Positions 1 to 64,000 of a DNA stretch of 64,000 nucleotides are shown one piece after another. This DNA comes from an uncultured Gemmatimonadales bacterium. GTDB lineage: Bacteria > Gemmatimonadota > Gemmatimonadetes > Gemmatimonadales > Gemmatimonadaceae. The DNA lies in assembly GCA_963793305.1 (NCBI GenBank), contig CAWBZV010000010.1, positions 64,001-128,000 on the forward strand, given 5' to 3'. The translations under genes were made by a program, and so were the position numbers. Within the stretch, counting starts at the first letter, position 1. The number at the start of each line of letters is the position of its first letter. The notes beneath the pieces are model-generated. The model did no database searches and was not told where the DNA came from. It saw only the letters and a program-made list of their open reading frames with translations.

Positions 1-314
1 CCCCGCAGGAGCGAGATCACGGTGAAATCCGCGTCCAGCTCGGGCCACGTCAACTCTGTGCCTTGACCCGCGATCTCTCCGCCCCGCAGCGCCTCGGGCG
101 TCGCATCTCGGAGACCCTGCATAAGCTGTCTCGGGATCACCAACTCGGCCCGGTTGTTCATCTCGACTATGATGGTGTCACGTCGGCGATCATAGCGGAC
201 ACTCACCGCCAAGGGCTCCGTGGCCAGGCGCTCCTCGTGCCGCCGGTACGCAGCGTCGATCTCTTCGTCAGATATCTCGACCGCGGCTTTGTGCGATTGA
301 GAAGATGATGTCAT
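1..314 (-). CDS. DUF2442-family protein (putative antitoxin-like), runs off left window edge
   Basis: Manual translation from ATG 314 (absent from ORF track): MTSSSQSHKAAVEISDEEIDAAY...AVSVRYDRRRDTIIVEMNNRAELVIP...GTELTWPELDADFTVISLL; the WPxLDxD motif is typical of DUF2442. Confidence 0.75.
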   Translation of the reverse strand, partial: MTSSSQSHKAAVEISDEEIDAAYRRHEERLATEPLAVSVRYDRRRDTIIVEMNNRAELVIPRQLMQGLRDATPEALRGGEIAGQGTELTWPELDADFTVISLLR

Positions 315-373
315 ACGTGGAACGCCTCCCACAGCGCGACGAGCGCTTCGAAATGTTCGCGGACGAGCCGCCG
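311..373 (-). pseudogene. C-terminal remnant of a DUF4160-like gene
   Basis: RRLVREHFEALVALWEAFHV* overlaps the DUF2442 start (ATGA); an in-frame TGA at 374-376 precedes it and there is no start codon. Confidence 0.5.
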
Positions 374-486
374 TCACCGTGGACGGCGTGACCGATAGCT
401 CTCGGGTCGAGCCGAGCTTAGATAGGTCTCAGCGCCGTGGCAAGCGCGCAGTAATACACGGTGAGTCGAATCACGTGTCCGGCCGG

Positions 487-1236
487 CTAGCCGGCGAACC
501 AGTGGGTCGCCTGCGTCGCGATCTCTGGCGGCACGGCGTGGCCATCGTCGAATGGGACGAACTCGACGGAGTACCCGTCGTGTGTGAGCTCGGTCGCGAG
601 ACGCTGGCCGCATCGCGCGAACGGTAGGACCGGGTCGTTCCGGCCGTGCGAGATGAAGACACGTGGGCGGCCGTGCCGCGTGCCCGGGATCATGAACCCC
701 GGCGAGTACGCAATGATGTGCGTGAACAAGTCGCCGTTTACGACGCCGAGAGAGAGCGAATAGGTCGCGCCGTCCGAGAAACCTGCGACCGCCACGCGAC
801 GCGGATCGATAGCGCAGTGCTGGAACACCTGCGCGAGCGCGCGGTCCATCTGCGCACAGTCACCGGCAAACGACCGCCCGAGGATCGCATCCCACGTCCG
901 ATCCGCCGAGCTTGGCGCGATCATGATCACGCCGGCGGCTTCCGCCGCACTTTGCATCGCGCGCAACGTGAACTCGCTGCTCTGCGTCGCACCGTGCAAC
1001 GCCAGCATCAGTGGCGCAGGTTGGGCCGGTTGGACCGTCGACGGCACGACGACGACGGTCTCGCGCCCATCGACCGTCCAGAGCACGTGGGTCCCCGGCG
1101 GCAATGGATCGGCCGGGTGGGATACCGGTCGCGCGGTCAGCCGCCCGTCGCCGGTGCTACTGGATGGCCAGAGACTCATGGCGCCGAGCGCGAGCGAGCC
1201 ATCGACGATGAACCGGCGACGGGATATCGGGAGCAC
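487..1236 (-). CDS. Tat-exported alpha/beta hydrolase (phospholipase/carboxylesterase family)
   Basis: SRRRFI Tat-like motif, LHGA, GFSDG nucleophile elbow, HGRND and terminal GH; GTG start after GAGG. Confidence 0.8.
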   Translation of the reverse strand: MLPISRRRFIVDGSLALGAMSLWPSSSTGDGRLTARPVSHPADPLPPGTHVLWTVDGRETVVVVPSTVQPAQPAPLMLALHGATQSSEFTLRAMQSAAEAAGVIMIAPSSADRTWDAILGRSFAGDCAQMDRALAQVFQHCAIDPRRVAVAGFSDGATYSLSLGVVNGDLFTHIIAYSPGFMIPGTRHGRPRVFISHGRNDPVLPFARCGQRLATELTHDGYSVEFVPFDDGHAVPPEIATQATHWFAG

Positions 1237-1241
1237 AGCCT

Positions 1242-1637
1242 CTACAGCTCCGCTTGCGGCCCGTGCGGCGGCGGCCCGGCGGCTTCGAGGTCGCGCCACT
1301 CCTGGTCCTCGTAGAGTCGCGATCGGGTGAGGAACCGGTAGCCCGTCGGGGCTTCCAGTGAGAATCCACCGCCACGACCGGGGACAACGTCGATCGTGAG
1401 GTGCGTGTGCCGCCAGTACTCGAACTGCTGGGCGCCGATGTAGAACGGCACGTCGGCGATCTCGCCCAGGTAGACGTCGCGATCGCCGATGCGGAAGTCG
1501 GAACGCGGGTAGCACATGGGCGAGCTCCCGTCGCAGCACCCGCCGCTCTGATGGAAGACGAGCGGCCCATGCTCCTCCCGGAGCCGCCGCAGAAGCGCGG
1601 CAGCCGCGGGAGTAACGGACACACGGGCCGGAAGCAT
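1242..1637 (-). CDS. DUF779-family protein
   Basis: FHQSGGCCDGSSPMC and GRGGGFSLEAP motifs; TGATG-coupled to the aldehyde dehydrogenase, its usual neighbour. Confidence 0.9.
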   Translation of the reverse strand: MLPARVSVTPAAAALLRRLREEHGPLVFHQSGGCCDGSSPMCYPRSDFRIGDRDVYLGEIADVPFYIGAQQFEYWRHTHLTIDVVPGRGGGFSLEAPTGYRFLTRSRLYEDQEWRDLEAAGPPPHGPQAEL

Positions 1638-3166
1638 CAGAAGAATCCCAGCTTCTTCGGGCTGTAGCTCACGAGCATGTTTTTGGTCTGCTGATAATGG
1701 TCGAGCATCATCTTGTGGTTCTCGCGACCGATGCCCGACTGCTTGTACCCGCCGAACGCGGCGTGCGCCGGGTAGGCATGATAGCAGTTCACCCACACGC
1801 GGCCGGCCTTGATCCCGCGACCCATGCGGTACGCCGTGTTCATGTCGCGCGTCCAGACGCCGGCCCCGAGGCCATAGAGCGTATCGTTCGCGATGGCGAG
1901 CGCGTCGTCCATGTCCTTGAAGCGCGTGACCGAGACGACCGGGCCGAAGATCTCCTCCTGGAAGATCCGCATCCGGTTGGTGCCCTCGAAGATCGTCGGC
2001 GCGACGTAGTACCCATCGCGACGGTCGCCCTCGTGAATGCGGCGCTCGCCCCCCGTGAGGATGCGAGCCCCTTCCTGCTTCCCGATATCGATATAGCTCA
2101 GGATCTTTTCCAACTGGTCGTTCGACGCTTGCGCGCCGATCATCGTCTTGGGATCGAGCGGGTCACCCTCGACGATCGCCTGCGTACGCTGCACCGCGCG
2201 TTCCATAAAGCGATCATAGATCGAGTCCTGCACGAGCGCCCGGGATGGGCACGTACAGACTTCGCCTTGATTGAGCGCGAACATGACGAACCCTTCGAGC
2301 GCCTTGTCGAAGAAATCGTCGTCCGCGCGCATCACATCGGCAAAGAAAATGTTCGGCGACTTGCCGCCGAGCTCCAGCGTGACCGGAATCAGATTCTCCG
2401 ACGCGTACTGCATGATGAGACGCCCGGTCGTGGTCTCGCCCGTGAAGGCGATCTTGGCCACGCGCGGGCTCTGCGCGAGCGGCTTGCCAGCCTCGACGCC
2501 AAAGCCTTCGACCACGTTCACGACGCCGCTCGGCAAGATGTCGGCAATGAGCTCCATAAATGCCATGATCGACACCGGCGTCTGCTCGGCCGGCTTGAGC
2601 ACGACCGTGTTCCCAGCAGCCAGCGCGGGCGCCAGCTTCCACGTCGCCATCAGCAGCGGGAAGTTCCACGGGATAATTTGTCCGACCACGCCGAGCGGCT
2701 CATGGAAGTGATAGGCAACGGTGTCGTCGTCGAGCGCGCCGATCGAGCCCTCCTGCGCCCGGATCGCGCCCGCGAAATACCGGAAGTGATCGATGGCGAG
2801 CGGCAGGTCGGCGTTCATCGTCTCGCGGATCGGCTTGCCGTTGTCGATCGTCTCGATGATCGCGATGTTCTCGAGGTTCTCCTCGAGCCGGTCGGCGATC
2901 TTGTTCAAGAGATTCGCGCGGTACGCGGGCGAGGTATGATTGAAACTCACCGCCGCCGCGTGCGCCGCATCGAGCGCGCGATCGACATCCTCGGCCGTCG
3001 AGCGCGCCACTTCGCACAGCGGCTGACCCGTGATCGGGCTCGGATTCGTGAAGTACTGCCCGCGCGCGGGCGGCACGTACTCGCCTCCGATCCAGTTGTC
3101 GTAGCGTGCGCGAATGGGAATCTTGAGGTTGGTCGCCGCTGCTGGGCGTTCGAGCGTGGTGGCCAT
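1637..3166 (-). CDS. aldB: NAD-dependent aldehyde dehydrogenase (AldB/AcoD/ExaC type)
   Basis: [46 protein letters not shown]. Confidence 0.95.
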
Positions 3167-3246
3167 GGACGCTCCCAGAGATAAAGAAAGGGGCGTGTAA
3201 TATGTGCGCGGGACGAGAACCGTAATAGCGGGAAAGCGGACGACCA

Positions 3247-3265
3247 CGTAGGGGAATCCCCGACG
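3247..3265. promoter_or_regulatory. 19-bp palindromic operator
   Basis: C-GTAGGG-GAATC-CCCGAC-G between divergent aldB and sulP. Confidence 0.6.
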
Positions 3266-3280
3266 GCCCCGAACCGGCTC

Positions 3281-4963
3281 GTGAGCGATCGTTCCCGCTT
3301 GACCTTCGCGCCGAAACTGCTGACCACGCTTCGGGGCTACACCCGTGCCCAGCTCATCGCCGATCTGGGCGCGGGTGTCATCGTCGGGATCGTGGCGTTG
3401 CCACTGGCCATCGCCTTCGCCATCGCCAGTGGCGTCACACCGGACCGCGGACTCTACACCGCCATCATCGCCGGCTTTCTGATCTCGGCCCTGGGCGGCT
3501 CGCGCGTTCAGATCGGCGGCCCGACCGGCGCCTTCGTCGTGATCGTCTATTCGATCGTCCAACGATACGGGATCGACGGCTTGACGGTCGCGACCATCAT
3601 GGCCGGGATCATCCTCATCGCGCTCGGACTGCTCAAGCTCGGGTCGACGATACGGTTCATCCCCTTCCCGATCATTACCGGGTTCACGAGCGGGATAGCA
3701 GTCATCATCTTCTCAGGTGAGATCAAGGATCTGCTGGGCCTCCGCATGGGCGACGTCCCCGCCCATTTCCTGGAAAAGTGGCTGGCCTATAGCCAACACC
3801 TGGCATCGATCAACCCGTACGCGATCGCCGTGTCCGCCGGAACGATCGCGATCCTGATCGGTTGGCCCGCGGTCAGCCGACGTATTCCGGGCCCGTTGGT
3901 AGCATTACTCGCCGCCACCGCCGTCGCGCAGATCTTCCATCTTCCCGTCGAAACGATCGGCAGTCGATTCGGCGCGATTCGGATGTCATTCCCTCCGCTC
4001 CGCATCCCCACGGTTACGATTCGCAGCTTCGCTGAGCTCGCGCAGCCCGCGATCGCGATCGCGCTCCTGGGTGGCATCGAGTCGCTGCTGTCGGCCGTCG
4101 TCGCCGATGGCATGATCGGCGGCCAGCACCGCCCCGATACCGAGCTCATCGCCCAGGGGATCGCCAACGTGGTCACGCCATTCTTCGGCGGCATCCCCGC
4201 GACGGGCGCCATCGCCCGAACGGCGACCAACGCGAAGAACGGCGGCCGGACACCCGTCGCGGGGATGACGCACGCGGTCACGCTGCTGCTCATCACGATC
4301 TTCGTCGGCAAGTGGGCCGCGCTCGTGCCGATGGCCTGTCTCGCCGGCATCCTCACGATCGTGTGCTACCATATGAGTGAGTGGCGTACGTTCCGCGCCG
4401 AGCTCCGATCGCCGAGGAGCGACGTGGCCGTGCTGCTCGTGACCTTCGGCCTCACGGTGGTCGTATCGCTGGTCGTCGCGATCGAAGTCGGCATGGTGCT
4501 GGCGGCCTTTCTCTTCATGCGACGGATGGCCGAGGTCGCGGGGGTGAACGTCGCGCCGCTGACGGATGAGACGCCTGACGCCGATGCGATGAACGTGGCG
4601 GCGGGTCGCGGTATCCAGATCTACGAGATCAACGGCCCGTTGTTCTTTGGCGCCGCGGCCGCGTTCAAGCAAACGCTCAGCGATATCGCCAAACGACCCA
4701 ACGTCATCATCCTTCGCATGGGCCGCGTCCCCGCGATCGATGCCACGGGCCTCCGCACGCTCGCCGATATCGTGCACCGCTTCCGACGCGATGGCACGCG
4801 CGTGATCCTGTCGGAGCTGCACGCGCAACCACGACAAGCCCTCGAGCGGTCGCCGGTCATGGACGACGTCGGAGAGGAGAATATCGCCGACTCCCAGACC
4901 ACGGCCGTCCAGCTGGCGCGAGAGCAGATCGCCGTTCAGCGCGTCGTCAGCGCCACCTCGTGA
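3281..4963 (+). CDS. SulP/SLC26 anion transporter with STAS domain
   Basis: [31 protein letters not shown]-terminal GPLFFG...IDATG STAS domain. Confidence 0.95.
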
Positions 4964-5166
4964 GCCATTTCCTTCGGCTCCCATATGGCGACATGCCGCA
5001 TATACCGCCGTTTCACGACCGCCCAGGCCAGGTGAGCCGCATCGCTCTCGGGCCCACCGTACTGCGATGCGGCGTGGTTGAACGTCTGGCGATAGAGATC
5101 CTGCGCTCCGGGCGGTAGGTGCCGGCGCACACCGAGTGGAAGCTCCTCATTCGTCGCATACGGCAT
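4936..5166 (-). CDS. chaB: ChaB-family protein
   Basis: MPYATNEELP.VR.HLP..AQDLYR.TFN.A and AWAVVKRRY signature. Confidence 0.85.
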   Translation of the reverse strand: MPYATNEELPLGVRRHLPPGAQDLYRQTFNHAASQYGGPESDAAHLAWAVVKRRYMRHVAIWEPKEMAHEVALTTR

Positions 5167-5213
5167 GGTTCCGTGCCTCCTCGCAGAATCGTATCAAGCA
5201 TCTGGCCGGGAGG

Positions 5214-5254
5214 TGTCACCGATTCCCCGACATGTTGTCGGCATCACCCTGACA
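5214..5254. promoter_or_regulatory. Two tandem 19-bp operators, 22-bp spacing
   Basis: T-GTCACC-GATTC-CCCGAC-A (5214) and T-GTCGGC-ATCAC-CCTGAC-A (5236) between divergent chaB and malic enzyme. Confidence 0.7.
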
Positions 5255-5276
5255 ATCGGCAGGTATATTCGATCCC

Positions 5277-6923
5277 ATGCGCGCACCGCCCGAGATCACG
5301 GGTTTCGCCCTGCTCGGCGACCCTCGGCGCAACAAGGAGACCGCGTTCACGTATGAGGAGCGCGAGCGCCTGGGACTCGTCGGCTTATTGCCCGAGGCGC
5401 TCGAGGACATCGACCGGCAGATGGAGCGCGTGGTCGATCACCTCGCGCAAAAGTCGACCGATCTCGAGCGCTACATCTATCTCACGAGCCTGCTCGATCG
5501 CAATGAGACCCTGTTCTACAAGGTTCTCATGTCCGACCCCGCGCGCCTCCTACCGATCATCTACGCGCCGACCGTCGGCGAGGCCTGCCTCAAGTTCAGC
5601 CACATCTATCGCCGTGCCCGGGGCATGTACATCTCGTTGCGCCACCGCGGCCGCATCCGGCAGGTGTTGGCCAACTGGCCCATCCCCGATGTCCGATGTC
5701 TCTGCGTCAGCACCGGCGGGCGCGTGCTCGGCCTGGGCGACCTCGGGGCCGATGGCATGGGCATCCCCATCGGCAAGTTGCAGCTCTATACGATCTGCGC
5801 GGCGATTCCACCCGATGCGTTGATGCCGGTGCTTCTCGACTGCGGCACCGACAATCCGCGCCTGATCGACGATCCCCTGTATGTCGGGCTCCGCGAGGCT
5901 CGACCGACCGACGACGTCCTCGATGCTTTTGTGGACGAGTTCATGGAAGCGGTCGGCGAGGTGTTCCCCCGCTGTTGCGTTCATTTTGAAGATTGGAAGG
6001 GCGCCGACGCGCTCCGACTGCTGGCCAAGTATCGGGACCGCGCGCTGTGTTATAACGATGACATTCAAGGCACCGCTGGCGTCGTGCTCGCCGGCTTGAT
6101 CTCCGCGCTGCGGATCACGGGCCGCGCGATGAGAGACCAGCGCGTGCTCCTCCTGGGCGCCGGAGCCGCCGCCATCGGCATTGCTGACCTGATCGCCTCC
6201 GCGATGATCGCGGATGGACTGTCGCCGGACATGGCTCGCGCCCGCATCGCGCTCTTCGACTTGGGCGGCCTGGTCGAGCCGTCCCGCACGAACCTCACTC
6301 CGCAGCAAGCGAGCTACGCGTGCGATCGCGCCCCGTCGACCGATCTCGTCGAGGCGATCCGATCACTTCGGCCCACGGCGCTCATCGGCGTCAGTACCAA
6401 AGGCGGCGCCTTCACTCGCGCCGTCGTCGACGCCATGTCGGCGTTGAACGAGCGGCCGATCATCTTCGCGCTCTCCAATCCCACGTCGCAGGTTGAATGC
6501 ACCGCCGAACAGGCTTACGGATGGTCTGAGGGGCGGGCCATTTACGCGGCCGGCGTTCAGTTCAGCGATGTCCATATCGGCGGACGGCGGTTCGTGCCGA
6601 GCCAAGCCAACAATATGTACATCTTCCCGGCGGTGAGCCTGGCTGTGTACGCGACACAGGCCAGGCGGATCACCGACGACGTGTTCATGGCCGCCGCGGT
6701 CGCGGTGGCCGAACAAGTGCCCGAGGAGGCACGTCGTGTGGGCATGTTATTCCCACCGCAGCGCGACATCCTGGAGACCGAAATCCGCGCCGCCATCGCC
6801 GTGGCGGAACGGATCTTCGATGCGTCGCTCGCACAGGTCGATCGACCGGCTGACCTAGCTGGATGGATCCGCGGACAACTCTATGCGCCGGCCTATCAGA
6901 ATGCGATCCAGGCGAGGAGATAG
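5277..6923 (+). CDS. maeA: NAD-dependent malic enzyme
   Basis: IIYAPTVGEAC, RVLGLGDLG, HFEDW, NDDIQGTAGV, GAGAAAIG, FALSNPT, QANNMYIFP. Confidence 0.93.
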   Translation: MRAPPEITGFALLGDPRRNKETAFTYEERERLGLVGLLPEALEDIDRQMERVVDHLAQKSTDLERYIYLTSLLDRNETLFYKVLMSDPARLLPIIYAPTVGEACLKFSHIYRRARGMYISLRHRGRIRQVLANWPIPDVRCLCVSTGGRVLGLGDLGADGMGIPIGKLQLYTICAAIPPDALMPVLLDCGTDNPRLIDDPLYVGLREARPTDDVLDAFVDEFMEAVGEVFPRCCVHFEDWKGADALRLLAKYRDRALCYNDDIQGTAGVVLAGLISALRITGRAMRDQRVLLLGAGAAAIGIADLIASAMIADGLSPDMARARIALFDLGGLVEPSRTNLTPQQASYACDRAPSTDLVEAIRSLRPTALIGVSTKGGAFTRAVVDAMSALNERPIIFALSNPTSQVECTAEQAYGWSEGRAIYAAGVQFSDVHIGGRRFVPSQANNMYIFPAVSLAVYATQARRITDDVFMAAAVAVAEQVPEEARRVGMLFPPQRDILETEIRAAIAVAERIFDASLAQVDRPADLAGWIRGQLYAPAYQNAIQARR

Positions 6924-8287
6924 AGGGTATTGTTGTTCCATGCGTTGCGGCCCGATCCATCGTAGCCACGCGCGGCCCCGTTGAACTGGTTGAATTGGAC
7001 CGCCTGCAGCGCCAGCCTCGTGTTCTCCCACGGGTTGAAGTCGAGTTCTTCGATCGTGCCCGCCGTTCGCGGCCGTCCCGAGCCGCTGCCCACCACCGCA
7101 CTCGGCGTGTAGAGCAGCGTATCGCGCGATCCATCGGTCGAGAAATATCCCAGACTGCCCCCATAGCGGGCGTTCGGCTGATACGAGCCGTTGATGCGAA
7201 CGGTGTTCAGGTGGTTGTGAAGGTTCGCGGCCACGGGCACGCTTTCGGCGACGAATGCATCGAGCCGTTGCCATTCGTGAATCCACGTCGAGCGCAGGAT
7301 GAACGCGCCGCCACCCTTCACCGGCCGCTCCAACTGCGCATCGAATCCGACATCGGTGTATGTGTTCGTCGGACCGCTGACTCCCGCCGGAATCTGCCGC
7401 GAGCTCAATCCGTACGTACCGACCATTCCGTAGAACGCAGTGCCGAACTGGTGCTGCAACGCCGCTCGCCAGTACGGCGTGATGCCGTTGATGGCTCCGG
7501 TCGCCGTGGAGTCCAATGGCGATGGCACCCCTTGCTGGGCCGATCGATAGCCGGTCGCCTCAACATAGACAAGGTTGTTCCAGAGGGCATAGGCGCCCAC
7601 GCCCAGCACCTGCTGCGCCAGGCCGCCATCGATCATCGTCGCGGCCACCGAACCCGGCGTCGCATTGGCGCCGGCAAACGGAAACCCCCAGGCCGGCGTC
7701 GTATTCCAGACATCCTGCACCGTCGGGTTATTGTGCGCCGTCACGCCGAACAGCAGATCCTTGCCCCCGAGCCGGAAGTGGTTCACGTAGCGGATGTCCG
7801 AGTTGTCGATCCCGAACGTGCCATCGACTTGGGCATAGGTCGCCTGAATGAATCCGCCGATGTGCGGTGTCAACGAACCCGCGAGGAATAGACTGAACTG
7901 TTGCGGGAATTCGGTGGCGTCGTTCTGCGTGCCCGGGAGCTTCTTGGCGAGACTCGTCACCGATGTCATCCACATGATCGACAGCGGGGGGAAGGGAATG
8001 AGATTGAGCCCGGCCCCGTTGCTCTTGTTCGGCTCGACGATCGCCTTCACGCCGAACAGCGAGTAGCCGTTCAGTTTGAACAACCGCCCGAACGGCGTGA
8101 GCTGGGGGAACTGATAGTGGCAGGCGCTGCACGCGAGCCCGGTCTGCCGCGAAAAGCTCGGGACGCCGCGCGCCTCCGTGACCGCCGTGTAGACGCCCGT
8201 CGGCATCACCGTGTGCCGCGACGAGGAGTACGGATGCGTCGCGTGGCCGACCACAAGGGTCGCGAGCAGTGCATGAATCGCAATCAC
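6896..8287 (-). CDS. cyc2: Cyc2-like fused monoheme cytochrome c / outer-membrane beta-barrel
   Basis: VPSFSRQTGLACSACHYQFPQLTPFGRLFKLNGY near the N-terminus, then amphipathic beta strands ending NNTLYLLAWIAF; GTG start overlaps the upstream stop. Confidence 0.8.
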   Translation of the reverse strand: MIAIHALLATLVVGHATHPYSSSRHTVMPTGVYTAVTEARGVPSFSRQTGLACSACHYQFPQLTPFGRLFKLNGYSLFGVKAIVEPNKSNGAGLNLIPFPPLSIMWMTSVTSLAKKLPGTQNDATEFPQQFSLFLAGSLTPHIGGFIQATYAQVDGTFGIDNSDIRYVNHFRLGGKDLLFGVTAHNNPTVQDVWNTTPAWGFPFAGANATPGSVAATMIDGGLAQQVLGVGAYALWNNLVYVEATGYRSAQQGVPSPLDSTATGAINGITPYWRAALQHQFGTAFYGMVGTYGLSSRQIPAGVSGPTNTYTDVGFDAQLERPVKGGGAFILRSTWIHEWQRLDAFVAESVPVAANLHNHLNTVRINGSYQPNARYGGSLGYFSTDGSRDTLLYTPSAVVGSGSGRPRTAGTIEELDFNPWENTRLALQAVQFNQFNGAARGYDGSGRNAWNNNTLYLLAWIAF

Positions 8288-8652
8288 GGCTTGGCCTTCC
8301 CATGACTCACGGCCCAGATGTAGGCCGCCACCTGCTGCACTTGGGCGTCGCTGATGCCGCCGGGATGCGACACCATCGCCGTTCCGTCGACGCCCTTCGA
8401 GATGACGCCCACGATCGCATTGAACGCCCCGCCCTTGGCGTCCTTCCACTCGTGCGCGGTGAGCTGAGGACCGATGGCGCCCTCGAGATTCGCGCCGTGA
8501 CAAACCAGACACGTCCCGGCGCCGTGAAAGATCGACCGCCCGGCATCGATCGCGGCTGGCGTTACCTGGGCCGGCACGTCACTGGTCTGCGCCGCGAGAG
8601 GACCGGCGACGAGAGCCAACGCGAACGGAACGCACAACGTGAGTGACCGCAT
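8284..8652 (-). CDS. Periplasmic monoheme cytochrome c
   Basis: Signal peptide (..PLAA/Q), CLVCH, distal Met in GTAMVS. Confidence 0.9.
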   Translation of the reverse strand: MRSLTLCVPFALALVAGPLAAQTSDVPAQVTPAAIDAGRSIFHGAGTCLVCHGANLEGAIGPQLTAHEWKDAKGGAFNAIVGVISKGVDGTAMVSHPGGISDAQVQQVAAYIWAVSHGKAKP

Positions 8653-8726
8653 AAAATCCTCAGATCAGAGTCGTCGACAGAATACGATTGGGCGAGTGGA
8701 ACGTGGTCGGTCAATCCCTTCGCTGG

Positions 8727-8745
8727 CGTCAGGGATTCCCTTACG
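8727..8745. promoter_or_regulatory. 19-bp palindromic operator
   Basis: C-GTCAGG-GATTC-CCTTAC-G upstream of cytochrome c/cyc2, overlapping the oxidase stop codon. Confidence 0.6.
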
Positions 8746-9766
8746 CCGGCTTGACGATGAGGGCGGTCACCATGCCGAACATGCCCTGCTCCGACTCCGC
8801 GTGCGGCAGAATGTGGCAATGAAATGCCCACGTGCCGGGATTCGTGCAGTGCACGAGCACATCCCACCGCTCGCCGGGCGCGATGTTCAGCGTGTCGCAC
8901 TTCCACGGCGCGGGGTGCGTCCAGCCGTCTTTGGCGATCACGGTCATCGGCATCCCGTGAAGATGCATCGGATGGATCATCATCCCTTCGTTCATGTAGC
9001 GGATCCGGATTGTCTGACCCTGCTTTGCGACCAGCGGCTCCGTCGCGGGGAATCCCTTGCCGTTCAGCGTGAAGCCCCCGAGTCCATCGTTCAGGATCAT
9101 CACGTAGTCGAGATCGACCTTTGGCTCGCTCGACGCGTCCTTCGGCTCGACGATGAATGCGCCAAGGAGACCCTTCATGACCTGCGTGGTCGCGTTGTGG
9201 TGCGAGTGGTACATGTGCGACCCCGAGTGCGGGGCCGTAAACTCGTACGTGAACGACTGGCCCGGTTTGATCGGTGGCTGCGTGAGGAACGGCACGCCAT
9301 CCTGGTCGTTCGGCACCGAGAGGCCATGAAAGTGGATCGACGTTGACTGATCGAGCTCGTTCTTGAGATTGATCTTGACGCGATCGCCCTCGCGCACCCG
9401 GATCTGTGGGCCGGGGACCGTTCCGTTATACGCGAACGCCTCGACCTGCTGGCCCGGGGTAACCTCCCACTGGATCTTGGACGCCGTGATATCGAAGATC
9501 TTGACGCCGTTCTCGACGCGCGGCGCAAAGAGGACGTTGCCCTTCCCTTCGGTCTTCGCCGGAAAGGCTTTGACGCCCTTTTCGCACATCGCGTCCATCG
9601 CGTCGGCGGCTGCCGTCGGCGATGGAGGAGGTGGCGGCGGTGTCGTCGGAGTCGTCGCGGCGACGGCTTCCGCGGTTTTCGCGCGACACGCGGCGAGAAC
9701 GCCAACGGTCAGCGCCGCGGCTGCACCCTCGCGGAGAAACTGGCGGCGGTTCGTTGCATTGGACAT
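8741..9766 (-). CDS. Tat-exported two-domain multicopper oxidase (T1 Cu in domain 2)
   Basis: NRRQFL Tat motif; HFHG, YHSH, HPMHLHG, FHCHILPH...GM. Confidence 0.9.
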   Translation of the reverse strand: MSNATNRRQFLREGAAAALTVGVLAACRAKTAEAVAATTPTTPPPPPPSPTAAADAMDAMCEKGVKAFPAKTEGKGNVLFAPRVENGVKIFDITASKIQWEVTPGQQVEAFAYNGTVPGPQIRVREGDRVKINLKNELDQSTSIHFHGLSVPNDQDGVPFLTQPPIKPGQSFTYEFTAPHSGSHMYHSHHNATTQVMKGLLGAFIVEPKDASSEPKVDLDYVMILNDGLGGFTLNGKGFPATEPLVAKQGQTIRIRYMNEGMMIHPMHLHGMPMTVIAKDGWTHPAPWKCDTLNIAPGERWDVLVHCTNPGTWAFHCHILPHAESEQGMFGMVTALIVKPA

Positions 9767-9875
9767 GAGAAATCACTCACGAATGAGAGAGGCATTGCAT
9801 TGCACTGCACGACTGATGTGCCCCCAGTATCGGTGGCCGAGAGGGCGCAGCCAGTCGGGACTGTTCCGTGAGTTT

Positions 9876-9894
9876 TGCCGGGGATTCCCTTACA
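9876..9894. promoter_or_regulatory. 19-bp palindromic operator
   Basis: T-GCCGGG-GATTC-CCTTAC-A between the oxidase and a divergent membrane-protein gene. Confidence 0.6.
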
Positions 9895-9933
9895 TTGACG
9901 CGACATGCCGGCACGCGACAGATATACTGAGGC

Positions 9934-10329
9934 ATGACCGCCGTCCGCGTCACCTTGACTCTCGCGCGCCTGAGCGGCGTCGCCGTGCTCCTACTTGGCG
10001 TCCTGTTCTGGGCCGGGCAGGCGCTCGCGTTCGTCACGCTGCACATGGCGCTCGGCGTGATCCTGGTCCTCGCGCTCTGGACGCTCGCTGGCCTTGCGTT
10101 TCGCGCCGGCGTGGACCGCGCGACGGTGGCCATAGCCGTCGCGTGGGGATTCGTTCTGCCGATCCTGGGCGTCGTGCAGCTGACACTACCGCCGGGCGGT
10201 GGATACGGCTTCGTGCGCGTCCTGCATCTCGTGGTTGGCCTGGGGGCGATCGCTCAGTCGGAATCGCTGGCGGGGCGCATCCGGAGATCTGGCGCTGGCG
10301 CCAGTCGCGGCTCGGCGCCGAGCCAGTAG
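9934..10329 (+). CDS. Hypothetical four-TM membrane protein
   Basis: Four hydrophobic segments with two membrane His residues (LHMALG, LHLVVG); GAGG before the ATG. Confidence 0.7.
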   Translation: MTAVRVTLTLARLSGVAVLLLGVLFWAGQALAFVTLHMALGVILVLALWTLAGLAFRAGVDRATVAIAVAWGFVLPILGVVQLTLPPGGGYGFVRVLHLVVGLGAIAQSESLAGRIRRSGAGASRGSAPSQ

Positions 10330-10775
10330 AGGCCATTCGCCATGATGCAGAACCCCGTCACCGCGAACCACACCATCGCGAGTCCGACGAACCCGGTGAA
10401 CGCCAACCACCAGGCGCTGTACACCATCGACAGCACCGAGGCAATCGAGATATTGATGCCGACGGCGAGATAGATACGACGCTCGAGATACCAGCGGTCG
10501 GTTTGCATCAGGTACCATTTCGACCCCGGCGCGGTCATCCCCAGCATTGGCGTGAAGCCCAGTCGCTTGAGGATGTTGCCGACGACGCAGAAGCCGGTCA
10601 GCGCGACCGTCACCGAGGCCGCTCCGGTCGCGATGATCAAGAAGGCCCACGTCGGATTGACGAGCGCCGACAGCGTCGTCGCCGTGAGCAGAACGATGCC
10701 GGCGATCAACCAGACCGTCCGCTCGATGTACCACCGGTTGGTGGGAACAATGTAGACGCCGGAACGGAACCTCAT
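10254..10775 (-). CDS. Tandem DUF2892 (YgaP-like) membrane protein
   Basis: Two internal repeats WY(I/L)ER...TGFC; ATGA-coupled to the hydrogenase protease. Confidence 0.75.
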   Translation of the reverse strand: MRFRSGVYIVPTNRWYIERTVWLIAGIVLLTATTLSALVNPTWAFLIIATGAASVTVALTGFCVVGNILKRLGFTPMLGMTAPGSKWYLMQTDRWYLERRIYLAVGINISIASVLSMVYSAWWLAFTGFVGLAMVWFAVTGFCIMANGLYWLGAEPRLAPAPDLRMRPASDSD

Positions 10776-11245
10776 GAAATGTCATGCCCCCATGCGATGA
10801 GTTGATGAACGACGGAGCGTATGAGACTCGGCAGACCGTCCTGTACGGCCGGGGAGAGACCAAGACCGACCGCCAGCCGGTCCGGCTGGAGCCCAAGCGC
10901 CCGCATCTCGGCCGGCCGGGTCCCTGTGAGATCGGCGAGCGCCAGCACATCACGCAGATCGATCTCGTGCGGCGACAACCGCATCGCGAAATGGCGCGGC
11001 AGATCATCACCGGCCAGTGTGATCGGATCACCGACGGGACGATTCGCGTCGATCGCGTCGACGAACAACACTCGCTTCGCCCCTTCGATCAGTGGCAACA
11101 ATCCAAGGCCGGCAGTGCCGCCGTCGACCAGTGACACGTCGGCCGGAAACGACCACTCCGCGCTCAACCGCGCGATCACCGCCGGTCCGAGCCCGTCATC
11201 ACCCATGAGCGGGTTCCCCAATCCCAGCACGAGCGTGTCACTCAT
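10772..11245 (-). CDS. hyaD: Hydrogenase maturation endopeptidase
   Basis: VLGLGNPLMGDDG.G, VDGGT, VDAI, SPHE. Confidence 0.92.
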   Translation of the reverse strand: MSDTLVLGLGNPLMGDDGLGPAVIARLSAEWSFPADVSLVDGGTAGLGLLPLIEGAKRVLFVDAIDANRPVGDPITLAGDDLPRHFAMRLSPHEIDLRDVLALADLTGTRPAEMRALGLQPDRLAVGLGLSPAVQDGLPSLIRSVVHQLIAWGHDIS

Positions 11246-11990
11246 CGACATACTCTTCCGAGGTCGACACGAACCGGCCGCCGCTGACAATGGACGTGAT
11301 CGTGCCCGAGCGCTCCATGATGTCGGATCGCGTCGCCAGATAGATGTGGATCGGGATGAAGAGGATGAAGAACCAGGTGAGCACGTGATGGACAACCCGC
11401 ACCATCTGGATGCCACCCAAGAGCGGAATTACCCAGGCGAAGGTCCGGAAGATCAGGCTTCCCGGCGCCGCCTGTCCGTACAGCGTGAATCCCGTGACGA
11501 TCATGACCAAGCCGACGACGTACACCAATGTGTAGGAGAACTGCTGCATCGGATTGTGGCCGAGGTAGTGCGGCCCTCGCTCCGGATGAATCATCAGGTA
11601 GTACTTGGTCATCCGAAAGAGATTGACCCAATCGCGCCCGCGCACCGGGAACAACGCCGCCAACCGCTCGAACTGGTTGCCGGCGAATAACCAATAGGCG
11701 CGTACGATCGCCGTCGCCACCAGCACACCGGCGGCGATGAAGTGGGCGAGGCGCACACCGCCCATGAGAAAGTGCGCGCTGGCTGGCCCGCTCGTCATGA
11801 AATACGGCCGGCCGATGTAGAACCCGGTGACGATCAGCACCACGATGCTGGCCGCCGCGCTCCAGTGCATGGCGCGAATCGGCCAGTGCCAGAGATAGAC
11901 CCACCGGTACTCGCCAGTTGGCGGCGGTATCGGGTGGGCGAGCGAGAAGTGCGCCTTGGCTCGCGTGCTCTTCTCCACGGGCGGAGTCAT
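11238..11990 (-). CDS. hyaC: [NiFe]-hydrogenase b-type cytochrome subunit
   Basis: WHWPIRAMHW, RLAHF, GHNPMQ, VHH...IHIY, ITSIVSG. Confidence 0.93.
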   Translation of the reverse strand: MTPPVEKSTRAKAHFSLAHPIPPPTGEYRWVYLWHWPIRAMHWSAAASIVVLIVTGFYIGRPYFMTSGPASAHFLMGGVRLAHFIAAGVLVATAIVRAYWLFAGNQFERLAALFPVRGRDWVNLFRMTKYYLMIHPERGPHYLGHNPMQQFSYTLVYVVGLVMIVTGFTLYGQAAPGSLIFRTFAWVIPLLGGIQMVRVVHHVLTWFFILFIPIHIYLATRSDIMERSGTITSIVSGGRFVSTSEEYVDE

Positions 11991-13702
11991 TGGACCGTTA
12001 CCCGCGTGATCAGCTCGCCCGTCGCGTCGAGCACATGGACCCCGCATGCCATGCACGGATCGAACGAGTGGATCGTGCGCAGGATCTCGAGCGGCTGATC
12101 GGGTTTCTGTAACGGATGATGATCGACGAGCGCCGCCTCGTACGGCCCCAACTGCCCTTGCGCATCCCGTGGGGAGCAATTCCAGGTGCTCGGCACCACG
12201 CACTGGTATCGCGAGATCTTGCCATCCTCGATCCGCACCCAGTGCCCGAGCGCGCCGCGCGGCGCGTCGAGATACCCGTACCCCTGTGACGTCTTGCTCC
12301 ACGTCGACGGCTCCCACTTCGCGCCGGCGAACGTCTGGTGATCGCCATTGGCGATCCGGCTCACGAGCGCCGCATACCAGACGCGCAACCGCCGGGCCAG
12401 GAGCAGCGTCTCCATCCCTCGCGCCGCGGTCCGGCCGAGCGTCGAGAACAGTGCCGGTGCACCGACTCCGAGTTTGCCAAGCGTCTCGTCGACCAGCGGC
12501 TTGACGTCGGCGTGGTTCGACGCGTAGGCCACGAGCATGCGGGCCAACGGCCCGACCTCCATCGCCTTGCCGTTGTACCGCGGCGCCTTCATCCACGTGT
12601 ACTTCTGCTCGTCCTGCAAGTAGCGCCAGGGCGGCTTCGGCCCCGTATAGTGCGGCGTCGTCTCGCCATCGTAGGGATGGAGCCCTTTCTCATTCCCGCC
12701 CGAGTAATCGTACCACGCGCTATGGATGTACTCGGCGATCCCGTGATGATCGTACGGCTCGACCTTGCTCAGGTCAGCGCCCATGATGATGCCGCGCGGG
12801 AAATAGAGCGTGTTGAGATCGCGCACGTCGCCATCGGGAAACTCACCCACGGCCATATAGTTGCGCGTCCCGCCGCCGATCGAGGCCCACTCTTTATAGA
12901 AGCCGGCAATCGCCACCAGATCGGGCCAGTAGACCTGCTCGACGAACCGCTGCGCGCGGTCGATCATGTCGCTGATCTCGATGAGCCGGGCCGCGTTGAT
13001 CATCCCCGCGCCATCCGGGTTGATCGCGGAGGCCATGCCGCCGACGAGAAAGTTCGGATGCGGGTTCTTGCCACCAAAGATCGTGTGCAAGCGAACGACG
13101 TCGCGCTGCCAATCGAGGGCCTCCAAATAGTGCGCGAGCGCGAGGAGGTTGACCTCCGGCGGGAGCTTGTACGCCGGGTGTCCCCAGTACCCATTGCTGA
13201 AGATCCCGAGCTGGCCGCCGGAGACGAACTTCTTGATCCGCGCCTGCACCTCGCCGAAATACGTCGGCGAATTATTGGGCCACGGGGAGATCGACGCCGC
13301 GATCTTCGCCGTTCCGGCCGGATTGGCCGATAGCGCGCTCACGACATCGACCCAATCCAACGCGTGCAAGTGATAGAAATGCATCACGTGATCGTGCACG
13401 AACTGCATGCCGACGACGAGATTCCGAATCAGGTTCGCGGCCGGCGGGATGCGGATGTCGAGCGCCTCCTCCACGGCGCGGCACGACGCGACCGCGTGCA
13501 CCACGGTGCAGACCCCGCAGATGCGCTGCGCGAACGCCCACGCGTCCCGCGGATCGCGCCCCTGGATCACGGTCTCGATGCCGCGAAACTGCGTCGACGA
13601 GGCCCATGCGTTGCTGATGCGCCCGTCCTCCGTCTGCACTTCGATGCGGAGGTGACCTTCGATCCGCGTCAGCGGGTCGACAACGACTTTAGTGACTGGC
13701 AT
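11987..13702 (-). CDS. hyaB: Group 1 [NiFe]-hydrogenase large subunit
   Basis: DPLTRIEGH, L1 motif QRICGVCTVVH, L2 motif SFDPCMACGVH, cleavable C-terminal tail. Confidence 0.97.
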   Translation of the reverse strand: MPVTKVVVDPLTRIEGHLRIEVQTEDGRISNAWASSTQFRGIETVIQGRDPRDAWAFAQRICGVCTVVHAVASCRAVEEALDIRIPPAANLIRNLVVGMQFVHDHVMHFYHLHALDWVDVVSALSANPAGTAKIAASISPWPNNSPTYFGEVQARIKKFVSGGQLGIFSNGYWGHPAYKLPPEVNLLALAHYLEALDWQRDVVRLHTIFGGKNPHPNFLVGGMASAINPDGAGMINAARLIEISDMIDRAQRFVEQVYWPDLVAIAGFYKEWASIGGGTRNYMAVGEFPDGDVRDLNTLYFPRGIIMGADLSKVEPYDHHGIAEYIHSAWYDYSGGNEKGLHPYDGETTPHYTGPKPPWRYLQDEQKYTWMKAPRYNGKAMEVGPLARMLVAYASNHADVKPLVDETLGKLGVGAPALFSTLGRTAARGMETLLLARRLRVWYAALVSRIANGDHQTFAGAKWEPSTWSKTSQGYGYLDAPRGALGHWVRIEDGKISRYQCVVPSTWNCSPRDAQGQLGPYEAALVDHHPLQKPDQPLEILRTIHSFDPCMACGVHVLDATGELITRVTVQ

Positions 13703-14819
13703 CGGGTTTTGTCTCCTCCGTCGCGCGCCGGCGCGTCTGAATCTGGTGAATGCCAGTCGCGGCGGCGTGCGCCGCGATGCCCGCGACCACGCCGATCGCG
13801 GCGGCGGCGCCGAACAGATCGGCCGTGCGCTCGACGCCGAACCCGGCGACGTTCGGCAAGCGGCCGTAGAACGGCGTCATCGTGTCCCAGAAATGCGGTT
13901 CGGTGCAACCGAGACAGGGATAGCCAGCGCCGATCGGCCAGCTGGTCCGCTCATTCCAGAGAAACGTCGGACACGGCGAGAACGTCGCCGGGCCCTTGCA
14001 GCCCACCTTGTACAAGCACCACCCCGCCTTCGCCGCGTCGTCATCAAATTGCTCCACAAACTGGCCCGCGTCGTAGTGCGCGCGACGTGGGCACGCGTCG
14101 TGGATCAACTCCCGGTACGCGAACAGTGGACGCCCCTCGCTGTCAGTATCCGGCAGCTTCCCAAATGTCAGGTAGTGCACGAGCGTCGCCGTCACGACAT
14201 CGCTGATCGGCGGGCAGCCGGCGATGTTCACGACCTGCCGATCCTTCAGGATATCACGAACGCCGACGGCGCCAGTCGGATTCGGGCGCGCGGCCTGTAC
14301 ACTGCCCCAGTGGGCGCACGCGCCAACAGCCACGATCGCCGCTGCGCCGGCCGCTGCCTCGACGAGGATATCCTGCACCGTGCGTCCCGCGATCGTCGTG
14401 TAGATCCCACCGTCTTTCGTCGGAATGGATCCGGTCACCAGCAGCACGTACTGACCGTGATTCGCTTGCATCGCGCTGTGCAACGCGCTCTCGGCCGCCT
14501 CGCCGGCGGCCGCCATCAGGTTCTCCTGAAAGTCGAGCGAGATGAGCCCGAGTATGAGGTCGCCGATCGTCGGGTCGGACGACCGCAGAACAGACTCGGT
14601 GCAGCCGGTGCATTCCTGCAACGACAGCCAGACGACGCTCGGCCGGCGCTGTGCTTCGAGCGCGGCGGCGACGCGCGGCAAGACCGTGGCGCCGAGCCCG
14701 AGCATCGCGGCCATCTGGCCGCAAAACTCGACAAACTCGCGGCGCGTGTAGCCCCGGCGCTCGAGATGGCCGCTGAGCGTCTCGCCCTCGACCCATGGTT
14801 CACGCGACGGATAGAGCAC
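13689..14819 (-). CDS. hyaA: Group 1 [NiFe]-hydrogenase small subunit
   Basis: Tat motif TRREFVEFC, ECTGCTES, GCPP, HDACPRR, CLYKVGCKGP, CLGC, C-terminal TM anchor. Confidence 0.96.
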   Translation of the reverse strand: MLYPSREPWVEGETLSGHLERRGYTRREFVEFCGQMAAMLGLGATVLPRVAAALEAQRRPSVVWLSLQECTGCTESVLRSSDPTIGDLILGLISLDFQENLMAAAGEAAESALHSAMQANHGQYVLLVTGSIPTKDGGIYTTIAGRTVQDILVEAAAGAAAIVAVGACAHWGSVQAARPNPTGAVGVRDILKDRQVVNIAGCPPISDVVTATLVHYLTFGKLPDTDSEGRPLFAYRELIHDACPRRAHYDAGQFVEQFDDDAAKAGWCLYKVGCKGPATFSPCPTFLWNERTSWPIGAGYPCLGCTEPHFWDTMTPFYGRLPNVAGFGVERTADLFGAAAAIGVVAGIAAHAAATGIHQIQTRRRATEETKPDASH

Positions 14820-14877
14820 GGTCTACCTCCGGAGGCAGGGGCTTGACGCCCGCTCGCGCGGCGTCATAGCGTGGGGG

Positions 14878-15306
14878 ATGACGAGAGACGTGAGAATTCG
14901 CTCGCTTGGTGAGACGGTCGCGATCGCCGCGGTCATCGTGCTGCTCATGACCCTGGTATTCATCGAGCTCCGACGGCCGAGCCCAGCCGAGACGGCGCCC
15001 GCCGCCACCACCGCCGCTCCGGCGCAACGCGCGACCCCGGCGCTGCCGCCAACGACGCGCGCCGCGCTGGACGCCGGCAACACCGAGTTCCGCGCCAAGC
15101 AGTACGCCGCGGCACTCGGCCACTATCGTCTGGCCGCCCTCAGCTCGCCCGGCGAGGCAGCCCCCTTCTACGGGATCTACATGGCCGCACAGGCGCTCAA
15201 CAACAGACCGCTCGCGGACAGCGCGGTGGCCGAGATCCGCGGCCGCACGGGTGGCACGGGGCCGTTCAACGATACCTCGCTCAGGGCGCTGCACGGCACG
15301 CGCTAG
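14878..15306 (+). CDS. Hypothetical membrane-anchored TPR-like protein
   Basis: N-terminal TM helix, Ala/Pro linker, TPR-like GNTEFRAKQYAAALGHY...YGIYMAA. Confidence 0.55.
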   Translation: MTRDVRIRSLGETVAIAAVIVLLMTLVFIELRRPSPAETAPAATTAAPAQRATPALPPTTRAALDAGNTEFRAKQYAAALGHYRLAALSSPGEAAPFYGIYMAAQALNNRPLADSAVAEIRGRTGGTGPFNDTSLRALHGTR

Positions 15307-15308
15307 CA

Positions 15309-16715
15309 TTAGGGAGCCACTCCGAACGGATCGCTGATGTGGCAGACGAGGCAGATGGAACGATTGCGTTCCCACATCCGGCGGGCGTCGAAGTTCGGGC
15401 CGTGCGGATTCACATGGCCGCCGATGTCCGAGTGGCACGCAACGCAATCGCGCTCCTGATGACAGCTCGTGCACGTCGCCAGATCGCGGCGCGCCGCCTG
15501 GCCATGCTGCAACAGCCAGAGCGGCTCCGCCGTGTGAAACGCGATGTTGCGATTGGCGCGCGAGGCGATCCCGACGTTCATGTGACACGTCCGGCAGAAC
15601 GACTCGGTGTTGTGACACTTAGCGCAGTCGATCTGCCGCGCGTACGAGTCCGCGGCATGATGGGCCATGAAGTTCGCCGGATGGAAGCCCCGGGTCGTGC
15701 GGCCGGCGTGGCACGAGACGCAGAAGACCTGTTGCTCGTGGCACCCGGCGCAGTTCATCTGACGGGTCGACGCCGCAGGCCCGTGTGACGTGACGAATCC
15801 CGACGGATGCACGCGCGAGACATACATGACACCCACGCCGGCCGGACCCGCACCGGTCGGCGCCGGCAGTCGCGCGATGACCGCCGGCGCTTCCCGGCCG
15901 GCGTGACACGACGCGCAACTCGGCCGCGTATGACAGTTCGCGCACTGGGCGATATTCGTGCGCGCGGCACTCCCGTGATCGTACGGCCACGACGCGGCCG
16001 TGTGACTCGGTGGCCGCGGGTACTCGGCGGGGCGGCCAGCCATAAGCCGCGCGACACGAGTATCCCGCGCCAGCGTCGCGATCGCCGGCACCGCGGCGCC
16101 ATTGAAATGGCATCGCTCGCAGCTCTCGCGCGCGTGGCACGTGGCGCACTGCGCCTGCTCGGCCGGCGACGTCGGCGCGTGCGCGAGGACAAAATCGTCC
16201 GCGCGGTGCGAGGCCGGCTTGTCGAACGCCGCGATCTGCCGCTCGGTGAGCGCGCTTGCTTCCGTCAATGGGACGTGACACGTCGCGCAAACGGCCTGCG
16301 GCGCCAGATGCTCGGCAACGCGATGCGCATGGCAATCGATGCACAGCGCCGGCTGCGCGCGCGCGACGTCCATCCACACGACCTGCCCGCGCTGCGCCGT
16401 GTGACACGACATGCAATCCAGCGAGTCGCCGGTACCACTGGTACGGCGGTAATGCTCCGCGTGGTCGAAGATCACATTCGTCGCGACGCGGCGAGGCCCG
16501 CTCCACGGCACCTCCTTGAGCTCGCGCCCAGTATGGCACCCTTGGCAGGACGCCGCTGTCGGGAAAAGCCTGGCACTGTCGCCGGACGCGATGCCGGCGT
16601 GACAGCCGAGGCAGGTTGGAAAGACCTTGGCGTGGCGGGCGTGCGGAAAGCCCTGGTCGTCCTGACGGAGCCCCCACGTCAACGCCAGCACGATGGCGGC
16701 GATCGTCCAGCGCAT
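15309..16715 (-). CDS. Exported 16-heme c-type cytochrome
   Basis: 16 CxxCH motifs counted by eye, many paired in the C-terminal half; N-terminal signal-like segment. Confidence 0.92.
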   Translation of the reverse strand: MRWTIAAIVLALTWGLRQDDQGFPHARHAKVFPTCLGCHAGIASGDSARLFPTAASCQGCHTGRELKEVPWSGPRRVATNVIFDHAEHYRRTSGTGDSLDCMSCHTAQRGQVVWMDVARAQPALCIDCHAHRVAEHLAPQAVCATCHVPLTEASALTERQIAAFDKPASHRADDFVLAHAPTSPAEQAQCATCHARESCERCHFNGAAVPAIATLARDTRVARLMAGRPAEYPRPPSHTAASWPYDHGSAARTNIAQCANCHTRPSCASCHAGREAPAVIARLPAPTGAGPAGVGVMYVSRVHPSGFVTSHGPAASTRQMNCAGCHEQQVFCVSCHAGRTTRGFHPANFMAHHAADSYARQIDCAKCHNTESFCRTCHMNVGIASRANRNIAFHTAEPLWLLQHGQAARRDLATCTSCHQERDCVACHSDIGGHVNPHGPNFDARRMWERNRSICLVCHISDPFGVAP

Positions 16716-18154
16716 CACCGCAACCCCGGATCGCGGCCCAACGTCCACTCAAGCCGAAACGACGCCCGCGTCTGATTCCAGTTGGTGATCTGCGGCGTCT
16801 CGCCGCCAACGTAGCGATAGATCCCCACGTCGGCGATCGCGCTCAACCCGGCGAGGATCTCGACGCTGCCCGCGAGTCCCACACCGAGCACCTGCCCCGT
16901 GCCGACCTGAAACTCATACAGGGTCTCGGAGGCGCTGCCGGTGAGGTCGATCGATGTATGCGCCGTCGGCGTCCAGCGCAGGCCTCCGCTGGCATCGTCC
17001 AGTGTCGCGCCCGAGCCGTACAGGAGGCGATACTCACCGTGCACGGTCCATTTCGGGATGAACCGCCACGAGCCGGTCGCGTCGACGTCCCAGCCGCTAT
17101 TGACGAGTGGCAGAAAATTGACCCCGGCGTTTGCCTGATCGTACCGTCGCGCTCCGCCGCTGAGGCTGAACGCAAAGCGCTGATCGGTGCTGCCCCACGC
17201 CGCACCCAGTCGCTCCTCGGTGTAACCCACGGGAGCAAACACGCCCCAGATCGTCCACAGGTCGAAGTACGGCGAGTAGCGCCGCACCTCGGCATCGACG
17301 TGGAACCCCAGTCCGAGCGGCGCCTGCGCCCGAATGTGCGCGTCGTTGAACGTGCCGGTCGCGAGGTCATACTGCAGGCCGCCGCTCAGATCCAGGCGCG
17401 CGAACCGAACGTCGCCATCGGCCGCGAACCGGTCAGAGTAGAGACCGGCGGCGTCGGTGCGAAGCTCGCGCTGATACTGCACGTCGAACGACGCTTGCGG
17501 GACGGGCCGGATCTCGAGCTGTGCGCCGAGCAGATACGACCCCTCGTTCGGCGCCAGCGGCTCGATCGTCGTGACGGCCGAGCTGGTCACCGTGGCGTTG
17601 AGCCCCGGAACGAGGCTTCGACCGCCGTACACGTTGACCGACAACTGATCGATCGGCCGGACCAGGACCGATCCGCCGTCATAGTTATAGTAGCCCAACC
17701 CCGACTGGATCCACGCTCGTCCGGCCTGGACCCGAAAACGGTCACTATCGTATTCCAAGTAGCCGCTCAACACCTCGAACGAGTTGGCCTGAGGGAAGAT
17801 TTCCGACGCGCTGCCACCGGCCGTGCTGCCTCGGACGCTCACGTACGCGGAGAGGCCTGGCACGAGCCCCCACGCGCTCACATCGAGGGCCTGATAGGCC
17901 GGAATCGTGCTGACCCGCGGCGCCGAGCGCACGTACTGGCAGTACGCGTCGCCGCTAATGCACTCGACGATGATGCCGTTGGCCGTGCGACGCAGGAGAC
18001 CACTGTCCTGGGTCGCGGCGATCGGCACGCTGTCCTGAACCATCGGCTGAACGTCGACATACTCGACGACCGACGTGCCGGAGATCCGCACTCCCTGCGC
18101 GCCGAGCGGTCCAGCGCTCAATAGCATCGCCAGCGCGATGCCCCGCCCCGTCAT
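16715..18154 (-). CDS. Putative outer-membrane beta-barrel (porin of a porin-cytochrome complex)
   Basis: Signal peptide (..PLGA/Q), Gly/aromatic-rich amphipathic strands, terminal RASFRLEWTLG; translationally coupled between two multiheme genes. Confidence 0.75.
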   Translation of the reverse strand: MTGRGIALAMLLSAGPLGAQGVRISGTSVVEYVDVQPMVQDSVPIAATQDSGLLRRTANGIIVECISGDAYCQYVRSAPRVSTIPAYQALDVSAWGLVPGLSAYVSVRGSTAGGSASEIFPQANSFEVLSGYLEYDSDRFRVQAGRAWIQSGLGYYNYDGGSVLVRPIDQLSVNVYGGRSLVPGLNATVTSSAVTTIEPLAPNEGSYLLGAQLEIRPVPQASFDVQYQRELRTDAAGLYSDRFAADGDVRFARLDLSGGLQYDLATGTFNDAHIRAQAPLGLGFHVDAEVRRYSPYFDLWTIWGVFAPVGYTEERLGAAWGSTDQRFAFSLSGGARRYDQANAGVNFLPLVNSGWDVDATGSWRFIPKWTVHGEYRLLYGSGATLDDASGGLRWTPTAHTSIDLTGSASETLYEFQVGTGQVLGVGLAGSVEILAGLSAIADVGIYRYVGGETPQITNWNQTRASFRLEWTLGRDPGLR

Positions 18155-19956
18155 GACCCCGTTCCGTGCTGCCACTCGACTTGATGACAGCCGGCACATT
18201 CACGTCCGGGATGGTGGTCGACGAGCGTCTGGTGACACACCAAGCAGACATTGCGCACCGGTGGGAGCGCGGCCGAGGCCGCATCCTGGTGGCAACCGCT
18301 GGTCGCGCAGCCGCGATGGGCGCTGCGCGTATGCGCGGTCTTCTCTGGCGCATGGCACCCGCGGCAGTTGACGGGGTGGATGTTGGGCCCTGCCACATGG
18401 TGGTCGACGTGGCATGACTCGCAGTCGCGAGACGGCTCGAGCGTCACGGGTGTGTCGTGACACCGCGCGCAGGCAACCGACGTGTGCGCCGAGTGAGCGA
18501 ACGTGAGGTTGCGTGCGTGAGGGGTCGGGTTCACCGACGAGCGGAAGACCGTCGGCACAATGGCACGCGCCGATATCTCGGCTGGCACATGGCAGCCGGT
18601 ACAGGCGGTCGTGTGGTCGGCCGCATGATGGCAGGATTGGCAATCGCGGACGCTGTGCAGCGCGATCTCGCCGTGCCGGTGCTCGCTCGAGTGACAACTC
18701 GTGCAGGCCACGTTTGGGTGACGCTGGTGCGAGAACGGCGGCAGCGAATCGGCTGCAGGGAGAAACGCGGCCGGTCTAAACACTGGCGGAGCACGGGCAG
18801 CGGCTCGCGTCTCATCGCCATGACTCATGATGTCGCGATGGCACGTGAGGCACGCATTGGCGCTCACGGTCCAGGTGTGCGCCTTGTGGCAGCTCTCGCA
18901 GTTCGCCAGCACTTGGGGCGCCAGCCCTTTGTGCAGCGGCGTCAGCGTATCGGGGCGCACGTGACAGCCCGCGTTGGTACACGTGGTGGCCGCCGCCTGC
19001 GGCGTAGTCTGCGTATGCGGGTTGTGACACCAGCCGCACTGTCCCCGGTGCGGGTCGCGCGCTGGATCGAAGTTGGCCAGCACTTTCTGCATCGCATGAC
19101 ACCCGAAGCACTCGTTGCCGCCGGGCACCAGGGCGCGGTGAGCGGAGTCGGGCGACACATGGAGGCCGACGCGCCGGGTGAAGGCGTGGCACGTCACGCA
19201 GTGCATTTGCGTCTGCATCGCCATCTTGCCGAGATGGATCTCGGTGTGCTCATGACAACCAGACTGACCACACGTCTGCTGGATCGGGAGAAAGCGGTGC
19301 AGCTCGACACCGTGGCAGGTCGTGCATTGCATATTGCGCAGCGACCCCGTGTCGTTCTCCAGATGAACGCGATGCCCCGCGGTCGCCAGGATCTGCTTCC
19401 AGATGCTGTCCGGACGATCTTGGTTGTGGCAGCGGAGGCACGCGCGGTTCGGCACCTTCGCGTGCGGCGGAATCGACTGGGGGCGCTCGGCGATCTGATA
19501 ATAGACCTGCTTGACGTCCGCGATGATGCCCTGCTGATGGCAGTCGTGGCACTCGAGCTGCTTGTGCTCGCTGCCTTGGAAGCGGCTGTACGCCGGGACC
19601 ATGACGTGACAGGCGACGCAGAAATCGTTGCTGTGTTGCGTGTAATTCCAGCTCGCGGCGCTAAACATCGCTGCGCCGACGAGGCAGAGGCCCGCCGCTG
19701 CGGCGAGGCCGATCAGGACTGGACGTGAGCGTGAGCGAAGCCACGCGATGATCGCGGTCCGGTGCCGCCAGAGGAGCCAGGCGATCCCCGCCGCGGCGAG
19801 GACGCCCACCACGAACACCGTGATCTGCACCCACGACGGGAGATTGAACGCGAACCGAAAGAGTGCCGCGACGCCGCCGGGCAACGGCGAGCGCACGACC
19901 ACCGAGTCCAGCGCAACGGTATCGCCCGGTAGCCGTTGCGGGAGCAACCCGCTCAC
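18151..19956 (-). CDS. Membrane-anchored multiheme cytochrome with NapC/NirT-like N-terminus (17 CxxCH + 3 CX4CH)
   Basis: Two TM helices, then YTQHSNDFCVACHVM...SEH...CHDCH; CGQSGCH, CTNAGCH and CATSGCH. Confidence 0.9.
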   Translation of the reverse strand: MSGLLPQRLPGDTVALDSVVVRSPLPGGVAALFRFAFNLPSWVQITVFVVGVLAAAGIAWLLWRHRTAIIAWLRSRSRPVLIGLAAAAGLCLVGAAMFSAASWNYTQHSNDFCVACHVMVPAYSRFQGSEHKQLECHDCHQQGIIADVKQVYYQIAERPQSIPPHAKVPNRACLRCHNQDRPDSIWKQILATAGHRVHLENDTGSLRNMQCTTCHGVELHRFLPIQQTCGQSGCHEHTEIHLGKMAMQTQMHCVTCHAFTRRVGLHVSPDSAHRALVPGGNECFGCHAMQKVLANFDPARDPHRGQCGWCHNPHTQTTPQAAATTCTNAGCHVRPDTLTPLHKGLAPQVLANCESCHKAHTWTVSANACLTCHRDIMSHGDETRAAARAPPVFRPAAFLPAADSLPPFSHQRHPNVACTSCHSSEHRHGEIALHSVRDCQSCHHAADHTTACTGCHVPAEISARAIVPTVFRSSVNPTPHARNLTFAHSAHTSVACARCHDTPVTLEPSRDCESCHVDHHVAGPNIHPVNCRGCHAPEKTAHTRSAHRGCATSGCHQDAASAALPPVRNVCLVCHQTLVDHHPGRECAGCHQVEWQHGTGS

Positions 19957-19958
19957 GT

Positions 19959-21423
19959 TCAGTGCGGCAGCCTAACGCCCGACGGGTGCTTCAGCTTGAG
20001 CTCGAGCGAGACCCTCTGCGTCGACGGCACACCGTACGTGTTCGTCATCGCCGAGATACTGCCCGTGAGCAACGCCTCCATCAAGAACGGGTTGTGAATC
20101 GGCGATCCCGGTAGCTCCGCAAGCTGCGGCGTTGAACAACGATCCCGCCGCCACCGTGTACGTGGCATTCGTCGATGCCGTCTCGGCCGGCGTCGCGCCA
20201 AGTACGGTCGCGAGTTGCGTTCGGAGCACCGTGTCCAGTTGCAGAATCCGTCCCACGCCTGTCAGATACGCCGACACCGCGACCGCCTGCGTCCCGTGGC
20301 ATCCGCTGGCCGTGCACCCAGCAAAGCTACGCGCTGCCGTCGTGACCGCGCAGTTCGTGGTGCCTGCTGGTAGCCCTTGCGCATTGATGCAGGGGATGGC
20401 GTTGAAGCTATGGCCCGTCGTGTGGTACACGAATTTGCCGGACGTATCGCTAATCGTGAGGCTATCGACATGGCACGTCGCGCACAGCCTGGGGTTGGCC
20501 GACGAGCCGTGGGTGCTGATAATTGTGTCGATTCCCCCAGGGATCTGGAGATTCGGCGGGAACCAGCCGGCCGTGCCGAGCAGGAGCGGGCCTTCGGGCG
20601 AATGCGGACCGTACTTCTTGGTGTCCGCATTGAGCACGCTACCGTTCTGGTGGCACTTCATGCACAGGTTGACCGACACGTCAGCGACGTTGATGGGGAA
20701 CCGGAGCTGGCCCGCATTGGCGTTGCTGTGCGGGTCGTGGCACACAGCGCACGTGATCGGGAGCGTGTCGCCGTTGGCGAAGCCCGCTTCTTTATAGTTC
20801 GTGTTCACGCCCCAGGCGACCAGCGCCCCTTGCCCCGTGTGGCAGCCCTGACACTGCGCGTTCGCCTCCGGGTGCGCCTCTTGCCAAGCCGGGACAGTGG
20901 CGTGACGCGAGGTCACCCACTCGTTGACAAACGGTTCGTGAACGCCGGTGTGACACGCGCCGCAGCCAGTCGTGCTGCTGGTGTCTGCGCGTAACGACGC
21001 GAGCGGATGATTCGTGATCGACGGACTCGTGACGTGCGTCAGTCCGGGGCCATGGCAGTTCTCACACTGGACGTCCTGGTAGCGCGGGTCCTTGGTAGCG
21101 ACGTAACCGACCTGCGCTGAGCTGGCCCCGTTGCCGTTCTGGCCGACGCTATGGCACTGCTGACAATTGGCGGGGTTTTCGCCCGTGGCGGTCAGGTCCT
21201 TCCAGGCATGCGCGTGCGCGGTCTGGATCCACGGCGTCTGGTGGTCGACGTGGCAGTCTCCGCAAACCGTCATCTGCGTGGAGACCGTGGCGTAGCCGAG
21301 GAAGCCGCCAGCATTGGAAGGCGGGGCGGCGAAGTTCGTGCTGCGGTAGACGATGTGATCGTGCACACAACCCAGCGCACTGGCGCTGGCGAGAACCGTC
21401 GCGAACCAGACTGACCGCCTCAT
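19959..21423 (-). CDS. Multiheme cytochrome lipoprotein (8 CxxCH + 1 CX4CH); frameshift near 20128
   Basis: Lipobox SALG/C; removing one base restores FNAQLAELPGSPIHNPFL to TGA at 19959. Confidence 0.85.
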
Positions 21424-21478
21424 CTTCGCGCTCTTGGCGAGAGTGCGTTCTAATAAATATCCTATCCTGCCGCGCGTC

Positions 21479-21497
21479 AGCCGGGGATTCCCTGACA
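21479..21497. promoter_or_regulatory. 19-bp palindromic operator
   Basis: A-GCCGGG-GATTC-CCTGAC-A upstream of the multiheme operon. Confidence 0.65.
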
Positions 21498-21557
21498 GAT
21501 CATCGATTGGTCGTGCGATATGGTAACGAGTTGTGTGCCTATTCCCGTGAACTGGAG

Positions 21558-22347
21558 ATGGCATCGATGACGACAGGCGCGACTCCGGCAGCGTTGACGA
21601 TCACGTGCGCGACCTGCGGCACCGAGTCGACCGGCGCGCGGTTCTGCCCCTCCTGCGGGGCGCCGCTCCAGGGCGCGCGATGCGGCGGGTGCGACTCGAC
21701 GCTGCTGACCGGCGCCCGTTACTGCCACCGATGCGGCACGGCAGCCGGCGCCGCGGGGCCCTCGCGCCTGCGCGTCGCGCCAGCGACGCCTTGGGTCGTC
21801 GCGGCCGTCGCGCTGTTGGCGCTCGTCGTCTTGATCGTGAGCAGACGGTCGACGCCCGCAGCCGTCGACGTCGCCGCGGCCGACCCACCCGCGGCCCCCG
21901 CGGCCGGCGCGCTGGATATCAGCGCAATGTCCCCAGCGGAGCGGGCGGACCGGTTGTTCGACCGGGTGATGCGACTGCACGAGGAGGGGAAGGACGACAG
22001 CGTGCAGTTCTTCCGACCGATGGTGCTCTCGGCGTACCAGATGATCGGGCCGCTCGACCTGGATCAGCACTACGACCTCGGTGAGATCGGAGAGACGCTC
22101 GGCATGATGAATCTGGCGACCGCCGAAGCCGACACGATTCTCCGCGCCGAGCCCAAGCATTCTGCTCGGGCTCGCGCTCGCCGCGCGGGTCGCGGCCGAG
22201 ACGCAGCATGCCGCTGCCGCCCGCGGCTACTACCGCCGGCTGCTGGCTGCGGCGCCGACCGAGCGCCAGCGTCCGCTCCCGGAGTACACGCGGCACGACA
22301 GGGACATCACGACCGCGCTCGCCGCCGCGGCGGCGCTGGGGCGTTGA
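21558..22347 (+). CDS. Double zinc-ribbon membrane protein with TPR-like C-terminus; frameshift near 22160
   Basis: CATC, CPSC, CGGC, CHRC, then a TM helix; the corrected frame reads EPKHLLGLALAAR...ALGR*. Confidence 0.75.
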
Positions 22348-22364
22348 GGGGTAATGTCCGACCG

Positions 22365-22496
22365 GTCGAGCAGGCGGCGTGGAGCGTCAACGGCGTCCGC
22401 GCGATTGCCGAGCGGCTGCGCGTGCGCCGGACGTCCGACACCGGCCCATCCGATACGGCGCTCGCGCTCGCGGTGCTGAAAGCGCTCGAGCATGAG
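22365..22496 (+). pseudogene. BON-domain gene fragment
   Basis: VEQAAWSVNGVRAIAERLRV...GPSDTALALAVL aligns with VERAIWSVPDVRAITQRLRS...GPTDRTLASDVL of the BON gene at 41252. Confidence 0.6.
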
Positions 22497-22614
22497 CCTG
22501 CGGCCGCCGGATGCCGTCCGCGCGGACATCCCGGTCGGCCGGGCCTTCGAGATGTCGCTGACCAGACACGCCCAGGCGTGATGTGCGAAACCGCGCCGCT
22601 GTTGCCAGCGGAGC

Positions 22615-22947
22615 TCACTTCGAGGAGAGTCCACGGACGTACTTCGCGAGGGTTGCCATCTGACTCGACGTGAGCTTGCCTTTGAACGGTGGCATGTCTC
22701 CGCCCTTTCCTCCCGTGAGCACTTTCACGATCGAGTCGTCCGTGCGCACCGCGATGAACGCGGAGTCGAACGTCGGGATCTTGTTGAGCGCCGACTTGAC
22801 GTTCTTCGGCGGGAGCCCGCGGACGCCGTGACATTGCATGCAGTTCTGGTCGTACAAAGCTTTGGCATCGTCCTGCAGACCGTGCACACGAACTGATGCA
22901 AGCGATGCCAGCAGCGTGAGGGAAAAACCTACGACCCGGATGATCAT
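22615..22947 (-). CDS. Monoheme class I cytochrome c
   Basis: Signal peptide, YDQNCMQCHG, GDMPPF. Confidence 0.9.
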   Translation of the reverse strand: MIIRVVGFSLTLLASLASVRVHGLQDDAKALYDQNCMQCHGVRGLPPKNVKSALNKIPTFDSAFIAVRTDDSIVKVLTGGKGGDMPPFKGKLTSSQMATLAKYVRGLSSK

Positions 22948-24446
22948 CGCGTGCTCGTGGTTGTGCGTGGCTCGGGAAACGTATCGCGGAACTCCGGCGG
23001 CTGCGTCGCCCCGTGCGGGCCCCGCAACGACGACAGGTACTGGGCGAGCTCTTCGATTTCCTGATGGCTCAGCGTCGGCGGTCCGAACGCTGGCATCTTC
23101 GAGTCGCGATGAAAGCGCGTCGGCTCTTCGATGAAACTGTGCAACCAGGCGGTTGAATGCAACAAGCCGATGCTCCCGAGCTCCGGCGCGTTCGGGGCAG
23201 CGGCGGATTGCTGCACCGGCGGTCCGTTGATCTGATGACAGCCGCCGCATTGTTGCTGCGCGAACAAGGTGCGACCGGCGCGCTCGACGTACGTCAATGG
23301 CCGCCCGACCTCGGGCACGATCCTCGGTGAAGGCGCATCATGGGCCGACGCGCCGAAGAGCATCGCCACCACCGCCGCCGTCACGCCAAGCGAAAGGAGC
23401 GCCAGCGGCCGACGACGGAGCGAACGGGCACTCCCCCGGTCGAAGAACGGAAGGAGGAGGAGCCCCAACGCGACGAGACCCGGGACACCCACGGCGATGA
23501 CGCTCTCGAGCGCGCCGGGGACGAGCTTCAGCAGTTGAAAGAACGGCAGGAAATACCATTCGGGCCGCGGCACGTAGACCGCATCAGTCGGGTCGGCGGG
23601 GGATTCGAGTCCGGCGCCTTGCACGCTCGCGAGCAACACGAGCAACGCGACGACTCCAGTCGCGACAACGATATCCTTCGCGATGATGTCGGGCCAGAAC
23701 GGAACGCCTTTGGCCTTCGACTCCGCACTCGTCTCGCGATAGAACTGGGCATAGGCGCCGTCGCCGGTGCTCGCCGGTGCATCACGCTCCAGTACCGCGG
23801 GTGGCGATGCGATGCCTTGCCGAACAACGAGCGCGAGGTGCAGCAATACGACCACCCCGATCGCGAGCGGCAGGACGAGCACGTGCAACGAATAGAAGCG
23901 CGTGAGCGTGGCGGCGCCGAGCTGCCCCCCTCCGCGCAGCAGCTCGACCAGAACGCCCCCGACGATCGGCGTCGTGCCGGCGATATTGGTGCCCACTTGC
24001 GTCGCCCAATATGCCTTCTGGTCCCAAGGCAACAGGTACCCGGTGAACCCGAACCCCAGCACGACGAAGAGCAGGACGACGCCAAGAAGCCAGTTGAGCT
24101 CGCGGGGATACTTGTACGCGCCCATCGTGAAGACGCGAACCATGTGGGCGCAGACGAGTACGACCATCGCCGAGGCACCCCAATGGTGAACCCCGCGCAG
24201 CAGCGCTCCGCTGGCAACCGTTTGGTCGATGTAGCGAATGCTGTCGTACGCGTGGTCCGGCGACGGCGCATAGTACATGGCGAGGACGATGCCCGTCACG
24301 ACCTGCACGGCAAGCACCGTCAGCGTCGCGCTGCCGAGGGTGTGCGACCACGTGAGCCCGGACGGCATCTTGCGGTCGAGCAGTGTTCGGCGCAACTCGG
24401 CGACGTCTACGCGCACATCGAGCCAACGGGCTATGGCGGCGAACAA
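22944..24446 (-). CDS. qcrB: Cytochrome b fused to subunit IV and a C-terminal cytochrome c (bc complex)
   Basis: RGVHHWGAS, AHMVR, TGYLLPWDQ, TLTRFYSLH, PEWY, CGGCH...SKMP. Confidence 0.92.
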   Translation of the reverse strand: MFAAIARWLDVRVDVAELRRTLLDRKMPSGLTWSHTLGSATLTVLAVQVVTGIVLAMYYAPSPDHAYDSIRYIDQTVASGALLRGVHHWGASAMVVLVCAHMVRVFTMGAYKYPRELNWLLGVVLLFVVLGFGFTGYLLPWDQKAYWATQVGTNIAGTTPIVGGVLVELLRGGGQLGAATLTRFYSLHVLVLPLAIGVVVLLHLALVVRQGIASPPAVLERDAPASTGDGAYAQFYRETSAESKAKGVPFWPDIIAKDIVVATGVVALLVLLASVQGAGLESPADPTDAVYVPRPEWYFLPFFQLLKLVPGALESVIAVGVPGLVALGLLLLPFFDRGSARSLRRRPLALLSLGVTAAVVAMLFGASAHDAPSPRIVPEVGRPLTYVERAGRTLFAQQQCGGCHQINGPPVQQSAAAPNAPELGSIGLLHSTAWLHSFIEEPTRFHRDSKMPAFGPPTLSHQEIEELAQYLSSLRGPHGATQPPEFRDTFPEPRTTTSTR

Positions 24447-24965
24447 CTACGCCTCGACCTGATTCGCGATACCAAGGCGGAAATCCTTGTAGTTGACCCA
24501 GACCGCGCCGTCACGTACTTCCGCCTTCAACTCGTCGAGCGACCGCGGCGGTGGGCCCGCCAGCACTCGGCCCGTCGTGATATCGAACTGTCCGTGATGA
24601 CACGGGCAGACGAAGTTCTTCGTGCCCTGATCGTACCCGAACGCGCAGCCCAGGTGCGTGCAGTGGGCATTATAGGCCTTGAACGTCTTGCCGTTCTTCG
24701 TGTAGAGCCAGACGCTATTCAGTTGCCGATCCTCCACCCACGCGTCGACCCTGCTTTCGACGAAGCTGACGCGCAGTGGAATATCCGTGTCGATCAGAGC
24801 AACGTCGTCGGCGACCTTCACCCAGCGATCGGGCCTCGCCGAAGACAGTGACGGTGAGAGGAACGCTCGGAGCACCGGAAAGCCGACGAGCGCGGCGCCC
24901 AGTGTCGCTCCGATACCGCTGACCCACTGCAGGAAGCGCCGCCGACCCACCCGTGAGTCACTCAC
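24447..24965 (-). CDS. qcrA: Rieske [2Fe-2S] subunit of the bc complex
   Basis: Tat motif GRRRFL with TM helix, CTHLGC, CPCHHG, GPPPRSL. Confidence 0.93.
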   Translation of the reverse strand: MSDSRVGRRRFLQWVSGIGATLGAALVGFPVLRAFLSPSLSSARPDRWVKVADDVALIDTDIPLRVSFVESRVDAWVEDRQLNSVWLYTKNGKTFKAYNAHCTHLGCAFGYDQGTKNFVCPCHHGQFDITTGRVLAGPPPRSLDELKAEVRDGAVWVNYKDFRLGIANQVEA

Positions 24966-24976
24966 CGCCTTGCGCC

Positions 24977-25819
24977 TCAGTTCACGGTGATAGTTTGGAT
25001 CATCCCTTCCATGAAGTGCGGCTTCCCGTTCTTGATGTCCGGGATGAGGCACAAGAGCGCGTAGTTGCCCGGCTCGAAGGTCGCGGTAAACGATTGCACG
25101 ATGCCGGTGGCCGCGGCCGCAGTACCACCCATGGCGTGCCCTGGCGCCGGGCCCTGCATGGTGCGAGCCCAGTCGATGTAGTCCTGCCCCGTCTTGCCGG
25201 CGTCGAGCTGCACGACGAGCACCTCATGGGGCTGCCCCGGCGCGGTCACGACCTCGAAGGTGTGTGTGCCAGCCGTGATCGGCTTGGCGAGGGCGAACAC
25301 GAAGTCGCTCAGTGTGATGGCGTTGTCGGTGACCGGCGCGATGGCAACCGGCCCCCCGGGCGTTGCCGGCGACGCCGCGGTCACGGTCAGCGCGCGGTAC
25401 ATGCCTTTCATATAATGCGGCACGCCATTGGGCACGTCGAGAATGCAGATGATCGCGTAGTTGCCAGCCGCAATGTCGAGCGTCGCGGCCGATTCCTTTC
25501 CCGGATCGGGCACATTGGGGCCGCCGACATACGTTGCCCACGCCGGCAAGGCGTACTGTTTCTTGATCGCGACCAAGAGATCGGCGACCGTCTTGCCGCT
25601 GTCGAGGCGAACGAGCAGGGCGTGATGCAACCCTGGTCCGCGGTTGACGAGATGGAACGTCGTGACGCCGGCGGCAATCTGCGCTGGCGCAACGAATGCG
25701 AAGTCGCTGGCCTCTATCATCACGGACGCCGGTCCGGGTGGTGAGGCGGGAGGCGTCTGCTTTGATTCACAGGCTGTCACGAGCAGACCGAGTGCGAGAG
25801 CGGAACGGTAGGTGCGCAT
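24977..25819 (-). CDS. Lipoprotein with two tandem cupredoxin-like domains
   Basis: Lipobox VTA/C; two repeats H...Y(A)xxC...PH(Y/F)MxGM giving His/Cys/His/Met ligand sets. Confidence 0.75.
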   Translation of the reverse strand: MRTYRSALALGLLVTACESKQTPPASPPGPASVMIEASDFAFVAPAQIAAGVTTFHLVNRGPGLHHALLVRLDSGKTVADLLVAIKKQYALPAWATYVGGPNVPDPGKESAATLDIAAGNYAIICILDVPNGVPHYMKGMYRALTVTAASPATPGGPVAIAPVTDNAITLSDFVFALAKPITAGTHTFEVVTAPGQPHEVLVVQLDAGKTGQDYIDWARTMQGPAPGHAMGGTAAAATGIVQSFTATFEPGNYALLCLIPDIKNGKPHFMEGMIQTITVN

Positions 25820-25905
25820 GCGACCCCGCCAGCGGAAGAGGGAACGCTACGACTGCGCCATCATATCGCCGTCGATATGGTCCGGGAATAGGAGAATATT
25901 CGACG

Positions 25906-27937
25906 CTATGTACGGGAAACGCTGACAGCGGATGCCGACTCGAGCACGGTCTGATATCCGCTCTTCGCCCGAGACCGCTCCGCTTGCGGCCACATGACGA
26001 TCAACCCGCCGATGGCCATGGTGAGCCCGCCATACCATACCCACCAGACCAGTGGATTGAACGTGATGCGGATTTCGGCGGTATCCTCGTTGATCGCGCC
26101 GGCGAGCACCACGTAGAACGTCCTGAGCCAGGCCTTCCTGGATGCCGACCGCGGTCGACGGCTCGAACGTCCCGTTGCCGCGGCTATCGAAGTGCTGCCG
26201 CTTCTCGCTCTCGATGAGCGGCATGCGCTGGCCATCGCGGGTCGGCTTGAGCGTCACGGCAACCACATGGCGGTTGAGCTGGTCGAACAGTGACACGCCT
26301 TCGCTCACGAAGCGCCAGTGATGTCCGTATGGGTCGGTCGTTTCGAAGCTCTCGCCAGTGTGCAGCGTCACGTCGTTCTCGCGCTTGAACGCGAGACCGG
26401 CGAACGCGCAGAACAGAATGACCACGCCCGCGTGTACGATGTACCCGCCGTAGCGCCGACGATTCCGGCCGACGAGGCGCACGAATGCCACGGGCGCCGA
26501 TTCGCCGTGCATACGCCGGCGTGCCCCGACTCCCTTGTAGAATTCCTGCGCTATCGTCCCAGCGACGAACCCCGCCAGCGCATAAGCCACGACTGCGTGC
26601 CACTCGCGCATGCCCGCTGCCACCAGCAGCACACCGGTCGAAACGCCAGTGAACGTGGGCAGAACGAACTGCCGCTTGAGATTCGCGACCGACGCCCGGC
26701 GCCAGGCGATCAGCGGACCGATTCCCGTGAGCAATAGCAACAACAGGCCGAGCGGGATGTTGACCGCGTTAAAAAATGGCGGGCCGACCGTGATCTTCGA
26801 GCCGCGCACCGCCTCGCTCAGGATCGGGAAGAGCGTGCCCCACAGCACCGAGAACGCGATCCCGACCAGCAACAAATTGTTGTAGAGAAATGCCGCTTCC
26901 CGGCTGACCATGCTCTCCAGCTCGGCCTTGGCCTCCAAGTCCTTGAGACGAGTCGCCACCAGGTAGGCCGTGACCGCGACGCAAGCAACCAGCATCCCCG
27001 CGAACCAGTTGCCGACCGGTGACTGTGCGAACGAGTGGACGCTCGAGATCACGCCGCTGCGCGTGATGAACGTGCCGAGAATCGCGAGCAAGAACGTCGA
27101 CACCACCAGCACGACGTTCCATTTGCGGAGCATGCCCCGCTTCTCCTGGACCATGATCGAGTGCAAGAACGCGGTGCCCGTGAGCCACGGGAGCAGCGAT
27201 GCGTTCTCGACGGGATCCCACGCCCAATATCCACCCCAGCCGAGCTCGACGTAGGCCCACCACATGCCGAGCGTGATGCCGACCGTGAGAAAGAACCATG
27301 AGACGAGCGACCACCGGCGCACGGCGCTGAGCCACTCGGCGTCGAGCCGGCGCGTAATCAGCGCGGCGATCGCGAAGGCGAACGGGATCGCGGTCGCGAC
27401 GTAGCCGAGGTACAGGTTCGGTGGGTGAATCGCCATACCGGGATTCTGGAGCTGGGGATTGAGCCCGTTGCCGTCGGCCGGCATCCAGTCGAGGTGGTCG
27501 TACGGATTCGCGCCAAAACACATCGTCGCCAGAAAGAACAGCGTAATGGCCGACAGGGTGCCCGCGACATACGGCATGAGCACCTGATTGCGGCCACGAT
27601 TCGTCCACAGCGCGACGGCCGAATACGCGCTCAGAATCAAGCACCAGAAGAGCATCGAGCCGGCTTGCCCTGCCCAGAACGCGGTCAGCGTATACACGAA
27701 CGGCAAGTTGGCACTCGTGTACTCGGCCACGAACTTGAGCGAGAAGTCGTGGGTGATGAGCGCGGTCCAAAGTCCGAGTGACGCCAGCGCAACGAACCCG
27801 CACGTGGCATAGATCCCCCGTGCGCCGCTCTCGACCAGGTTGCGCCAATGGAGCGCGCCGCCGGCGAACGAGACGACCGTGGACCAGGTGGCGACGACGA
27901 GCGCCAACCAGAGGGACAACTCCCCGATGAGTATCAC
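25906..27937 (-). CDS. ccmF: Cytochrome c heme lyase CcmF; frameshift near 26117
   Basis: FWAGQAGS, IHPP.LY.GY, WAYVELGWGGYWAWDPVENAS, SVHSF; corrected C-terminus QDVYVVL...NPLVWWVW. Confidence 0.93.
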
Positions 27938-28380
27938 GTCGTCGCGTTCGGCAACCGATAGCCTGGCGTGTTGCGATACTTCTGGGGGGCGTTCTCATAG
28001 CGCGACGCGCACTTGGCGAGCAGCGTCGTCGCGCGGAACGTGCCATCGTGGCCGAGTCGCCCTTCTACCACGACATCGACACCATCGGTGAACGTGTCGG
28101 GCGTGATGCCGCGATAGACGACCGGGTACGTGTGCGCGCCATCCGAGACTCTAAAGCTGACCTCGCGCCCTCCGGGCGTTCGGACGATCGAGCCCGGGAC
28201 CACGCGTGCACCGACCTTGACGCCGGTTTCGACGAACGTCGGGTCAGTGGAGACCTTGGTGGCGAGCTCTTGGGGCGTGAGATAGTACTCGCCGGTCGTC
28301 TTGATCGCGTTCGCCATCAGCAAGCCGGCCGCGCTGAGGATGACTACTCCGCCGGCCAGCCACATCGTCCGTGGGTGCAT
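27934..28380 (-). CDS. ccmE: Heme chaperone CcmE, CxxxY (System I*) variant
   Basis: YYLTP.E, PDTF....VVVEG, LLAKCASRY. Confidence 0.92.
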   Translation of the reverse strand: MHPRTMWLAGGVVILSAAGLLMANAIKTTGEYYLTPQELATKVSTDPTFVETGVKVGARVVPGSIVRTPGGREVSFRVSDGAHTYPVVYRGITPDTFTDGVDVVVEGRLGHDGTFRATTLLAKCASRYENAPQKYRNTPGYRLPNATT

Positions 28381-28413
28381 CGGACTAATATCTCCCAGAC
28401 CTCCTGCGACTTG

Positions 28414-28432
28414 TGTCAGGGGTTCGCTGACA
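28414..28432. promoter_or_regulatory. 19-bp palindromic operator
   Basis: T-GTCAGG-GGTTC-GCTGAC-A between divergent ccmE and the PNPOx-like gene. Confidence 0.75.
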
Positions 28433-28446
28433 TCATCATTGCGTCT

Positions 28447-28900
28447 GTGCCTCACGCCAATCAGCCCCAGATCCACGAGCTCGATCGCGCCGCCTGCGAG
28501 GCGATCCTCGCGCGGCACTCGGTCGGAACGTCTCGCATTCTGGCAGCACAATCGCGTCGATATCGAACCGCTGAACTATGTGTTCGTCGACGGATGGATC
28601 TACGGCCGCACGTCACCCGGCCGGAAGATCGAGGCCGTCGGGCACCAACACCATGTCGCGTTCGAGGTCGACGAAGTCGCCGGCCCGTTCGATTGGCGCA
28701 GCGTCGTCGTCCACGGGGGCTGGTACCGGATGGAAACAGCTCCGCCGGCTGAGTTGGCGCACTGGGAGCGAGGAGTCGATGCGCTGCGCAAGCTCGTGCC
28801 GGGGAGCCTCAGCGAGAGTGACCCCGTCCCGTTCCGAACCGTCGTCTTCCGCATTCACGCGGCCGAGATCACCGGCCGGGAATGCTCGCCACCTCGCTAG
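28447..28900 (+). CDS. Pyridoxamine-5'-phosphate-oxidase-like flavin-binding protein; frameshift near 28527
   Basis: ELDRAACEAILARHSVG joined to RLAF...P.NYV...YGRTSPGRK...VAFEVDE...WRSVVVHG. Confidence 0.85.
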
Positions 28901-29564
28901 ACTCGGCGCTGACCTCGAGCCGATTCACGACCTCCGTCACACCGGGCGCATTGTACGCTGCCCGTTCGGCGTCACGGCGCTCGGCCATCGACCGGACGGT
29001 CCCGCGCAGCGTCACTCGTTCGCCGACCGCTTCGATCGCGATCCCGCTCACGTCCAGCCTCGAGTGCCGCAAGAGCGCCTTCTCGATTTCCCGCTTCACC
29101 TGACTCGCTGTCGGGATCGGCGGCACGACCACGATGTCGTTGGTGATCCCGCGAACACCAACCAAGTACGAGATCGAGCGCTCCGCGGATTTCCGCTGGT
29201 AGTGATACGGGACGGTGCCGCGCAGCCGAACCCACCCGTGCTCGACCGCCACGGCGACCGCGCCACGCGGGAGGAACGAATCCCATTCGATCGCCACCGC
29301 CGCCGCACGCGCAAGTGACTCATCCTCGGTCCGAAACGCGCTCGGCAGCTTGACTTCCAGCTCCGAGGCGACGGCGCGCACGCCCTTGACGCGTTCGACC
29401 GCCTCGATCGCGGCGTGCTTCTCGGCCAGACTCGGTAAGGACCCGGTCAGCGTGACGATGCCCTCCGACACCGTGACCCCGAGGCCCTTCTCGGTCACGC
29501 TTGGCTCCCAGAGAATCTCGTCGAGCACGTCGCGCTCGAGCTCCGCATCCGTGATCGACATCAT
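28869..29564 (-). CDS. Triple BON-domain (OsmY-like) protein
   Basis: Three repeats of V.L.G.V...GV..V.N.L.V. Confidence 0.92.
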   Translation of the reverse strand: MMSITDAELERDVLDEILWEPSVTEKGLGVTVSEGIVTLTGSLPSLAEKHAAIEAVERVKGVRAVASELEVKLPSAFRTEDESLARAAAVAIEWDSFLPRGAVAVAVEHGWVRLRGTVPYHYQRKSAERSISYLVGVRGITNDIVVVPPIPTASQVKREIEKALLRHSRLDVSGIAIEAVGERVTLRGTVRSMAERRDAERAAYNAPGVTEVVNRLEVSAESSEVASIPGR

Positions 29565-29986
29565 GTGAGCACCTCGCTGGTGATGCCCCGCACTCCGGGG
29601 ACGCACTCGAGCGCCTGCTCGACCAACTCGTAGGCCGCGGCGGATGCCACCCCACTCAAATTGACCCACCCGTGCTCGACGCGCGCAAACACGTCGGGTC
29701 GATCGGGGATCGTGTCGAGCGCCGCCACGATCGCATGCGCGATCGTCGTGTCGCTCAACGGCTGCACCGGCTCGCCGATGACGTGCACGGCGTCGGCGAG
29801 TGCTCGCACGCCCGGCACGGATGCCAGGACGCGCTCGAGCGCGGTCTTTTGCTCCTGGGTGGCGACATGTCCATTCAGCGTGACCACGCCGTCGGCGATC
29901 GACACAGCGATGTTTCTCCCCATTACACCGAGCTCGCGCTCGAGCGCCGTCACGATATCCACGTAGATCCTGTCGTCGGTCCACAT
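29561..29986 (-). CDS. Double BON-domain protein
   Basis: GVVTLNGHV...VPGVRAL and GWVNLSG...VPGVRGI. Confidence 0.85.
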   Translation of the reverse strand: MWTDDRIYVDIVTALERELGVMGRNIAVSIADGVVTLNGHVATQEQKTALERVLASVPGVRALADAVHVIGEPVQPLSDTTIAHAIVAALDTIPDRPDVFARVEHGWVNLSGVASAAAYELVEQALECVPGVRGITSEVLT

Positions 29987-30065
29987 ACGCTCCGTCCTCG
30001 CTAATGTGTGCGATCAACCTAGGGCGGCGCGTGCGTGGGCGGTGTCCGGCTGATCGCCTCACGCG

Positions 30066-30084
30066 TGTCGGGCCTTCCCCTACG
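30066..30084. promoter_or_regulatory. 19-bp palindromic operator
   Basis: T-GTCGGG-CCTTC-CCCTAC-G upstream of the BON pair, overlapping the regulator stop codon. Confidence 0.6.
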
Positions 30085-30742
30085 TCGCCGTGAGTAACCC
30101 GAGCTTGAGGGCAAAGCGGACGTAATCCGCCCAATGCGCGAGGCCGAGCTTCTCGTGCACGCGTTGCTTGTACGTGTCGACGGTCTTCGCGCTGATCGAG
30201 AGCTTCTCTCCGATCTCGGGCGCCGTATAGCCTTCCGCGGTGAGACGCAACACGTCCCGCTCGCGATCGCTCAACGATTCGTAGCGGTCGCGATCGACCT
30301 TCGCCGGATCCTTTCGCGTGAGCCCCTGCGCGAGCACCCGGGCGGCTGCTTGGCGGACGTAGAGGTCACCGTTCGCCACCCCACGGATCGCATCGATCAG
30401 CTCGCGATCCGCGGATGTCTTGACGACATAACCAGCCGCGCCAGCCTGCAGGATGGGGACGAGGTACTCCTCCTCGGTGTGCATCGTGAGGATGAGCACG
30501 CGCGGGCGCGGACCCTTCGCGACGATCTCCTTCGTCACCTGGAGCCCATCGCCATCTGGCATGTCGAGGTCGAGCACAATGACGTCCGGATCGCAGCGCT
30601 GGGCCATGGCGATCGCCTGAGCTCCTGTGGACGCCTCGCCGACGACGGCCATGTCCTTGGCCGTGGCCAGCACCGCCTTTACGCCCGCACGGACCACGGC
30701 ATGGTCGTCCGCCAATAGCACTCGGATCGTATCGCCCAACAT
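30080..30742 (-). CDS. NarL/LuxR-family response regulator
   Basis: REC domain (LADDH, LDLDMP, LTMH, GYVVK) plus LuxR HTH LSDRERDVLRL...ISAKTVDTY...KLGL. Confidence 0.95.
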   Translation of the reverse strand: MLGDTIRVLLADDHAVVRAGVKAVLATAKDMAVVGEASTGAQAIAMAQRCDPDVIVLDLDMPDGDGLQVTKEIVAKGPRPRVLILTMHTEEEYLVPILQAGAAGYVVKTSADRELIDAIRGVANGDLYVRQAAARVLAQGLTRKDPAKVDRDRYESLSDRERDVLRLTAEGYTAPEIGEKLSISAKTVDTYKQRVHEKLGLAHWADYVRFALKLGLLTAT

Positions 30743-30793
30743 TGGTTCCTCCCCGAAAGTGCTGGGAGAATAGTGAGCCGACGAGCCCGGGCT

Positions 30794-30812
30794 TGTCAGG
30801 TTCTCCCTGACA
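30794..30812. promoter_or_regulatory. Perfect 19-bp palindromic operator
   Basis: TGTCAGG-TTCTC-CCTGACA upstream of the response regulator and the divergent USP-kinase genes. Confidence 0.8.
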
Positions 30813-30832
30813 TCGCGTCAGGCGGTAGCCCA

Positions 30833-31639
30833 ATGCCACGTCGCCCAATTCTGCCGATTATGGGTACTGTGTCTCTCCTCTTGGTCGCAACCGACGGCCG
30901 CGAGTCCTCGGCCGGCGCCGTTCGCCTCGCGCGCCGGTTGGCCGAGTCGCATAGGAGCGACGTCGAGTTGCTGACGGTTGGCGACTCCAGATCCGGACGA
31001 TCCGTCCAGGCCCTCTTGGAAGCCCTCTTCGCCTCGCCCCCCACGTGGCCGCATACAATTGCGCCCGGAGAGATTGGCCCGGCACTCACTCGAATCAGTA
31101 GGGAGCGCGGCGCGTCCATGCTCCTCGTCGGCATGAAGCCGGGCTCGGAACGGCGAACGGCGGTCCGGTTCGCGAGCTTCGCACCCATTCCAGTGCTGGT
31201 CGTGCCCGCTGACGTGGCTGAGGAACCGCGACGGGCACTCCTGACCCTCGATTTCAGCCAGTCCAGCCTGCACGCCGCCACGGTCGCGTTCAAGTTGTTG
31301 GCTAAGCCTGCTCGCGCATTCATGATTTCGGCGGGTCCCAACATCGTGGGCGAGGACCCTGAACCTCACATCGCAGTCCTGTTCGACGCGGTCGAGAACA
31401 TGCTCGGGCTGGACCCTGATATCGCGATCACGCAGCACAGCGTTGCCGGCGAGACGGCTGAAGCGCTGCTCCGGGTCGCCGCGAGCCAGTCTGTCGACCT
31501 CATCTCGGTGGGCCGCTGTGGCCGCTCACATGCTACCTGCTCCAAGCCCGGCGGCATCGGCCGAGTGGCCCGGGCTATCGTCGCCTCCGCATCGTGCGCA
31601 GTGCTGATCGCCGCCTCGCCGAGTCTGCTGCCATCGTAG
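30833..31639 (+). CDS. Universal stress protein (tandem USP)
   Basis: LLVATDG, LDFS..S, DLISVGRCG...G.VARAIV...CAVLI. Confidence 0.85.
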   Translation: MPRRPILPIMGTVSLLLVATDGRESSAGAVRLARRLAESHRSDVELLTVGDSRSGRSVQALLEALFASPPTWPHTIAPGEIGPALTRISRERGASMLLVGMKPGSERRTAVRFASFAPIPVLVVPADVAEEPRRALLTLDFSQSSLHAATVAFKLLAKPARAFMISAGPNIVGEDPEPHIAVLFDAVENMLGLDPDIAITQHSVAGETAEALLRVAASQSVDLISVGRCGRSHATCSKPGGIGRVARAIVASASCAVLIAASPSLLPS

Positions 31640-31705
31640 CCCGATTGCGCAGGTCGTTACGGCACAGGCTCTTGCGATTGTTGAGCCGCCCCAGCAAGAT
31701 GAGAC

Positions 31706-34106
31706 GTGGCGATTCAACCCTCGCTGCTCATCACAGCATTTGAACAGGCGCCCGTCGCGATGCTCGTGCTGGATCCGGACGGATCCGTACAGGTCGCGAA
31801 CCCGCTGGCGCGCGAGTACCTCGCGGTCGAGCTCGCCGACGTGGGATCCGAGGCAGCTGCCTGGTGGCGCCGCGCCGTTCAACGGGCTGCGGAAGGATGC
31901 GTGGAAGTCAGCCAGGTCCAGGGATCAACCGGAGATCGCATTGTCGAATGGGTCATTCGACCTGTTCTGGACGCTGCCCGGAACCTCCTCGGTCTCACCG
32001 CCGAAGGTCAGGAGGTGACGGAAAGGCGGCGACTGGAGCACGAGGCACAGTTGCTCCTGCGGTTGGCGCTCGCCATTGGTCACACGGATTCGCTCGAGCT
32101 CGCGATCGCCGCGGCACTCCGGACCATTTGCGAGGCATCAGGGTGGGCCATGGGGGAGGCCTGGCTCCCTGATGGCGAGGGCGAGGCGACGCGTCTCGTA
32201 CGCGGCGGCCTGTGGACGGCACGAGATGCCAAGATCGAGTCGTTCGCCGCTCAAGGAACGGGCATCAGTTTCACGCGAGGAGATGGTCTCCCGGGTCAAG
32301 CGTGGGTGCGCGCCCAGCCAATGTGGGAACGCCCATTGAGCGCCGCGCGGACGTTCACCCGGGCGCCGCTCGCCGCCGCCGCCGGACTCAGGGCCGCGGT
32401 CGCAATCCCCGTGCTGTCGGGAGATGATGTGGTCGCCGTGCTCAGCTTTTATATGACGGATGCGCGGACCGACGATGCACGGCTGGCGCGCATCACGACC
32501 GCGGTCGCGACGCAACTCGGTCCGCTGATCATCCAGAAACGCGCCGAGGAAACACACCGGTTGGCGGAAGCGAAGCTCGGCGGCATCGTGTCGATCGCGC
32601 GTCGACGCGATCATCTCGATCGACGAGAACCGGCGCATCACGCTCTTCAACTGGGGTGCGGAGCAGATCTTCGGATACGCCGCGGACGAGGCACTCGGGC
32701 AGTCACTCGACATGCTGCTGCCACCCGCCGCCCGCGAGCGCCACGCGTCGCACATCGCGCAGTTCGCGACGTCATCACAAACCGCGCGCCGGATGGGCGA
32801 GCGGTCGCCGATCAACGGACAGCGGAAATCAGGCGAGATCTTTCCCTGCGAGGCGTCGATCTCGCGGTTCCGGGCCGGCGGACGCTGGACGTTCACGGTC
32901 ACGTTGCGCGACATCACGGACCGGCGGCGGACAGAGGAGGGCCTGCGCTTCCTCTCCGAAGCGGGCGCTCTCCTGAGCGACCTCATTCGAGACCCCGGAG
33001 CCCTCGAGCGCGTAGCGCAACGAGCCGTCCCGACGCTCGGCGATGTGTGCGTGATCGATCTCGCCGATGACGCGAGCATTACCACCGTCGCGGTCGCCGC
33101 GACCGATCCGGGTCGGGCCGACGCGATGCGAGCGGAACGCGAACGCGCGCCGCTCACGCGGGGCTCGGATGATCCCGTGATCGACGCGTTGCGCGACGGC
33201 GCCACGCGCCTGGTGCAGGATCATGGCGTGTTCGGCTCGCTGCTCGTCGTCCCACTTGTCGCCCAACAGCGAACGCTCGGCGCCATGAGCTTCGCGATGC
33301 TGCGTGGCGGACGGCGGCATGACCCGTCCTACATCGCACTCGCCGAGCAGCTCGCGGCCCGCGTCGCATTGGCGGTCGATGCCGCTGCGTTGTATCAGCG
33401 CACCCGCCAAGCCGTTGGCGCTCGCGATGAAGTCCTGGCTGTCGTCTCGCACGATCTCCGGAACCCCCTCAGCGCGATCAACATGTGCGTCAGCGCCCTG
33501 CGCGAATCCCAGGCCGATCCGGAGACGACGCGCGAGCTGCTGGGCACCGTCCGTGACTCGGCGACGCTCATGTCACGGATCATTCAAGACTTGCTGGATG
33601 TCGCCAGCATCGACGCCGGCAAGTTGTCGATCGAGCGGCGGCTGCAGCCCATTGCGCCCGTGCTCGGTCACGCGACGGCGATGTTCGAGGCCATAGCGGC
33701 CGAGAATCAGATCACGCTGCGCGAGGACGAGGAGCCGTCGCTCCCCAATGTCGTGATCGATGCCGAACGCGTGCTCCAAGTGCTGGCCAACCTGCTGCAC
33801 AACGCTTGCAAGTTCACGCCGGCCGGCGGCACCGTCCGCGTGCGCGCCGTCACGGTCGCGGACGCGGTCCAGATCTCCGTCTCGGACACGGGGCCCGGGA
33901 TCCCGCACGAGGATCTGCCCCGCGTGTTCGATCGATTCTGGCACGCCCGGCGCGCGGCCAAAATCCGGTCGACGGGCCTCGGACTGGCCATCGCCCGAGG
34001 CATCGTCGAAGCCCACGGCGGCCGGATCTGGGTCGAGAGCAGACCCGGCCAGGGCAGCACCTTCACGTTCACGCTCCCGACCAGCGCGGCGCCCGTTACG
34101 GCGTGA
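31706..34106 (+). CDS. PAS-GAF-PAS-GAF sensor histidine kinase; frameshift near 32600
   Basis: GDGLPG GAF, FNWGAEQIFGY PAS, VSHDLRNPL H-box, NLLHNACKF, DTGPGI, GLGLAI. Confidence 0.9.
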
Positions 34107-35334
34107 ACATGACGAGGGTCGAACTGGCGCCGCTCTGCACGTGCAGCGTCGCATCCCGACCGCTCCGCGCCGTGGACAAGCCGAGGGAATCCACGTGCCC
34201 GATCGCCCGCGTCAGGTGCCGCCGGGCCTCCGTCCCGTCGCTGAACATGAGATCGACGCGACCGTCGTGGTGATCGTACACGGCGCCACGAAACACCAGC
34301 CCGGCGCCCTGCATCTGCGCGCCGAACGCGGGATCATCGACCTCGATCATGGCCCGCCGGCCCGAGTTCCGCGCCGTGACGCCGTCGAGGAGTGCCGCCC
34401 ACAGCGCGCGCTCCGGCGCGGCCAGCCCGCCCATCGCACGCTCCAGCCGAAGCGCGCCAGCCGGCGTGAGCGGTGGACACACGAGGACCGTCGCGGGACA
34501 TCCGTGCAGCACGCTCGTTGCCGTGCTGCCGACGAACAGTCGCTGCAGGACGCCCGGCCCGTGTGTGCCGACCGCGACGAGATCGGCGCCGATCGTGCTC
34601 GCGCACTCGAGAATGCGGTCCACGACCGCGCCCGCGGCGACCTTCGATTCGATCGTGACATCGGCCGGTCGCTCGGCCTCCAACATGGTGCGCAAGCGCT
34701 CGAACGCCGCTTCCATCGCGTCAACGCTTTCGAATTCGGGGAGAGGCCGAACGTGGAACAGCGTCAGCGTGCCTCCGGGCTCGAGCAGTTGGAGCGCGAT
34801 CTCCGCTGCGCGAACGCTGGCCGGCCCGAAGTCGACCGCGACGAGGGCGCGACGGACCAGTCCTTTCCACGCCGGCGCCACCGACAAGACGGGTGCGTGC
34901 GCCACATGGAGCACCTGAGCGGCGCGACCCGATCGATGACGCGGCGTCGCCGCGAGCACGATCAGGCTCGCCGCATGCGCGTCGGCCGCCGAGGCGATCT
35001 CGCGCGCGGTCGAACCATATCGGACCTCGAGCGACCAGTCCGCGGATCGCAGCCCAACGCCCCCGAGCGCACGACGCACGTCGGCCTCGCGCACGCGTCG
35101 GCGCTCCTCCTCCAGCAGCGTCGGCATCGGCACATCACCCGCGCCATAGATCGGATACGTCTCCAGGACGGTCGCGACGATGAGCGGTGCGTGAAACCGC
35201 GCGATGAGCGCTCGCGCCGCATCGATCGATGCATCGGTTGCGTCATGACCATCCGTCGCGAGCACGATCGGCCCCGAGAACACACGCCGTTCGGCCGCCT
35301 CGGCGTCGAGTTGTTCCCTCACGATTGTTGACAT
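34096..35334 (-). CDS. Tandem USP with DUF5335-like C-terminal domain
   Basis: VLATDG, VAVDF, AVGTHG...LFVGSTA, then W..LLDGVTARN.GRR..IEVDD...YDHHD.RVDLM. Confidence 0.85.
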   Translation of the reverse strand: MSTIVREQLDAEAAERRVFSGPIVLATDGHDATDASIDAARALIARFHAPLIVATVLETYPIYGAGDVPMPTLLEEERRRVREADVRRALGGVGLRSADWSLEVRYGSTAREIASAADAHAASLIVLAATPRHRSGRAAQVLHVAHAPVLSVAPAWKGLVRRALVAVDFGPASVRAAEIALQLLEPGGTLTLFHVRPLPEFESVDAMEAAFERLRTMLEAERPADVTIESKVAAGAVVDRILECASTIGADLVAVGTHGPGVLQRLFVGSTATSVLHGCPATVLVCPPLTPAGALRLERAMGGLAAPERALWAALLDGVTARNSGRRAMIEVDDPAFGAQMQGAGLVFRGAVYDHHDGRVDLMFSDGTEARRHLTRAIGHVDSLGLSTARSGRDATLHVQSGASSTLVMFTP

Positions 35335-35345
35335 CGATCCTCCCA

Positions 35346-36812
35346 TCAGACGGGTTCGGGAATCAGATATTGCCAGAGGCCAAGCGCGCGGAGTTGCGGC
35401 GCCTTCTTATGGACGTGCCCGTGCATCCGGGTCAGGACATCGTCGAGCAACGCGATCGCCTCGCCGACATACGGTCCCTTGTTCAGCATGACACACTCTG
35501 CCCGCGCGGACATGGCCGCATCGGTCACCTCGGCGCGCGACGGCGTTCCGCGCTTGACGAACCGCTCGAGCACCTGCGTCGCCCAGATGACCGGCACGTG
35601 CGCGGCCTCGCACACCCACAGGATCTCTTCCTGGATCTCGGCCAGTCGCTCATAGCCGATCTCGACGGCGAGGTCGCCACGGGCGATCATCACGCCCAGT
35701 GGCTGTCGCGACGCGGCCGCCGCGATGATCCCGGGCAGCTCATGCAGCGCGGCGCGCGCCTCGAGCTTGACGATGAGTGGCGGGAGGGGTGCGCCGGATG
35801 GGAGTCGAGATGTGAGCTCGCGTTGGAGGATGGCGATGTCGCTCGGGCTTTCGACGAACGAGTACCCGATGATGTCGGCGAAGCCCAGCACCGCGTCGAG
35901 ATCGGCGAGATCCTTGTCCGTGAGCGGTGCGAGCCCCAGCGATACGCCGGGCACGTTGATGCCCTGATCGGCGAGGATATGCTCGCCCTTCGCGCGCGTG
36001 TCGGTGACCCGGACGACCGCACCTTCGGGAGACACGGCGTGGATCACACCGCCCAGCTTCCCATCATTGATCCAGATCGTTGTGCCGACGACGAGCTTGT
36101 CGAGCACATCGGGGACGACAGCCTCGTGTCGCAGGAGAAAGGTCTGGCCTGGGAGGAAGCGATTCCCGCCCTCCGGCGTGATCGCCTTGGCCAGGCGGAG
36201 CTTGCGTCCCGCCAGATCGACGAGCACGCGACAGGCACGGAACTCGCACCTCGCGGCACGCCGGACGTTGGCGGCCATAGCCGACCAGACCTCGGCGTCA
36301 TCATGCGCGCAATTGATGCGCGCGCAATCCATGCCGGCGCGCACCAGATCGACGGCCACTTCCTCGTCGGTCGCGGCCTCGGGCGGCAGCGTGACCATGA
36401 TGCGCACCGAGCGCTCCGGCGGCATGGGGCCGAAGAGCTCCTCGGTGTTGCGCATCAAACGCCGTGGGCCGCGCTCGAACAGATGGCGATGCGGCCGCAC
36501 GACCCCGTCGGGGGCCACACCGGCGATCGCGCCGAGCGTTGCCGCGACGGCATCGAGCGTCGGCATGACGTGGGACTCGCTGTGGCCGAGGGTCGACACA
36601 CCGAGCGGCGCCAACGCCGCTTGCAGCACCCGCAGATCGTGACCGCGAAGGGCGAGATACGTGGCGAGGTTGCTCGCACTGACGGCGAAGGCGCGCCGGC
36701 AACCGTCGGTGGTCAGCATCGCGTGGATCGCGCGCGCCTCATCCGCCACGGTGTGGCGCATGTCGAGAAACGCCGCGAGGATCTCGTCAGGAGTGTCCAG
36801 TTGCTGTGTCAT
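35346..36812 (-). CDS. pyk: Pyruvate kinase (variant with N-terminal extension)
   Basis: RIMVTLP, ARINCAH, DLAGRKLR, MIARGDLAVE, WATQVLE, PSRAEVTD, CVMLNKG. Confidence 0.9.
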   Translation of the reverse strand: MTQQLDTPDEILAAFLDMRHTVADEARAIHAMLTTDGCRRAFAVSASNLATYLALRGHDLRVLQAALAPLGVSTLGHSESHVMPTLDAVAATLGAIAGVAPDGVVRPHRHLFERGPRRLMRNTEELFGPMPPERSVRIMVTLPPEAATDEEVAVDLVRAGMDCARINCAHDDAEVWSAMAANVRRAARCEFRACRVLVDLAGRKLRLAKAITPEGGNRFLPGQTFLLRHEAVVPDVLDKLVVGTTIWINDGKLGGVIHAVSPEGAVVRVTDTRAKGEHILADQGINVPGVSLGLAPLTDKDLADLDAVLGFADIIGYSFVESPSDIAILQRELTSRLPSGAPLPPLIVKLEARAALHELPGIIAAAASRQPLGVMIARGDLAVEIGYERLAEIQEEILWVCEAAHVPVIWATQVLERFVKRGTPSRAEVTDAAMSARAECVMLNKGPYVGEAIALLDDVLTRMHGHVHKKAPQLRALGLWQYLIPEPV

Positions 36813-37791
36813 GGTCACGCTTCACGGTTTGGCGAATGGTGGACAGCACGCGCCGCAGGTACCGGCGCATACCGCGCGACAGCAGGAACGCATGCCAACC
36901 GAACCAGGGCTGCGCCTCCCAACTGGTCGGCTGGATGCGCGACTCGGCCCGAACGACCGTGCCGCGCTCGCCGGCGTCGTCGAACCAGATATCGGTGACG
37001 ATTTTCTCGTGTCCCGGCTCGTGGAACGCGAGGAACGCCGCTTCGTCACGCATCGGAGACAGACTGAACCGCCCTTTCTCGAACTGGCCGACGAATTCAC
37101 GCGTCACCTCGTGTGGCGCGGCGCCGATCTCGTCGGGCGTGGCGTCAACGGTCACGCGCTCCATGACCCGGCTCCCGAATCTCGGCATGAGCCGATCGAG
37201 GGTCCGACTCGGCAAGGAGAGCGCGCTGGAACGGAATTGGCTCGCCGCGGCATTCTGGAAGAGGTGGTCGGCGAACAGCTCGACGGTCTCCCACGACGTG
37301 AGATCGTGATCACGCGCGGTGTCGGTCGAATAGTGGTAGTGTGCCGCGATGCGTCGGAGGATCCACCGGGTTAATGGATCGTATTGCCGATAGCTCAGCG
37401 CCCCGCCGAAGCTCGCGATCCAGTCCGGTGTCCAATCGATGTCACTCAACAGCTCGCGGAGCGGCCCCAGCGACTCGATGTATGCCTCGTGCGTCCCGAG
37501 GGCCGCCGTGAGGCACACGGAGTAGAACCCGGTCGACGGATGCCGGCGGAGATCCGTCAGATGTGCGCGGATGAACCGCGTCACCGCCGACGGATAGCGC
37601 TGAATGTAGAGCGGCGCGCCGATCAGTACGGTGTCGAACTCGTGGAGACCCGGGCGGGTTCGCGGATCGCCCTCGAGATCGGTGATGGTGACGTCGCACC
37701 CGTAGTTGGCAAGGCGCTGACCGATGTGCTCGGCGATCGCGCGGGTCTGGCCGTGGTGGGACGCGAAGTAGAGACCAATGCGATGTGGCAT
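36787..37791 (-). CDS. HemG-like flavodoxin (menaquinone-dependent protoporphyrinogen oxidase family) with extra C-terminal domain
   Basis: ASHHGQTRAIAEHI, IGAPLY, FYSVCLTA, FGGALSY.QY, DLTSWETV; about 150 additional residues. Confidence 0.75.
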   Translation of the reverse strand: MPHRIGLYFASHHGQTRAIAEHIGQRLANYGCDVTITDLEGDPRTRPGLHEFDTVLIGAPLYIQRYPSAVTRFIRAHLTDLRRHPSTGFYSVCLTAALGTHEAYIESLGPLRELLSDIDWTPDWIASFGGALSYRQYDPLTRWILRRIAAHYHYSTDTARDHDLTSWETVELFADHLFQNAAASQFRSSALSLPSRTLDRLMPRFGSRVMERVTVDATPDEIGAAPHEVTREFVGQFEKGRFSLSPMRDEAAFLAFHEPGHEKIVTDIWFDDAGERGTVVRAESRIQPTSWEAQPWFGWHAFLLSRGMRRYLRRVLSTIRQTVKRDHDTATGHS

Positions 37792-37823
37792 GGCGCAGTA
37801 TCGTCCGAGGCCAACGCGCAGGG

Positions 37824-37864
37824 AGCCGGGGGACACCTGACAAAGCGCACGGGAAACGCCGACT
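37824..37864. promoter_or_regulatory. Two tandem 19-bp operators, 22-bp spacing
   Basis: A-GCCGGG-GGACA-CCTGAC-A (37824) and C-GCACGG-GAAAC-GCCGAC-T (37846). Confidence 0.6.
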
Positions 37865-37917
37865 GTGGTGTCAGTCGCTGTGAGTTACTGTCCAGTCGTA
37901 ACTCAACTGGAGGTTGT

Positions 37918-38376
37918 ATGTTTACCACCACTCTGCAACGCCGGTTCTTCCCACGCGAAGCCGACGCACTCTCGACGCCATTTGGGCGGCTGTTTCCAAG
38001 GGCGCTGACGTTCGAGCCAGAGCTCGTGACCTATCCCGCGGCCGAGGTCGTAGATGCGGAGAAGGAGTTCATCGTGACCCTCGAGGTTCCGGGACTCGTG
38101 AAGGACGACGTCACGATCAATTTCGAGGACGGTGTCCTCTCGATCGCTGGTGAGAAGAAGGAAGAGGCGAAGGACGAGAACCAGAAGTACTATGTGTTCG
38201 AGCGGTCGTACGGCGCTTTCCAGCGCGCGTTCACGTTCGCCACGCCGGTCGATGTCGAGAAGATCGTGGCGACGATGAAGCACGGCGTGCTGACGCTCCA
38301 CCTGCCGAAAATCACGGCCCAGAAGGAGCTCGGGAAGAAGATCCTGATCAGCGAGACGCCCGCAGTCAAAGCGTAA
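37918..38376 (+). CDS. Hsp20/alpha-crystallin small heat-shock protein
   Basis: EVPGL.KDDV, GVLSIAGEK, ERSYGAFQRAF, HGVLTLHLPK; GGAGG RBS. Confidence 0.95.
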   Translation: MFTTTLQRRFFPREADALSTPFGRLFPRALTFEPELVTYPAAEVVDAEKEFIVTLEVPGLVKDDVTINFEDGVLSIAGEKKEEAKDENQKYYVFERSYGAFQRAFTFATPVDVEKIVATMKHGVLTLHLPKITAQKELGKKILISETPAVKA

Positions 38377-38389
38377 GCTCTACTTACCC

Positions 38390-38459
38390 GCGCGCGGAGC
38401 AGGATCGACTTGCCCCGCGCGCCCTTGGCGTCGCTGCTGGCGATCGCCGATCGCCAAGG
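38390..38459. terminator. Two adjacent GC-rich hairpins between convergent genes
   Basis: GCGCGCGG...CCGCGCGC (38390-38422) and CCTTGGCG...CGCCAAGG (38423-38459); no clear U-tract. Confidence 0.4.
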
Positions 38460-38482
38460 CTGAACGACTCGTCATCGCATCG

Positions 38483-39352
38483 TTAGTCGCGGCGTGCCGG
38501 TGCCACTATAACCATGCACCGCTCAGCGTGCAGGAGCTCTGCCGCAACCGTCCCTCTGCCGTGCTTCCCGACACCCATCAGGTCGGCGTCCATGCGTTTG
38601 GCGTATGCGATCACCTCTTCCGCCGGACTCCCGGAGCGGCGAGCGGTCTTGATCTCAATACCCGGCGGCACCTCGAGCTGATCGATCATCGACGAGAACA
38701 GATCGCTGACCGCATCGCGATACGATAGGCCCTCGTCCCGACCGGTGAGCAGCGGGTCGAACGCGGGCGCGACGTGAAGGAGTGTCAGTACGCCGGGCAC
38801 CGCAAGACAGTCGAGCGCCGCCTGCGCCGCGGCGAGACTGGCCTGGCCGAAGTCCGTGCCGACCACCGCGTTCCGAGGCAACGTCGTGACCCACTCCGGG
38901 ACGGCGATCACCGGCACCGTCGAGCGCGCGGCAATGTGCAGCGAGGTCTCCTCGCCCAGGACACGCTCGATGGTATGATGTTGTCCGATGCCGATCACGA
39001 CCGCGGCCACCTTGTCGTGATCCGCGCCGGCGGCGAGGGCATCGGGGACGTGCCCACCAACGACTTCGACGGGCCATTCGTACTCGCGCCCCAGGACGCT
39101 CTGGATGCGGCGGCCGACATCCTCTCTCGCGCGCGCGACGCGGTTCGTCGCCCGCTCATCGGGATAGAGATCCATGCCAGCGAGATAGAGCGGGAGCGGC
39201 TCGAGCACCGTCGTCACATGGATGTCGTTCCCATGCCGACGGCTCAGCGCCTCGGCAACGCGGATGGCGCCCGCCGCATCCGCACGGCCGTCGAGCGCCA
39301 GCAGCACCGGCGCGCCAGCCCGTTCAGTAGTCGAGAGTCGTGTCGCAGTCAT
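38483..39352 (-). CDS. Universal stress protein (tandem USP)
   Basis: LLALDG, IGIGQH...LGEET, VGTDF, DLMGVGKHG. Confidence 0.88.
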   Translation of the reverse strand: MTATRLSTTERAGAPVLLALDGRADAAGAIRVAEALSRRHGNDIHVTTVLEPLPLYLAGMDLYPDERATNRVARAREDVGRRIQSVLGREYEWPVEVVGGHVPDALAAGADHDKVAAVVIGIGQHHTIERVLGEETSLHIAARSTVPVIAVPEWVTTLPRNAVVGTDFGQASLAAAQAALDCLAVPGVLTLLHVAPAFDPLLTGRDEGLSYRDAVSDLFSSMIDQLEVPPGIEIKTARRSGSPAEEVIAYAKRMDADLMGVGKHGRGTVAAELLHAERCMVIVAPARRD

Positions 39353-39410
39353 CGGTCCATCCTCGGAGTGAGTGAGTACCCACAGGATGGCGCGTGGGGC
39401 GCGATGGGTC

Positions 39411-39473
39411 TGTCAGGGGCCCTAAGCGAATGCGTAGGGGATACTCGGACGCAAACGTGGCAACCCCCTGACG
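39411..39473. promoter_or_regulatory. Three tandem degenerate operators, 22-bp spacing
   Basis: T-GTCAGG-GGCCC-TAAGCG-A (39411), C-GTAGGG-GATAC-TCGGAC-G (39433), A-CGTGGC-AACCC-CCTGAC-G (39455). Confidence 0.6.
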
Positions 39474-39507
39474 TTGTGCGGCGCGACGACGGCCGACATT
39501 CAAACCC

Positions 39508-39744
39508 ATGCGATCCGACATTGCACTCCACGCCGCCGTCCGCACAGCCCTGCGAGGGGTACTCGGCCCCGCATCGATGCGGGTCGGCGTCACGGTGGTC
39601 GACGGAAGCGTGACCCTGAGTGGTGATGTGGACGCGTCCGATGAGCGGATCAATGCCGCCTGCGCCGTCCGGCGCATCGCCGATGTGCGGGCTCTGGCCG
39701 ACGGCATTCATGTCACACACCCGACATATGCGCACCCCAACTGA
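39508..39744 (+). CDS. Single BON-domain protein
   Basis: MRSDIAL...GVTVVDGSVTLSGDV...VRALADGI. Confidence 0.75.
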   Translation: MRSDIALHAAVRTALRGVLGPASMRVGVTVVDGSVTLSGDVDASDERINAACAVRRIADVRALADGIHVTHPTYAHPN

Positions 39745-40570
39745 TGGCGGCGTCCTCGTGGCGTCGCATTATGGCGATGGATCGGACGCGGCCGCGCGGC
39801 TCGCCTCGGCCTTCGCCGCCCGGCGACACGTCCCGATCGAAGCGCTGGCGGTCGTCGAGCCGATCGCGCCCGATCTCGCCGCGTACTCGCCGAATTTCGT
39901 GGCGCTGGAGGCCGAGCGGAATCGCTGGTTGTACGCATCCGCGCCCCACGATCTCCCCGTGGTCATTCAAGAGGGGCGTCCAGCGGAACGTATCGCCGCG
40001 CGCGCCAAGGCGATTGGCGCGACCCTCATCGCGATGGGGATCGGACACCACGACGTCGTGAATCGATTGTTGGGCGTCGAAACAGCAATCGCCGTGCTGC
40101 ATCGCGCGTCGGTGCCAGTGCTGGCCGCGCAACCGAGAGCGATGGCCCCGATGCGGTCGATCGTGATCGCTACCGACTTCAGCCCGGCCGCGCAACACGC
40201 CGCGCAGCTCGCCATGACGCTCGCGTCGGACGATGTGGCGCTGCACGTCGTGCACGTGTGGCCGTGGATGGACCTCGGTGGGTCCAACGCCCCAGTCTGG
40301 CGCCACGTCTATCGGGCCGGGGTACAGGCGAAATTCGACCAGTTGATTCGATCCCTGGATCTGCCGCCCAACGCCTCGATCTCGCTACACCTGGAGCGTG
40401 GAGCGGCCCAGCGGGTGATTCGCTCGATCGCGACGACGCATCACGCGGATCTCATCGCGCTGGGCAGCCATGGGAAAGGGTTCGTCGATCGCCTGATGCT
40501 GGGGAGCGTGGCGGAGGCAGTGCTCCGCCAGGCCGACTGCTCCGTCTTGATCGCACCCCCCGCCGCGTAA
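39728..40570 (+). CDS. Universal stress protein (tandem USP)
   Basis: MGIGHH...LLGVET, IATDFS, DLIALGSHG...LGSVAE.VLR...CSVLI. Confidence 0.9.
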   Translation: MRTPTDGGVLVASHYGDGSDAAARLASAFAARRHVPIEALAVVEPIAPDLAAYSPNFVALEAERNRWLYASAPHDLPVVIQEGRPAERIAARAKAIGATLIAMGIGHHDVVNRLLGVETAIAVLHRASVPVLAAQPRAMAPMRSIVIATDFSPAAQHAAQLAMTLASDDVALHVVHVWPWMDLGGSNAPVWRHVYRAGVQAKFDQLIRSLDLPPNASISLHLERGAAQRVIRSIATTHHADLIALGSHGKGFVDRLMLGSVAEAVLRQADCSVLIAPPAA

Positions 40571-40589
40571 GGGCTTCGCGGCGCCACGT

Positions 40590-41123
40590 TCAGCGGACGC
40601 TGACGCCGATCTGGACCGGAATCAGTTGGAGCACCGTGCCACTGTGCACGAGTCCCATGTATTGAATCGCCAGCACTCCACCCACGCGACCACCGTACCG
40701 GAGACCGGTTCCCGCCAGCATAGCGACGCCGAAATGGGACGCGTTCGGCAGAATGCGCGTGTCCACGGCCGAACCGGTGGCCCAGGATTGACCCAGGCCG
40801 AGGGCCACGTACGTCTCGAGCTTCGACGCGATCGGGACGACGCGCGTGACCGTGATGGCGGTAACGGAGATCGACGCGTGCTGGTCGCCGGCGGTCGAGA
40901 ACGTCGTATACGACTGGCCGATCTCGAAGGACGTCCGCGATCGACCGCTGTGAAACGCGAGCCCGACATATACGGTCGGCGCGACCCGCGTCTCAGCGGC
41001 CAAGGGCCCCGCGGGCGCCGCGACACCGGCCGTGGCGACGAACAACGGATGGATCCCAGTCGAATCCTGGGCCCGAACGCTGGCCGCCACGAGGAGGCCG
41101 AGTGCCATGAGTGCATATCTCAT
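40590..41123 (-). CDS. Small outer-membrane beta-barrel-like protein
   Basis: Signal peptide (..VRA/Q), alternating beta strands, C-terminal IPVQIGVSVR. Confidence 0.65.
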   Translation of the reverse strand: MRYALMALGLLVAASVRAQDSTGIHPLFVATAGVAAPAGPLAAETRVAPTVYVGLAFHSGRSRTSFEIGQSYTTFSTAGDQHASISVTAITVTRVVPIASKLETYVALGLGQSWATGSAVDTRILPNASHFGVAMLAGTGLRYGGRVGGVLAIQYMGLVHSGTVLQLIPVQIGVSVR

Positions 41124-41156
41124 GGTTCCAACTTGTGTTGGGGCCGCTGCGGCTAG

Positions 41157-41197
41157 AGCCGGCGATCCCCCGACACGACGTGCGGCAATACCCGACG
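41157..41197. promoter_or_regulatory. Two tandem 19-bp operators, 22-bp spacing
   Basis: A-GCCGGC-GATCC-CCCGAC-A (41157) and C-GTGCGG-CAATA-CCCGAC-G (41179). Confidence 0.6.
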
Positions 41198-41251
41198 CCA
41201 TCAGGTTGCGGCGCGCGTCATCCTCAAGACACGTCTCTAGAGGAGGTTCCG

Positions 41252-41728
41252 ATGTCGCGCGATCGCCAGTTGCATGAGCAAGTCCTCGTCGCCGTGTGCC
41301 GCGTGCTCGGACCCGGCATCGCCAGTGTGAACACGCAAGTCGACAATGGCATTGTCCAGGTGAGTGGCGTCGTCGATACGCCCAACGAGCGCACCGCGGT
41401 CGAGCGGGCCATCTGGAGCGTGCCCGACGTGCGGGCGATCACCCAGCGCCTGCGGTCGCGTCGATCGTATCCGGAGGGGCCGACCGATCGGACGCTCGCC
41501 AGCGACGTGTTGGCGTTGCTCGCGCGCGAGGGCTACCAAGGGCTCCGCGTCCAAGTCGAGGAGGGCAAGGTGACGGTGCTCGGGCGGGTGGGCTTTGGGA
41601 CTGAGCGCGCGGCTCTCAGCGCGGCCGTCGCTACCGTGCCGGGTGTGCGGGGCGTATGGTTGGATGATGCCATGGAAGCCCCAGTGTCACCATCGCTCGC
41701 GTCGCGTATTCGCTCAATCTGGAGTTAG
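41252..41728 (+). CDS. Double BON-domain protein
   Basis: GIVQVSGVV...VPDVRAI and GKVTVLGRV...VPGVRGV; GGAGG RBS. Confidence 0.85.
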   Translation: MSRDRQLHEQVLVAVCRVLGPGIASVNTQVDNGIVQVSGVVDTPNERTAVERAIWSVPDVRAITQRLRSRRSYPEGPTDRTLASDVLALLAREGYQGLRVQVEEGKVTVLGRVGFGTERAALSAAVATVPGVRGVWLDDAMEAPVSPSLASRIRSIWS

Positions 41729-42143
41729 GCGAGCGCTGACGCTGGCCGCACTCGTGATCGGTTGTGGCCACGCGTATACGCCGAGAACGCGCGAGTTCAC
41801 GATCACGACCGTGCCGCTGCTTGTCACAGAGCTCGCGCCGACTTACCCGTTTCTGGCCAAGGACTTCGCGAAAGGCGGCGTCCTCGACGGGAAGGAAGTG
41901 TACGCGTTCGAGCCGAGCACGCTCACGGTCTACGCAGGCGACACGCTGGCGCTGACGTTCATCAACCCCGAGGACGACGCGCACTCGTTCGTCCTGAGCG
42001 ATTTTGCCCTGAGCTTGCCGGGCCAATCGGTTACCCATGCGACCTACGTTGCGAAAGAGCCGGGGCTGTACCCGTTTCGGTGCGCGATTCCGTCGCACCT
42101 GCCGTCGATGGTTGGCGAACTCGTCGTGCTCTCCGTCCGGTAA
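41724..42143 (+). CDS. Cupredoxin-domain lipoprotein (start codon uncertain)
   Basis: VIG/C lipobox-like, AFEPSTLTV..GD, DAHSF, FRCAIPSHLPSM. Confidence 0.75.
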   Translation, partial: VRRALTLAALVIGCGHAYTPRTREFTITTVPLLVTELAPTYPFLAKDFAKGGVLDGKEVYAFEPSTLTVYAGDTLALTFINPEDDAHSFVLSDFALSLPGQSVTHATYVAKEPGLYPFRCAIPSHLPSMVGELVVLSVR

Positions 42144-42243
42144 TCCCTCACAGAATTCAAGGCTTCGCCCGACTCTAGCTCCTCGTCGCGTCGCGCACCT
42201 TGCAGTCGACGCTCGATCAATCCCTTCTGACGAGGATATCGCG

Positions 42244-43170
42244 ATGCCCGCAGCCGAACTGCTCATCTCCACCAAGCCCGTGGCGGCCGGCCAGTTGCCG
42301 CTTGCTGACGGCGTCCTGTTGGCCACCCAAGGCGGCTCTGGCTCCGACCCGGCCGCGCGACTGGCGCATTGTTCTCCACCCGGCGCCAGGTTCCCATCGA
42401 GGCGTTGACCGTCCTCGAGCCGTTCACCTCAGAAGTTCTGGCGTACGCTCCGAGTACCTACGACCTCGACCGGCAACGTCGCGAGGGCGTGACCGAGGCC
42501 GTTCAAGCACAGCTCCGCCGCACGGCTAACGCTGAGAACGTCCCTCTGGTCATCGAGGAAGGCCTCGCGGCGGACTGCATCGCCGGCCGGGCCAAGGCGC
42601 GTGGCGCCGCGCTCATCGCAATGGGTATCGGCCGCCACGACCCCATCGATCGACTGCTGGGCGTCGAACCCGCCATCGCCGTGTTGCACCGGACGTCGGT
42701 GCCGGTTCTCGCCGCTTCCCCGGGTAGCCGGCCGGTGTTGCGCTCGATCGTCATCGCGACGGATTTCAGCCCGGCGGCACTGCGTGCGGCTCGACTCGCT
42801 TTGGTGTTCGCCGCCGATGATGTCACCGTGCACATCGTGCATGCGTGGCCGTGGATGGATCTGGGCGGTTCTGGTGCGCCGACGTGGTTCCACGTCTACG
42901 AAGCCGGCGTCCAGGCATTGGCTGACGAGAATGGTTCGCTCGCTCCCGCTCCCACCGCACGCGAAAGTCGTGACGCATCTCGGGCACGGCGAGGCCGAAA
43001 AGGTCGTCCTCGAAGTCGCGAATGCGAATTGGGCCGACTTGATCGCGCTCGGCAGTCACGGTCGCGGCCTGTTCGATCGACTGACGCTCGGCAGCGTCGC
43101 CGAAGGCGTGCTACGGAAGGCGCAGTGCTCCGTGCTGATCGCGCCGCCGACACCGACGGAGAAGGAGTAG
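42244..43170 (+). CDS. Universal stress protein; frameshifts near 42369 and 42920
   Basis: Three reading frames join into a paralog of 39728-40570 (shared WPWMDLGGS.AP.W.HVY.AGVQA). Confidence 0.8.
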
Positions 43171-43181
43171 AGGAGGCCACG

Positions 43182-43970
43182 ATGATCACCAACGGCCACA
43201 TTGACCCGTGCGATGGACGAGCCGGCGTGCTGATCGCGACAAACGCCGGCCCCGCCTCGGTCGTGACAATGCGAATGGGACTGGCGCTCGCCGAGCAATG
43301 GCGAGTGCCAGCCACCGTGGTGACGGTGGCGCCATCCGACGTTGTCAAAATCAAAGAACGTCTGGCGTTCCTCGCTGGCGAAGAACACGAGATCCCAGTC
43401 TACGAGATTCGCGGAGCCATCGGCCCGGCCATAGCGGCCGCCGCCGAGCAGTGGGGCGCGGCATTGGTCGTCGTCGGCTTCGGCACGGGAGATCACCGAC
43501 TGGCCACGGACATCGTGCGGCATGCGCGTCGCTCTGTGCTCGTCGTGTCGCCTTCCGAGCTGGGGTCGATCGGACGGGTGATGCTCACCGCCGATTTCGG
43601 CGGGTCGACCATCGAAGCCGATCAGTGCGCGCTCTCGCTCCTCGAGTCGGACGGGCAGGCGGAGCTCATTCACGTCACGCCCGCGCTCCAGCTCGCGCCC
43701 GATATCTATCAGGTCTGGCGCCGGACGTACGACAACGCGGTCACCGAGCTGCTCGATCAGACGCGCGCCGCGCTCCCGCATCGCCCGGGGTCGTCGATAC
43801 CGAGTCGGGTCGCGGTTGGCGACGCCGCGCGCGTGCTCCTCGACATCGCCCGTCGCGAGCGCGTCGACCTCATCGCGCTCGGCCGGCACGCGCGGCCGAA
43901 CGCGAGTCTGGGTCCCGTGCTCGAATCGGTGCTGCAGCAGGCCCCGTGTTCGGTGCTGGTGGCGCCATGA
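43182..43970 (+). CDS. Universal stress protein (tandem USP)
   Basis: LIATN, TADFG, DLIALGRH...LGPVLESVL...CSVLVAP; GGAGG RBS. Confidence 0.85.
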   Translation: MITNGHIDPCDGRAGVLIATNAGPASVVTMRMGLALAEQWRVPATVVTVAPSDVVKIKERLAFLAGEEHEIPVYEIRGAIGPAIAAAAEQWGAALVVVGFGTGDHRLATDIVRHARRSVLVVSPSELGSIGRVMLTADFGGSTIEADQCALSLLESDGQAELIHVTPALQLAPDIYQVWRRTYDNAVTELLDQTRAALPHRPGSSIPSRVAVGDAARVLLDIARRERVDLIALGRHARPNASLGPVLESVLQQAPCSVLVAP

Positions 43971-46331
43971 TGCGTTGGATCCGTTGGTTAGGCAACGTCG
44001 GCCTGGCCGACGTGCCGCTCGTCGGCGGCAAGAACGCGTCCTTGGGCGAGATGCGCCGCAGCTTCAGCGCGCTCGGGGTCCCGGTGCCCGATGGCTTTGC
44101 CGTTACCGCGGAGGCGTTTCGATACTTCTTGCAAGCGAACGCGTTGACCGACCGCATCGCGGCGACGCTCGCCGACCGCAATACCGCATTGGACGCGGTG
44201 AGTCGGTCTGTACGAGCCATGGTCACGGCGGGCACACTGCCGCCCGATCTCGCGGACGAAATCCGGCAGGCCTATCGTCAGTTGGGCGGCGGCGAGGTGG
44301 CAGTCCGCTCGTCAGCGACCGCGGAGGATCTCCCGGGCGCGAGCTTCGCCGGCGCCCACGAGACGTTCCTCAATGTCAGTGGCGAGCCGGACGTCCTGGA
44401 CCGGGTGCGGGCGTGCTTTGCCAGCCTCTATACCGCGCGCGCGATCCGGTATCGCGACGATATGCGTATTGACCAGCACTCGGTCAGCCTGTCCGTCGGC
44501 GTGCAGCGAATGCTGAGGAGCGACGGGGCCGTCTCCGGTGTGATGTTCACGCTCGACACCGAGACCGGGTTTCGCGATGTCGTGCAGATCGACGCGATCT
44601 ACGGCCTTGGCGAGAACATCGTGCAAGGACGCGTCGGCCCCGATGAATACTATGTCCACAAGCCCACGCTCCGAACGGGTCACCGCTCGGTCCTGTGGCG
44701 TAAAGTTGGAACGAAGGAGCAACGTCTCGTGTTCGACCGCGCGACCGGTCGGCACGACGACCAGCTGGTCACCCCGGACGATCGCGGGCGACTGTGCCTG
44801 AGCGATGACGAAGTGCTCCAGCTCGCGCGCTGGGCCCTCATTATCGAGGAGCACTATCGGACGCCAATGGACATGGAGTTCGCCAAAGATGGCCCGGACG
44901 GCGGACTGTACATCGTCCAGGCACGACCCGAGACGGTCCATAGCGCGAAGCACGGCACATCCGTCACGCTCTATGAGCTCCTGCAGCATGGACCGGTGAT
45001 GGTCGAAGGCCTGGCGGTCGGTGAGCAGGTCGCCACCGGCACCGTGCGGGTGATCGCCGACCCGGCCGAGAAGGCGACCTTCCAGACCGGCGAGATCTTG
45101 GTCACCGAAGCCACCGATCCGGACTGGGAGCCCGTCTTGAAGCGCGCGAGCGCGATCGTCACGGCACGCGGCGGACGGAACGTCACACGCGGCGATCGTC
45201 GCGCGCGAGTTGGGCATTCCCGCAGTCGTGGGCGCGGAGCACGCAATGACCGCGCTCGCTACAGGGCAACGCGTGACCGTCTCGTGCGCCGAGGGAGAGG
45301 TCGGGCGCGTGTACGACGGCGCCCTCGCCTTCCGCACGGAGGCCATCGATCCCGCCACCCTTCCGGCGACGAAGACCAAGATCCTGCTCAACGTGTCGAA
45401 CCCCGAGAATGCGTTCAAGCTCGGCCTGATGCCTTCGGATGGGGTCGGTCTCGCCCGCATGGAATTTATCTTCGCCGGTTGGGTCAAGGTCCATCCGCTC
45501 GCCTTGACGCGCTTCGATTCCCTCCCCCCGGCAACCCGCGAGCAGGTCGCCGCATTGACGGCCCGGTATCCCGACAAGCGCGAGTACTTCATCGACACGC
45601 TGTCGCAAGGCATCGCGATGCTGGCCGCGGCGTTCTGGCCGAGACCCGTGATTCTTCGGTTCTCGGACTTCAAGACAAACGAATACGCGCATCTCCTCGG
45701 CGGAGCGGGCTTCGAGACGTCGGAAGAGAATCCCATGCTCGGGTGGCGCGGCGCGAGCCGGTACTATCACCCCGACTATAAAGAAGGATTCCTGCTCGAA
45801 GTCGCCGCCGTTCGCCGCGTCCGTGAGATCGTAGGACTGACAAACCTCAAGGTCATGATCCCATTCTGCCGGACACCGGAAGAAGGCGCGAAAGTGCTCG
45901 ATGTCATGCGCGAGGGAGGTCTCGAGCGAGGGCATGACGGGCTGGAGGTCTATGTGATGGCCGAGATCCCATCGAACGTGATCCTCGCCGAGCGCTTCGC
46001 CGAGTTGTTCGACGGTTTCTCGATCGGGTCGAACGACCTGACACAGCTCGTGCTGGGTGTGGATCGGGACTCGACGCGTGTGGCGCCGCTATTCGACGAG
46101 CGCAACGAAGCCGTACGCTGGGCGTGCGCGCACCTGCTGGAAACCGCGCACGCCGCGGGCCGGCCGGTGGGTATCTGTGGACAGGCGCCATCGGACTATC
46201 CGGAATTCGCGGCATTTCTGGTCGAGCACGGCATCGACTCGATCAGCCTCAACGCCGATGCGGTCGTTCGCACACGCCGGCGCATTGCCGAGGTCGAAGA
46301 AGCATCGACCCCAGCGTTGGCGGGCGTGTGA
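43967..46331 (+). CDS. ppsA: Phosphoenolpyruvate synthase; frameshift near 45179
   Basis: VGGKNASLGEM, VAVRSSATAED, QARPETV, restored phospho-His motif GGRTSHAAIVARELG, EENPMLGWRG, SIGSNDLTQ. Confidence 0.95.
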
Positions 46332-47299
46332 AGCGCATTGCCATTGCCACAACCGGCGGCGACGCCCCGGGCATTAACGCGGCGATCCGCGCCGTCGTGC
46401 GCACCGCGATCGACCGCGGATGGGAAGCCTTCGGTGTGCGGCATGGATACGCCGGCCTCGTGAGCGCTGACTTCATCCCGCTGGGACCGCGCGATGTCGG
46501 CGGCATCATCCAGCTGGGCGGGACCATCCTGCACAGCAAGCGGTGGCCGGCGTTCAAGACGCCCGAAGCGCAGGATCAAGCGGTGCTGTCACTCGGTGGC
46601 CGTGATATTGATGCGTTGGTGGTGATCGGCGGCGACGGGTCGCAGGCCGGTGCGCTGGCGCTCGCCGAGCGAGGCGTACACGTCGTCGGGATCGCGTCTA
46701 CGATCGACAACGATCTCTGCGGATCAGACATCACGATTGGGGTCGACACGGCGCTCAACGTCGCCCTGGAGGCGATTGATCGGCTCAAGGTGACGGCATC
46801 GTCCCATGAGCGTGCCTTCTTGGTCGAGGTCATGGGACGGGAATGCGGATACCTCGCGCTCATGGCCGGCATCGCCGGCGGCGCCGAGTGTATCGTCCTG
46901 CCTGGCGTCGAAACCGATCCCGAGGCGATCGCGGCCGACCTGCGCTCGGCGTACTGCCGCGGCAAGGCGCACGCGATCGTCGTCGTGGCGGAAGGCGCGA
47001 CACAGAACGCGGATGCCCTGGCGCAATATTTCGACGATCATCGCGAGCGGCTCGGCTTCGAGCTGCGCGCCACCAAACTCGGCCACGTGCAACGGGGCGG
47101 TGCACCAGGCGCATTCGATCGACTATTGGCGACCCGCATGGGCGCGACGGCGACCGCACTCATCGCCGGCGGCGCCGATGGCGTGCTGGTGGGTTCGATC
47201 GCCGGCGCCATTGTCGGCACGCCACTGCGTGACGTCGTCGGCCGGGTGAAGCCCCTGGACACACAGTTGCTACGACTATCCACAGTCCTGGCGAGGTAA
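46328..47299 (+). CDS. pfkA: ATP-dependent 6-phosphofructokinase
   Basis: GGDAPG.NAA, IGGDGS, TIDND, VEVMGR, LGHVQRGG. Confidence 0.95.
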   Translation: MKRIAIATTGGDAPGINAAIRAVVRTAIDRGWEAFGVRHGYAGLVSADFIPLGPRDVGGIIQLGGTILHSKRWPAFKTPEAQDQAVLSLGGRDIDALVVIGGDGSQAGALALAERGVHVVGIASTIDNDLCGSDITIGVDTALNVALEAIDRLKVTASSHERAFLVEVMGRECGYLALMAGIAGGAECIVLPGVETDPEAIAADLRSAYCRGKAHAIVVVAEGATQNADALAQYFDDHRERLGFELRATKLGHVQRGGAPGAFDRLLATRMGATATALIAGGADGVLVGSIAGAIVGTPLRDVVGRVKPLDTQLLRLSTVLAR

Positions 47300-47303
47300 T
47301 ACT

Positions 47304-47981
47304 ATGACTACGTCATTCTCTACACCCAGCGGCCGTCGCGTCTACCTGCATGATCGATTCGACGCCGGTGTGGCGCTCGGCAAGAAGTTGGCTCAGTACG
47401 CGGACCGCACCGATGTCATTGTGCTCGCCCTTCCGCGGGGTGGCGTACCCGTCGCGGCGGCGGTGGCCGACGCGCTGCACGCGCCGCTCGACGTCTTCCT
47501 CGTGCGGAAGCTCGGGGTGCCGGGCCACGAAGAATTCGCGTTTGGGGCGATGGCTTCGGACGGGGCCATTGTGCTGAACCGCCAGGCCATCGACACCCTT
47601 GGGCTACGTCCGGCGCAGATCCAACAAGTCGTGCGAGAGGAGCAAGAGGAGCTGGTCCGGCGCGAGTACGCGTACCGGGATGATCGGCCATTCCCGCACA
47701 TCAAGGGCAAGACCGTCATCACCGTCGACGACGGGTTGGCGACCGGCTCGACGATGTATGCCGCGGTGATCGCGCTGGCCGAGCTGGCCCCGGCGCGCAT
47801 CGTCGTCGCCGCTCCGGTCGCGTCGCCAGAAGCGATCGAATCACTCCGATCGGTCGCCGATTCGGTCGTGGTGCTGGCAGCGCCCGACCCGTTCCTGGCC
47901 GTCGGCGCGTGGTACGAACACTTCGATCAGGTCAGCGACGACGAGGTCCGCACGCTGCTCACCGGGAGGATGGCGCCATGA
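47304..47981 (+). CDS. Phosphoribosyltransferase-family protein
   Basis: LALPRGGVPV, VRKLGVPGHEE.A.GA, VDDGLATGST, FDQVSDDEV. Confidence 0.92.
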   Translation: MTTSFSTPSGRRVYLHDRFDAGVALGKKLAQYADRTDVIVLALPRGGVPVAAAVADALHAPLDVFLVRKLGVPGHEEFAFGAMASDGAIVLNRQAIDTLGLRPAQIQQVVREEQEELVRREYAYRDDRPFPHIKGKTVITVDDGLATGSTMYAAVIALAELAPARIVVAAPVASPEAIESLRSVADSVVVLAAPDPFLAVGAWYEHFDQVSDDEVRTLLTGRMAP

Positions 47982-49306
47982 GCGCGACCACGGTTCGCGG
48001 CTTGGTACAGTCGGTCACCGACAGCGCCGCGGAGTTGCATGGCACCGCGGGCGACTTCGATCTCGTGCTCGATATCGTGTCCGACGCCAGCGTCGTCCTG
48101 ATCGGCGAGGCGTCGCACGGGACGCACGAGTTTTACCGGATTCGGGCCGAGATCACGAAGCGTTTGATCCGGGATCGGGGATTCGTCGCTGTGGCGGCCG
48201 AGGCCGACTGGCCCGACGCCTATCGCATCAATCGATACGTGCGGGGCACCGACGATGACGGGGACGCGACTGAGGCGCTTGGTGGATTTCGCCGATTCCC
48301 GCAATGGATGTGGCGGAACGCGGACGTGCTCGACTTCGTGGGCTGGCTGCGCCAGTACGATGATGAGCGAGCACACGCGGCGCCGGTCGGCTTTTATGGA
48401 CTCGACCTTTATAGCCTGCACGCGTCGATCGACGCGGTGCTCACCTACCTGCGCGTGGTCGACCCAGAGGCGGCCAGGCGTGCGGCGCAGCGGTACGCGT
48501 GCTTCGATCACGCAGGCTCCGAGCCGGCCGAATACGGCTACGCGGCGACGATGGGACTCACCCCTTCGTGCGAGAACGCGGTCGTGCAGCAACTGGTCGA
48601 GCTTCGACGCTCGGCCGGCGTCTACGCCTCGCGCGACGGCCGCATTGCGAAGGATGATCTCTTCTACGCGGAGCAGAACGCCCGGCTCGTCAAGAACGCC
48701 GAGGCGTACTATCGCGCGATGGTGCGCGACCACGTCGGCTCGTGGAATCTCCGCGATGGTCACATGGCCGAGACATTGGAGGTGCTACGCGGACACACGA
48801 AGGGCAAGATCGTCGTGTGGGCGCACAACTCCCACGTGGGCGACGCCAGGGCCACCGGGATGGGCGAATTGGGCGAGTTGAACATTGGACAGCTGGCGCG
48901 GCAGCGCTACGGCGACGGCGCGAGGTCGATCGGCTTCACGACGTACACCGGCACGGTGACCGCGGCCTCCGATTGGGACGCGGACGCCGAGCGGAAACGC
49001 GTGCGCCCCGCCCTGCCGGAGAGTTACGAGGCCTTGTTCCACGCGACGGGCATACCCACGTTCGCGCTGGATCTGCGTTCGGGAGCGAGCGCCGCACAGG
49101 TGCTGGAGCGGCGGCGGCTCGAGCGGGCGATCGGCGTGATCTACCGCCCCGAAACGGAGCGGCAGAGCCATTACTTCGTGGCGTCGTTACCGCGGCAGTT
49201 CGACGCCGTGCTGCACTACGACACGACGCGCGCGGTCGAACCGCTCGAGCGGACGGGGCGCTGGGAGCACGGCGAGATTCCGGAGACGTATCCTTCGGCC
49301 TTGTGA
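47978..49306 (+). CDS. Erythromycin-esterase-family (EreA-like) protein
   Basis: IGEASHGTHEFY, EADWPD, FYGLDLYS, WNLRD.HM, VWAHNSH. Confidence 0.92.
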   Translation: MSATTVRGLVQSVTDSAAELHGTAGDFDLVLDIVSDASVVLIGEASHGTHEFYRIRAEITKRLIRDRGFVAVAAEADWPDAYRINRYVRGTDDDGDATEALGGFRRFPQWMWRNADVLDFVGWLRQYDDERAHAAPVGFYGLDLYSLHASIDAVLTYLRVVDPEAARRAAQRYACFDHAGSEPAEYGYAATMGLTPSCENAVVQQLVELRRSAGVYASRDGRIAKDDLFYAEQNARLVKNAEAYYRAMVRDHVGSWNLRDGHMAETLEVLRGHTKGKIVVWAHNSHVGDARATGMGELGELNIGQLARQRYGDGARSIGFTTYTGTVTAASDWDADAERKRVRPALPESYEALFHATGIPTFALDLRSGASAAQVLERRRLERAIGVIYRPETERQSHYFVASLPRQFDAVLHYDTTRAVEPLERTGRWEHGEIPETYPSAL

Positions 49307-49314
49307 CGAGGCCC

Positions 49315-50130
49315 TCACGCCACCGGCACGACGAGAACGGACGTGGTCGCGAGTCGGATGACCTTGGAGGCGACGCTGCCGAGCAGCAGTCGCTTCCACA
49401 GGCCATATCCATGGCTCCCGAGCGCGATCACATCCGCGCCGATACGTCCGGCATGATCGAGCAGCGCGGTCGCGGGTGAACCCGCCAGCTCAGCGGTGCT
49501 CCTCACCACGCCAGGAGCGAGCACCAGGTCTCGTGTCAGTCCGTCGAGTTGATCTCGGGCCGGCGGCGGCGCAACGTGGGCCAGATGCAATTCGTCGCCG
49601 GTGCGCAACCATCCGGCAACGACCTGTGCAGCGCGCAGACTGGTCGGGCTGAAATCGATTGCGGCGAGCGCCCGACGCGGTATCGCGGTGGCGTCCGGCG
49701 GAACCGCGAGCACGGGCGTGCTGGCGTCTTGCGCGAGGCGGAGGGCCGTCTCGCCGCCGAGCGCCCGCGCGGTCAGGTCATGAGGCCCGAGACCGGTGAC
49801 AATAAGGTCAGCGCCGGCGGCCCGTGCGGCCGTGACTGTCTCCCATACGATGAAGCCGGAGCGCACCGCCGGCGTCACGTTCGTGACCTGGCACCGTCTG
49901 AGTTGCTCGACAACCGCATCCAGGAGTGCCCCGCGCACCTGCTCTTCCTCGGCCGGTGTGGTGATGTACGGCCTCATCACGCCGACATCGACCATCGACG
50001 GAGGCTCGTAGATGACGAGCGCGTGAGCCGCGAGGCCCAACCGTTCCGCGAGGCGCGATCCGACGCGAATCGCGCCATCCGCCCCAATGCCCCCATGGGT
50101 GGCGATCAGAATGCCTGGCATATCGTGCAT
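49315..50130 (-). CDS. Universal stress protein (tandem USP)
   Basis: LIATHG, LGGETA, AIDFS, IALGSHG...LGSVASKV. Confidence 0.9.
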   Translation of the reverse strand: MHDMPGILIATHGGIGADGAIRVGSRLAERLGLAAHALVIYEPPSMVDVGVMRPYITTPAEEEQVRGALLDAVVEQLRRCQVTNVTPAVRSGFIVWETVTAARAAGADLIVTGLGPHDLTARALGGETALRLAQDASTPVLAVPPDATAIPRRALAAIDFSPTSLRAAQVVAGWLRTGDELHLAHVAPPPARDQLDGLTRDLVLAPGVVRSTAELAGSPATALLDHAGRIGADVIALGSHGYGLWKRLLLGSVASKVIRLATTSVLVVPVA

Positions 50131-50660
50131 GAGGATATAACCACAGGCCCTGGCCACGGCTCCCCGGTCGGGTAGCCCGGGAAATCGTGCATGATCCGGT
50201 GGACCAGCTGGCCGAGGGCGGCCGCTGAGTCGACGGGATCGTCGGGGAGGTCGGCCGTGCCGATGCCGCGCCACTCGAGACGGGTGCCGTCGCGATCGAG
50301 GATGTCGATGGTGACGGTGCCGCGCGCGGACACGATCACCTGGCGCTCCGCCCACCATCCCCACGGCTGTCCCATGAAATCCTCGACCCGATCATCGGTG
50401 TGCACGGAGGGACGCGAAGTGCCTGTGATATAGTATGCGATCGAGAGATCGGCCGTTGGGCTCGCTGCTCGATAGCCGCGCTCCTCGAGCGCTGCAGCGA
50501 TCTCGATGCGCACCGTGCGATTCACGACTGGCACGGGGAGGAAGCGGAACGTGCGATCGCGCGTAAACGTCGCGTTAGGCGTCGTGGCAGTCCGCACTGA
50601 GATGTCCGGTGCGCACGCCAATGCCATGGCCATGGCGGCGGCAACCATGAGATGTCTCAC
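50106..50660 (-). CDS. DUF4136-like lipoprotein
   Basis: Lipobox ALA/C, FTRDRTFRF, ADL.IAY, GTVTIDILD....LEWRG. Confidence 0.7.
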   Translation of the reverse strand: MRHLMVAAAMAMALACAPDISVRTATTPNATFTRDRTFRFLPVPVVNRTVRIEIAAALEERGYRAASPTADLSIAYYITGTSRPSVHTDDRVEDFMGQPWGWWAERQVIVSARGTVTIDILDRDGTRLEWRGIGTADLPDDPVDSAAALGQLVHRIMHDFPGYPTGEPWPGPVVISSCTICQAF

Positions 50661-50816
50661 CGAATCCGCCGTGGTTGCGCGTGGTGCATCACGTTGCCGA
50701 CAACCATTCCCAGCACGAGGTCGGCTGCCATGAACCTGAGTCCAACGAGAAGAATCGACATGGGCAGATGATGGTGGTGAGGCGTCGCAGGAGGAGTCAG
50801 CCGCACCCTCGCGTCG

Positions 50817-50835
50817 TGTCAGGGGATCACTGACA
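50817..50835. promoter_or_regulatory. 19-bp palindromic operator
   Basis: T-GTCAGG-GGATC-ACTGAC-A between the divergent lipoprotein/USP genes and macAB-like genes. Confidence 0.75.
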
Positions 50836-50868
50836 AGTGCCGCCTGAACGCGCGCCATTGTTCAGGGC

Positions 50869-52104
50869 ATGCCAGATGTCCTCACACCGCCACGAACCGT
50901 CGTACCACCGGCACCACCAGCCACGGCGACTGAACGCCGGCCCAAGCGACCCGCCCGTAGGCGCTGGCTCGCTGTCGTCGCGCTGATTGTCGTCGTGGGC
51001 GCCGTTCTCGTATGGTGGAGTACGCATTGCACGCCCACGGTCCGCTACACGACCGTGGCGGTCACCCGGGGCGACGTCACGCGTGCCGTGACCGCGACCG
51101 GCACCGTCAATCCGGTCCTGACGATTATCGTCGGTTCGTACGTCTCCGGCGTGATCCAGCAGTTGTATTGCGATTTCAACACGCGGGTCAAGAAAGGACA
51201 GATCTGCGCCAAGATCGATCCACGCCCGTACCAAACGGCGGTCGATCAGGCCCGCGCGGATCTCGCGACCGCCAAGGCGCAGCTGATCAAGGACCGCGCG
51301 AATCTGTCGTATGCCAGCATCACGTTCGAGCGGAACGTCACGCTGCAACAGCACGATTACGTGACGCGCGACGCGCTCGACAACTCGAAAGACCTCTACG
51401 ATCAGGCCCAAGCGCAGATGGCGCTCGACTCGGCCACCATCGCCCAGCGCCAGGCCGGGCTCGAGGCCGCGCAGATCAATCTGGGCTACACCGATATCGT
51501 CTCGCCGGTCAACGGGACGGTCGTCTCCCGCAATGTCACAATGGGGCAGACCGTCGCCGCGAGCTTTCAGACGCCGACGTTATTCCTGATCGCGACCGAC
51601 CTCACGAAGATGGAGGTGGACGCGAACATCAGTGAGAGCGACATTGGCGGCACGAAGGAAGGCGACACCGCCACGTTCACTGTCGAAGCGTTCCCGGATC
51701 GCGTCTTCGCCGGTGTCGTCGCTCAGGTCCGTCAGTCTCCACAGACGGTACAGAACGTCGTGACCTACGACGTCGTGGTAACGGCGGCCAACGCCGACCT
51801 CGCCCTCAAGCCCGGCATGACCGCGACAACGCGGATCGTGACCGCCCGTCGCCGTAATGCTCCTCGAGTTCCCGATCAGGCACTGCGGTATGTGCCCGGC
51901 GGATTCCGCGCAGCGTCAACCGGGCCCGCTTCCGCCGCGCACCTTTGGGTGCTACGCCAAGGGCAACCCGTTCGCGTGAATGCCACCCTCGGTCTCGACG
52001 ACGACACGAACACGGAGATCATTGGGAGCGCGCTCGAGCCGGATGATCGGGTCATCGTGTCCGAGCAGCAGAGCGCCAAGGCGGCGCCCGGCCCGCGGCT
52101 CTGA
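50869..52104 (+). CDS. macA: Periplasmic adaptor (MacA-like membrane fusion protein)
   Basis: TM anchor, ATGTVNPV...VGS.VSG, I.SPVNG.V, GQTVAASFQTPTLF, LKPGMTA. Confidence 0.85.
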   Translation: MPDVLTPPRTVVPPAPPATATERRPKRPARRRWLAVVALIVVVGAVLVWWSTHCTPTVRYTTVAVTRGDVTRAVTATGTVNPVLTIIVGSYVSGVIQQLYCDFNTRVKKGQICAKIDPRPYQTAVDQARADLATAKAQLIKDRANLSYASITFERNVTLQQHDYVTRDALDNSKDLYDQAQAQMALDSATIAQRQAGLEAAQINLGYTDIVSPVNGTVVSRNVTMGQTVAASFQTPTLFLIATDLTKMEVDANISESDIGGTKEGDTATFTVEAFPDRVFAGVVAQVRQSPQTVQNVVTYDVVVTAANADLALKPGMTATTRIVTARRRNAPRVPDQALRYVPGGFRAASTGPASAAHLWVLRQGQPVRVNATLGLDDDTNTEIIGSALEPDDRVIVSEQQSAKAAPGPRL

Positions 52105-52106
52105 CG

Positions 52107-54167
52107 ATGTTGATCGAGCTCAAAGACATCACGCGCGTGTACCACACCGGCGACGTTGATGTGCGGGCGCTCGCTGGGGTGAGCCTCGCGATCGATCGCG
52201 GCGAGTTCGTCGCGATCATCGGCTCATCCGGATCCGGCAAGTCGACGCTCATGTCGATTCTCGGGTGCCTCGATCGGCCGACGAACGGCCAGTATCTCCT
52301 GAACGGCGTCGATGTCGCCCGGCTCACCGAGCCCGAGCTCGCGCGGATCCGCAGCGAGCAACTCGGATTCGTATTTCAGAGCTTCAATCTGCTGCCGCGC
52401 ACGAGCGCCATCGAGAACGCCGCGTTGCCGCTGTTCTATTCGCCGGGCGCGTCGTCGGGTCGACAGTTCCGGTTCGCGCGTGCCGGCGCGGCGCTGCAGC
52501 GACTCGGGCTCGCGGGCCGCGAGCACAATACGCCCGGTCAGCTCTCCGGCGGACAGCAGCAGCGGGTCGCCATCGCCCGGGCGCTGATCAACTCGCCCAG
52601 CCTCCTCCTCGCCGACGAGCCCACCGGGAATCTCGATACGCGAACCTCGCACGAGATCATGGAGACGGTGACCGCGCTCAATCGCCAGCAGGACGTCACC
52701 GTCATCGTCGTCACCCACGAGGCGGATATCGCGGCCTATGCCGATCGCGTGATCACGATGCGCGATGGGCTCATGGTCTCTGATGAGCGCATTCGGCCGG
52801 CGCACGTGCCAGCCACGGCATCCGCGGCGCAGTCAACCGATGATGGCGCGAGCTCACCTTGGGCGTTCGGCCTGATGATCGGCTCTGCCGCGATCCAGGC
52901 CATCGCCCGCAACGCCATGCGCTCGGCGCTCACGATGCTCGGCGTGTTCATTGGCGTGGCCGCGCTGATCGCGATGGTCGCCGTCGGACAAGGGGCGAAC
53001 GAGGCCGTCCGCAAGCAGATCGAGAGCCTGGGCACGAACCTCCTGGTGGTATTGCCGGGCGCGACCACGATGGGCGGTGTGCGCGCCGGGTCCGGCAGCG
53101 CTTCGACCCTCACGGTCGCGGACGCCCAAGCCATCCGGCGGGAAGATCCGGCCGTTGGTCAGGTGAGCTATCTCATCCGACAGCTCGGCCAGGTCCAGTA
53201 CGGCAGCCAGAACTGGAGCACCCAGGTTCAGGGCGTCACGCCCAACTATCCACCGACTACGAATTGGCGGATCGCCGCCGGCCGCGCGATGACGAAGGAC
53301 GACGATGACAACGCCACGCTCGTCGTCTTGATCGGGCAGACCGTCTACACCCAGCTCTTCGCGCCCTCCGAGAATCCCGTCGGAGCCAATGTGCTGGTGA
53401 AGGGTGTACCGATGCGCGTGATCGGCGTCCTCGAAGGCAAGGGGCAGTCCGCATACGGAACGGACCAGGATGACCTCGTGATGATTCCGTTCACGACGGC
53501 CGAGCGGAAAGTGTTGGGGGTCGCGGCGCCGAGTCAACAACAGACGCCGCCGAACTGGGAGTATGTCACGCCGGTGAACCCGTATGGCATCCAGCCCCGA
53601 CTCACCGGATTCGTGAACCAGTTATACGTGCAGGCGGCGAGCCCGACGGAAGTCGACGCGGCCGTCGACCAAGTGACGGAGACGCTCGCGCGCCGGCATC
53701 AGATCAAGGCCGGCGAGATCAATGATTTCAGCGTCCGCAATCTGAGTCAGATCGCGAGCACGGCGGAGGGCTCGAGCCACATCATGGCCATCCTGCTCGC
53801 CGCAGTGGCGTCGATTTCCCTGCTCGTGGGTGGCATCGGAATCATGAACATCTTGCTCGTGTCCGTCACCGAGCGCACGCGCGAGATCGGATTGCGGATG
53901 GCGATCGGCGCGCGGCGGTTACACGTGTTGCTGCAGTTCCTCGGAGAGGCCGTGATCTTGAGCGTCGTCGGCGGCATCGCCGGTATTCTGTTTGGCGCCG
54001 CGGCGTCCGTGACCATCTCCGTGGTGGCCGGTTGGCCGGCGCCGATCTCCGCCGTGGCGATTCTAGGCGGATTCGCGTTCTCCGCCGCCGTGGGCATCTT
54101 CTTCGGCTACTACCCCGCCCGGAAGGCCGCCCGTCTCGATCCGATCGAGGCGCTGCGTTACGAATAG
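52107..54167 (+). CDS. macB: MacB-like fused ABC ATPase/permease
   Basis: [56 protein letters not shown]. Confidence 0.9.
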
Positions 54168-54195
54168 GACGGCACGACGGGGACGCCGGGTCTCG

Positions 54196-54864
54196 TCACC
54201 ATGCCGCCTCCGGGACGCGCGCCGCGGTCAGATGATGCGCCAACCAGCTGCTCGCCAATCGGGCGACTTCATCGAGCGCGCCGGGCTCCGGAAAGAGGTG
54301 GGTCGCCCCGGGAATGATCACCATTTCCTTCTCACAGCGCATGCGACGGAACGCCTGGGCGTTCAGCTCGATCACGTGGGCATTGGCGCCTCCGACGATC
54401 AACAGGGTCGGCGTCTGCAACGCCTCGAGCGCATCGTCCGCGAGATCAGGTCGGCCCCCGCGCGACACGATCGCGCGCACGATACCCGCCCGCCCGGTCG
54501 CGGCGCGGATCGCGGCCGCCGCGCCGGTGCTGGCGCCGAAGTACCCAATCGAGTCGCGCGCGAGGGCTTCCTGACGCAACCAGTCCGTCGCGGCACCGAG
54601 CCGGAATCCGAGCAGCGTGGTGTCGAACCGGAGGTGGCCGGTCGACGCATCGACGCGCTCCTCTTCGGGCGTGAGGAGATCGAAGAGCAGCGTCGCGAGC
54701 CCCGCCTCATTCAGCACCCGCGCCACGAATTGATTGCGGGTGGAGTGGCGACCGCTCCCGCTGCCGTGCGCGAACAACACGGTTCCCGCCGCGTTGTCCG
54801 GAACCGTCAAATGCCCGTCGAGGCACAGGCCGTCGATCTTGATGGATACGTTTTGTCTAAGCAT
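54196..54864 (-). CDS. Dienelactone-hydrolase-like alpha/beta hydrolase
   Basis: FAHGSGS.RHS.RN, GYFGASTG, VSRGGRPDL, PGATHLF.EPG. Confidence 0.9.
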   Translation of the reverse strand: MLRQNVSIKIDGLCLDGHLTVPDNAAGTVLFAHGSGSGRHSTRNQFVARVLNEAGLATLLFDLLTPEEERVDASTGHLRFDTTLLGFRLGAATDWLRQEALARDSIGYFGASTGAAAAIRAATGRAGIVRAIVSRGGRPDLADDALEALQTPTLLIVGGANAHVIELNAQAFRRMRCEKEMVIIPGATHLFPEPGALDEVARLASSWLAHHLTAARVPEAAW

Positions 54865-56351
54865 GTTGCCTCCCTTGCAGCGCACGGTCGAGCCGTGCAT
54901 TGTGGCCGTAGACGTTCTGGATAGAACGCCACAGTGCCGTCGGGCCACACGACGGTCGTCGCGTAGAAGATCAGAACCGGAATCGGCCGGGCCAGCTCGA
55001 CCTCGAACGGGCGGTCGCCGTTCATGGCCGAGTCGATGCGATCGCGCGTCCATCCGACGTTGTCGCGTAATACGTACTCGGCCAGCCTCGCCGGGTCCTG
55101 CACGCGAATACAACCATGGCTGAAATCGCGCCGCGTCCTGAGGAAGAGCTCCGTCGCTGGCGTTCCGTGCATGTAGATATCGAGATCGTTCGGGAACTCG
55201 AACTTCACGAGACCCAGCGCATTGCCGGGCCCAGGCCGCTGCCGAACGCGGATCGCGCCGGATACCAGGCCGGGGATGGCCTTGGCCAGTGGGACGTTGG
55301 GCACGAGCTCCATGTCGTTCTCATCCAGATAGCGCGGGTTTCGGCGGAGCTCAGGAACGATTTCCCGGCGCGCAATCGATCGAGGAACGTCCCAGTACGG
55401 GCGAAACACGACCGACCGCATCGTCTCATCGAGCACCGGTGTCTGCTTCCGAAGCGCCTGGCCGACGATCGCGTTCATCGCCAGCGTCGGTGCCGCATCG
55501 GATTGGATTGAATCGAGCGCCCAGAGGCGGAAGGCGGGAATGTCCACGACGATCACCTGGGTCGTGTCGCGGTCCGGCACCCACCGAAGGCGCTCGAGCG
55601 CCAGCTCCAGTCGTCGCACGTACCACGACGCCGGCGCGCGAAGGGCCGCCATGGTCTCGGGTCCGATGACGCCGCTCGAATCCAGTCCGCGTCGCCTTTG
55701 GAACGTGCGCACGCCGCGCACGAGCGCCTCGTCATAGGTACTGTCGGTCATTGGAGCAACCGATGGGAGATCGCCGAGCGCGATGAGCCATCGATTCAGC
55801 GCATCGGCAGACGGCATTGGGTCGCCTGGATGGATCGTTCGCCGTGGGAGGTGCACTGGGCCGACGGTGGAGTCCTGAGCGAGCTCGCGATAGAAGGCCA
55901 GCGCGGACTCAATGTGGCGGTATTGCGCGAGGCGTGGCTCCGCGTGGCCGAACGCATCGGCGATCCGTCCGGTCGCGAGCGCTTCGCTCGCGAGCGCGGT
56001 CATGTCACACGCCTGGCGTTTGCCACGGAGGCGATAGCCGAGATCGGCGGGGTCGATTCGCCCCACATGCAGATCGCAGAGCGCGGCCTCGAACACCGCC
56101 GATAGACCCGCGTCGAACTCGGCCAGGACCGAGTCGCTCTGCCGCGGCCCAAAGTCCAATGTGGCGGCCACCTCCCGCCAGTGCGCGGCGTCATAGTCCG
56201 CCGGATCGAGGCCGCGACTATCGATGGTGAGCAGGTTCGCGATCAGCGCGTGGGCGGCCGCGTTGGGCCGGCCGGCCGCATCGAACCACAGCGGGCGATA
56301 GCCGGTGTCAACCGGTATGACCAAGACGAAGATGGCGAGGAGTCGAGTCAT
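54857..56351 (-). CDS. L,D-transpeptidase (YcbB/LdtD-like); frameshift near 54915
   Basis: PG-binding FQ.R.GL...G.IG, PYWDVP.SI, NALG.VKF.FPN, YMHGTP, SHGCIRV; corrected end YPDVYGH...HA*. Confidence 0.9.
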
Positions 56352-56385
56352 ACGGCCTCAATATCGACCCCCTCCCACTGGACAT

Positions 56386-56404
56386 TGTCAGGCATTGCCC
56401 GACA
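56386..56404. promoter_or_regulatory. 19-bp palindromic operator
   Basis: T-GTCAGG-CATTG-CCCGAC-A between the divergent transpeptidase and DUF4389 genes. Confidence 0.7.
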
Positions 56405-56486
56405 CGGTGAGCGGAGTCCCTGGACACCGCCCGATGCTGGCCGATCGTAACATGGAGCCCATGAAAACTCTCGCTCGCCTCCCCGT

Positions 56487-57137
56487 ATGAGCGACGCGTA
56501 TCCAGTCGAGGTGCACGTCGAGTCGGCCACGGAGAATCGCAACCGACTCACGACGGCTTTCCGCTTGATCCTCGGATTGCCCCATCTGATCCTCGTCGGA
56601 GGACCCGCGGCGGCGGTGCTCTCGTGGACCTCGCGGCCGCACGCCGGCCAGGATCACATCACGTGGAGCGCGGGCGGCGGACTGCTCGGCGCCGTCGCCG
56701 TCATGGCCGCGATCATCGCGTGGTTCGCGATCGTGTTCACGGGGAAAGCGCCGCAAGGGCTGTGGGACCTCGCTGCGTTCTATCTCCGCTGGCGCACCCG
56801 CGCGATCACGTACCTGGCGTTGCTGCGCGACGAGTACCCGCCGTTCGGCGACGGACCATATCCCGTTACGCTTGATCTCACCGGGCCCGATGTGCCACGA
56901 GACCGCGTGAAGATCGGCTTTCGGATCATCCTCGCTATTCCACAGCTCATCGTGCTGTGGCTCCTCGGCATTGGCTGGGCGTGCGCGACCGTGATCGCGT
57001 GGTTCGCGATTCTCCTGACTGGTCGGTACCCCGAGACGCTGTATCGCTTCGGCGTCGGCGCGTTGCGGTGGAATCTGCGGGTCGACGCCTATCTGTTGCT
57101 CGTCACCGATGCATACCCACCGTTCTCGCTCGACTGA
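56487..57137 (+). CDS. Tandem DUF4389 membrane protein
   Basis: Two repeats FR.IL..P...WFAI..TG..P..L....LRW..R...Y..L..D.YPPF. Confidence 0.88.
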   Translation: MSDAYPVEVHVESATENRNRLTTAFRLILGLPHLILVGGPAAAVLSWTSRPHAGQDHITWSAGGGLLGAVAVMAAIIAWFAIVFTGKAPQGLWDLAAFYLRWRTRAITYLALLRDEYPPFGDGPYPVTLDLTGPDVPRDRVKIGFRIILAIPQLIVLWLLGIGWACATVIAWFAILLTGRYPETLYRFGVGALRWNLRVDAYLLLVTDAYPPFSLD

Positions 57138-57147
57138 CGGCGCGCTC

Positions 57148-57605
57148 TTGCCGATCGCCCTGCCCAAACCGGCACTGCAAGGTGGCACAACGGTGGCGTG
57201 GGGGTTGCTCCTCCGACGCACCGTTCGCGAGATCAGCGACAGCGCTAGCAGGCGTTCGAGCATCGTCTGCTGCCGGTCGTCGCGCACGACCTTCGACCGC
57301 TCGCGATCGGCCACGGCCAATCCACGATCAGCGACGAGGCGCCCGTTCGCCTGATTTTCGTTGCCGACATCGACAAGCTGGCGCACACGGCGGGGTATCA
57401 AGAGCCGGGTCTCCGCGATCCGGAGGTCCAGCGGTCCTAGTATTACGTCGACACCGGCCTCATTGCGGCGAACGTGTATCTGTTCGCTGCCTCGACCGGG
57501 CTCGCGGCCTGGTTTCACAACTGCGACAAGCCCGCGCTCACCTCAGCGCTTCATCTTCGCGCTCAGTCGCATTGCCTCAGCGACTCTTTCGAGTCGAGGC
57601 CGTAG
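57148..57605 (+). pseudogene. SagB/ThcOx-type nitroreductase remnant
   Basis: IALPKP..QGG...RRTVREIS, then in a second frame APVRLIFVAD...QRS*YYVDTGLIAANVYLFAAS.GL; in-frame TAG at 57438 and an internal segment missing. Confidence 0.75.
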
Positions 57606-57654
57606 CGGAGAATGCGCGACAGCGTGTGAATGGCTTACTGGCACCGGCAATCAG

Positions 57655-58155
57655 CTACCACTTGCTGTCGCGGATGCCGATCCAATACGCCACCTGATCA
57701 ACGGCGACGTGGCCGGCGAAGCTCATCACGAGGACGACGGCCACGTCGGCCCAGGTGAACATCGCGAACGGCCACACGAGTGCGAGGGCGCCGATCACGA
57801 AATCGAGCTGATCCGCCGGCATCCAACGCGCGCCGGGCGGGATGCCGATCCGGCGCTTGACGGCGCTCTTGAGGGCGTCGCCGCCCAGAGCGCCCATGCC
57901 GAACAAGATGCCGACGGCAAGCCAGGATGAGTCTCGAATGAGCCACCCGGACCAGTCCAGTCGGTGTTGGAGGTACACGACGACGATGGCGACAATCACG
58001 CCGGCGGCAAACCCGATCACCGTCTTGTGCGCTCCGAACCAGCGCGCATTGATCGGGCGATTCCACCACGGCCAGTACTTGACGAACGGAGGCGCCATGT
58101 TCGCCGCGTATGCCGGCGTCATCGCGAATGCCAGCTGCGCGAGGCGATACAGCAC
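57655..58155 (-). CDS. CarS-like (CDP-archaeol synthase family, DUF46) membrane protein
   Basis: PAYAANMAP, FG.HKT..GF, GD..KS..KRR.GI.PG, DQLDF. Confidence 0.8.
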   Translation of the reverse strand: MLYRLAQLAFAMTPAYAANMAPPFVKYWPWWNRPINARWFGAHKTVIGFAAGVIVAIVVVYLQHRLDWSGWLIRDSSWLAVGILFGMGALGGDALKSAVKRRIGIPPGARWMPADQLDFVIGALALVWPFAMFTWADVAVVLVMSFAGHVAVDQVAYWIGIRDSKW

Positions 58156-58159
58156 GCTG

Positions 58160-59092
58160 TCAGCGATTCGGCGGCGCGACCAGCACCGAGCACCCCGCAC
58201 GCCGCAGCACGCCGTCGGCCACGCTACCGAGTCGCAACCGCTCGACGAACCCCTTGCCGTGCGTCCCGAGTGCGATCAGCTCGACGCCGTGCGCTTCGCA
58301 GAACGCCGACAGCGCGTGCACGGGATCGCCCTCGAGCAGGTGCACGGTGAGCAGGCGGGGCGCACTCACGGACAGAGCGTCAGCCCACGCGGCAAGGCGC
58401 GACCGGAGCGCATCAGTCGCCGGCCCGACGTGGAGGACGTGCACACGGGCGTCGTCGCTGGCGAGCTCCAGCGCGACGTGAGCCGCCTGAGTTGCCGCAG
58501 GCTCGAAATCTGTCGCGAGCGCGACAACAGTCGTCCGGACCTGTGCGTCTGGCGCGACGGCGAGGACCGGCGTGTGAGCGTAATGGATGACGCCGATCGC
58601 CGTCTCGAGACCGAGCAGGCGGTCGACGGTCGTGTGCTCCCCAATGCCGACCACGATCAGCGATGCCGCGACTGCCTCCGCGTGGGCGGTGATCCCCTCG
58701 GCCGGCGCACCAGTCTCGACCCGGACGCGGGCCACGACCCCCGGCACGCTGTCCTCGACCTGTCGGCGGACGCGCGCGGCGGTGGCCTTTGCCGCGGCGT
58801 CATGGACAGCTTCGACGTACCGGACGTACGCGATGCCCGGAGTCAGCGCCGGCCGAAGAACCGCCACAACATCCAGTAGGCGACGAGTGCGGAAGGCGAA
58901 CATGCCACCGACTCGTATCGCGGCGTCAGAGCTCGGATCGCCACACGTGGCGACGACGACCGGTCCGCCGGCCGCGGAGACGTCCCGGACGGCAGCGACT
59001 TCGTTATCGGCCGACGATTCGCTGCTCACTGACCGACGGTTCCATTTGACCTTGGCCAGCACATCCCTTTCCAGATTCGCATCCGTTGTCAT
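58160..59092 (-). CDS. Universal stress protein with BON-like N-terminal stub
   Basis: VVATCG, LLGLETA, LATDF, IALGTHG...LGSVADGVLR; N-terminus MTTDANLERDVL. Confidence 0.85.
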   Translation of the reverse strand: MTTDANLERDVLAKVKWNRRSVSSESSADNEVAAVRDVSAAGGPVVVATCGDPSSDAAIRVGGMFAFRTRRLLDVVAVLRPALTPGIAYVRYVEAVHDAAAKATAARVRRQVEDSVPGVVARVRVETGAPAEGITAHAEAVAASLIVVGIGEHTTVDRLLGLETAIGVIHYAHTPVLAVAPDAQVRTTVVALATDFEPAATQAAHVALELASDDARVHVLHVGPATDALRSRLAAWADALSVSAPRLLTVHLLEGDPVHALSAFCEAHGVELIALGTHGKGFVERLRLGSVADGVLRRAGCSVLVAPPNR

Positions 59093-59251
59093 CGCAATAT
59101 CCTCGCTCCAATGTCTGATGGACGCCAAGCGTCACCACGCGCCCGCCGGAGTGCGCGAGGACGTCCATTCGATCGGCCAGCGGGGTGATGGGGATGGAAC
59201 GCCGCACCTCGCGGGACATCTCCTCTAAGAGCTGATGCATGATCTCCGTCG

Positions 59252-60505
59252 TCATGGCGCAAATGTCATGAGAGTCGAGCCCAAACCGCTTCGCACGTGG
59301 AGCGCCTCGTCACGCCCGTTGGACCGAGTCACGAGTCCCAACGACTCGACATTGGCGATCGTGCGCGTCAGATGGCGTCTTCCCTCTCCATCGTCGTTCA
59401 ACATGAGATCGACCCGGCGGTCGCGATGATCGTAGGCCGCGCCGCGGAACGTGAGACCGACACCCTGAACTTGCGCTCCAATCGTCGGGTCGTCGATTTC
59501 GATATTGACCCGTCTCCCGGCATTCCGGGCCGTCACGCCGTCGAGCAACCTGCTCCACATCTCCCGATCGCTCGTGGACACACTCCCCATCGCACGACGC
59601 AGTGCGAGTGCCTCGGTGGGAAGCGGCGGAGGGCTCGCGAGGACCGTGCACACCGCTCCGTGGAGCAGGCCCGTCGCTGAACTGCCAACGAACAGGCGCT
59701 CGAGGATCGTCGGACCATGGGTACCGACCGCGATCAGGTCCACGTTCGAGTCGTGCGCGCATTGCAGGACGTGCTCGACGACCGCGCCGCGCGCCACGCG
59801 GGTATCGATCGTCACGTTCTCCGGCGCCTGCGCTTTGAGCACGAGCAGCAGCCGATCGAATGCCTTGCTCATCTCGTCGATGGCGCCGAGCTCGGGCACG
59901 GGCCGGACGTGCAGCAGCGTCAGCGCACCGCCCGGCTCGAGGAGCTGCAGCGCGATCTCCGCCGCGCGAACGCTGGGAGGCGCGAAGTCGACCGCGACGA
60001 TCGCTCGATGGACAATGCCGTTCCATTGAGGAGCCACGGACAGCACCGGGCAGTCCGCGAACCGCAAAACGTGCGCGGCCCGTTCGCCCGCGATGGTCGA
60101 CCACGGTCGATGGTGCGGGTGAGCCGCCAATACAATGAGGCTCGCGCGGTGCTCGTGCGCGAGTCCGGCGATGCCTCGAGCCACCGACCCGTACAGCATC
60201 TGCAGGGACCATTCGTCACTTCCGAGGCCGAACGCGGTCACCCAGCGCCGCACATGCGCCTCACGCGCTCCGCGCTGGAGCTCGTCCATGAACATGGGGA
60301 GCGCGACATCTCCGGTGCCGTAAATCGGCAAGGGCTCCAAGACCGTCGCGACCTCGAGCGGCTGCTTCAGCCGCGTAGCCAGCCGCCGGGCGGTTACGAG
60401 CGACGCATGGGTCCGATCGGCGCCGTCTGTCGCCAGAACAACTGGGCCGGCACGCAGCGCAGACTGACGTGTTTTTGCTTGGGTCTGCTCCACTGTCGTT
60501 GACAC
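59252..60505 (-). CDS. Tandem USP with DUF5335-like C-terminal domain
   Basis: Full-length paralog of 34096-35334. Confidence 0.87.
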   Translation of the reverse strand: MSTTVEQTQAKTRQSALRAGPVVLATDGADRTHASLVTARRLATRLKQPLEVATVLEPLPIYGTGDVALPMFMDELQRGAREAHVRRWVTAFGLGSDEWSLQMLYGSVARGIAGLAHEHRASLIVLAAHPHHRPWSTIAGERAAHVLRFADCPVLSVAPQWNGIVHRAIVAVDFAPPSVRAAEIALQLLEPGGALTLLHVRPVPELGAIDEMSKAFDRLLLVLKAQAPENVTIDTRVARGAVVEHVLQCAHDSNVDLIAVGTHGPTILERLFVGSSATGLLHGAVCTVLASPPPLPTEALALRRAMGSVSTSDREMWSRLLDGVTARNAGRRVNIEIDDPTIGAQVQGVGLTFRGAAYDHRDRRVDLMLNDDGEGRRHLTRTIANVESLGLVTRSNGRDEALHVRSGLGSTLMTFAP

Positions 60506-60560
60506 GGGTCACCAACCATTAGAAGGTGCCCTCAGGATGCAGCGGAGAGGCTCGCGAAGA

Positions 60561-60602
60561 TGTCGGCTAAGGGCCTGACAGCGCGTCGGGGACTTGCTGA
60601 CA
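60561..60602. promoter_or_regulatory. Two tandem operators
   Basis: TGTCGGC-TAAGGG-CCTGACA (60561, six-base spacer) and C-GTCGGG-GACTT-GCTGAC-A (60584); right arms are 22 bp apart. Confidence 0.65.
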
Positions 60603-60623
60603 CCGACCACCGCTCCGCGAGGA

Positions 60624-60824
60624 TCACTTGCGTTGCGCCGTTGCGGCGGCGCGTCCCAGTTCATCCAGCATGCGGTGATACGTCGCCGCATCGATTTCGC
60701 CGCGCGCGTATCGGCTCTTGACGATCTCGATCGGGTCCGCGGTGCGCGAGGCGCGCAGACGCTGGAGGATCACCCACGCGATGGCGATCGCGAGCACCAG
60801 CCAAGCGCCCCAGAGAAAGATCAT
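60624..60824 (-). CDS. Small SHOCT-domain membrane protein
   Basis: TM helix plus PIEIVKSRYARGEID...Y; GGAG RBS. Confidence 0.8.
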   Translation of the reverse strand: MIFLWGAWLVLAIAIAWVILQRLRASRTADPIEIVKSRYARGEIDAATYHRMLDELGRAAATAQRK

Positions 60825-60914
60825 CCCTCTCCCCCATGCATCCCGGCACGCCGGGTACCAGAATGGGTTGCAGCATAGGGCGAAGCAGGATCAGGATCCC
60901 GCGACCGGCTTGCG

Positions 60915-61574
60915 TCACGACGGCTCGACCGTCAGCTGATTGTCCACGCGCCTGGTGCCCGGCGCCGCCCACGCCGCCCGTTCAGCCTCGCGACGCTCGT
61001 CGAACGACCTGACCGTCCCGCGCAGCGTCACCGTGTGCCCCTCGGTTTCGATCCCGATCTGCTCCGCATCGACCCTGGCGTTGCGCTCCAGGGCTGCCTC
61101 GATGTCGGCGCGGATGGCTACCGGCGACGCCTCGGATGGCGACACCGTAATCAAGTTCGTGATGGCCCGCACACCGATGAGGTTCCGGACGGCAGCTTCC
61201 GCCGCGTCGCGCTCGAAGACCGTGTCCACAGTGCCGTCGAGCGTCAGACACCCGCGCTCGGCGCGGATTTTTACCCGATCCTTGGGCACGAAGAGATCCC
61301 AGTCGAGGAGGTTCGCGGCCGAGCGGGCGAGGTCCCCGTCCGACTGCTCGAACTTATGCGGTAGCTCGACCTGTAGCTCTTGTGCGACGCCACGCACGCC
61401 TTTGACGCGTTCCGCGGCTTGCGCGGCCGCGTACTTCTCGCCGTAGCTCGGCACGCAGCCACGCAACGTCACCACACCATCCTTCACACTCACACCAATG
61501 CCCTTCTCCGAAACGCTCGGCTCAAAGCGAAGCGACTCGATGATGTCGTGCTGCAAGTGCGCATCCGTCTTCAT
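60915..61574 (-). CDS. Triple BON-domain (OsmY-like) protein
   Basis: Paralog of 28869-29564 (EPSV.EKG.GV.V..G.VTL.G, ERVKGVR.VA.EL.V.LP). Confidence 0.92.
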   Translation of the reverse strand: MKTDAHLQHDIIESLRFEPSVSEKGIGVSVKDGVVTLRGCVPSYGEKYAAAQAAERVKGVRGVAQELQVELPHKFEQSDGDLARSAANLLDWDLFVPKDRVKIRAERGCLTLDGTVDTVFERDAAEAAVRNLIGVRAITNLITVSPSEASPVAIRADIEAALERNARVDAEQIGIETEGHTVTLRGTVRSFDERREAERAAWAAPGTRRVDNQLTVEPS

Positions 61575-61678
61575 CTGATCCTCCGCTCCCGCATTCGCAT
61601 GATGACGCGCCATGCGAGGAAGCTGACGAACAGGAGACCGACGGCCGACAGCACGACTACGCCAATGTTCTGCAGCAC
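61571..61678 (-). CDS. Putative 35-aa single-TM microprotein
   Basis: GGAG RBS, GTG start, MLQNIGVVVLSAVGLLFVSFLAWRVIMRMRERRIR*, ATGA overlap with the BON gene; below the ORF-track cutoff. Confidence 0.55.
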   Translation of the reverse strand: MLQNIGVVVLSAVGLLFVSFLAWRVIMRMRERRIR

Positions 61679-61730
61679 AATGCACTCCGATCAGGTTGTA
61701 TTGAGCCTACCGCGGGCGGTCGGGGACGAC

Positions 61731-61771
61731 TATCGGGTAGTCGGCGACAGCGTGTGAGGCATCACCTGACA
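61731..61771. promoter_or_regulatory. Two tandem 19-bp operators, 22-bp spacing
   Basis: T-ATCGGG-TAGTC-GGCGAC-A (61731) and T-GTGAGG-CATCA-CCTGAC-A (61753). Confidence 0.65.
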
Positions 61772-61804
61772 CCGCCCAACCCCGAGGTTTATACGCTACG
61801 AAGC

Positions 61805-62287
61805 ATGAAGACACTCATCGTTTATTACTCACGTTCCGGGCACACGCGCCGCGTGGCCGTCGCGCTCGCTGCATCGCTACAAGCGGACCTGGAAGAGATC
61901 ACGGAACCGCGTGGTCGTCAGGGGATCTTCGGGTACCTTCGCTCGGCGAGGGAAGCGATCAAGCGCATTCCGGTGCGCATTACACCGACGCGCGATCCGG
62001 CGCTGTACGACCTCGTCGTGATCGGCACGCCCGTGTGGGCGGCATCCCTGTCCTCCCCCGTGCGGGCCTACCTGATCGCCAATCGCGATCGCTTGGGCGA
62101 CATGGCGTTCTTCTGCACGATGGGCGGACGCGGCAGCGCAAACGTGTTCGCGCAGATGCAGAAGCTGACGCGCAGGCCGCCGCGCGACACGATCGCTGTC
62201 ACGGATCGCGAGATCACCTCTGGCGTGTGTTGGGCGCGCCTCGAAGCCTTCGCGGCGACGATCGCGCCGTTCGTGCCCACAACCTGA
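61805..62287 (+). CDS. Flavodoxin-family protein
   Basis: YYSRSGHT, YDLVVIGTPVWA, AFFCTMGG. Confidence 0.9.
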   Translation: MKTLIVYYSRSGHTRRVAVALAASLQADLEEITEPRGRQGIFGYLRSAREAIKRIPVRITPTRDPALYDLVVIGTPVWAASLSSPVRAYLIANRDRLGDMAFFCTMGGRGSANVFAQMQKLTRRPPRDTIAVTDREITSGVCWARLEAFAATIAPFVPTT

Positions 62288-62308
62288 GACCTTCACCGTA
62301 TCCTCACG

Positions 62309-62575
62309 ATGTCACGACTGCTCGCTTTCATCATGATCGCGGGCTGCTGGGCCACCAGCGCTGCGCAGGTTCCCACGCCACCCGATGCCAATGATCCGCC
62401 AGGCCGGGTCGGACGCTTGTCGTTCATCGAAGGCGCGGTGTCCTTCCGGCCGGCCGCCGGGGACACGTGGGCGATACCACAGCCGAACCGAGCGGTTACG
62501 ACCGGCGATGAGCTGTGGGTGGATGTGTCCAGCGTCGAGACCGTGCCGGGCGTGCTGTCGGTGAAGTGCGGGTAG
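62309..62575 (+). pseudogene. Truncated N-terminus of a secreted FecR-like/DUF6600-type protein
   Basis: Signal peptide plus DPPGRVGRLSFIEG.VSF.PA...W....NR.VTTGD.LW, followed by an early stop. Confidence 0.6.
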
Positions 62576-62637
62576 ATAATGGCGGCTTCGGTCTCGTTGC
62601 TGCCCGCGACACAGAGAACCGGACCCGCGCTCGCGTC

Positions 62638-63015
62638 ATGCCACGTGAGTTGTCGACCGGGGCGGCGGACGATCTCGTACGGGCAACGGAGCTCGCGCGC
62701 GAGATGGTCATGCGCTACGGCATGGACGCGACCGTTGGCAACGCGGTCTATCGCGACGGGTCGATTGCGCCGGAATCGCGACTGTACAGCGAGCAGACGG
62801 CGCGCGATATCGAGTCCGCCGTCCGGGGCTTGCTGCAAGGGGCGCTCGATCGCGCCATTGCGATTTTGACGCTCAACCGGACTGCGCTCGACGACGGCGC
62901 GAAGCGCTTGCTCGACCGCGAGACGCTGACGCGCGACCAACTGCCGTCCGTCACGCCGGCGCCGGAGGAAGAGGCCCCCCGCGTCAGTGTCAGCGTCAGG
63001 GAACCCCTGACATAG
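62638..63015 (+). pseudogene. ftsH: C-terminal fragment of an FtsH (peptidase M41) gene
   Basis: STGAADDL.RAT.LAR.MV.RYGM...YSEQTA..I...LLDRETL; no AAA domain and no HExxH upstream. Confidence 0.75.
62994..63012. promoter_or_regulatory. 19-bp palindromic operator
   Basis: C-GTCAGG-GAACC-CCTGAC-A upstream of nirK. Confidence 0.75.
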
Positions 63016-63067
63016 AACGCGGTGAGCCCCGACGCCGCAGGGGTTCGCGGTTCGCGATTGTTGGACC

Positions 63068-64000
63068 ATGCGTACATCTACTCACAAACTCATCTCCCTT
63101 GTCCTTATCGTCGTCGCGCTGATCGTCGGCGGCTTCTCGCTCCTCGGCGCCGTGCGCCGCGGGGGTCCGATCGAGTCCGTGGACTTCGACCGCGTGCAGC
63201 GCTCGACCTCTCCCGCCTACGATGCTCGGCTCACGAGACCATCGGACGCACGGGTCAAAGCGTTTCGCATCCCGATCAAGGACGCGACGATCGAGATCGC
63301 GGCCGGCGTCACGTATCACGCCTGGACATTCGGTGGCACGGTCCCCGGCCCGGTGCTTCGCGTTCGCGTCGGCGACGAAGTCCGTATTACGGTGGTGAAC
63401 GAGTCACCACTGCCCCACTCGATCGACTTCCACGCAGCCCGGATTCCGGCAAACGTCGCGTATCGCATGATCATGCCGCACGACTCCGTGGCCTTCACGT
63501 TCACGGCGCGCGATGCCGGCGCATTCATGGTGCACTGCGGTACCCCCCCGGTGCTCATGCACATCATGCAGGGCATGTATCTCCCGATCATCGTCGACCC
63601 CCGAGACGGCTGGCCGACCGCAGCGGACAAGGAGTTCGTGTTGGTCGAGAGTGAGTTCTACAACAAAGGACAGGACGCCGACTGGCCCGCGGCGATGGCG
63701 AAGAACGCCAGCTATGTCGTCTTCAATGGCCGGGCGTTCCAATACAGGGACATCCCCCTCCACGTCGATGTCGGTGATCGCGTGCGATTGTTCGTGGTGA
63801 ACGCCGGGCCGAACGCGACCAGCGACTTTCACATCGTCGGCGCCGTCTTCGACCACGTATATCCCAATGGCGATCCGTCGCATGGGCTGAGCGGCGTGCA
63901 GACCTATGCTGTCCCGCCTGGCGGCGGCGCGGTCTTCGAGACCGTGTTCGACCGAGGCGCCAGTGGCGAGGGCTTGTATCCGTTCGTCACGCACAGCTTC
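63068..64000 (+). CDS. nirK: Copper-containing nitrite reductase, runs off right window edge
   Basis: Manual translation (absent from ORF track): N-terminal hydrophobic anchor, WTFGGTVPGP, PHSIDFHAA, VHCGTPPVLMHIMQGM, NAGPN..SDFHIVG, YPFVTHSF. Confidence 0.88.
   Translation, partial: MRTSTHKLISLVLIVVALIVGGFSLLGAVRRGGPIESVDFDRVQRSTSPAYDARLTRPSDARVKAFRIPIKDATIEIAAGVTYHAWTFGGTVPGPVLRVRVGDEVRITVVNESPLPHSIDFHAARIPANVAYRMIMPHDSVAFTFTARDAGAFMVHCGTPPVLMHIMQGMYLPIIVDPRDGWPTAADKEFVLVESEFYNKGQDADWPAAMAKNASYVVFNGRAFQYRDIPLHVDVGDRVRLFVVNAGPNATSDFHIVGAVFDHVYPNGDPSHGLSGVQTYAVPPGGGAVFETVFDRGASGEGLYPFVTHSF

Follow-up and report, generated by a model that had tools for sequence, protein, structure and literature searches.

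A 19-bp palindromic box upstream of respiratory and stress genes in Gemmatimonadaceae and its candidate NarL-family regulator

The window, a 64,000-nucleotide stretch from the genome of a soil bacterium of the Gemmatimonadaceae, carries an island of electron-transfer and stress genes, among which copies of one palindrome are spread, together with a NarL/FixJ-family response regulator, a PAS kinase and a copper nitrite reductase (Table 1). In the NirK sequence the type-1 H/C/H/M, type-2 His and catalytic Asp/His residues are all visible, with a TIGR02376 score (168 bits) under the cut-off of 296. The gene at 8741-9766 was rejected as NirK, as it encodes a two-domain multicopper oxidase with its type-1 site in domain 2. 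RNA-run contigs from one peat run match several island genes at near identity; these contigs carry no expression information.

Table 1. Boxes and principal genes in the window
Feature	Position	Strand	Context	Basis
Box	3247..3265		between aldehyde dehydrogenase and SulP	Pfam, matrix score
Two boxes, 22 bp apart	5214..5254		between ChaB and malic enzyme	Pfam, matrix score
Box	8727..8745		upstream of cytochrome c and next secreted protein	Pfam, matrix score
Box	9876..9894		upstream of Tat-type two-domain multicopper oxidase (8741-9766)	
Strong-scoring site	16557..16575		within 16-haem cytochrome gene	matrix score
Box	21479..21497		upstream of multihaem cytochrome operon (8, 17, 16 CXXCH motifs)	
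Additional weaker box	22915..22933		upstream of small cytochrome c	matrix score
Additional box	25909..25927		ccmF 3' end, upstream of cupredoxin-Rieske-cytochrome b	
Box	28414..28432		between ccmEF and pyridoxamine-oxidase-like gene	Pfam, matrix score
Box	30066..30084		at regulator's stop, upstream of two BON genes	
NarL/FixJ-family response regulator	30080..30742	-	receiver and GerE HTH	Pfam, NCBIfam, conservation
Box	30794..30812		between regulator and divergent USP-kinase genes	
PAS-GAF-PAS-GAF-HisKA-HATPase kinase	31706..34106	+	second PAS (32601-32960) FixL-like, with proximal His	
Primary and weak secondary box	37824..37864		between hemG-pyruvate kinase-USP and Hsp20	
Box	39433..39451		between USP and BON-USP; flanking 39411 and 39455 are noise	
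Two boxes, 22 bp apart	41157..41197		upstream of BON gene	
Additional box	42134..42152		upstream of USP-USP-ppsA-pfkA-PRT-EreA run	matrix score
Box	50817..50835		between DUF4136-USP and MacAB	Pfam, matrix score
Box	56386..56404		between L,D-transpeptidase and DUF4389	Pfam, matrix score
Box	60584..60602		upstream of USP genes	matrix score
Weak secondary and primary box	61731..61771		between BON and flavodoxin	
Box	62994..63012		upstream of nirK	
Copper nitrite reductase NirK	63068..64000	+	extends beyond window end	

A sequence-only reading had proposed that a 19-bp palindromic operator recurs across 60 kb of this DNA. All 23 of its coordinates were read, and shuffles, a spacer test and a held-out matrix agree that the palindrome is a real motif. 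Allowing at most two mismatches in the 17-bp core, 19 occurrences were found, compared with 3.3 ± 1.9 in shuffled sequence, and none of 100 shuffles reached 19. A spacer of 5 bp alone was enriched, with 14 island matches versus 0 to 2 for spacers of 2 to 4 and 6 to 9 bp. For the held-out test, a scoring matrix learned solely from relatives' DNA (consensus YGTMRGGGAWTCCCYKACR) was applied to the 23 sites, 17 of which scored at a level expected at most 0.6 times per 64 kb. The site at 41179 was borderline, and two sites in a 22-bp register, 37846 and 61731, are secondary boxes with weak scores; 39411, 39455 and 60561, the last with a 6-bp spacer, scored at noise level and have no support from the matrix. 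Four sites were added by the matrix scan (16557, 22915, 25909 and 42134). The copy at 30794, singled out earlier as the sole perfect one, is indeed the only perfect 19-mer of the N5 pattern, but the spacer is constrained to GGA-W-TCC and other sites outscore this one.

The boxes had also been said to precede gene starts, which was largely borne out. A box is present in 17 of the 25 start-bearing gaps and, counting both island copies, in 16/25 divergent, 11/39 tandem and 0/11 convergent gaps; the matrix-added site at 16557 lies inside a gene. At scores of at least 14, the 8.1 kb of intergenic DNA in the window holds 13 sites, versus 6 for the 777 kb of intergenic sequence elsewhere than in the islands, and 13 of 2,542 non-island genes in this genome have an upstream box. 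The idea that contig C23 is a second, independent island was rejected; the contig is rearranged and 83-88% identical to contigs C10 and C3 over the longest matches. As it is probably a co-binned relative, its sites were not counted as independent targets. Exact-pattern counting recovered the box in 35 of 201 genomes, a method too insensitive for testing co-occurrence with the regulator. A literature search found no description of this box or its regulon.

The spacing of the boxes is regular. Second boxes at +22 and +23 occupy 42 and 19 of 174 flank slots, respectively, against approximately 3.5 expected. In 31 of 126 site-gene pairs (3.9 expected), a -10-like YANNNT element is found at +20/21, as for the 30794 box, which has TATTCT 21 bp towards the regulator. 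Where a second box is present, the element shifts to +42 to +44 in 15 of 22 pairs; the 25909 site, with its second weak box at +22/23, follows this pattern. Across 90 target promoters of relatives the -10-like element peaks at +21, +43 and +66. Judged from these elements, the proximal box would be centered near -43 in a helically phased tandem arrangement, as in DosR activation, in which the proximal box lies near -42.5. Tandem boxes of DevR are placed at -42.5 and -63.5 in the available part of PMC3177182.

The response regulator has the phospho-Asp receiver and GerE-type HTH of the NarL/FixJ family, with the recognition helix KTVDTYK. It reached no named family cut-off among the 25 best NCBIfam matches listed, and the FixJ model NF006900 gave 75.5 bits against a cut-off of 255, which falls short of FixJ orthology; DevR was its third-best solved-structure match (E = 4.9e-34). 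Orthologs were found in 164 of 200 family genomes, and the helix KTV[DE]TY[KR] and phospho-Asp are kept in all 43 ortholog rows. The earlier proposal that this protein controls the box gained support from relatives, a better argument than the perfect copy: in them the box is conserved upstream of the orthologs or their operons, and boxes occur near 24 of 38 ortholog loci versus 1 of 22 loci of other NarL-type regulators. The remaining 14 ortholog loci have no box at a score of at least 15, several of these loci being short, and 6 of 19 control regulators have a similar recognition helix but no strong box nearby. In an exact-match scan of metagenomes, the box had a response-regulator or LuxR-HTH gene as its immediate neighbor in 13 of the 80 loci examined, against a background of about 3e-4. 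Two relatives (G318, 96% complete in 330 contigs, and G230, 95% complete in 30 contigs) carry a box in front of nirK or nosZ, yet no regulator ortholog was found in them, and another (G185) has the regulator but a ccoNO without a box. Taken together, the 19-bp box is likely the binding site of regulator 30080-30742.

The neighboring kinase combines, by sequence, a HisKA kinase with a FixL-type PAS bearing the proximal haem His. The best match of this PAS is the FixL haem domain (E = 2.4e-19), the His is present in 23 of 23 rows covering that position, and this genome has no other such PAS. In 17 of 21 long loci, a FixL-like PAS kinase is encoded close to the regulator. The sequence-only reading had missed this likely signal, as well as the extension to cbb3 oxidase and nosZ across the family. 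In the assembly, the kinase gene is split by one extra base at 32599. A pseudogene was rejected, as contigs of runs X1 and X2 do not have the extra base and homologs are uninterrupted; run X1 possibly represents the source sample, X2 belongs to the study that produced X1, and the change was not seen in X3. On the strength of two related runs and the uninterrupted homologs, the frameshift is most likely an assembly error.

Targets were compared across the best-scoring 29 to 30 loci out of 43 to 76 genomes with a match, these relatives not being independent samples. An upstream box was found at nirK in 23/29 loci, at the cbb3 oxidase (ccoNO) in 24/30, at clade II nosZ in 12/30 (19 at a looser cut-off) and at the multihaem cytochrome in 11/29, compared with 0/30 for recA and 2/30 for coxB. 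Membership of nirK (63068) and the multihaem cytochrome operon, as proposed earlier, is conserved across these relatives. For ccmEF, the analysis covered the site of this genome. Neither nosZ nor cbb3 oxidase was found in this genome. The hydrogenase, before which no convincing site had been seen, was likewise rejected here as a target (best score, -2.9; 0/11 relatives at a score of at least 13). On plasmid 1 of Gemmatirosa kalamazoonensis, the regulator, boxes and nos cluster form one same-strand run. The TTGAT-N4-ATCAA (TGA-N6-TCA) sites of FNR, Anr, FixK and lxa hardly occur at the nirK, ccoNO, nosZ and multihaem promoters of relatives; FNR boxes with at most one mismatch were found in 0/29, 0/30 and 2/30 of the target promoters.

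We estimate at roughly three in four the probability that the box is bound by regulator 30080-30742, which would activate after phosphorylation by the FixL-like kinase predicted to sense falling oxygen. A fall in oxygen would be sensed through a predicted PAS-bound haem, the kinase would phosphorylate its presumed partner, and the phosphorylated regulator would activate box-bearing promoters from about -43, with a strong distal box promoting cooperative loading onto weaker proximal boxes. With regulator and kinase under their own box, positive feedback may result. The output here would comprise NirK, electron-transfer genes and a persistence set of the DosR/lxa kind (USPs, BON proteins, Hsp20, pfkA, ppsA, pyruvate kinase, hemG and SulP), and in relatives it would take in the respiratory genes that are under FNR-type factors in Proteobacteria.

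The same regulator could instead answer to NO, CO or membrane redox state, through the haem or a membrane HAMP-HisKA_3 kinase. Such a kinase is encoded in the regulator's operon in 11 of 21 long loci of relatives, HisKA_3 being the usual partner type of NarL regulators, and the targets include the NO-producing NirK as well as nosZ. DosR, for its part, is induced by NO and CO besides hypoxia, as stated in the available part of PMC3721108. However, no ortholog of the HAMP-HisKA_3 kinase was found in this genome, its phospho-His is missing in 5 of 31 rows, the PAS kinase retains its haem-ligand His, and cbb3 oxidase and hemG are classic low-oxygen targets, leaving a non-oxygen input unlikely. Since the PAS kinase is of the HisKA type, while many relatives' regulator operons encode the HAMP-HisKA_3 kinase, it is only a candidate phosphodonor.

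That another factor (CRP/FNR family, Rrf2 or a paralog) binds the box, the response regulator being merely one target, is more doubtful still. It would accommodate the two relatives with boxes and no detectable regulator, and a CRP-family gene stands at the island's end, but the box does not have CRP/FNR geometry and none lies near the CRP gene start. Rrf2 genes, present in 6 of 30 nosZ loci, do not occur in the nirK, ccoNO or multihaem loci. The exact box stands beside NarL-type regulators far above background in unrelated metagenome contigs, and the right half of the box is similar to the FixJ site TAAGTAATTTCCCTTA, as given in the available part of PMC4999443. A REP-like repeat, terminator or mobile-element end with no promoter role is already contradicted, and we give it almost no credence. 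REP units begin GTAG, as do some copies of the box, and in 3 of the 80 metagenome matches the box precedes a transposase-like HTH_33 gene; against this, none of the 11 convergent gaps holds a box, whereas REP units follow stop codons and occupy such gaps, the spacing of the copies to the -10-like element is fixed, they are conserved upstream of specific orthologs across genera, and no Rfam match was found in the window.

Control by the NarL-family regulator and FixL-like kinase would share features with several known systems. In the available parts of PMC3177182 and PMC3721108, DosR/DevR of Mycobacterium tuberculosis is likewise a NarL-family regulator acting at tandem palindromes, strong primary and weak secondary, the proximal one near -42.5, and USPs, alpha-crystallin, phosphofructokinase, nitroreductase and a sulfate transporter are among its targets too. 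With a length of 18 bp (given as 18-20 bp) and a 21-bp spacing, the Dev box is built of GGGACT halves (PMC3177182, in part), whereas the present box is 19 bp with 22- to 23-bp spacing. GGGACT half-sites do not appear in its consensus. DosS/T are haem-GAF HisKA_3 kinases, whereas the candidate here carries a FixL-like PAS on a HisKA kinase that also has GAF domains, and unlike those of DosR, the targets here or in relatives extend to nirK, cbb3 oxidase and nosZ. The FixL-FixJ pair of rhizobia and Caulobacter similarly joins a haem-PAS HisKA kinase (haem being predicted here) to a LuxR-HTH regulator, and the FixJ site shares the TCCCTTA half with this box but is even in length (16-18 bp) and one base wider between the TAAG/CTTA arms (PMC4999443, in part). 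FixJ has few direct targets and acts via FixK, whereas here boxes lie directly at the promoters of respiratory and stress genes, and FNR/FixK boxes hardly occur (0 to 2 of ~30 target promoters).

The lxa locus of Burkholderia cenocepacia resembles the island in its USPs, Hsp20, SulP, phosphofructokinase and nitroreductase and in having one motif at many intergenic points. Its motif is the FNR-like TGA-N6-TCA (PMC3721108, in part), unrelated to this box, and the candidate regulator here is a two-component NarL protein. FNR-type factors (FNR/Anr/Dnr) also control cbb3 oxidase and denitrification genes. NreC of staphylococci, an oxygen regulator of the NarL family whose site is also a short palindrome (TAGGGA-N4-TCCCTA), differs in that its site is one base wider and its sensor is an Fe-S PAS kinase. 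For FsnR, a lead for regulator-box-rpoN loci, no motif is given in the available parts of PMC11404848 and PMC9600515.

With little more belief than doubt, we lean towards a wider proposal: that the haem-PAS kinase and NarL activator form a master low-oxygen switch of Gemmatimonadaceae, directly turning on cbb3 oxidase, NirK, clade II NosZ, multihaem conduits and a dormancy set in place of FNR and DosR, and that the same 19-bp box serves in other phyla as well, as the shared code of a broader NarL subfamily. In four agricultural soils, Gemmatimonadetes accounted for 4.7-8.9% of the 16S reads, and the level of their nosZ mRNA varied in step with the rate of N2O reduction (R2 0.91), according to the available part of PMC9530729; a literature search found no description of how Gemmatimonadetes nosZ and related genes are switched. 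As FNR boxes are nearly absent at relatives' target promoters, the proposal, if true, would mean low-oxygen control without FNR boxes in abundant N2O consumers, and would account for the fact that Gemmatimonas begins to reduce N2O only upon passage from oxic to anoxic conditions. It would be a third way of building a bacterial hypoxia regulon, combining FixL-type sensing, DosR-type promoters and FNR-type targets. With regulator, sensor and operator named, it is directly testable in a cultured strain such as G. kalamazoonensis, and the matrix would allow the low-oxygen regulon to be read from any gemmatimonad genome.

The motif was found on reading the sequence at the coordinates listed by the sequence-only reading, and its 17-bp core, with two or fewer mismatches, occurred in 19 copies versus 3.3 expected from shuffles; 5 bp was the sole enriched spacer length among the variants compared. 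As circularity was to be avoided, motif discovery was confined to the DNA of relatives, where a palindrome-only search of 219 intergenic regions (45.9 kb) in the neighborhoods of their regulator returned tGTCGGGGaatCCCCGACa, with a width of 19 being best. Under a matrix trained on relatives, 17 of the 23 listed sites are clear, one is borderline, and two are weak partners, while three proved to be noise; extra sites appeared at 16557, 22915, 25909, and 42134. Matrix-scored sites number 13 in the intergenic DNA of the window (8.1 kb) versus 6 in 777 kb outside islands. The box lies in 17 of the 25 start-bearing gaps and in none of 11 convergent gaps, and three of the eight box-free start-bearing gaps are artefacts of one-base assembly errors. 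Such errors, at 28527, 32599, 42369, 42930, and 45179, where public-run contigs differ, split a pyridoxamine-oxidase-like gene, the PAS kinase, a USP gene, and ppsA. Target promoters of relatives supplied 90 sites, and the working consensus built on them, YGTMRGGGAWTCCCYKACR, shows that the spacer is constrained rather than a free N5. Transposase-like HTH_33 genes at three metagenome loci (L151, L164, and L175) have the exact palindrome 43 to 152 bp upstream.

The window island holds electron transfer genes (ccmEF, Rieske-cytochrome b, three multiheme cytochromes, a two-domain multicopper oxidase, and NirK) and stress or metabolic genes (USPs, BON proteins, Hsp20, pfkA, ppsA, pyruvate kinase, hemG, and SulP). 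Homologs of the first gene of the multiheme operon, possibly an extracellular electron conduit, occur in 58 of 200 family genomes, and in relatives the multicopper oxidase frequently shares an operon with the regulator. The hydrogenase operon is separated by a 58-bp gap from a divergent 142-aa gene, and matrix scoring agrees with the sequence-only reading that no box is present there. Beyond the window, boxes extend as far as 135 kb on the same contig (C10) and are also present on contig C23, which repeats the island and stretches of contig C3 in rearranged order (83 to 88% identity over the longest matches) and is probably a co-binned relative or chimeric. One end of C23 carries unrelated-looking genes (erpA- and ppx-like).

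Coordinates of features discussed in the text (window positions)
Feature	Position	Description
Two-domain multicopper oxidase	8741-9766	Tat-type
Membrane-bound NiFe hydrogenase operon	10254-14819	Within island, not in regulon
Multiheme operon	15309-21417	8-, 17-, and 16-heme cytochromes; interposed 479-aa gene without Pfam match
NarL-family regulator	30080-30742 (-)	
PAS kinase	31706-34106 (+)	Divergent from regulator

The NarL-family regulator, already proposed as controlling the box, is very probably its regulator. In four relatives (G003, G005, G015, and G022) the box is kept 51 to 105 bp upstream of the regulator ortholog, and in others it is kept ahead of the operon containing it. Boxes were found at 24 of 38 ortholog loci versus 1 of 22 other NarL-type loci, and ortholog loci contain 50 sites in 568 kb versus 2.2 in shuffles. 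The orthologs, present in 164 of 200 family genomes (this tally and that of boxes upstream of orthologs include G012, G164, and G257), form a single clade (support, 96/83) with the helix KTV[DE]TY[KR] in 43 of 43 rows; the regulator has its nearest named relatives among the Gemmatimonadota. An exact-match metagenome scan for the box matched at least 119 stretches, and among the 80 examined, a gene for a response regulator or LuxR-HTH protein immediately adjoined the box in 13 (two sharing one protein and two being partial matches) and lay within 3 kb in 6 more, with a background for adjacency of ~3e-4. The helix K[TS][VIA][ED]T[YH][KR] occurs in 13 of 14 box-adjoining metagenome regulators and also in 6 of 19 control regulators that have no strong box close by. 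Counting against the assignment, boxes are present in G318 and G230, where a search for the regulator ortholog found none, and G185 has the regulator and no box at ccoNO; G253 lacks both, as predicted.

Several loci show other arrangements. Two regulator copies stand in tandem with the box in between at L073, L074, L078, and L082. The same exact box adjoins NarL regulators of a clade outside the gemmatimonad group at L120, L127, L130, L143, L177, and L185, one of them ahead of a 4Fe-4S dicluster gene. At L142, L157, L182, and L187 the order is NarL regulator, exact box, and rpoN, which we take to resemble the flagellar FsnR locus of Xanthomonadales; the box there could be the site of an FsnR-type regulator.

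Second boxes lie 22 and 23 bp from strong boxes in 42 and 19 of 174 flank slots, respectively, versus ~3.5 expected. Of 126 site-gene pairs, which include homologous promoters and are not independent, 31 have a -10-like YANNNT starting 20 to 21 bp past the box, versus 3.9 expected (maximum of 11 in 2,000 random draws); with a second box this element moves to +42 to +44 in 15 of 22 pairs. In target promoters of relatives, the -10-like peaks fall at +21, +43, and +66, and the gene-side boxes are the weaker ones. From these spacings, the proximal box would be centered near -43, over the -35 region, an activator position.

The best solved relatives of the PAS domain of the PAS kinase are the FixL and DosP heme domains; all 23 rows covering the proximal His position have this residue, and no other PAS of this type occurs in the genome. 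In 17 of 21 long loci this kinase is found close to the regulator; its break at 32599 has no counterpart in contigs of two related runs or in homologs. Many relatives have an additional HAMP-HisKA_3 kinase, with no recognized sensor domain, in the regulator's operon. As no ortholog of it was found in this genome and its phospho-His is missing in 5 of 31 rows, the PAS kinase is favored as the putative phosphodonor. His-less copies beside the regulator (L009, L015, L018, L083, and L085) belong to several lineages and are possibly pseudokinases or phosphatases. Low-oxygen heme input is a probable signal, as predicted from these domains, and we give the whole mechanism a probability of about 0.74.

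The system resembles DosR in the layout of its promoters and in its stress targets, FixL in predicted sensing, and FNR in respiratory targets, but a tested feature sets it apart from each: the sequence of the box, the type of kinase, orthology to FixJ, or the sites of FNR. DevR shares the tandem design, with cooperatively loaded boxes at -42.5 and -63.5 (PMC3177182). The FixJ site TAAGTAATTTCCCTTA has a half-site in common with the box but is one base wider (PMC4999443). In gene content, the island overlaps both the DosR regulon and the lxa locus of Burkholderia (PMC3721108), but the lxa motif is FNR-like, unlike the box.

Reach was examined using a matrix trained on the window alone, counting scores of ≥13 within 450 bp upstream of a gene in the best-scoring 29 to 30 of the genomes matched (nirK, 76; ccoNO, 43; nosZ, 74; multiheme cytochrome, 58). 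Boxes preceded nirK in 23/29, fused ccoNO in 24/30, clade II nosZ in 12/30 (19/30 at score 10), and the multiheme cytochrome in 11/29 (18/29 at score 10). Controls gave 0/11 for hyaA, 0/30 for recA, 2/30 for coxB, and 13 of 2,542 for genes of this genome outside the island. FNR boxes with ≤1 mismatch numbered 0, 0, and 2 in the nirK, ccoNO, and nosZ sets (29, 30, and 30 loci). No claim hinges on the unpublished genomes G012, G164, and G257 (without them: nirK, 22/27; multiheme, 11/28; recA, 0/28; coxB, 2/29). The box is a genuine operator, spread across the family.

Searches of this genome (92% complete) found neither nosZ nor a cbb3 oxidase. On Gemmatirosa kalamazoonensis plasmid 1 (NZ_CP007129.1), a HisKA_3 kinase, the regulator, a box, a gene, a box, two genes, and rrf2-nosZ plus its cluster follow on a single strand, with no box immediately ahead of rrf2-nosZ; Rrf2, present in 6 of 30 nosZ loci, may be a co-regulator there. 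Literature listings (most subscription journals, RegPrecise, and CollecTF lay outside the search) yielded no prior description of the motif or, for gemmatimonads, of regulons, FixL, or nosZ regulation. According to PMC9530729, N2O reduction in G. aurantiaca starts only given partly oxic conditions, and gemmatimonad nosZ mRNA tracks N2O reduction in soil.

Follow-up and report, generated by a model that had tools for sequence, protein, structure and literature searches.

A predicted four-gene porin-cytochrome conduit with 45 heme motifs in Gemmatimonadota

We analyzed a 64,000-nucleotide stretch of a contig from an uncultured Gemmatimonadales bacterium (the window), in which four coupled ORFs, genes A to D, lie on the minus strand between positions 15309 and 21423 (Table 1). 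They carry 9, 20, 0, and 16 heme motifs, respectively, 45 in total, which bears out the initial annotation of four closely coupled genes with about 45 motifs; the ORFs lie where it had placed them. Stop and start codons overlap at B/C and at C/D, third-position GC across the four frames (0.77–0.83) is in the range of real genes, and no GC anomaly at the locus marks an island. The genome has no other large multiheme cluster. In the window, the frame of A stops prematurely at 19972 because of a surplus base at 20126. This base is missing from two short-read contigs (X1 and X2, from two runs of one study, one of which may have supplied the window itself), so the true end of A is 19959, giving a protein of 487 aa that stops 2 nt before B and includes a conserved HNPF helical tail. 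The nine motifs that the initial annotation gave to A stand, and the window frame at 19972–21423 needs this corrected 3′ end. A real pseudogene or a programmed frameshift is ruled out by the short-read contigs, and the apparent frameshift is an assembly error; three further single-base insertions in the vicinity are likewise missing from short-read contigs.

Table 1. Genes of the operon and its surroundings in the window
Feature	Positions	Strand	Description
Gene A	19959..21423	-	Lipoprotein cytochrome c with nine hemes, related to OcwA/OmhA; putative terminal reductase at the cell surface
Gene B	18151..19956	-	20-heme inner-membrane-anchored cytochrome
Gene C	16715..18154	-	479 aa, predicted 22-strand plug-less outer-membrane β-barrel, unnamed family
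Gene D	15309..16715	-	Exported cytochrome wire with 16 hemes, one per 29 aa
TPR-like gene	14878..15306	+	Small, membrane-anchored; weak LcrH/SycD TPR match (E 0.002)
Membrane-bound [NiFe] hydrogenase (small subunit, large subunit, cytochrome b)	11238..14819	-	PF00374, PF14720, PF01292
Rieske protein, cytochrome b-cytochrome c fusion, monoheme cytochrome c	22615..25052	-	PF00355, PF00033/PF00032/PF00034, PF13442
ccmF	25847..27937	-	Heme attachment; PF01578, PF16327

The product of gene C contains no heme motif. Its AF2 model is a 22-strand plug-less β-barrel (pLDDT 88.1, pTM 0.81), in line with the barrel that had been expected from the sequence, and its first outer loop of 45 residues holds a Cys65/Cys72 pair that is 96% conserved. 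Searches of Pfam, NCBIfam, and the PDB gave no sequence match for C. Among 76 homologs, the MtrB family was found in none (Pfam, NCBIfam, E 0.05), OMP_b-brl, a generic family, in nine, and Porin_4 in four; the C profile did not find MtrB among PDB sequences. The model matched generic outer-membrane barrels only, with transporter and usher barrels as the best matches and MtrB in 15th place among the barrels (Z 15.8, rmsd 5.2, 358 aligned). An Atlas search returned only unnamed clusters, mostly from Gemmatimonadota.

Gene D has 16 CxxCH motifs and, for its 16 hemes, 15 invariant nonmotif His residues plus H136/M115. Like B, it has ∼30 aa per heme and conserved His sufficient for bis-His ligation. 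The single-chain model of D (pLDDT 71, poor at residues 327–369) had no Foldseek match at E 0.001, and its best VIA match was to ACIII ActA (Z 4.1, residues 18–148); these results argue for a new fold no more than for a known one. HmcA, which also has 16 hemes, was rejected as an identity for D, the matches being local and well under cut-off. TIGR03508 (DmsE/MtrA) was found in 0 of 55 D homologs at E 0.001.

Structure prediction of the porin-cytochrome complex, a check that the initial annotation had proposed, places D within C. Three runs gave ipSAE values of 0.77, 0.77, and 0.74, compared with 0.00 for the best of three controls; 116 of 157 solved complexes clear the score mark, as do 2 of 215 mismatched pairs. 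The runs share at least 86% of contacts, with a partner pLDDT of at least 74. In the predicted complex, the last seven hemes of D thread the barrel lumen; the interface takes in 21 of 22 strands, all 11 long outer loops, and none of the 10 short inner turns, and a loop of C with invariant W303/G304/F306/P308 packs on D's last hemes. Interface columns are more conserved than columns elsewhere (0.60 vs. 0.49), the last seven motifs of D are retained in 108 of 109 homologs, and its length variation is confined to the N-terminal hemes. Likeness to MtrAB may be part of the cause of the high score. The nine N-terminal hemes probably cover part of the periplasm as well. A set of cytochromes that all resemble soluble enzymes, away from the outer membrane, would not fit the predicted position of D inside C.

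Gene A has nine heme motifs (eight CxxCH and one CX4CH) and a lipobox-like ALG|C19, whose Cys19 is invariant in 64 of 64 homologs. The two best PDB matches of its profile were OmhA (6QVM; E 1.3e-19, positions 88–453) and OcwA (6I5B; E 1.8e-13). By this homology, which covers the nonaheme core and the C-terminal helices, A belongs with OcwA of Thermincola and OmhA of Carboxydothermus, a kinship that the initial annotation had overlooked. Those two proteins sit on a Gram-positive cell surface without a porin, whereas A is a lipoprotein encoded in a porin operon and, unlike them, has an additional invariant Cys pair (Cys345/Cys358 in the alignment of 64 homologs). Published work presents OcwA and OmhA as cell-surface proteins involved in Fe(III) reduction (PMC9250108, PMC7829351). 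A contains no CxxCK catalytic heme motif of the NrfA/ONR type, and family-profile searches gave no NrfA match. In a pairwise alignment, H162 and H274 of A correspond to the distal His of the two five-coordinate hemes in OcwA. Both are His at this locus; H162 is kept in 51 of 64 homologs and H274 in 41, with Met in the other 23.

Gene B has 20 motifs (17 CxxCH and 3 CX4CH). Two hydrophobic segments (residues ∼35–62 and ∼77–102), read as two transmembrane helices, are followed by an NrfH/NapC-like tetraheme head, seven hemes, a Pro/Ala linker, and a nine-heme C-terminal module, which in other loci is a stand-alone exported protein with 8–10 hemes. On the basis of its profile match to NrfH (2J7A_C, E 1.6e-10) and of PF03264, detected in 30 of 34 heads and here at 26.4 bits against a cut-off of 24.1, we assign the head to the membrane-anchored tetraheme domains of NapC/NrfH type. 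It shares with NrfH, NapC, and CymA (2J7A) the transmembrane helix, the CxxCHxM of heme 1, the distal His, and the heme spacing, but B has an additional N-terminal helix and 16 more hemes. The Met of CxxCHxM, retained here, is found in just 26 of the 51 heads of long B proteins. The residue of B aligned with NrfH Lys82 is a Ser adjoining a nine-residue gap, and Lys is not conserved among the heads; NrfH Asp89 is replaced by Gln in this B and by Gln, Glu, or Lys among the heads. The nearby K149 may stand in for the quinol-site Lys82. CymA is described as also lacking Met49 and Asp89 (PMC3279761), and the Lys is required in CymA (PMC2762525). The initial annotation had read B as a quinol dehydrogenase fused to a periplasmic span: the NrfH-like head agrees with this, the quinol site is noncanonical, and we regard the fusion as no more than plausible.

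Several neighboring genes bear on electron supply. The genes at one flank form, by composition, a bc-type quinol-oxidizing module, and the same Rieske/cytochrome b/monoheme trio directly follows gene D in three related loci (L103, L110, and L120). At the other flank, the [NiFe] hydrogenase is a possible electron donor to the quinone pool. With these two neighbors, the initial description of the wire as self-contained may be too strong. The TPR-like gene is convergent with D and has homologs adjoining many related loci; ccmF, with one surplus window base at 26117, also recurs beside related loci. A group 7 kb away (6896–9766) encodes a cytochrome c, a multicopper oxidase, and a single-heme barrel-like protein resembling Cyc2; scanning the genome with a loose Cyc2 motif gave no match. 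Three heme-copper oxidase-family genes of full length are also present, so the organism need not live anaerobically, and the genome has a GspD secretin above cut-off. Shewanella MtrC and OmcA are reported to be exported by type II secretion (PMC3279761).

The barrel C occurs in 141 of 301 Gemmatimonadota genomes searched, and D directly follows it in all 120 loci with enough downstream DNA (115 passing the filter and 5 by inspection); none of five same-genus genomes has a match to the locus. C and D were never apart in the loci examined, and A and B are each missing from some. Because 40 of 85 well-flanked loci lack the B head, B is not part of the core; most of these 40 have CbcL-like, Rieske/cytochrome b, or hydrogenase genes nearby. 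Related loci carry CbcL-like (19 hemes plus cytochrome b) or Rieske/ExtP-like modules. Hydrogenase is found in 21 of the 85, and an NrfH-like head, a CbcL-like protein, cytochrome b, or hydrogenase in 83. The swap count of the B head against other quinone modules was 6/45 vs. 26/40. Naive Fisher tests of this swapping gave p 1e-5 and 1e-7 but were discounted, since related genomes are not independent observations; once the tree was corrected for, the balance was ∼5 against 0.4 among 10 independent pairs (median p 0.06), short of significance. We propose a fixed core of C and D to which interchangeable modules are added, one for inner-membrane input and one for the surface cytochrome.

The locus has the general porin-cytochrome architecture, a barrel gene beside a multiheme cytochrome gene. 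Its heme counts and organization had been annotated as unlike MtrAB, PioAB, or Pcc, and indeed no component reached the curated cut-off for a known conduit family. With MtrCAB and CymA of Shewanella (PDB 6R2Q) and with MtoAB, PioAB, and DmsEF, it shares the plan of a heme wire in a plug-less barrel, together with a lipoprotein cytochrome and a quinol link of NapC/NrfH type. However, C has 22 predicted strands and no MtrB/PioB-family match, whereas MtrB has 26 strands; D has 16 hemes (MtrA E 0.16) and is not a DmsE/MtrA-family decaheme; lipoprotein A is OcwA-like rather than MtrC-like; and the NrfH-like head, which the operon itself encodes, is fused to 16 extra hemes. Geobacter Pcc (OmaB-OmbB-OmcB and the Ext clusters) likewise combines porin, wire, and lipoprotein cytochrome, and Geobacter has several alternative inner-membrane quinol oxidases (ImcH, CbcL, and CbcBA), as do relatives of this locus. 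Heme counts differ from those of Pcc, and, judged by NCBIfam families, no component matched Pcc at cut-off; B has 20 hemes, compared with 6–10 reported for ImcH homologs (PMC6295460). PCC3 and PCC4, predicted porin-cytochrome clusters (He et al. 2017, PMC5566968), resemble this locus in their inner-membrane link and very heme-rich cytochromes with few residues per heme. Their defining five-helix inner-membrane protein (two HX13H) is not in this operon, and the counts of 9, 20, and 16 hemes differ from those of PCC3 (porins of up to 42 strands, ∼21/34 hemes) and PCC4 (4/5/10-heme cytochromes, without an extracellular one) (PMC5566968). Literature searches found no papers on this Gemmatimonadota conduit.

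We favor, with a probability of roughly two-thirds, the reading that the four genes encode a porin-cytochrome conduit carrying respiratory electrons out through the envelope; its electron direction and substrate are inferred. Menaquinol, reduced by oxidation of organic carbon or by the adjacent uptake hydrogenase, would be oxidized by the NrfH-like head of B, the neighboring Rieske/cytochrome b module, or both. Electrons would then cross the periplasm along B's other 16 hemes and D's nine N-terminal hemes, and the outer membrane along D's seven C-terminal hemes, which are predicted in silico, with support from conservation, to lie inside barrel C. A, which would sit at the outer face, would then, judging from its homologs, pass them to Fe(III)/Mn oxides, to humic substances, or to a partner cell. 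Menaquinone genes are reported in Gemmatimonadota (PMC9426454). Counting against this reading are the noncanonical quinol site of B, the swap result after tree correction, and the lack of A near 9 of the 85 well-flanked loci, along with the reduction of nitrite or NO in vitro that is also reported for OcwA-family proteins (PMC9250108).

The same conduit might run inwards: electrons drawn from Fe(II), from humics in reduced form, from minerals, or from partner cells would reach quinones and oxidases through B or the Rieske/cytochrome b module. The architecture is compatible with either direction, and the genome holds several terminal oxidases as well as the Cyc2-like gene with its cytochrome c and multicopper oxidase neighbors. 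MtoAB and PioAB are thought to run inwards. CymA-like and CbcL-like proteins are reported in Fe(III) reducers and Fe(II) oxidizers alike (PMC6295460). We consider inward flow unlikely: the putative surface component groups with reductases, an uptake hydrogenase, which is an electron donor, is a frequent neighbor, and low-potential menaquinone would favor export. Slightly less likely still, A could be a catalytic member of the NrfA/HAO/OcwA superfamily, either a surface enzyme that is fed by a DmsEF-like conduit and reduces a soluble substrate (NO, an oxyanion of N or S, or a toxic oxyanion), or one half of an NrfHA-like periplasmic pair with B. The NrfH-like head and the retained His residues of A fit this, and in vitro reduction of nitrite or NO is described for all members of the superfamily (PMC9250108). 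On the other side, A lacks CxxCK and an NrfA family match, some loci are without A or B whereas none of those examined separates C from D, and a periplasmic pair would make the invariant barrel and wire needless. A reading without an electron conduit is very improbable; in it, C would serve D as a pore for secretion or assembly, or the hemes would do no more than store electrons, and the genes would be clustered through shared heme maturation. Generic transporter and usher barrels are the best structural matches of C and ccmF often adjoins, but C has no plug and no usher/POTRA domains, the threading of seven hemes up to the outer loops and the W303/G304/F306/P308 contact are stably predicted, and quinone-type modules are near-universal at the loci.

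Returning to the export conduit, a broader reading, which we hold tentatively and at slightly less than even odds, is that about half of main-class Gemmatimonadota genomes encode an independently built conduit in which the 22-strand barrel and the 16-heme wire are both new and are combined with an OcwA-type surface reductase and plug-in quinone modules. These modules would parallel the Geobacter ImcH/CbcL/CbcBA set. The conduit would be a third design of transmembrane heme wire, with 22 strands and seven luminal hemes, would associate the OcwA/OmhA family with a porin of Gram-negative bacteria, and, if the broader reading is true, would use one membrane-anchored protein in place of diffusible periplasmic shuttles. 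The predicted C-D interface names concrete residues for testing. No curated family matches C or D, so marker sets based on Mtr and Geobacter would miss the conduit. Gemmatimonadota are abundant in soil, peat, and sediment and are regarded as mostly O2-respiring heterotrophs. A survey of 326 genomes describes mainly O2 use, and the words "iron" and "extracellular" are absent from its main text (PMC9426454). If the broader reading is true, Gemmatimonadota would form a large guild, so far overlooked, that respires minerals and humic substances, in some cases with H2 as the fuel, and a conduit in 141 of 301 genomes would add them to the cycling of Fe, Mn, and humic substances in soil, peat, and sediment.

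The initial annotation had proposed four coupled genes with multiheme and barrel products, and an open-reading-frame and motif check confirmed them as real, coupled, and on the minus strand. They encode a nonaheme lipoprotein cytochrome (A), a 20-heme inner-membrane cytochrome (B), a 479-aa barrel (C), and a 16-heme wire (D). In the window, the frame of A ends in an unconserved tail; the HNPF tail that its homologs conserve sits in a different frame. The base at 20126 is absent from short-read contigs of sequencing runs X1 and X2, and extra single bases at 22160, 26117, and 28527 are also missing in one to three runs; X1 and X2 come from one study, and X1 may be the source of the window itself. 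The pattern of these four single-base insertions indicates assembly errors. In the window's assembly, they disrupt A, ccmF, and the gene for the zinc-ribbon protein. Corrected A has 487 aa, with its stop 2 nt ahead of B. The 5.7-Mb genome (92% complete) contains no second copy of the operon and, outside it, just one further protein with at least five CxxCH motifs. About half of the window's sampled words were present in a peat metagenome, together with near-identical pieces.

Coordinates of the operon and of neighboring genes in the window
Feature	Position	Strand	Remarks
A	21423 downward	-	9 heme motifs (8 CxxCH, 1 CX4CH)
B	19956-18151	-	20 heme motifs (17 CxxCH, 3 CX4CH)
C	18154-16715	-	0 heme motifs
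D	16715-15309	-	16 heme motifs
Protein of ~460 aa	within 6896-9766	-	one N-terminal CxxCH, then barrel-like sequence
Double zinc-ribbon membrane protein	21507-22673	+	divergent to gene A
Tandem cupredoxin-like lipoprotein	24977-25819	-	upstream of Rieske gene
CcmE-like gene (presumed)	27934-28400	-	CxxxY motif replaces usual His motif

C had no sequence match in Pfam, NCBIfam, or the PDB. Its AlphaFold2 model, built with 76 homologs, has a pLDDT of 88.1 and 22 membrane strands, with loops that are long on one face, turns that are short on the opposite face, and no plug, which bears out the earlier proposal of a beta-barrel. Loop 1 forms a subdomain of 45 residues that carries Cys65/Cys72 (96% conserved); part of this subdomain is missing in one family of genomes. 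Structure searches with C matched generic outer-membrane barrels only: the best match was a SusC-type transporter (Z 18.8, rmsd 5.3, 381 aligned), and MtrB ranked 15th (Z 15.8). None of the 76 C homologs matched an MtrB family in Pfam and NCBIfam searches.

In every one of the 120 loci that extend at least 600 nt downstream, D comes directly after C (three loci with shorter downstream DNA were left out, and a few loci come from the same genome). With 29 residues per heme, D has 15 invariant nonmotif histidines plus H136/M115, enough ligands for six-coordinate hemes, which fit electron transfer better than catalysis. Structure searches with D's own model gave no fold match. Cofolding of C (residues 20-479) with D (residues 18-468) scored 0.77, 0.77, and 0.74, and three controls scored 0.00; for comparison, 116 of 157 solved complexes reach the score mark, as do 2 of 215 mismatched pairs. 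The C-D runs shared at least 86% of contacts, with partner pLDDT of at least 74. Cofolding lends predictive support to C-D binding, and part of the score may stem from likeness to MtrAB. In the predicted complex, the part of D that contacts C is confined to residues 304-458 (its last seven hemes); on C, the contacts lie at every other residue of 21 of the 22 strands, at 11 of 11 long loops, and at 0 of 10 turns, a pattern that fits D within the C lumen, extending to the outer face. Invariant C residues W303, G304, F306, and P308 pack against D 409-425 in this model. Independent of folding, among 109 D homologs complete at both ends (10-18 hemes, the window's D among them), 108 keep the last seven heme motifs, and length differences are confined to the first nine motifs. 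Conservation is 0.60 in C contact columns vs. 0.49 in other columns.

All 64 homologs of A share its Cys19. The best PDB matches of the A profile were 6QVM (E 1.3e-19 over positions 88-453), followed by 6I5B (E 1.8e-13), which are the surface cytochromes OmhA and OcwA, respectively (PMC9250108). Sections of PMC7829351 locate OmhA at the surface of cells as well as on biogenic magnetite, and group OcwA in a subclade of nonahemes of Gram-negative bacteria. A contains no CxxCK. Positions aligned to the distal His of OcwA are His in the window's A and variable across homologs; residue 274 (about 20603), which aligns with one distal heme His in OcwA, is His in 41 and Met in 23 of 64 homologs, a switch that may tune potential or catalysis. 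The genome encodes a type II secretin. Loci L004-L011, L031, L035, L042, and L104 have a tandem duplicate of A and no B, with a hydrogenase operon after D in most.

B comprises two hydrophobic helices flanking an Arg-rich loop, followed by a domain matching the quinol dehydrogenase NrfH (E 1.6e-10); 30 of 34 B heads matched PF03264. Like 26 of 51 long-B heads, the window's B keeps CxxCHxM; of the other heads, 24 carry Phe and one was wrongly parsed. In the NrfH alignment, Lys82 falls opposite a Ser that borders a gap of 9 residues, and Asp89 falls opposite Gln. According to parts of PMC3279761 and PMC2762525, Met49, Lys82, and Asp89 are quinol-binding residues in NrfH, and the quinol dehydrogenase CymA is without Met49 and Asp89, yet requires the Lys. 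Quinol oxidation by B is therefore no more than plausible. In other loci, the C-terminal module of B, with 8-10 hemes, stands by itself as an exported protein, which marks B as a fusion protein.

Searched by pattern, GTDB genomes yielded 75 loci, all from MAGs; 72 bear the title Gemmatimonadota or the name of a taxon inside that phylum, and 3 are unclassified. Of 301 Gemmatimonadota genomes, 141 matched the C profile: the window's own, 132 of 283 from families f1-f9 (E 1e-51 or better), and, weakly, 8 of 17 from three distant families; two weak-match loci inspected both have a 14-heme D homolog. Near relatives matched in 19 of 40 genomes and same-genus genomes in 0 of 5, and 819 representatives at 50% identity match C at E 0.001. 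Where the flanks reach at least 4.5 kb upstream and 5 kb downstream (85 loci), 76 loci have A and 45 have the B head. Of the 40 headless loci, 26 have another quinone module (a CbcL-like protein, a cytochrome b, usually accompanied by a Rieske protein, or a further cytochrome with an NrfH-type head), and 12 more have a hydrogenase; a second quinone module of this kind is present in only 6 of the 45 B-head loci. Tree correction, run on 83 of the 85 loci, leaves the swap trend in ∼5 of 10 independent pairs against 0.4 (median p 0.06), no more than a hint that the B head is exchanged for other quinone modules. The window itself combines B with a Rieske/cytochrome b-c module and with a hydrogenase.

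Many Gemmatimonadales loci (L050, L052, L054-L056, L060, L063, L064, L068, L071, L106) carry a second large-cytochrome pair (23 hemes plus 16-34 hemes) 2-4 kb downstream of D. L070, L073, L093, L095, L114, and L116 are larger variants, in which a 19-heme CbcL-like protein and an 11-heme cytochrome surround the barrel-wire core and A is absent; several of them add cytochromes of 22, 9, and 4 hemes and a pair of cytochrome b genes. In the window, the ∼460-aa protein, which we take to resemble Cyc2, has Porin_O_P as its nearest Atlas family (0.97, on 20% of members) and lies downstream of two genes, one for a monoheme cytochrome c and one for a Tat multicopper oxidase. Homologs of the zinc-ribbon gene adjoin ccmF in many related loci, and a paralog lies on contig C3 of the same genome; the cupredoxin-like lipoprotein has genome paralogs at 80% and 35% identity, and a second ccmF, 88% identical, lies on contig C2.

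The operon resembles MtrCAB plus CymA and the Geobacter Pcc systems in working principle, but the tested membership features of Mtr and of PCC3/PCC4 (the latter from portions of PMC5566968) are absent from it. The literature searched, which took in a minority of subscription papers and portions of PMC9426454, PMC11495043, PMC11492766, and PMC12545173, yielded no description of the operon. Excerpted records report multiheme and Cyc2 genes in Gemmatimonadota MAGs (PMC9769843), a Gemmatimonadetes MAG with a CbcL homolog (PMC6295460), and 36 porin-cytochrome MAGs from a Gemmatimonadota-rich community (PMC13264449), whose Figure 6 may include a member of the C-D family.

Barrel fold, invariant C-D linkage, predicted threading, and the homologies of A and the B head were computed. 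On the proposed path, quinol would be oxidized at the inner membrane, B and D would bridge the periplasm, A would sit at the cell surface, and electrons would move outward to a substrate; direction and substrate are what we infer. Use of the same conduit for electron uptake is unlikely, service to a surface enzyme acting on a soluble substrate somewhat more so, and an operon that is not a conduit at all highly improbable. The operon is a real, conserved, uncharacterized variant of the porin-cytochrome design, and outward electron transfer to solids, humics, or cells, at a probability of roughly two in three, is its likely role.

Follow-up and report, generated by a model that had tools for sequence, protein, structure and literature searches.

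The stress-gene island described here is probably one of the outputs of a low-oxygen regulon that spans the Gemmatimonadaceae and is built from a haem-PAS sensor kinase, a NarL-family response regulator and a 19-bp box. It was found in the MAG of a soil member of the Gemmatimonadaceae, in a 64,000-nt stretch of DNA (the window), and groups stress and energy genes over some 70 kb under a single recurring 19-letter signal. The original prediction placed a DosR-like gene set at 28447..64000; the set is real, but the box-bearing block is about twice that length, extending from window position 3,247 to near position 135,110 of contig C10 (offset about 71,100). Past the window's end lie a P-type ATPase, a nitroreductase, three BON genes and the last box (C10:135110). 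Genes in the window were called by matches to Pfam and NCBIfam profiles (Table 1). Five frameshifts, at 28527, 32599, 42369, 42930 and 45179, are assembly errors, because they are absent from the short-read contigs. Against this stands, at 32599, the cover that run X3 shows for the uncorrected version.

Table 1 Genes and boxes of the island within the window (window positions)
Feature	Position	Strand	Remarks
Box between aldehyde dehydrogenase and SulP, island's left end	3247..3265	.	22.6 bits
SulP-STAS transporter	3281..4963	+	Pfam/NCBIfam
Tandem boxes (two, 22 bp apart) before malic enzyme	5214..5254	.	matrix
Malic enzyme	5277..6923	+	Pfam/NCBIfam
Cytochrome c, two-domain multicopper oxidase	8284..9766	-	boxes 8727, 9876
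NiFe hydrogenase, multihaem cytochromes, Rieske/cytochrome b block	10772..25819	-	boxes 16557, 21479, 22915, upstream 25909
ccmF, ccmE (cytochrome c maturation)	25847..28400	-	
Box between ccmE and PNPOx-like gene	28414..28432	.	23.1 bits
PNPOx-like protein (PF12900)	28447..28900	+	assembly frameshift 28527
BON-domain genes, two	28869..29986	-	box 30066
NarL/LuxR-family response regulator, 220 aa	30080..30742	-	predicted box binder
Box upstream of regulator, common to divergent USP	30794..30812	.	TAnnnT 21 nt downstream
Tandem USP	30833..31639	+	
PAS-GAF-haemPAS-GAF-HisKA-HATPase sensor kinase	31706..34106	+	split at 32599, assembly error
USP-USP-DUF5335, pyruvate kinase, HemG-like flavodoxin	34096..37791	-	weak box 37824, 11.3 bits
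Hsp20/alpha-crystallin	37918..38376	+	
Four USP genes, hypothetical, BON gene, cupredoxin	38483..43970	.	boxes 39433, 41179, 42134
USPs inside 38483..43970	38483-, 39728+, 42244+, 43125+		42244 gene has assembly frameshifts 42369, 42930
PEP synthase, PfkA, TT1426-type phosphoribosyltransferase, erythromycin-esterase-family protein	43967..49306	+	PEP synthase assembly frameshift 45179
Phosphoribosyltransferase, then erythromycin-esterase-family gene	47304-47981, 47978-49306	+	
USP, DUF4136 (-), box 50817, MacA and MacB-type exporter (+)	49315..54167	.	
DLH-type hydrolase (54196-54864) and L,D-transpeptidase (-), box 56386, DUF4389 (+)	54196..57137	.	
Broken SagB-type nitroreductase remnant	57109..57620	+	deletion, internal stop
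CarS-like gene, two USPs, SHOCT, BON (-), flavodoxin (+)	57655..62287	.	boxes 60584, 61753
Box 62994 and NirK-like copper oxidase	62994..64000	+	below NirK cut-off

The box is a 19-bp palindrome, YGTCRGGGRWYCCCYGACR, with TGTCA-N9-TGACA spacing and a GTCRGG half-site. The search matrix was built solely from relatives' loci, yet it was seeded with the consensus seen in the window; it finds 20 sites in the window, 26 in the island, 16 on a similar contig, C23, and a further 47, most of them weak, in the remaining 5.6 Mb, with 83 of 93 sites intergenic against about 20% expected. The claim that the cluster uses a different operator is borne out, 11 matrix sites falling in 28,001-64,000 versus 0-1 for 30 column-shuffled matrices; strong boxes are absent at the window's Hsp20 and PEP-synthase operons. 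Boxes come in tandem, the second at +22/23 or +44/45, and a -10-like hexamer follows 20-22 or 42-44 nt downstream. Both patterns repeat in 77 held-out sites, where 15 of 66 hexamers occupy the offset peaks (5.3 expected). With starts predicted from these hexamers, the box would lie near -42, its proximal copy in helical phase with the second. Forty held-out regulator loci contain 41 sites, versus 1-24 (median 4) for shuffled matrices, and a box lies at most 2.6 kb upstream of the regulator in 24 of 39 held-out relatives, compared with 5 for the downstream side and 1 for a region far upstream; 15 of the 39 regulators have no strong box. Genome-wide, the pattern outnumbers its reversed control by 187 to 93 in 36 regulator-positive genomes, compared with 260 versus 269 in 114 regulator-negative ones.

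The recognition helix of the regulator, KTVDTYKQR, is EvgA-like and nearly invariant. Identity with FixJ (NF006900, 75.5 bits against a cut-off of 255) and with the UvrY equivalog (161.5 bits against 280) was rejected. The regulator had been described as adjoining a USP and a GAF kinase; the neighbours are correct, with the regulator divergent from both, whereas the kinase is of class HisKA, not HisKA_3, and its conserved sensor is a haem PAS rather than a GAF domain. This FixL-type PAS (about 32580-32936) is the only invariant sensor domain of the kinase, and its best PDB matches are FixL (6.6e-20) and DosP; the whole protein scores below the FixL cut-off, and no receiver or HPt domain is found on it. 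All 20 aligned kinases share an invariant His, Met and Arg; the His aligns with the proximal His of FixL, and the Arg lies one position off its distal Arg. In a phylum sample (n = 151) the regulator occurs in 37 genomes and the sensor in 29; 27 have both, and in 23 of those 27 the two are no more than 11 kb apart. The regulator is thus present in 27 of 29 kinase-positive genomes, and the sensor is missing at the threshold used in 10 of 37 regulator-positive ones; in one genus (g35) the sensor lies far from the regulator, near which no box was found. Co-occurrences of 22/22 and 27/27 are modest evidence, because related genomes are not independent and 52 of 61 family genomes carry a regulator orthologue anyway.

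The most consistent targets in held-out relatives are genes of low-oxygen respiration. A box lies within 300 nt upstream of the cbb3 oxidase gene ccoN in 15 of 22 cases at 13 bits or more, and in 20 of 22 at 12 bits or more; shuffles average 0.05. Clade II nosZ has a box upstream in 14 of 27 cases (19 of 27 at 12 bits or more, leaving 8 without one; shuffles average 0.43), and none of the 27 has one inside the gene. FNR-type sites were found upstream of one of 22 ccoN and none of 27 nosZ genes; the latter takes the place of the box at the only ccoN that lacks one within 1.5 kb, where the site is FNR-like. In Gemmatimonas phototrophica at 10% versus 21% O2, ccoN is up by log2 1.8-2.3 and one USP by 2.0-2.4, while four of five USPs are unchanged and only 41 genes changed overall (PMC11406998). 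In the cultured Gemmatirosa kalamazoonensis KBS708, a 20-kb section of plasmid 1 combines a homologue of the regulator with five boxes, USPs and nosZ.

The regulator and kinase are likely an undescribed low-oxygen switch of the family. In the mechanism that we propose, haem would be held by the invariant His, and release of O2 would switch the kinase on, as in FixL. The HisKA kinase would then phosphorylate the NarL-family regulator directly, and a second kinase of 2TM-HAMP-HisKA_3 type, present in most relatives, may serve as an extra input or as a phosphatase. Phosphorylated dimers would occupy one strong box and, in phase with it, a weaker one; the proximal copy, near -42, would overlap the -35 element, so that sigma-70 polymerase could be recruited; the box before the regulator gene would give positive feedback. 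The predicted output of the island comprises USPs, Hsp20 and BON proteins together with glycolytic and PEP enzymes and, probably, some of the cytochrome block, and that of relatives would include, depending on the genome, cbb3 oxidase and clade II N2O reductase. It is atypical for a HisKA kinase to serve a NarL/UvrY-type regulator directly. Within this joint claim we lean towards a stronger reading, namely that the pair is the master oxygen switch of the Gemmatimonadaceae, with the 19-bp operator acting directly on cbb3, nosZ and the survival set without an FNR step, and with a HisKA kinase crossing the usual class boundary to a UvrY/EvgA-like regulator.

The second kinase bears on a different reading, in which the regulator binds the box but responds to a signal other than O2 at the haem PAS, either the membrane or redox state sensed by the second kinase or NO/CO, the haem kinase serving another partner or acting only as a phosphatase. 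A HisKA_3 kinase is the partner to be expected for this class of regulator, and in 22 of 40 held-out loci its gene immediately precedes that of the regulator; the targets often include copper oxidases, NirK-like genes and nosZ, and haem PAS domains also bind NO and CO. However, the source genus lacks this kinase, an orthologue was not found in G000, G003, G005, G001 or G002 (best about 30% identity) although boxes are many in the first three, and its ATPase motifs are degenerate in loci L016, L019 and L020. All five HisKA_3 kinases of the source genome adjoin other NarL-type regulators. In PMC11406998, ccoN responds to O2 alone. We regard a signal other than O2 as unlikely.

Binding of the box by a CRP/FNR-family protein, such as that encoded at C10:138117 just past the island, with the two-component pair only one target among others, as in the lxa or FixK regulons, is improbable. 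The position near -42 would equally suit a class II CRP/FNR site, a CRP gene adjoins both the island and C23, and a distant CRP (about 30% identity) is widespread in the family; the TGTCA-N9-TGACA spacing, however, is at odds with CRP geometry, and FNR, CRP and CooA boxes number 2, 1 and 2 in the island against 1.4, 0.9 and 0.9 expected, none of the three being enriched. Moreover, of 21 genomes with a ccoN box, 12 have no close counterpart of the island CRP and four give no match at 1e-15, CRP occurs in 1 of 40 regulator loci, and no box was found upstream of the CRP gene. There is very little probability that the box belongs to a general regulon of stationary phase or energy stress independent of oxygen: many bacteria use USP, Hsp20 and BON genes in general stress and the O2 response of G. 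phototrophica is small, but cbb3 oxidase and nosZ carry the box most consistently and the co-occurring sensor is FixL-like.

The cargo agrees in large part with the original prediction. Hsp20, tandem USPs, the PNPOx-like protein and SulP at 3281 are present, and the envelope genes for BON proteins, a YkuD-type L,D-transpeptidase and MacAB are physically clustered with them; nine USP and four BON genes were counted in the window. The phosphoribosyltransferase (PRT), esterase and hydrolase families are found, not as Rv2030c- or Rv0571c-like fusions but as three separate genes, 45-53% identical to a Salipiger triple fusion. Domain architectures of the M. tuberculosis Rv proteins are assumed in this comparison. 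The predicted phosphofructokinase is PfkA (PF00365; NF002872 above its cut-off) and not of the ribokinase/PfkB type. The nitroreductase-fold gene is recognisable, but within the window it is a remnant with a deletion of about 180 bp and an internal stop, and an intact nitroreductase gene lies just beyond its end (C10:130545-131276); neither passes the Acg cut-off. Neither Acg nor PfkB was found in the island, broken Acg-like genes occurring only on another contig; of the minimal DosSR cargo, USPs and an Acg nitroreductase, the USPs are present. Conserved clustering of the cargo does not hold, USP genes being found in 13 of 40 held-out regulator loci and Hsp20, EreA-like and SulP genes in one each. 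The two-domain multicopper oxidase often adjoins the regulator in relatives. The conserved unit is regulator, sensor and box rather than cargo.

The new part is this wiring, since a DosR-like cluster in a diderm is already known: neither the gene set nor its envelope additions are new there, both being present in the lxa locus of Burkholderia cenocepacia. For lxa, PMC3721108 lists six USPs, alpha-crystallin, two BON proteins, a nitroreductase, SulP, a cation ATPase, an ABC exporter, cytochrome c, a Zn protease and a shared promoter motif, and its authors draw the DosR parallel. Both loci thus cluster USP/Hsp20/BON/SulP/ATPase cargo in a diderm. The lxa motif, however, is of the FNR/Anr type (TGA-N6-TCA), whereas the island box, a 19-bp dyad, goes with a NarL-family regulator and a haem-PAS kinase, and lxa has ribokinase, class II RNR and PHA genes where the island has PfkA, pyruvate kinase, PEP synthase and L,D-transpeptidase.

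With DosS/DosT-DosR (DevR) of mycobacteria and OsdKR of Streptomyces (PMC3177182, PMC5069765, PMC11876180), the island shares a haem gas sensor and a directly acting NarL-family activator (both predicted here), strong and weak tandem boxes 3 bp apart, in phase and near -42, predicted autoregulation, often two kinases per regulator, and a cargo of USPs, Hsp20, PRT/esterase and PNPOx-like proteins. The Dev box is 18 bp with a GGGACT half-site, against 19 bp and GTCRGG here, and Dev boxes are at expectation or below (42 vs 43 and 14 vs 19 expected). DosS is a haem-GAF sensor with HisKA_3, whereas the sensor here is haem-PAS with HisKA, and cbb3 and nosZ are among the relatives' targets. What stands of the DosR parallel is a predicted set of low-oxygen stress genes, regulated together through an operator of their own in the manner of DosR. 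Orthology to DosS/DosR is not supported, as the two systems differ in the class of the kinase, in its sensor domain and in the box. Acquisition of a true DosSR regulon from Actinomycetota is extremely improbable, for although the PRT and esterase are 50% and 60% identical to a fused 681-aa Rhodococcus plasmid protein, the promoter layout resembles the DevR P/S boxes at -42.5/-63.5 (PMC3177182) and DevR ranks third among PDB matches to the whole regulator, behind VraR and NarL (for the DNA-binding domain, behind EsrB, SsrB and EvgA), the kinase class, the Dev-box core count and the missing Acg and PfkB speak against it, and the regulator follows the family with GC the same as the host.

FixL-FixJ(-FixK) of rhizobia, Caulobacter and Burkholderia is similar in placing a haem PAS on a HisKA kinase and in controlling cbb3 oxidase and nosZ at low O2, as predicted here; FixK2 is reported to activate nosRZ (PMC5582078). 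It differs in that here the regulator, which is not FixJ, has its own box directly before ccoN and nosZ without a FixK/FNR step, and in the extra GAF/PAS domains and second kinase. UvrY/GacA and EvgA share the KTVxTY helix and a TGTxAG-type half-site in a head-to-head palindrome, the UvrY box being given as TGTAAG-N6-CTTACA in PMC4682653; the spacer is 7 here rather than 6, no 18-bp N6 box was found, the targets are not small RNAs, and the hybrid phosphorelay of BarA/EvgS is absent. Myxococcus NmpRSTU likewise places multi-kinase O2 sensing over USP, P-type ATPase and oxygen-use genes, but its NtrC-type sigma-54 activator, GCGCA-N5-TGCGC box and protoglobin-type sensor (PMC11841059) are all unlike those here.

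In soils, few nosZ genes are as abundant as those of Gemmatimonadota, whose cultured members may rely on N2O to get through oxic-anoxic transitions (PMC10581226, PMC9530729). No published regulator or operator for Gemmatimonadota nosZ was found in the openly readable literature (Park 2017 lies outside it). The placing of the same USP/Hsp20/BON/PRT-esterase cargo under a further sensor speaks for convergent recruitment rather than descent from DosR, and with a named sensor, regulator and box, the putative switch of clade II nosZ in these N2O sinks becomes directly testable.

A blind palindrome scan of positions 28,001–64,000 ranked TGTCAG-N7-CTGACA top, and a matrix seeded with this window palindrome, and trained exclusively on 37 loci of relatives, converged on YGTCRGGGRWYCCCYGACR (18.5 bits). 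The matrix finds 20 sites in the window and six more up to position 135110 of contig C10; contig C23 has 16, and the 47 found elsewhere are mostly weak. Of 93 sites, 83 are intergenic. In the span of the original prediction (here 28,001–64,000) the true matrix gives 11 sites vs 0–1 with shuffled matrices. The boxes range from position 3,247 to C10:135110, and the island of box-bearing genes therefore measures about 68 kb, taking in SulP, malic enzyme and the cytochrome block. A weaker second box stands at +22/23 and TAnnnT lies 20–21 or 43–44 nt downstream of sites, which together would place the proximal box near −42; both the spacing and the offset recur in 77 held-out sites, i.e., at loci outside the training set. 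This tandem layout matches the DevR boxes, placed at −42.5/−63.5 in PMC3177182, whereas Dev boxes themselves are not enriched; nor are FNR, CRP, CooA or UvrY boxes, and alternative spacers of 6 and 8 show no enrichment save a slight excess at 8 (4 vs 1.1). The expectation of an operator different from that of DosR thus holds. Exact-pattern counting in 41 relatives was set aside, as the counts were too sparse. Off the island, two strong tandem boxes on contig C3 (locus L067) lie just 3′ of a DUF167 gene, and no gene is called within 400 nt of them; the arrangement recurs on C23, and a small RNA or short ORF could be under their control. An Rfam scan gave no matches.

The predicted binder of the box is the NarL-family response regulator. 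Among 151 genomes of the phylum, 37 carry the regulator, 29 the sensor and 27 both, and the pair lies within 11 kb in 23 of the 27. The box pattern outnumbers its reversed control in regulator-positive genomes (187 vs 93) and not in regulator-negative ones (260 vs 269), and a box precedes the regulator operon in 24 of 39 held-out loci. The occurrence of the box does not follow that of the CRP gene next to the island, and this CRP was rejected as the binder. The regulator scores under every named cut-off (MctR 166, UvrY 161, NarL 152 and FixJ 75 bits); its recognition helix is near-invariant in relatives and resembles that of EvgA, and UvrY is described in PMC4682653 as binding a similar 18-bp dyad. 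No match to the regulator at 1e-72 was found in 201 genomes, an Acidobacteriota-centred sample that contained no positive control. A correlation of regulator–kinase distances (r = 0.66, 41 loci) was discarded, being explained by shared ancestry. In genus g35 the regulator occurs without nearby box or sensor (L093, L108, L109 and L112), and ccoN of one genome is still boxed (L136). Regulators are duplicated in tandem in L025, L026, L030 and L034; the second copies in the first three have a KTVNTYK helix and may read a different box.

The adjoining sensor has a HisKA catalytic core. Across 20 kinases next to the regulator the GAF domains vary and one PAS is kept in all; its closest solved structures are FixL and DosP, and a His aligned to the FixL haem ligand, a Met and the FG-loop Arg are invariant. 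The His is present in 19 of 21 held-out PAS matches, the exceptions being one protein shortened by the gene caller (L095) and one false match lacking the His (L097), which was dropped, leaving 20 of 40 loci. For the PAS, one weak viral match was obtained. Ahead of the regulator, 17 training loci and 22 of the 40 held-out ones encode a second kinase (2TM-HAMP-HisKA_3); none was found in five genomes of the source genus, and in the source genome every HisKA_3 kinase adjoins some other regulator. In L016, L019 and L020 the second kinase lacks ATP-binding motifs and is still within the regulator operon.

Neither ccoN nor nosZ reaches the cut-off in the source genome, so these genes provide an independent test of the box. 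In 15 of 22 genomes the 300 nt upstream of ccoN contain a box (20 of 22 at 12 bits); of the two remaining, one is boxed ahead of a regulator–ccoN run and the other has an FNR-like site instead. For clade II nosZ, 14 of 27 genomes have a box within 1.5 kb (19 if the threshold is set at 12 bits); it usually stands some 250 nt ahead of the model start, and FNR/CRP sites were not found before the gene in any of the 27. All 22 ccoN and all 27 nosZ genomes carry the regulator, and none of nine regulator-less genomes has either gene, although kin are not independent; the count of 52 regulator-positive genomes among 61 includes the unpublished G012, which also enters the exact-pattern and CRP tallies and on which no conclusion rests. 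hemN was found in 7 of the 61. At 10% O2, Gemmatimonas phototrophica induced ccoN, hemN, one USP and a nitronate monooxygenase, with only 41 genes altered and four USPs unchanged, according to PMC11406998, the main text of which does not contain the word 'motif'; these expression data stand apart from our box counts, the strain not being tied to any genome scanned. A plasmid of Gemmatirosa kalamazoonensis carries nosZ, without a strong box directly ahead of it, together with the second kinase, a 55% homologue of the regulator, five boxes, USPs, PNPOx and a gene of PEP-synthase type; it was not counted as independent evidence.

Pfam and NCBIfam bear out most families of the original prediction, i.e., nine USPs, Hsp20, four BON genes, a PNPOx-like gene, a phosphoribosyltransferase, an esterase-family gene, a hydrolase, MacAB, L,D-transpeptidase, SulP, the NarL-type regulator and the kinase; the phosphofructokinase is PfkA. 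The predicted nitroreductase is in the window a broken SagB-type remnant, and an intact copy lies just outside. The parallel to Rv2030c and Rv0571c, based on their domain architectures, stands at the family level: phosphoribosyltransferase, esterase and hydrolase are separate genes here, matching portions of proteins that Rhodococcus and Salipiger plasmids encode as fusions. A single frameshifted phosphoribosyltransferase/esterase gene is ruled out, since the best 120 matches are stand-alone esterases of about 447 aa; the same two separate genes occur in relative G005 and on C23. Erythromycin resistance is likewise ruled out (54.6 bits vs an Ere cut-off of 750), and a 'NirK' label was dropped, the candidates being a two-domain multicopper oxidase and a gene at 63068 below the NirK cut-off. 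Comparison with M. tuberculosis was confined to PDB structures, and structure searches with USP and Hsp20 gave nothing beyond family-level matches.

Features of the island and related loci (plain positions refer to the window)
Feature	Location	Strand	Remark
NarL-family regulator	30080-30742	-	
Predicted haem-PAS HisKA kinase	31706-34106	+	
Cytochrome block	6896-25819		beta-barrel-like hypothetical, multihaem cytochromes, Rieske/cytochrome b pair, membrane NiFe hydrogenase; box at several promoters, hydrogenase promoter without site of at least 10 bits
Multicopper oxidase	8741-9766		Tat-type; commonest non-kinase regulator neighbour in relatives
CarS-like gene (CDP-archaeol synthase family)	57655-58155		within stress island; below curated NCBIfam cut-off
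DUF6600-type N-terminus (apparent) beside FtsH C-terminal fragment	62309-63015		probably deletion scar
LigD primase-polymerase	C10:129960		truncated; follows the 62309-63015 scar
Tandem boxes, L067	G000:C3:567079-567120		
Broken Acg-like gene	G000:C3:963184-963854		off-island; below cut-off
Broken Acg-like gene	G000:C3:1263938-1264720		off-island; below cut-off

The window corresponds to positions 64001–128000 of contig C10 in the source genome (G000). The best regulator matches are Gemmatimonadaceae/Gemmatimonadales MAGs (86–89% identity), so the host is a diderm, and window GC is even (63–69%). Five frameshifts lack support in short-read contigs: 45179 (4 of 4 runs), 42930 (3 runs), 28527 and 32599 (2 each) and 42369 (1); run X3 covers 32599 but gives no correction. 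The kinase split at 32599 has one uninterrupted orthologue (778–845 aa) in each of G003, G005 and L006, and short-read contigs together with intact orthologues rule out pseudogenes for the five breaks. Near-identical DNA is present in several metagenome runs, peat DNA and RNA libraries among them; in two peat libraries, RNA-derived contigs match stretches of the island with 0–2 differences, which, without a silent control, is not proof of transcription or a ranking of genes. The 52-kb contig C23 (L064–L066) is an 83–88% copy of much of the island and parts of C3 and C5. Because 37 of the 58 genes on C23 also occur as a second copy elsewhere (the last three are single-copy), the contig may be a mis-binned sibling or contaminant, alternatively a paralogous island, and was not treated as independent evidence.

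Our data do not lend support to orthology with the DosR regulon, given a different kinase class, sensor domain and box, nor to the novelty of a DosR-like cluster in a diderm. The lxa locus is already such a clustered, low-O2-induced set, likened to DosR by its authors, and shares with the island USPs, alpha-crystallin, BON proteins, nitroreductase, SulP and an ATPase, according to PMC3721108. On a Cupriavidus megaplasmid, 41 kb hold ten of the island's families along with five FNR-type sites, while the 19-bp box is absent, and the cargo is patchy across the regulator loci of relatives. No description of the regulator–kinase pair or the box was found in the literature searched, and subscription papers may bear on the point. 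Judged by its sequence, the island would work like DosR and is predicted to sense like FixL, while belonging to neither. The main value lies in predicting, for the whole family, an O2 regulon whose operator is defined and which extends to the cbb3 oxidase and clade II nosZ.
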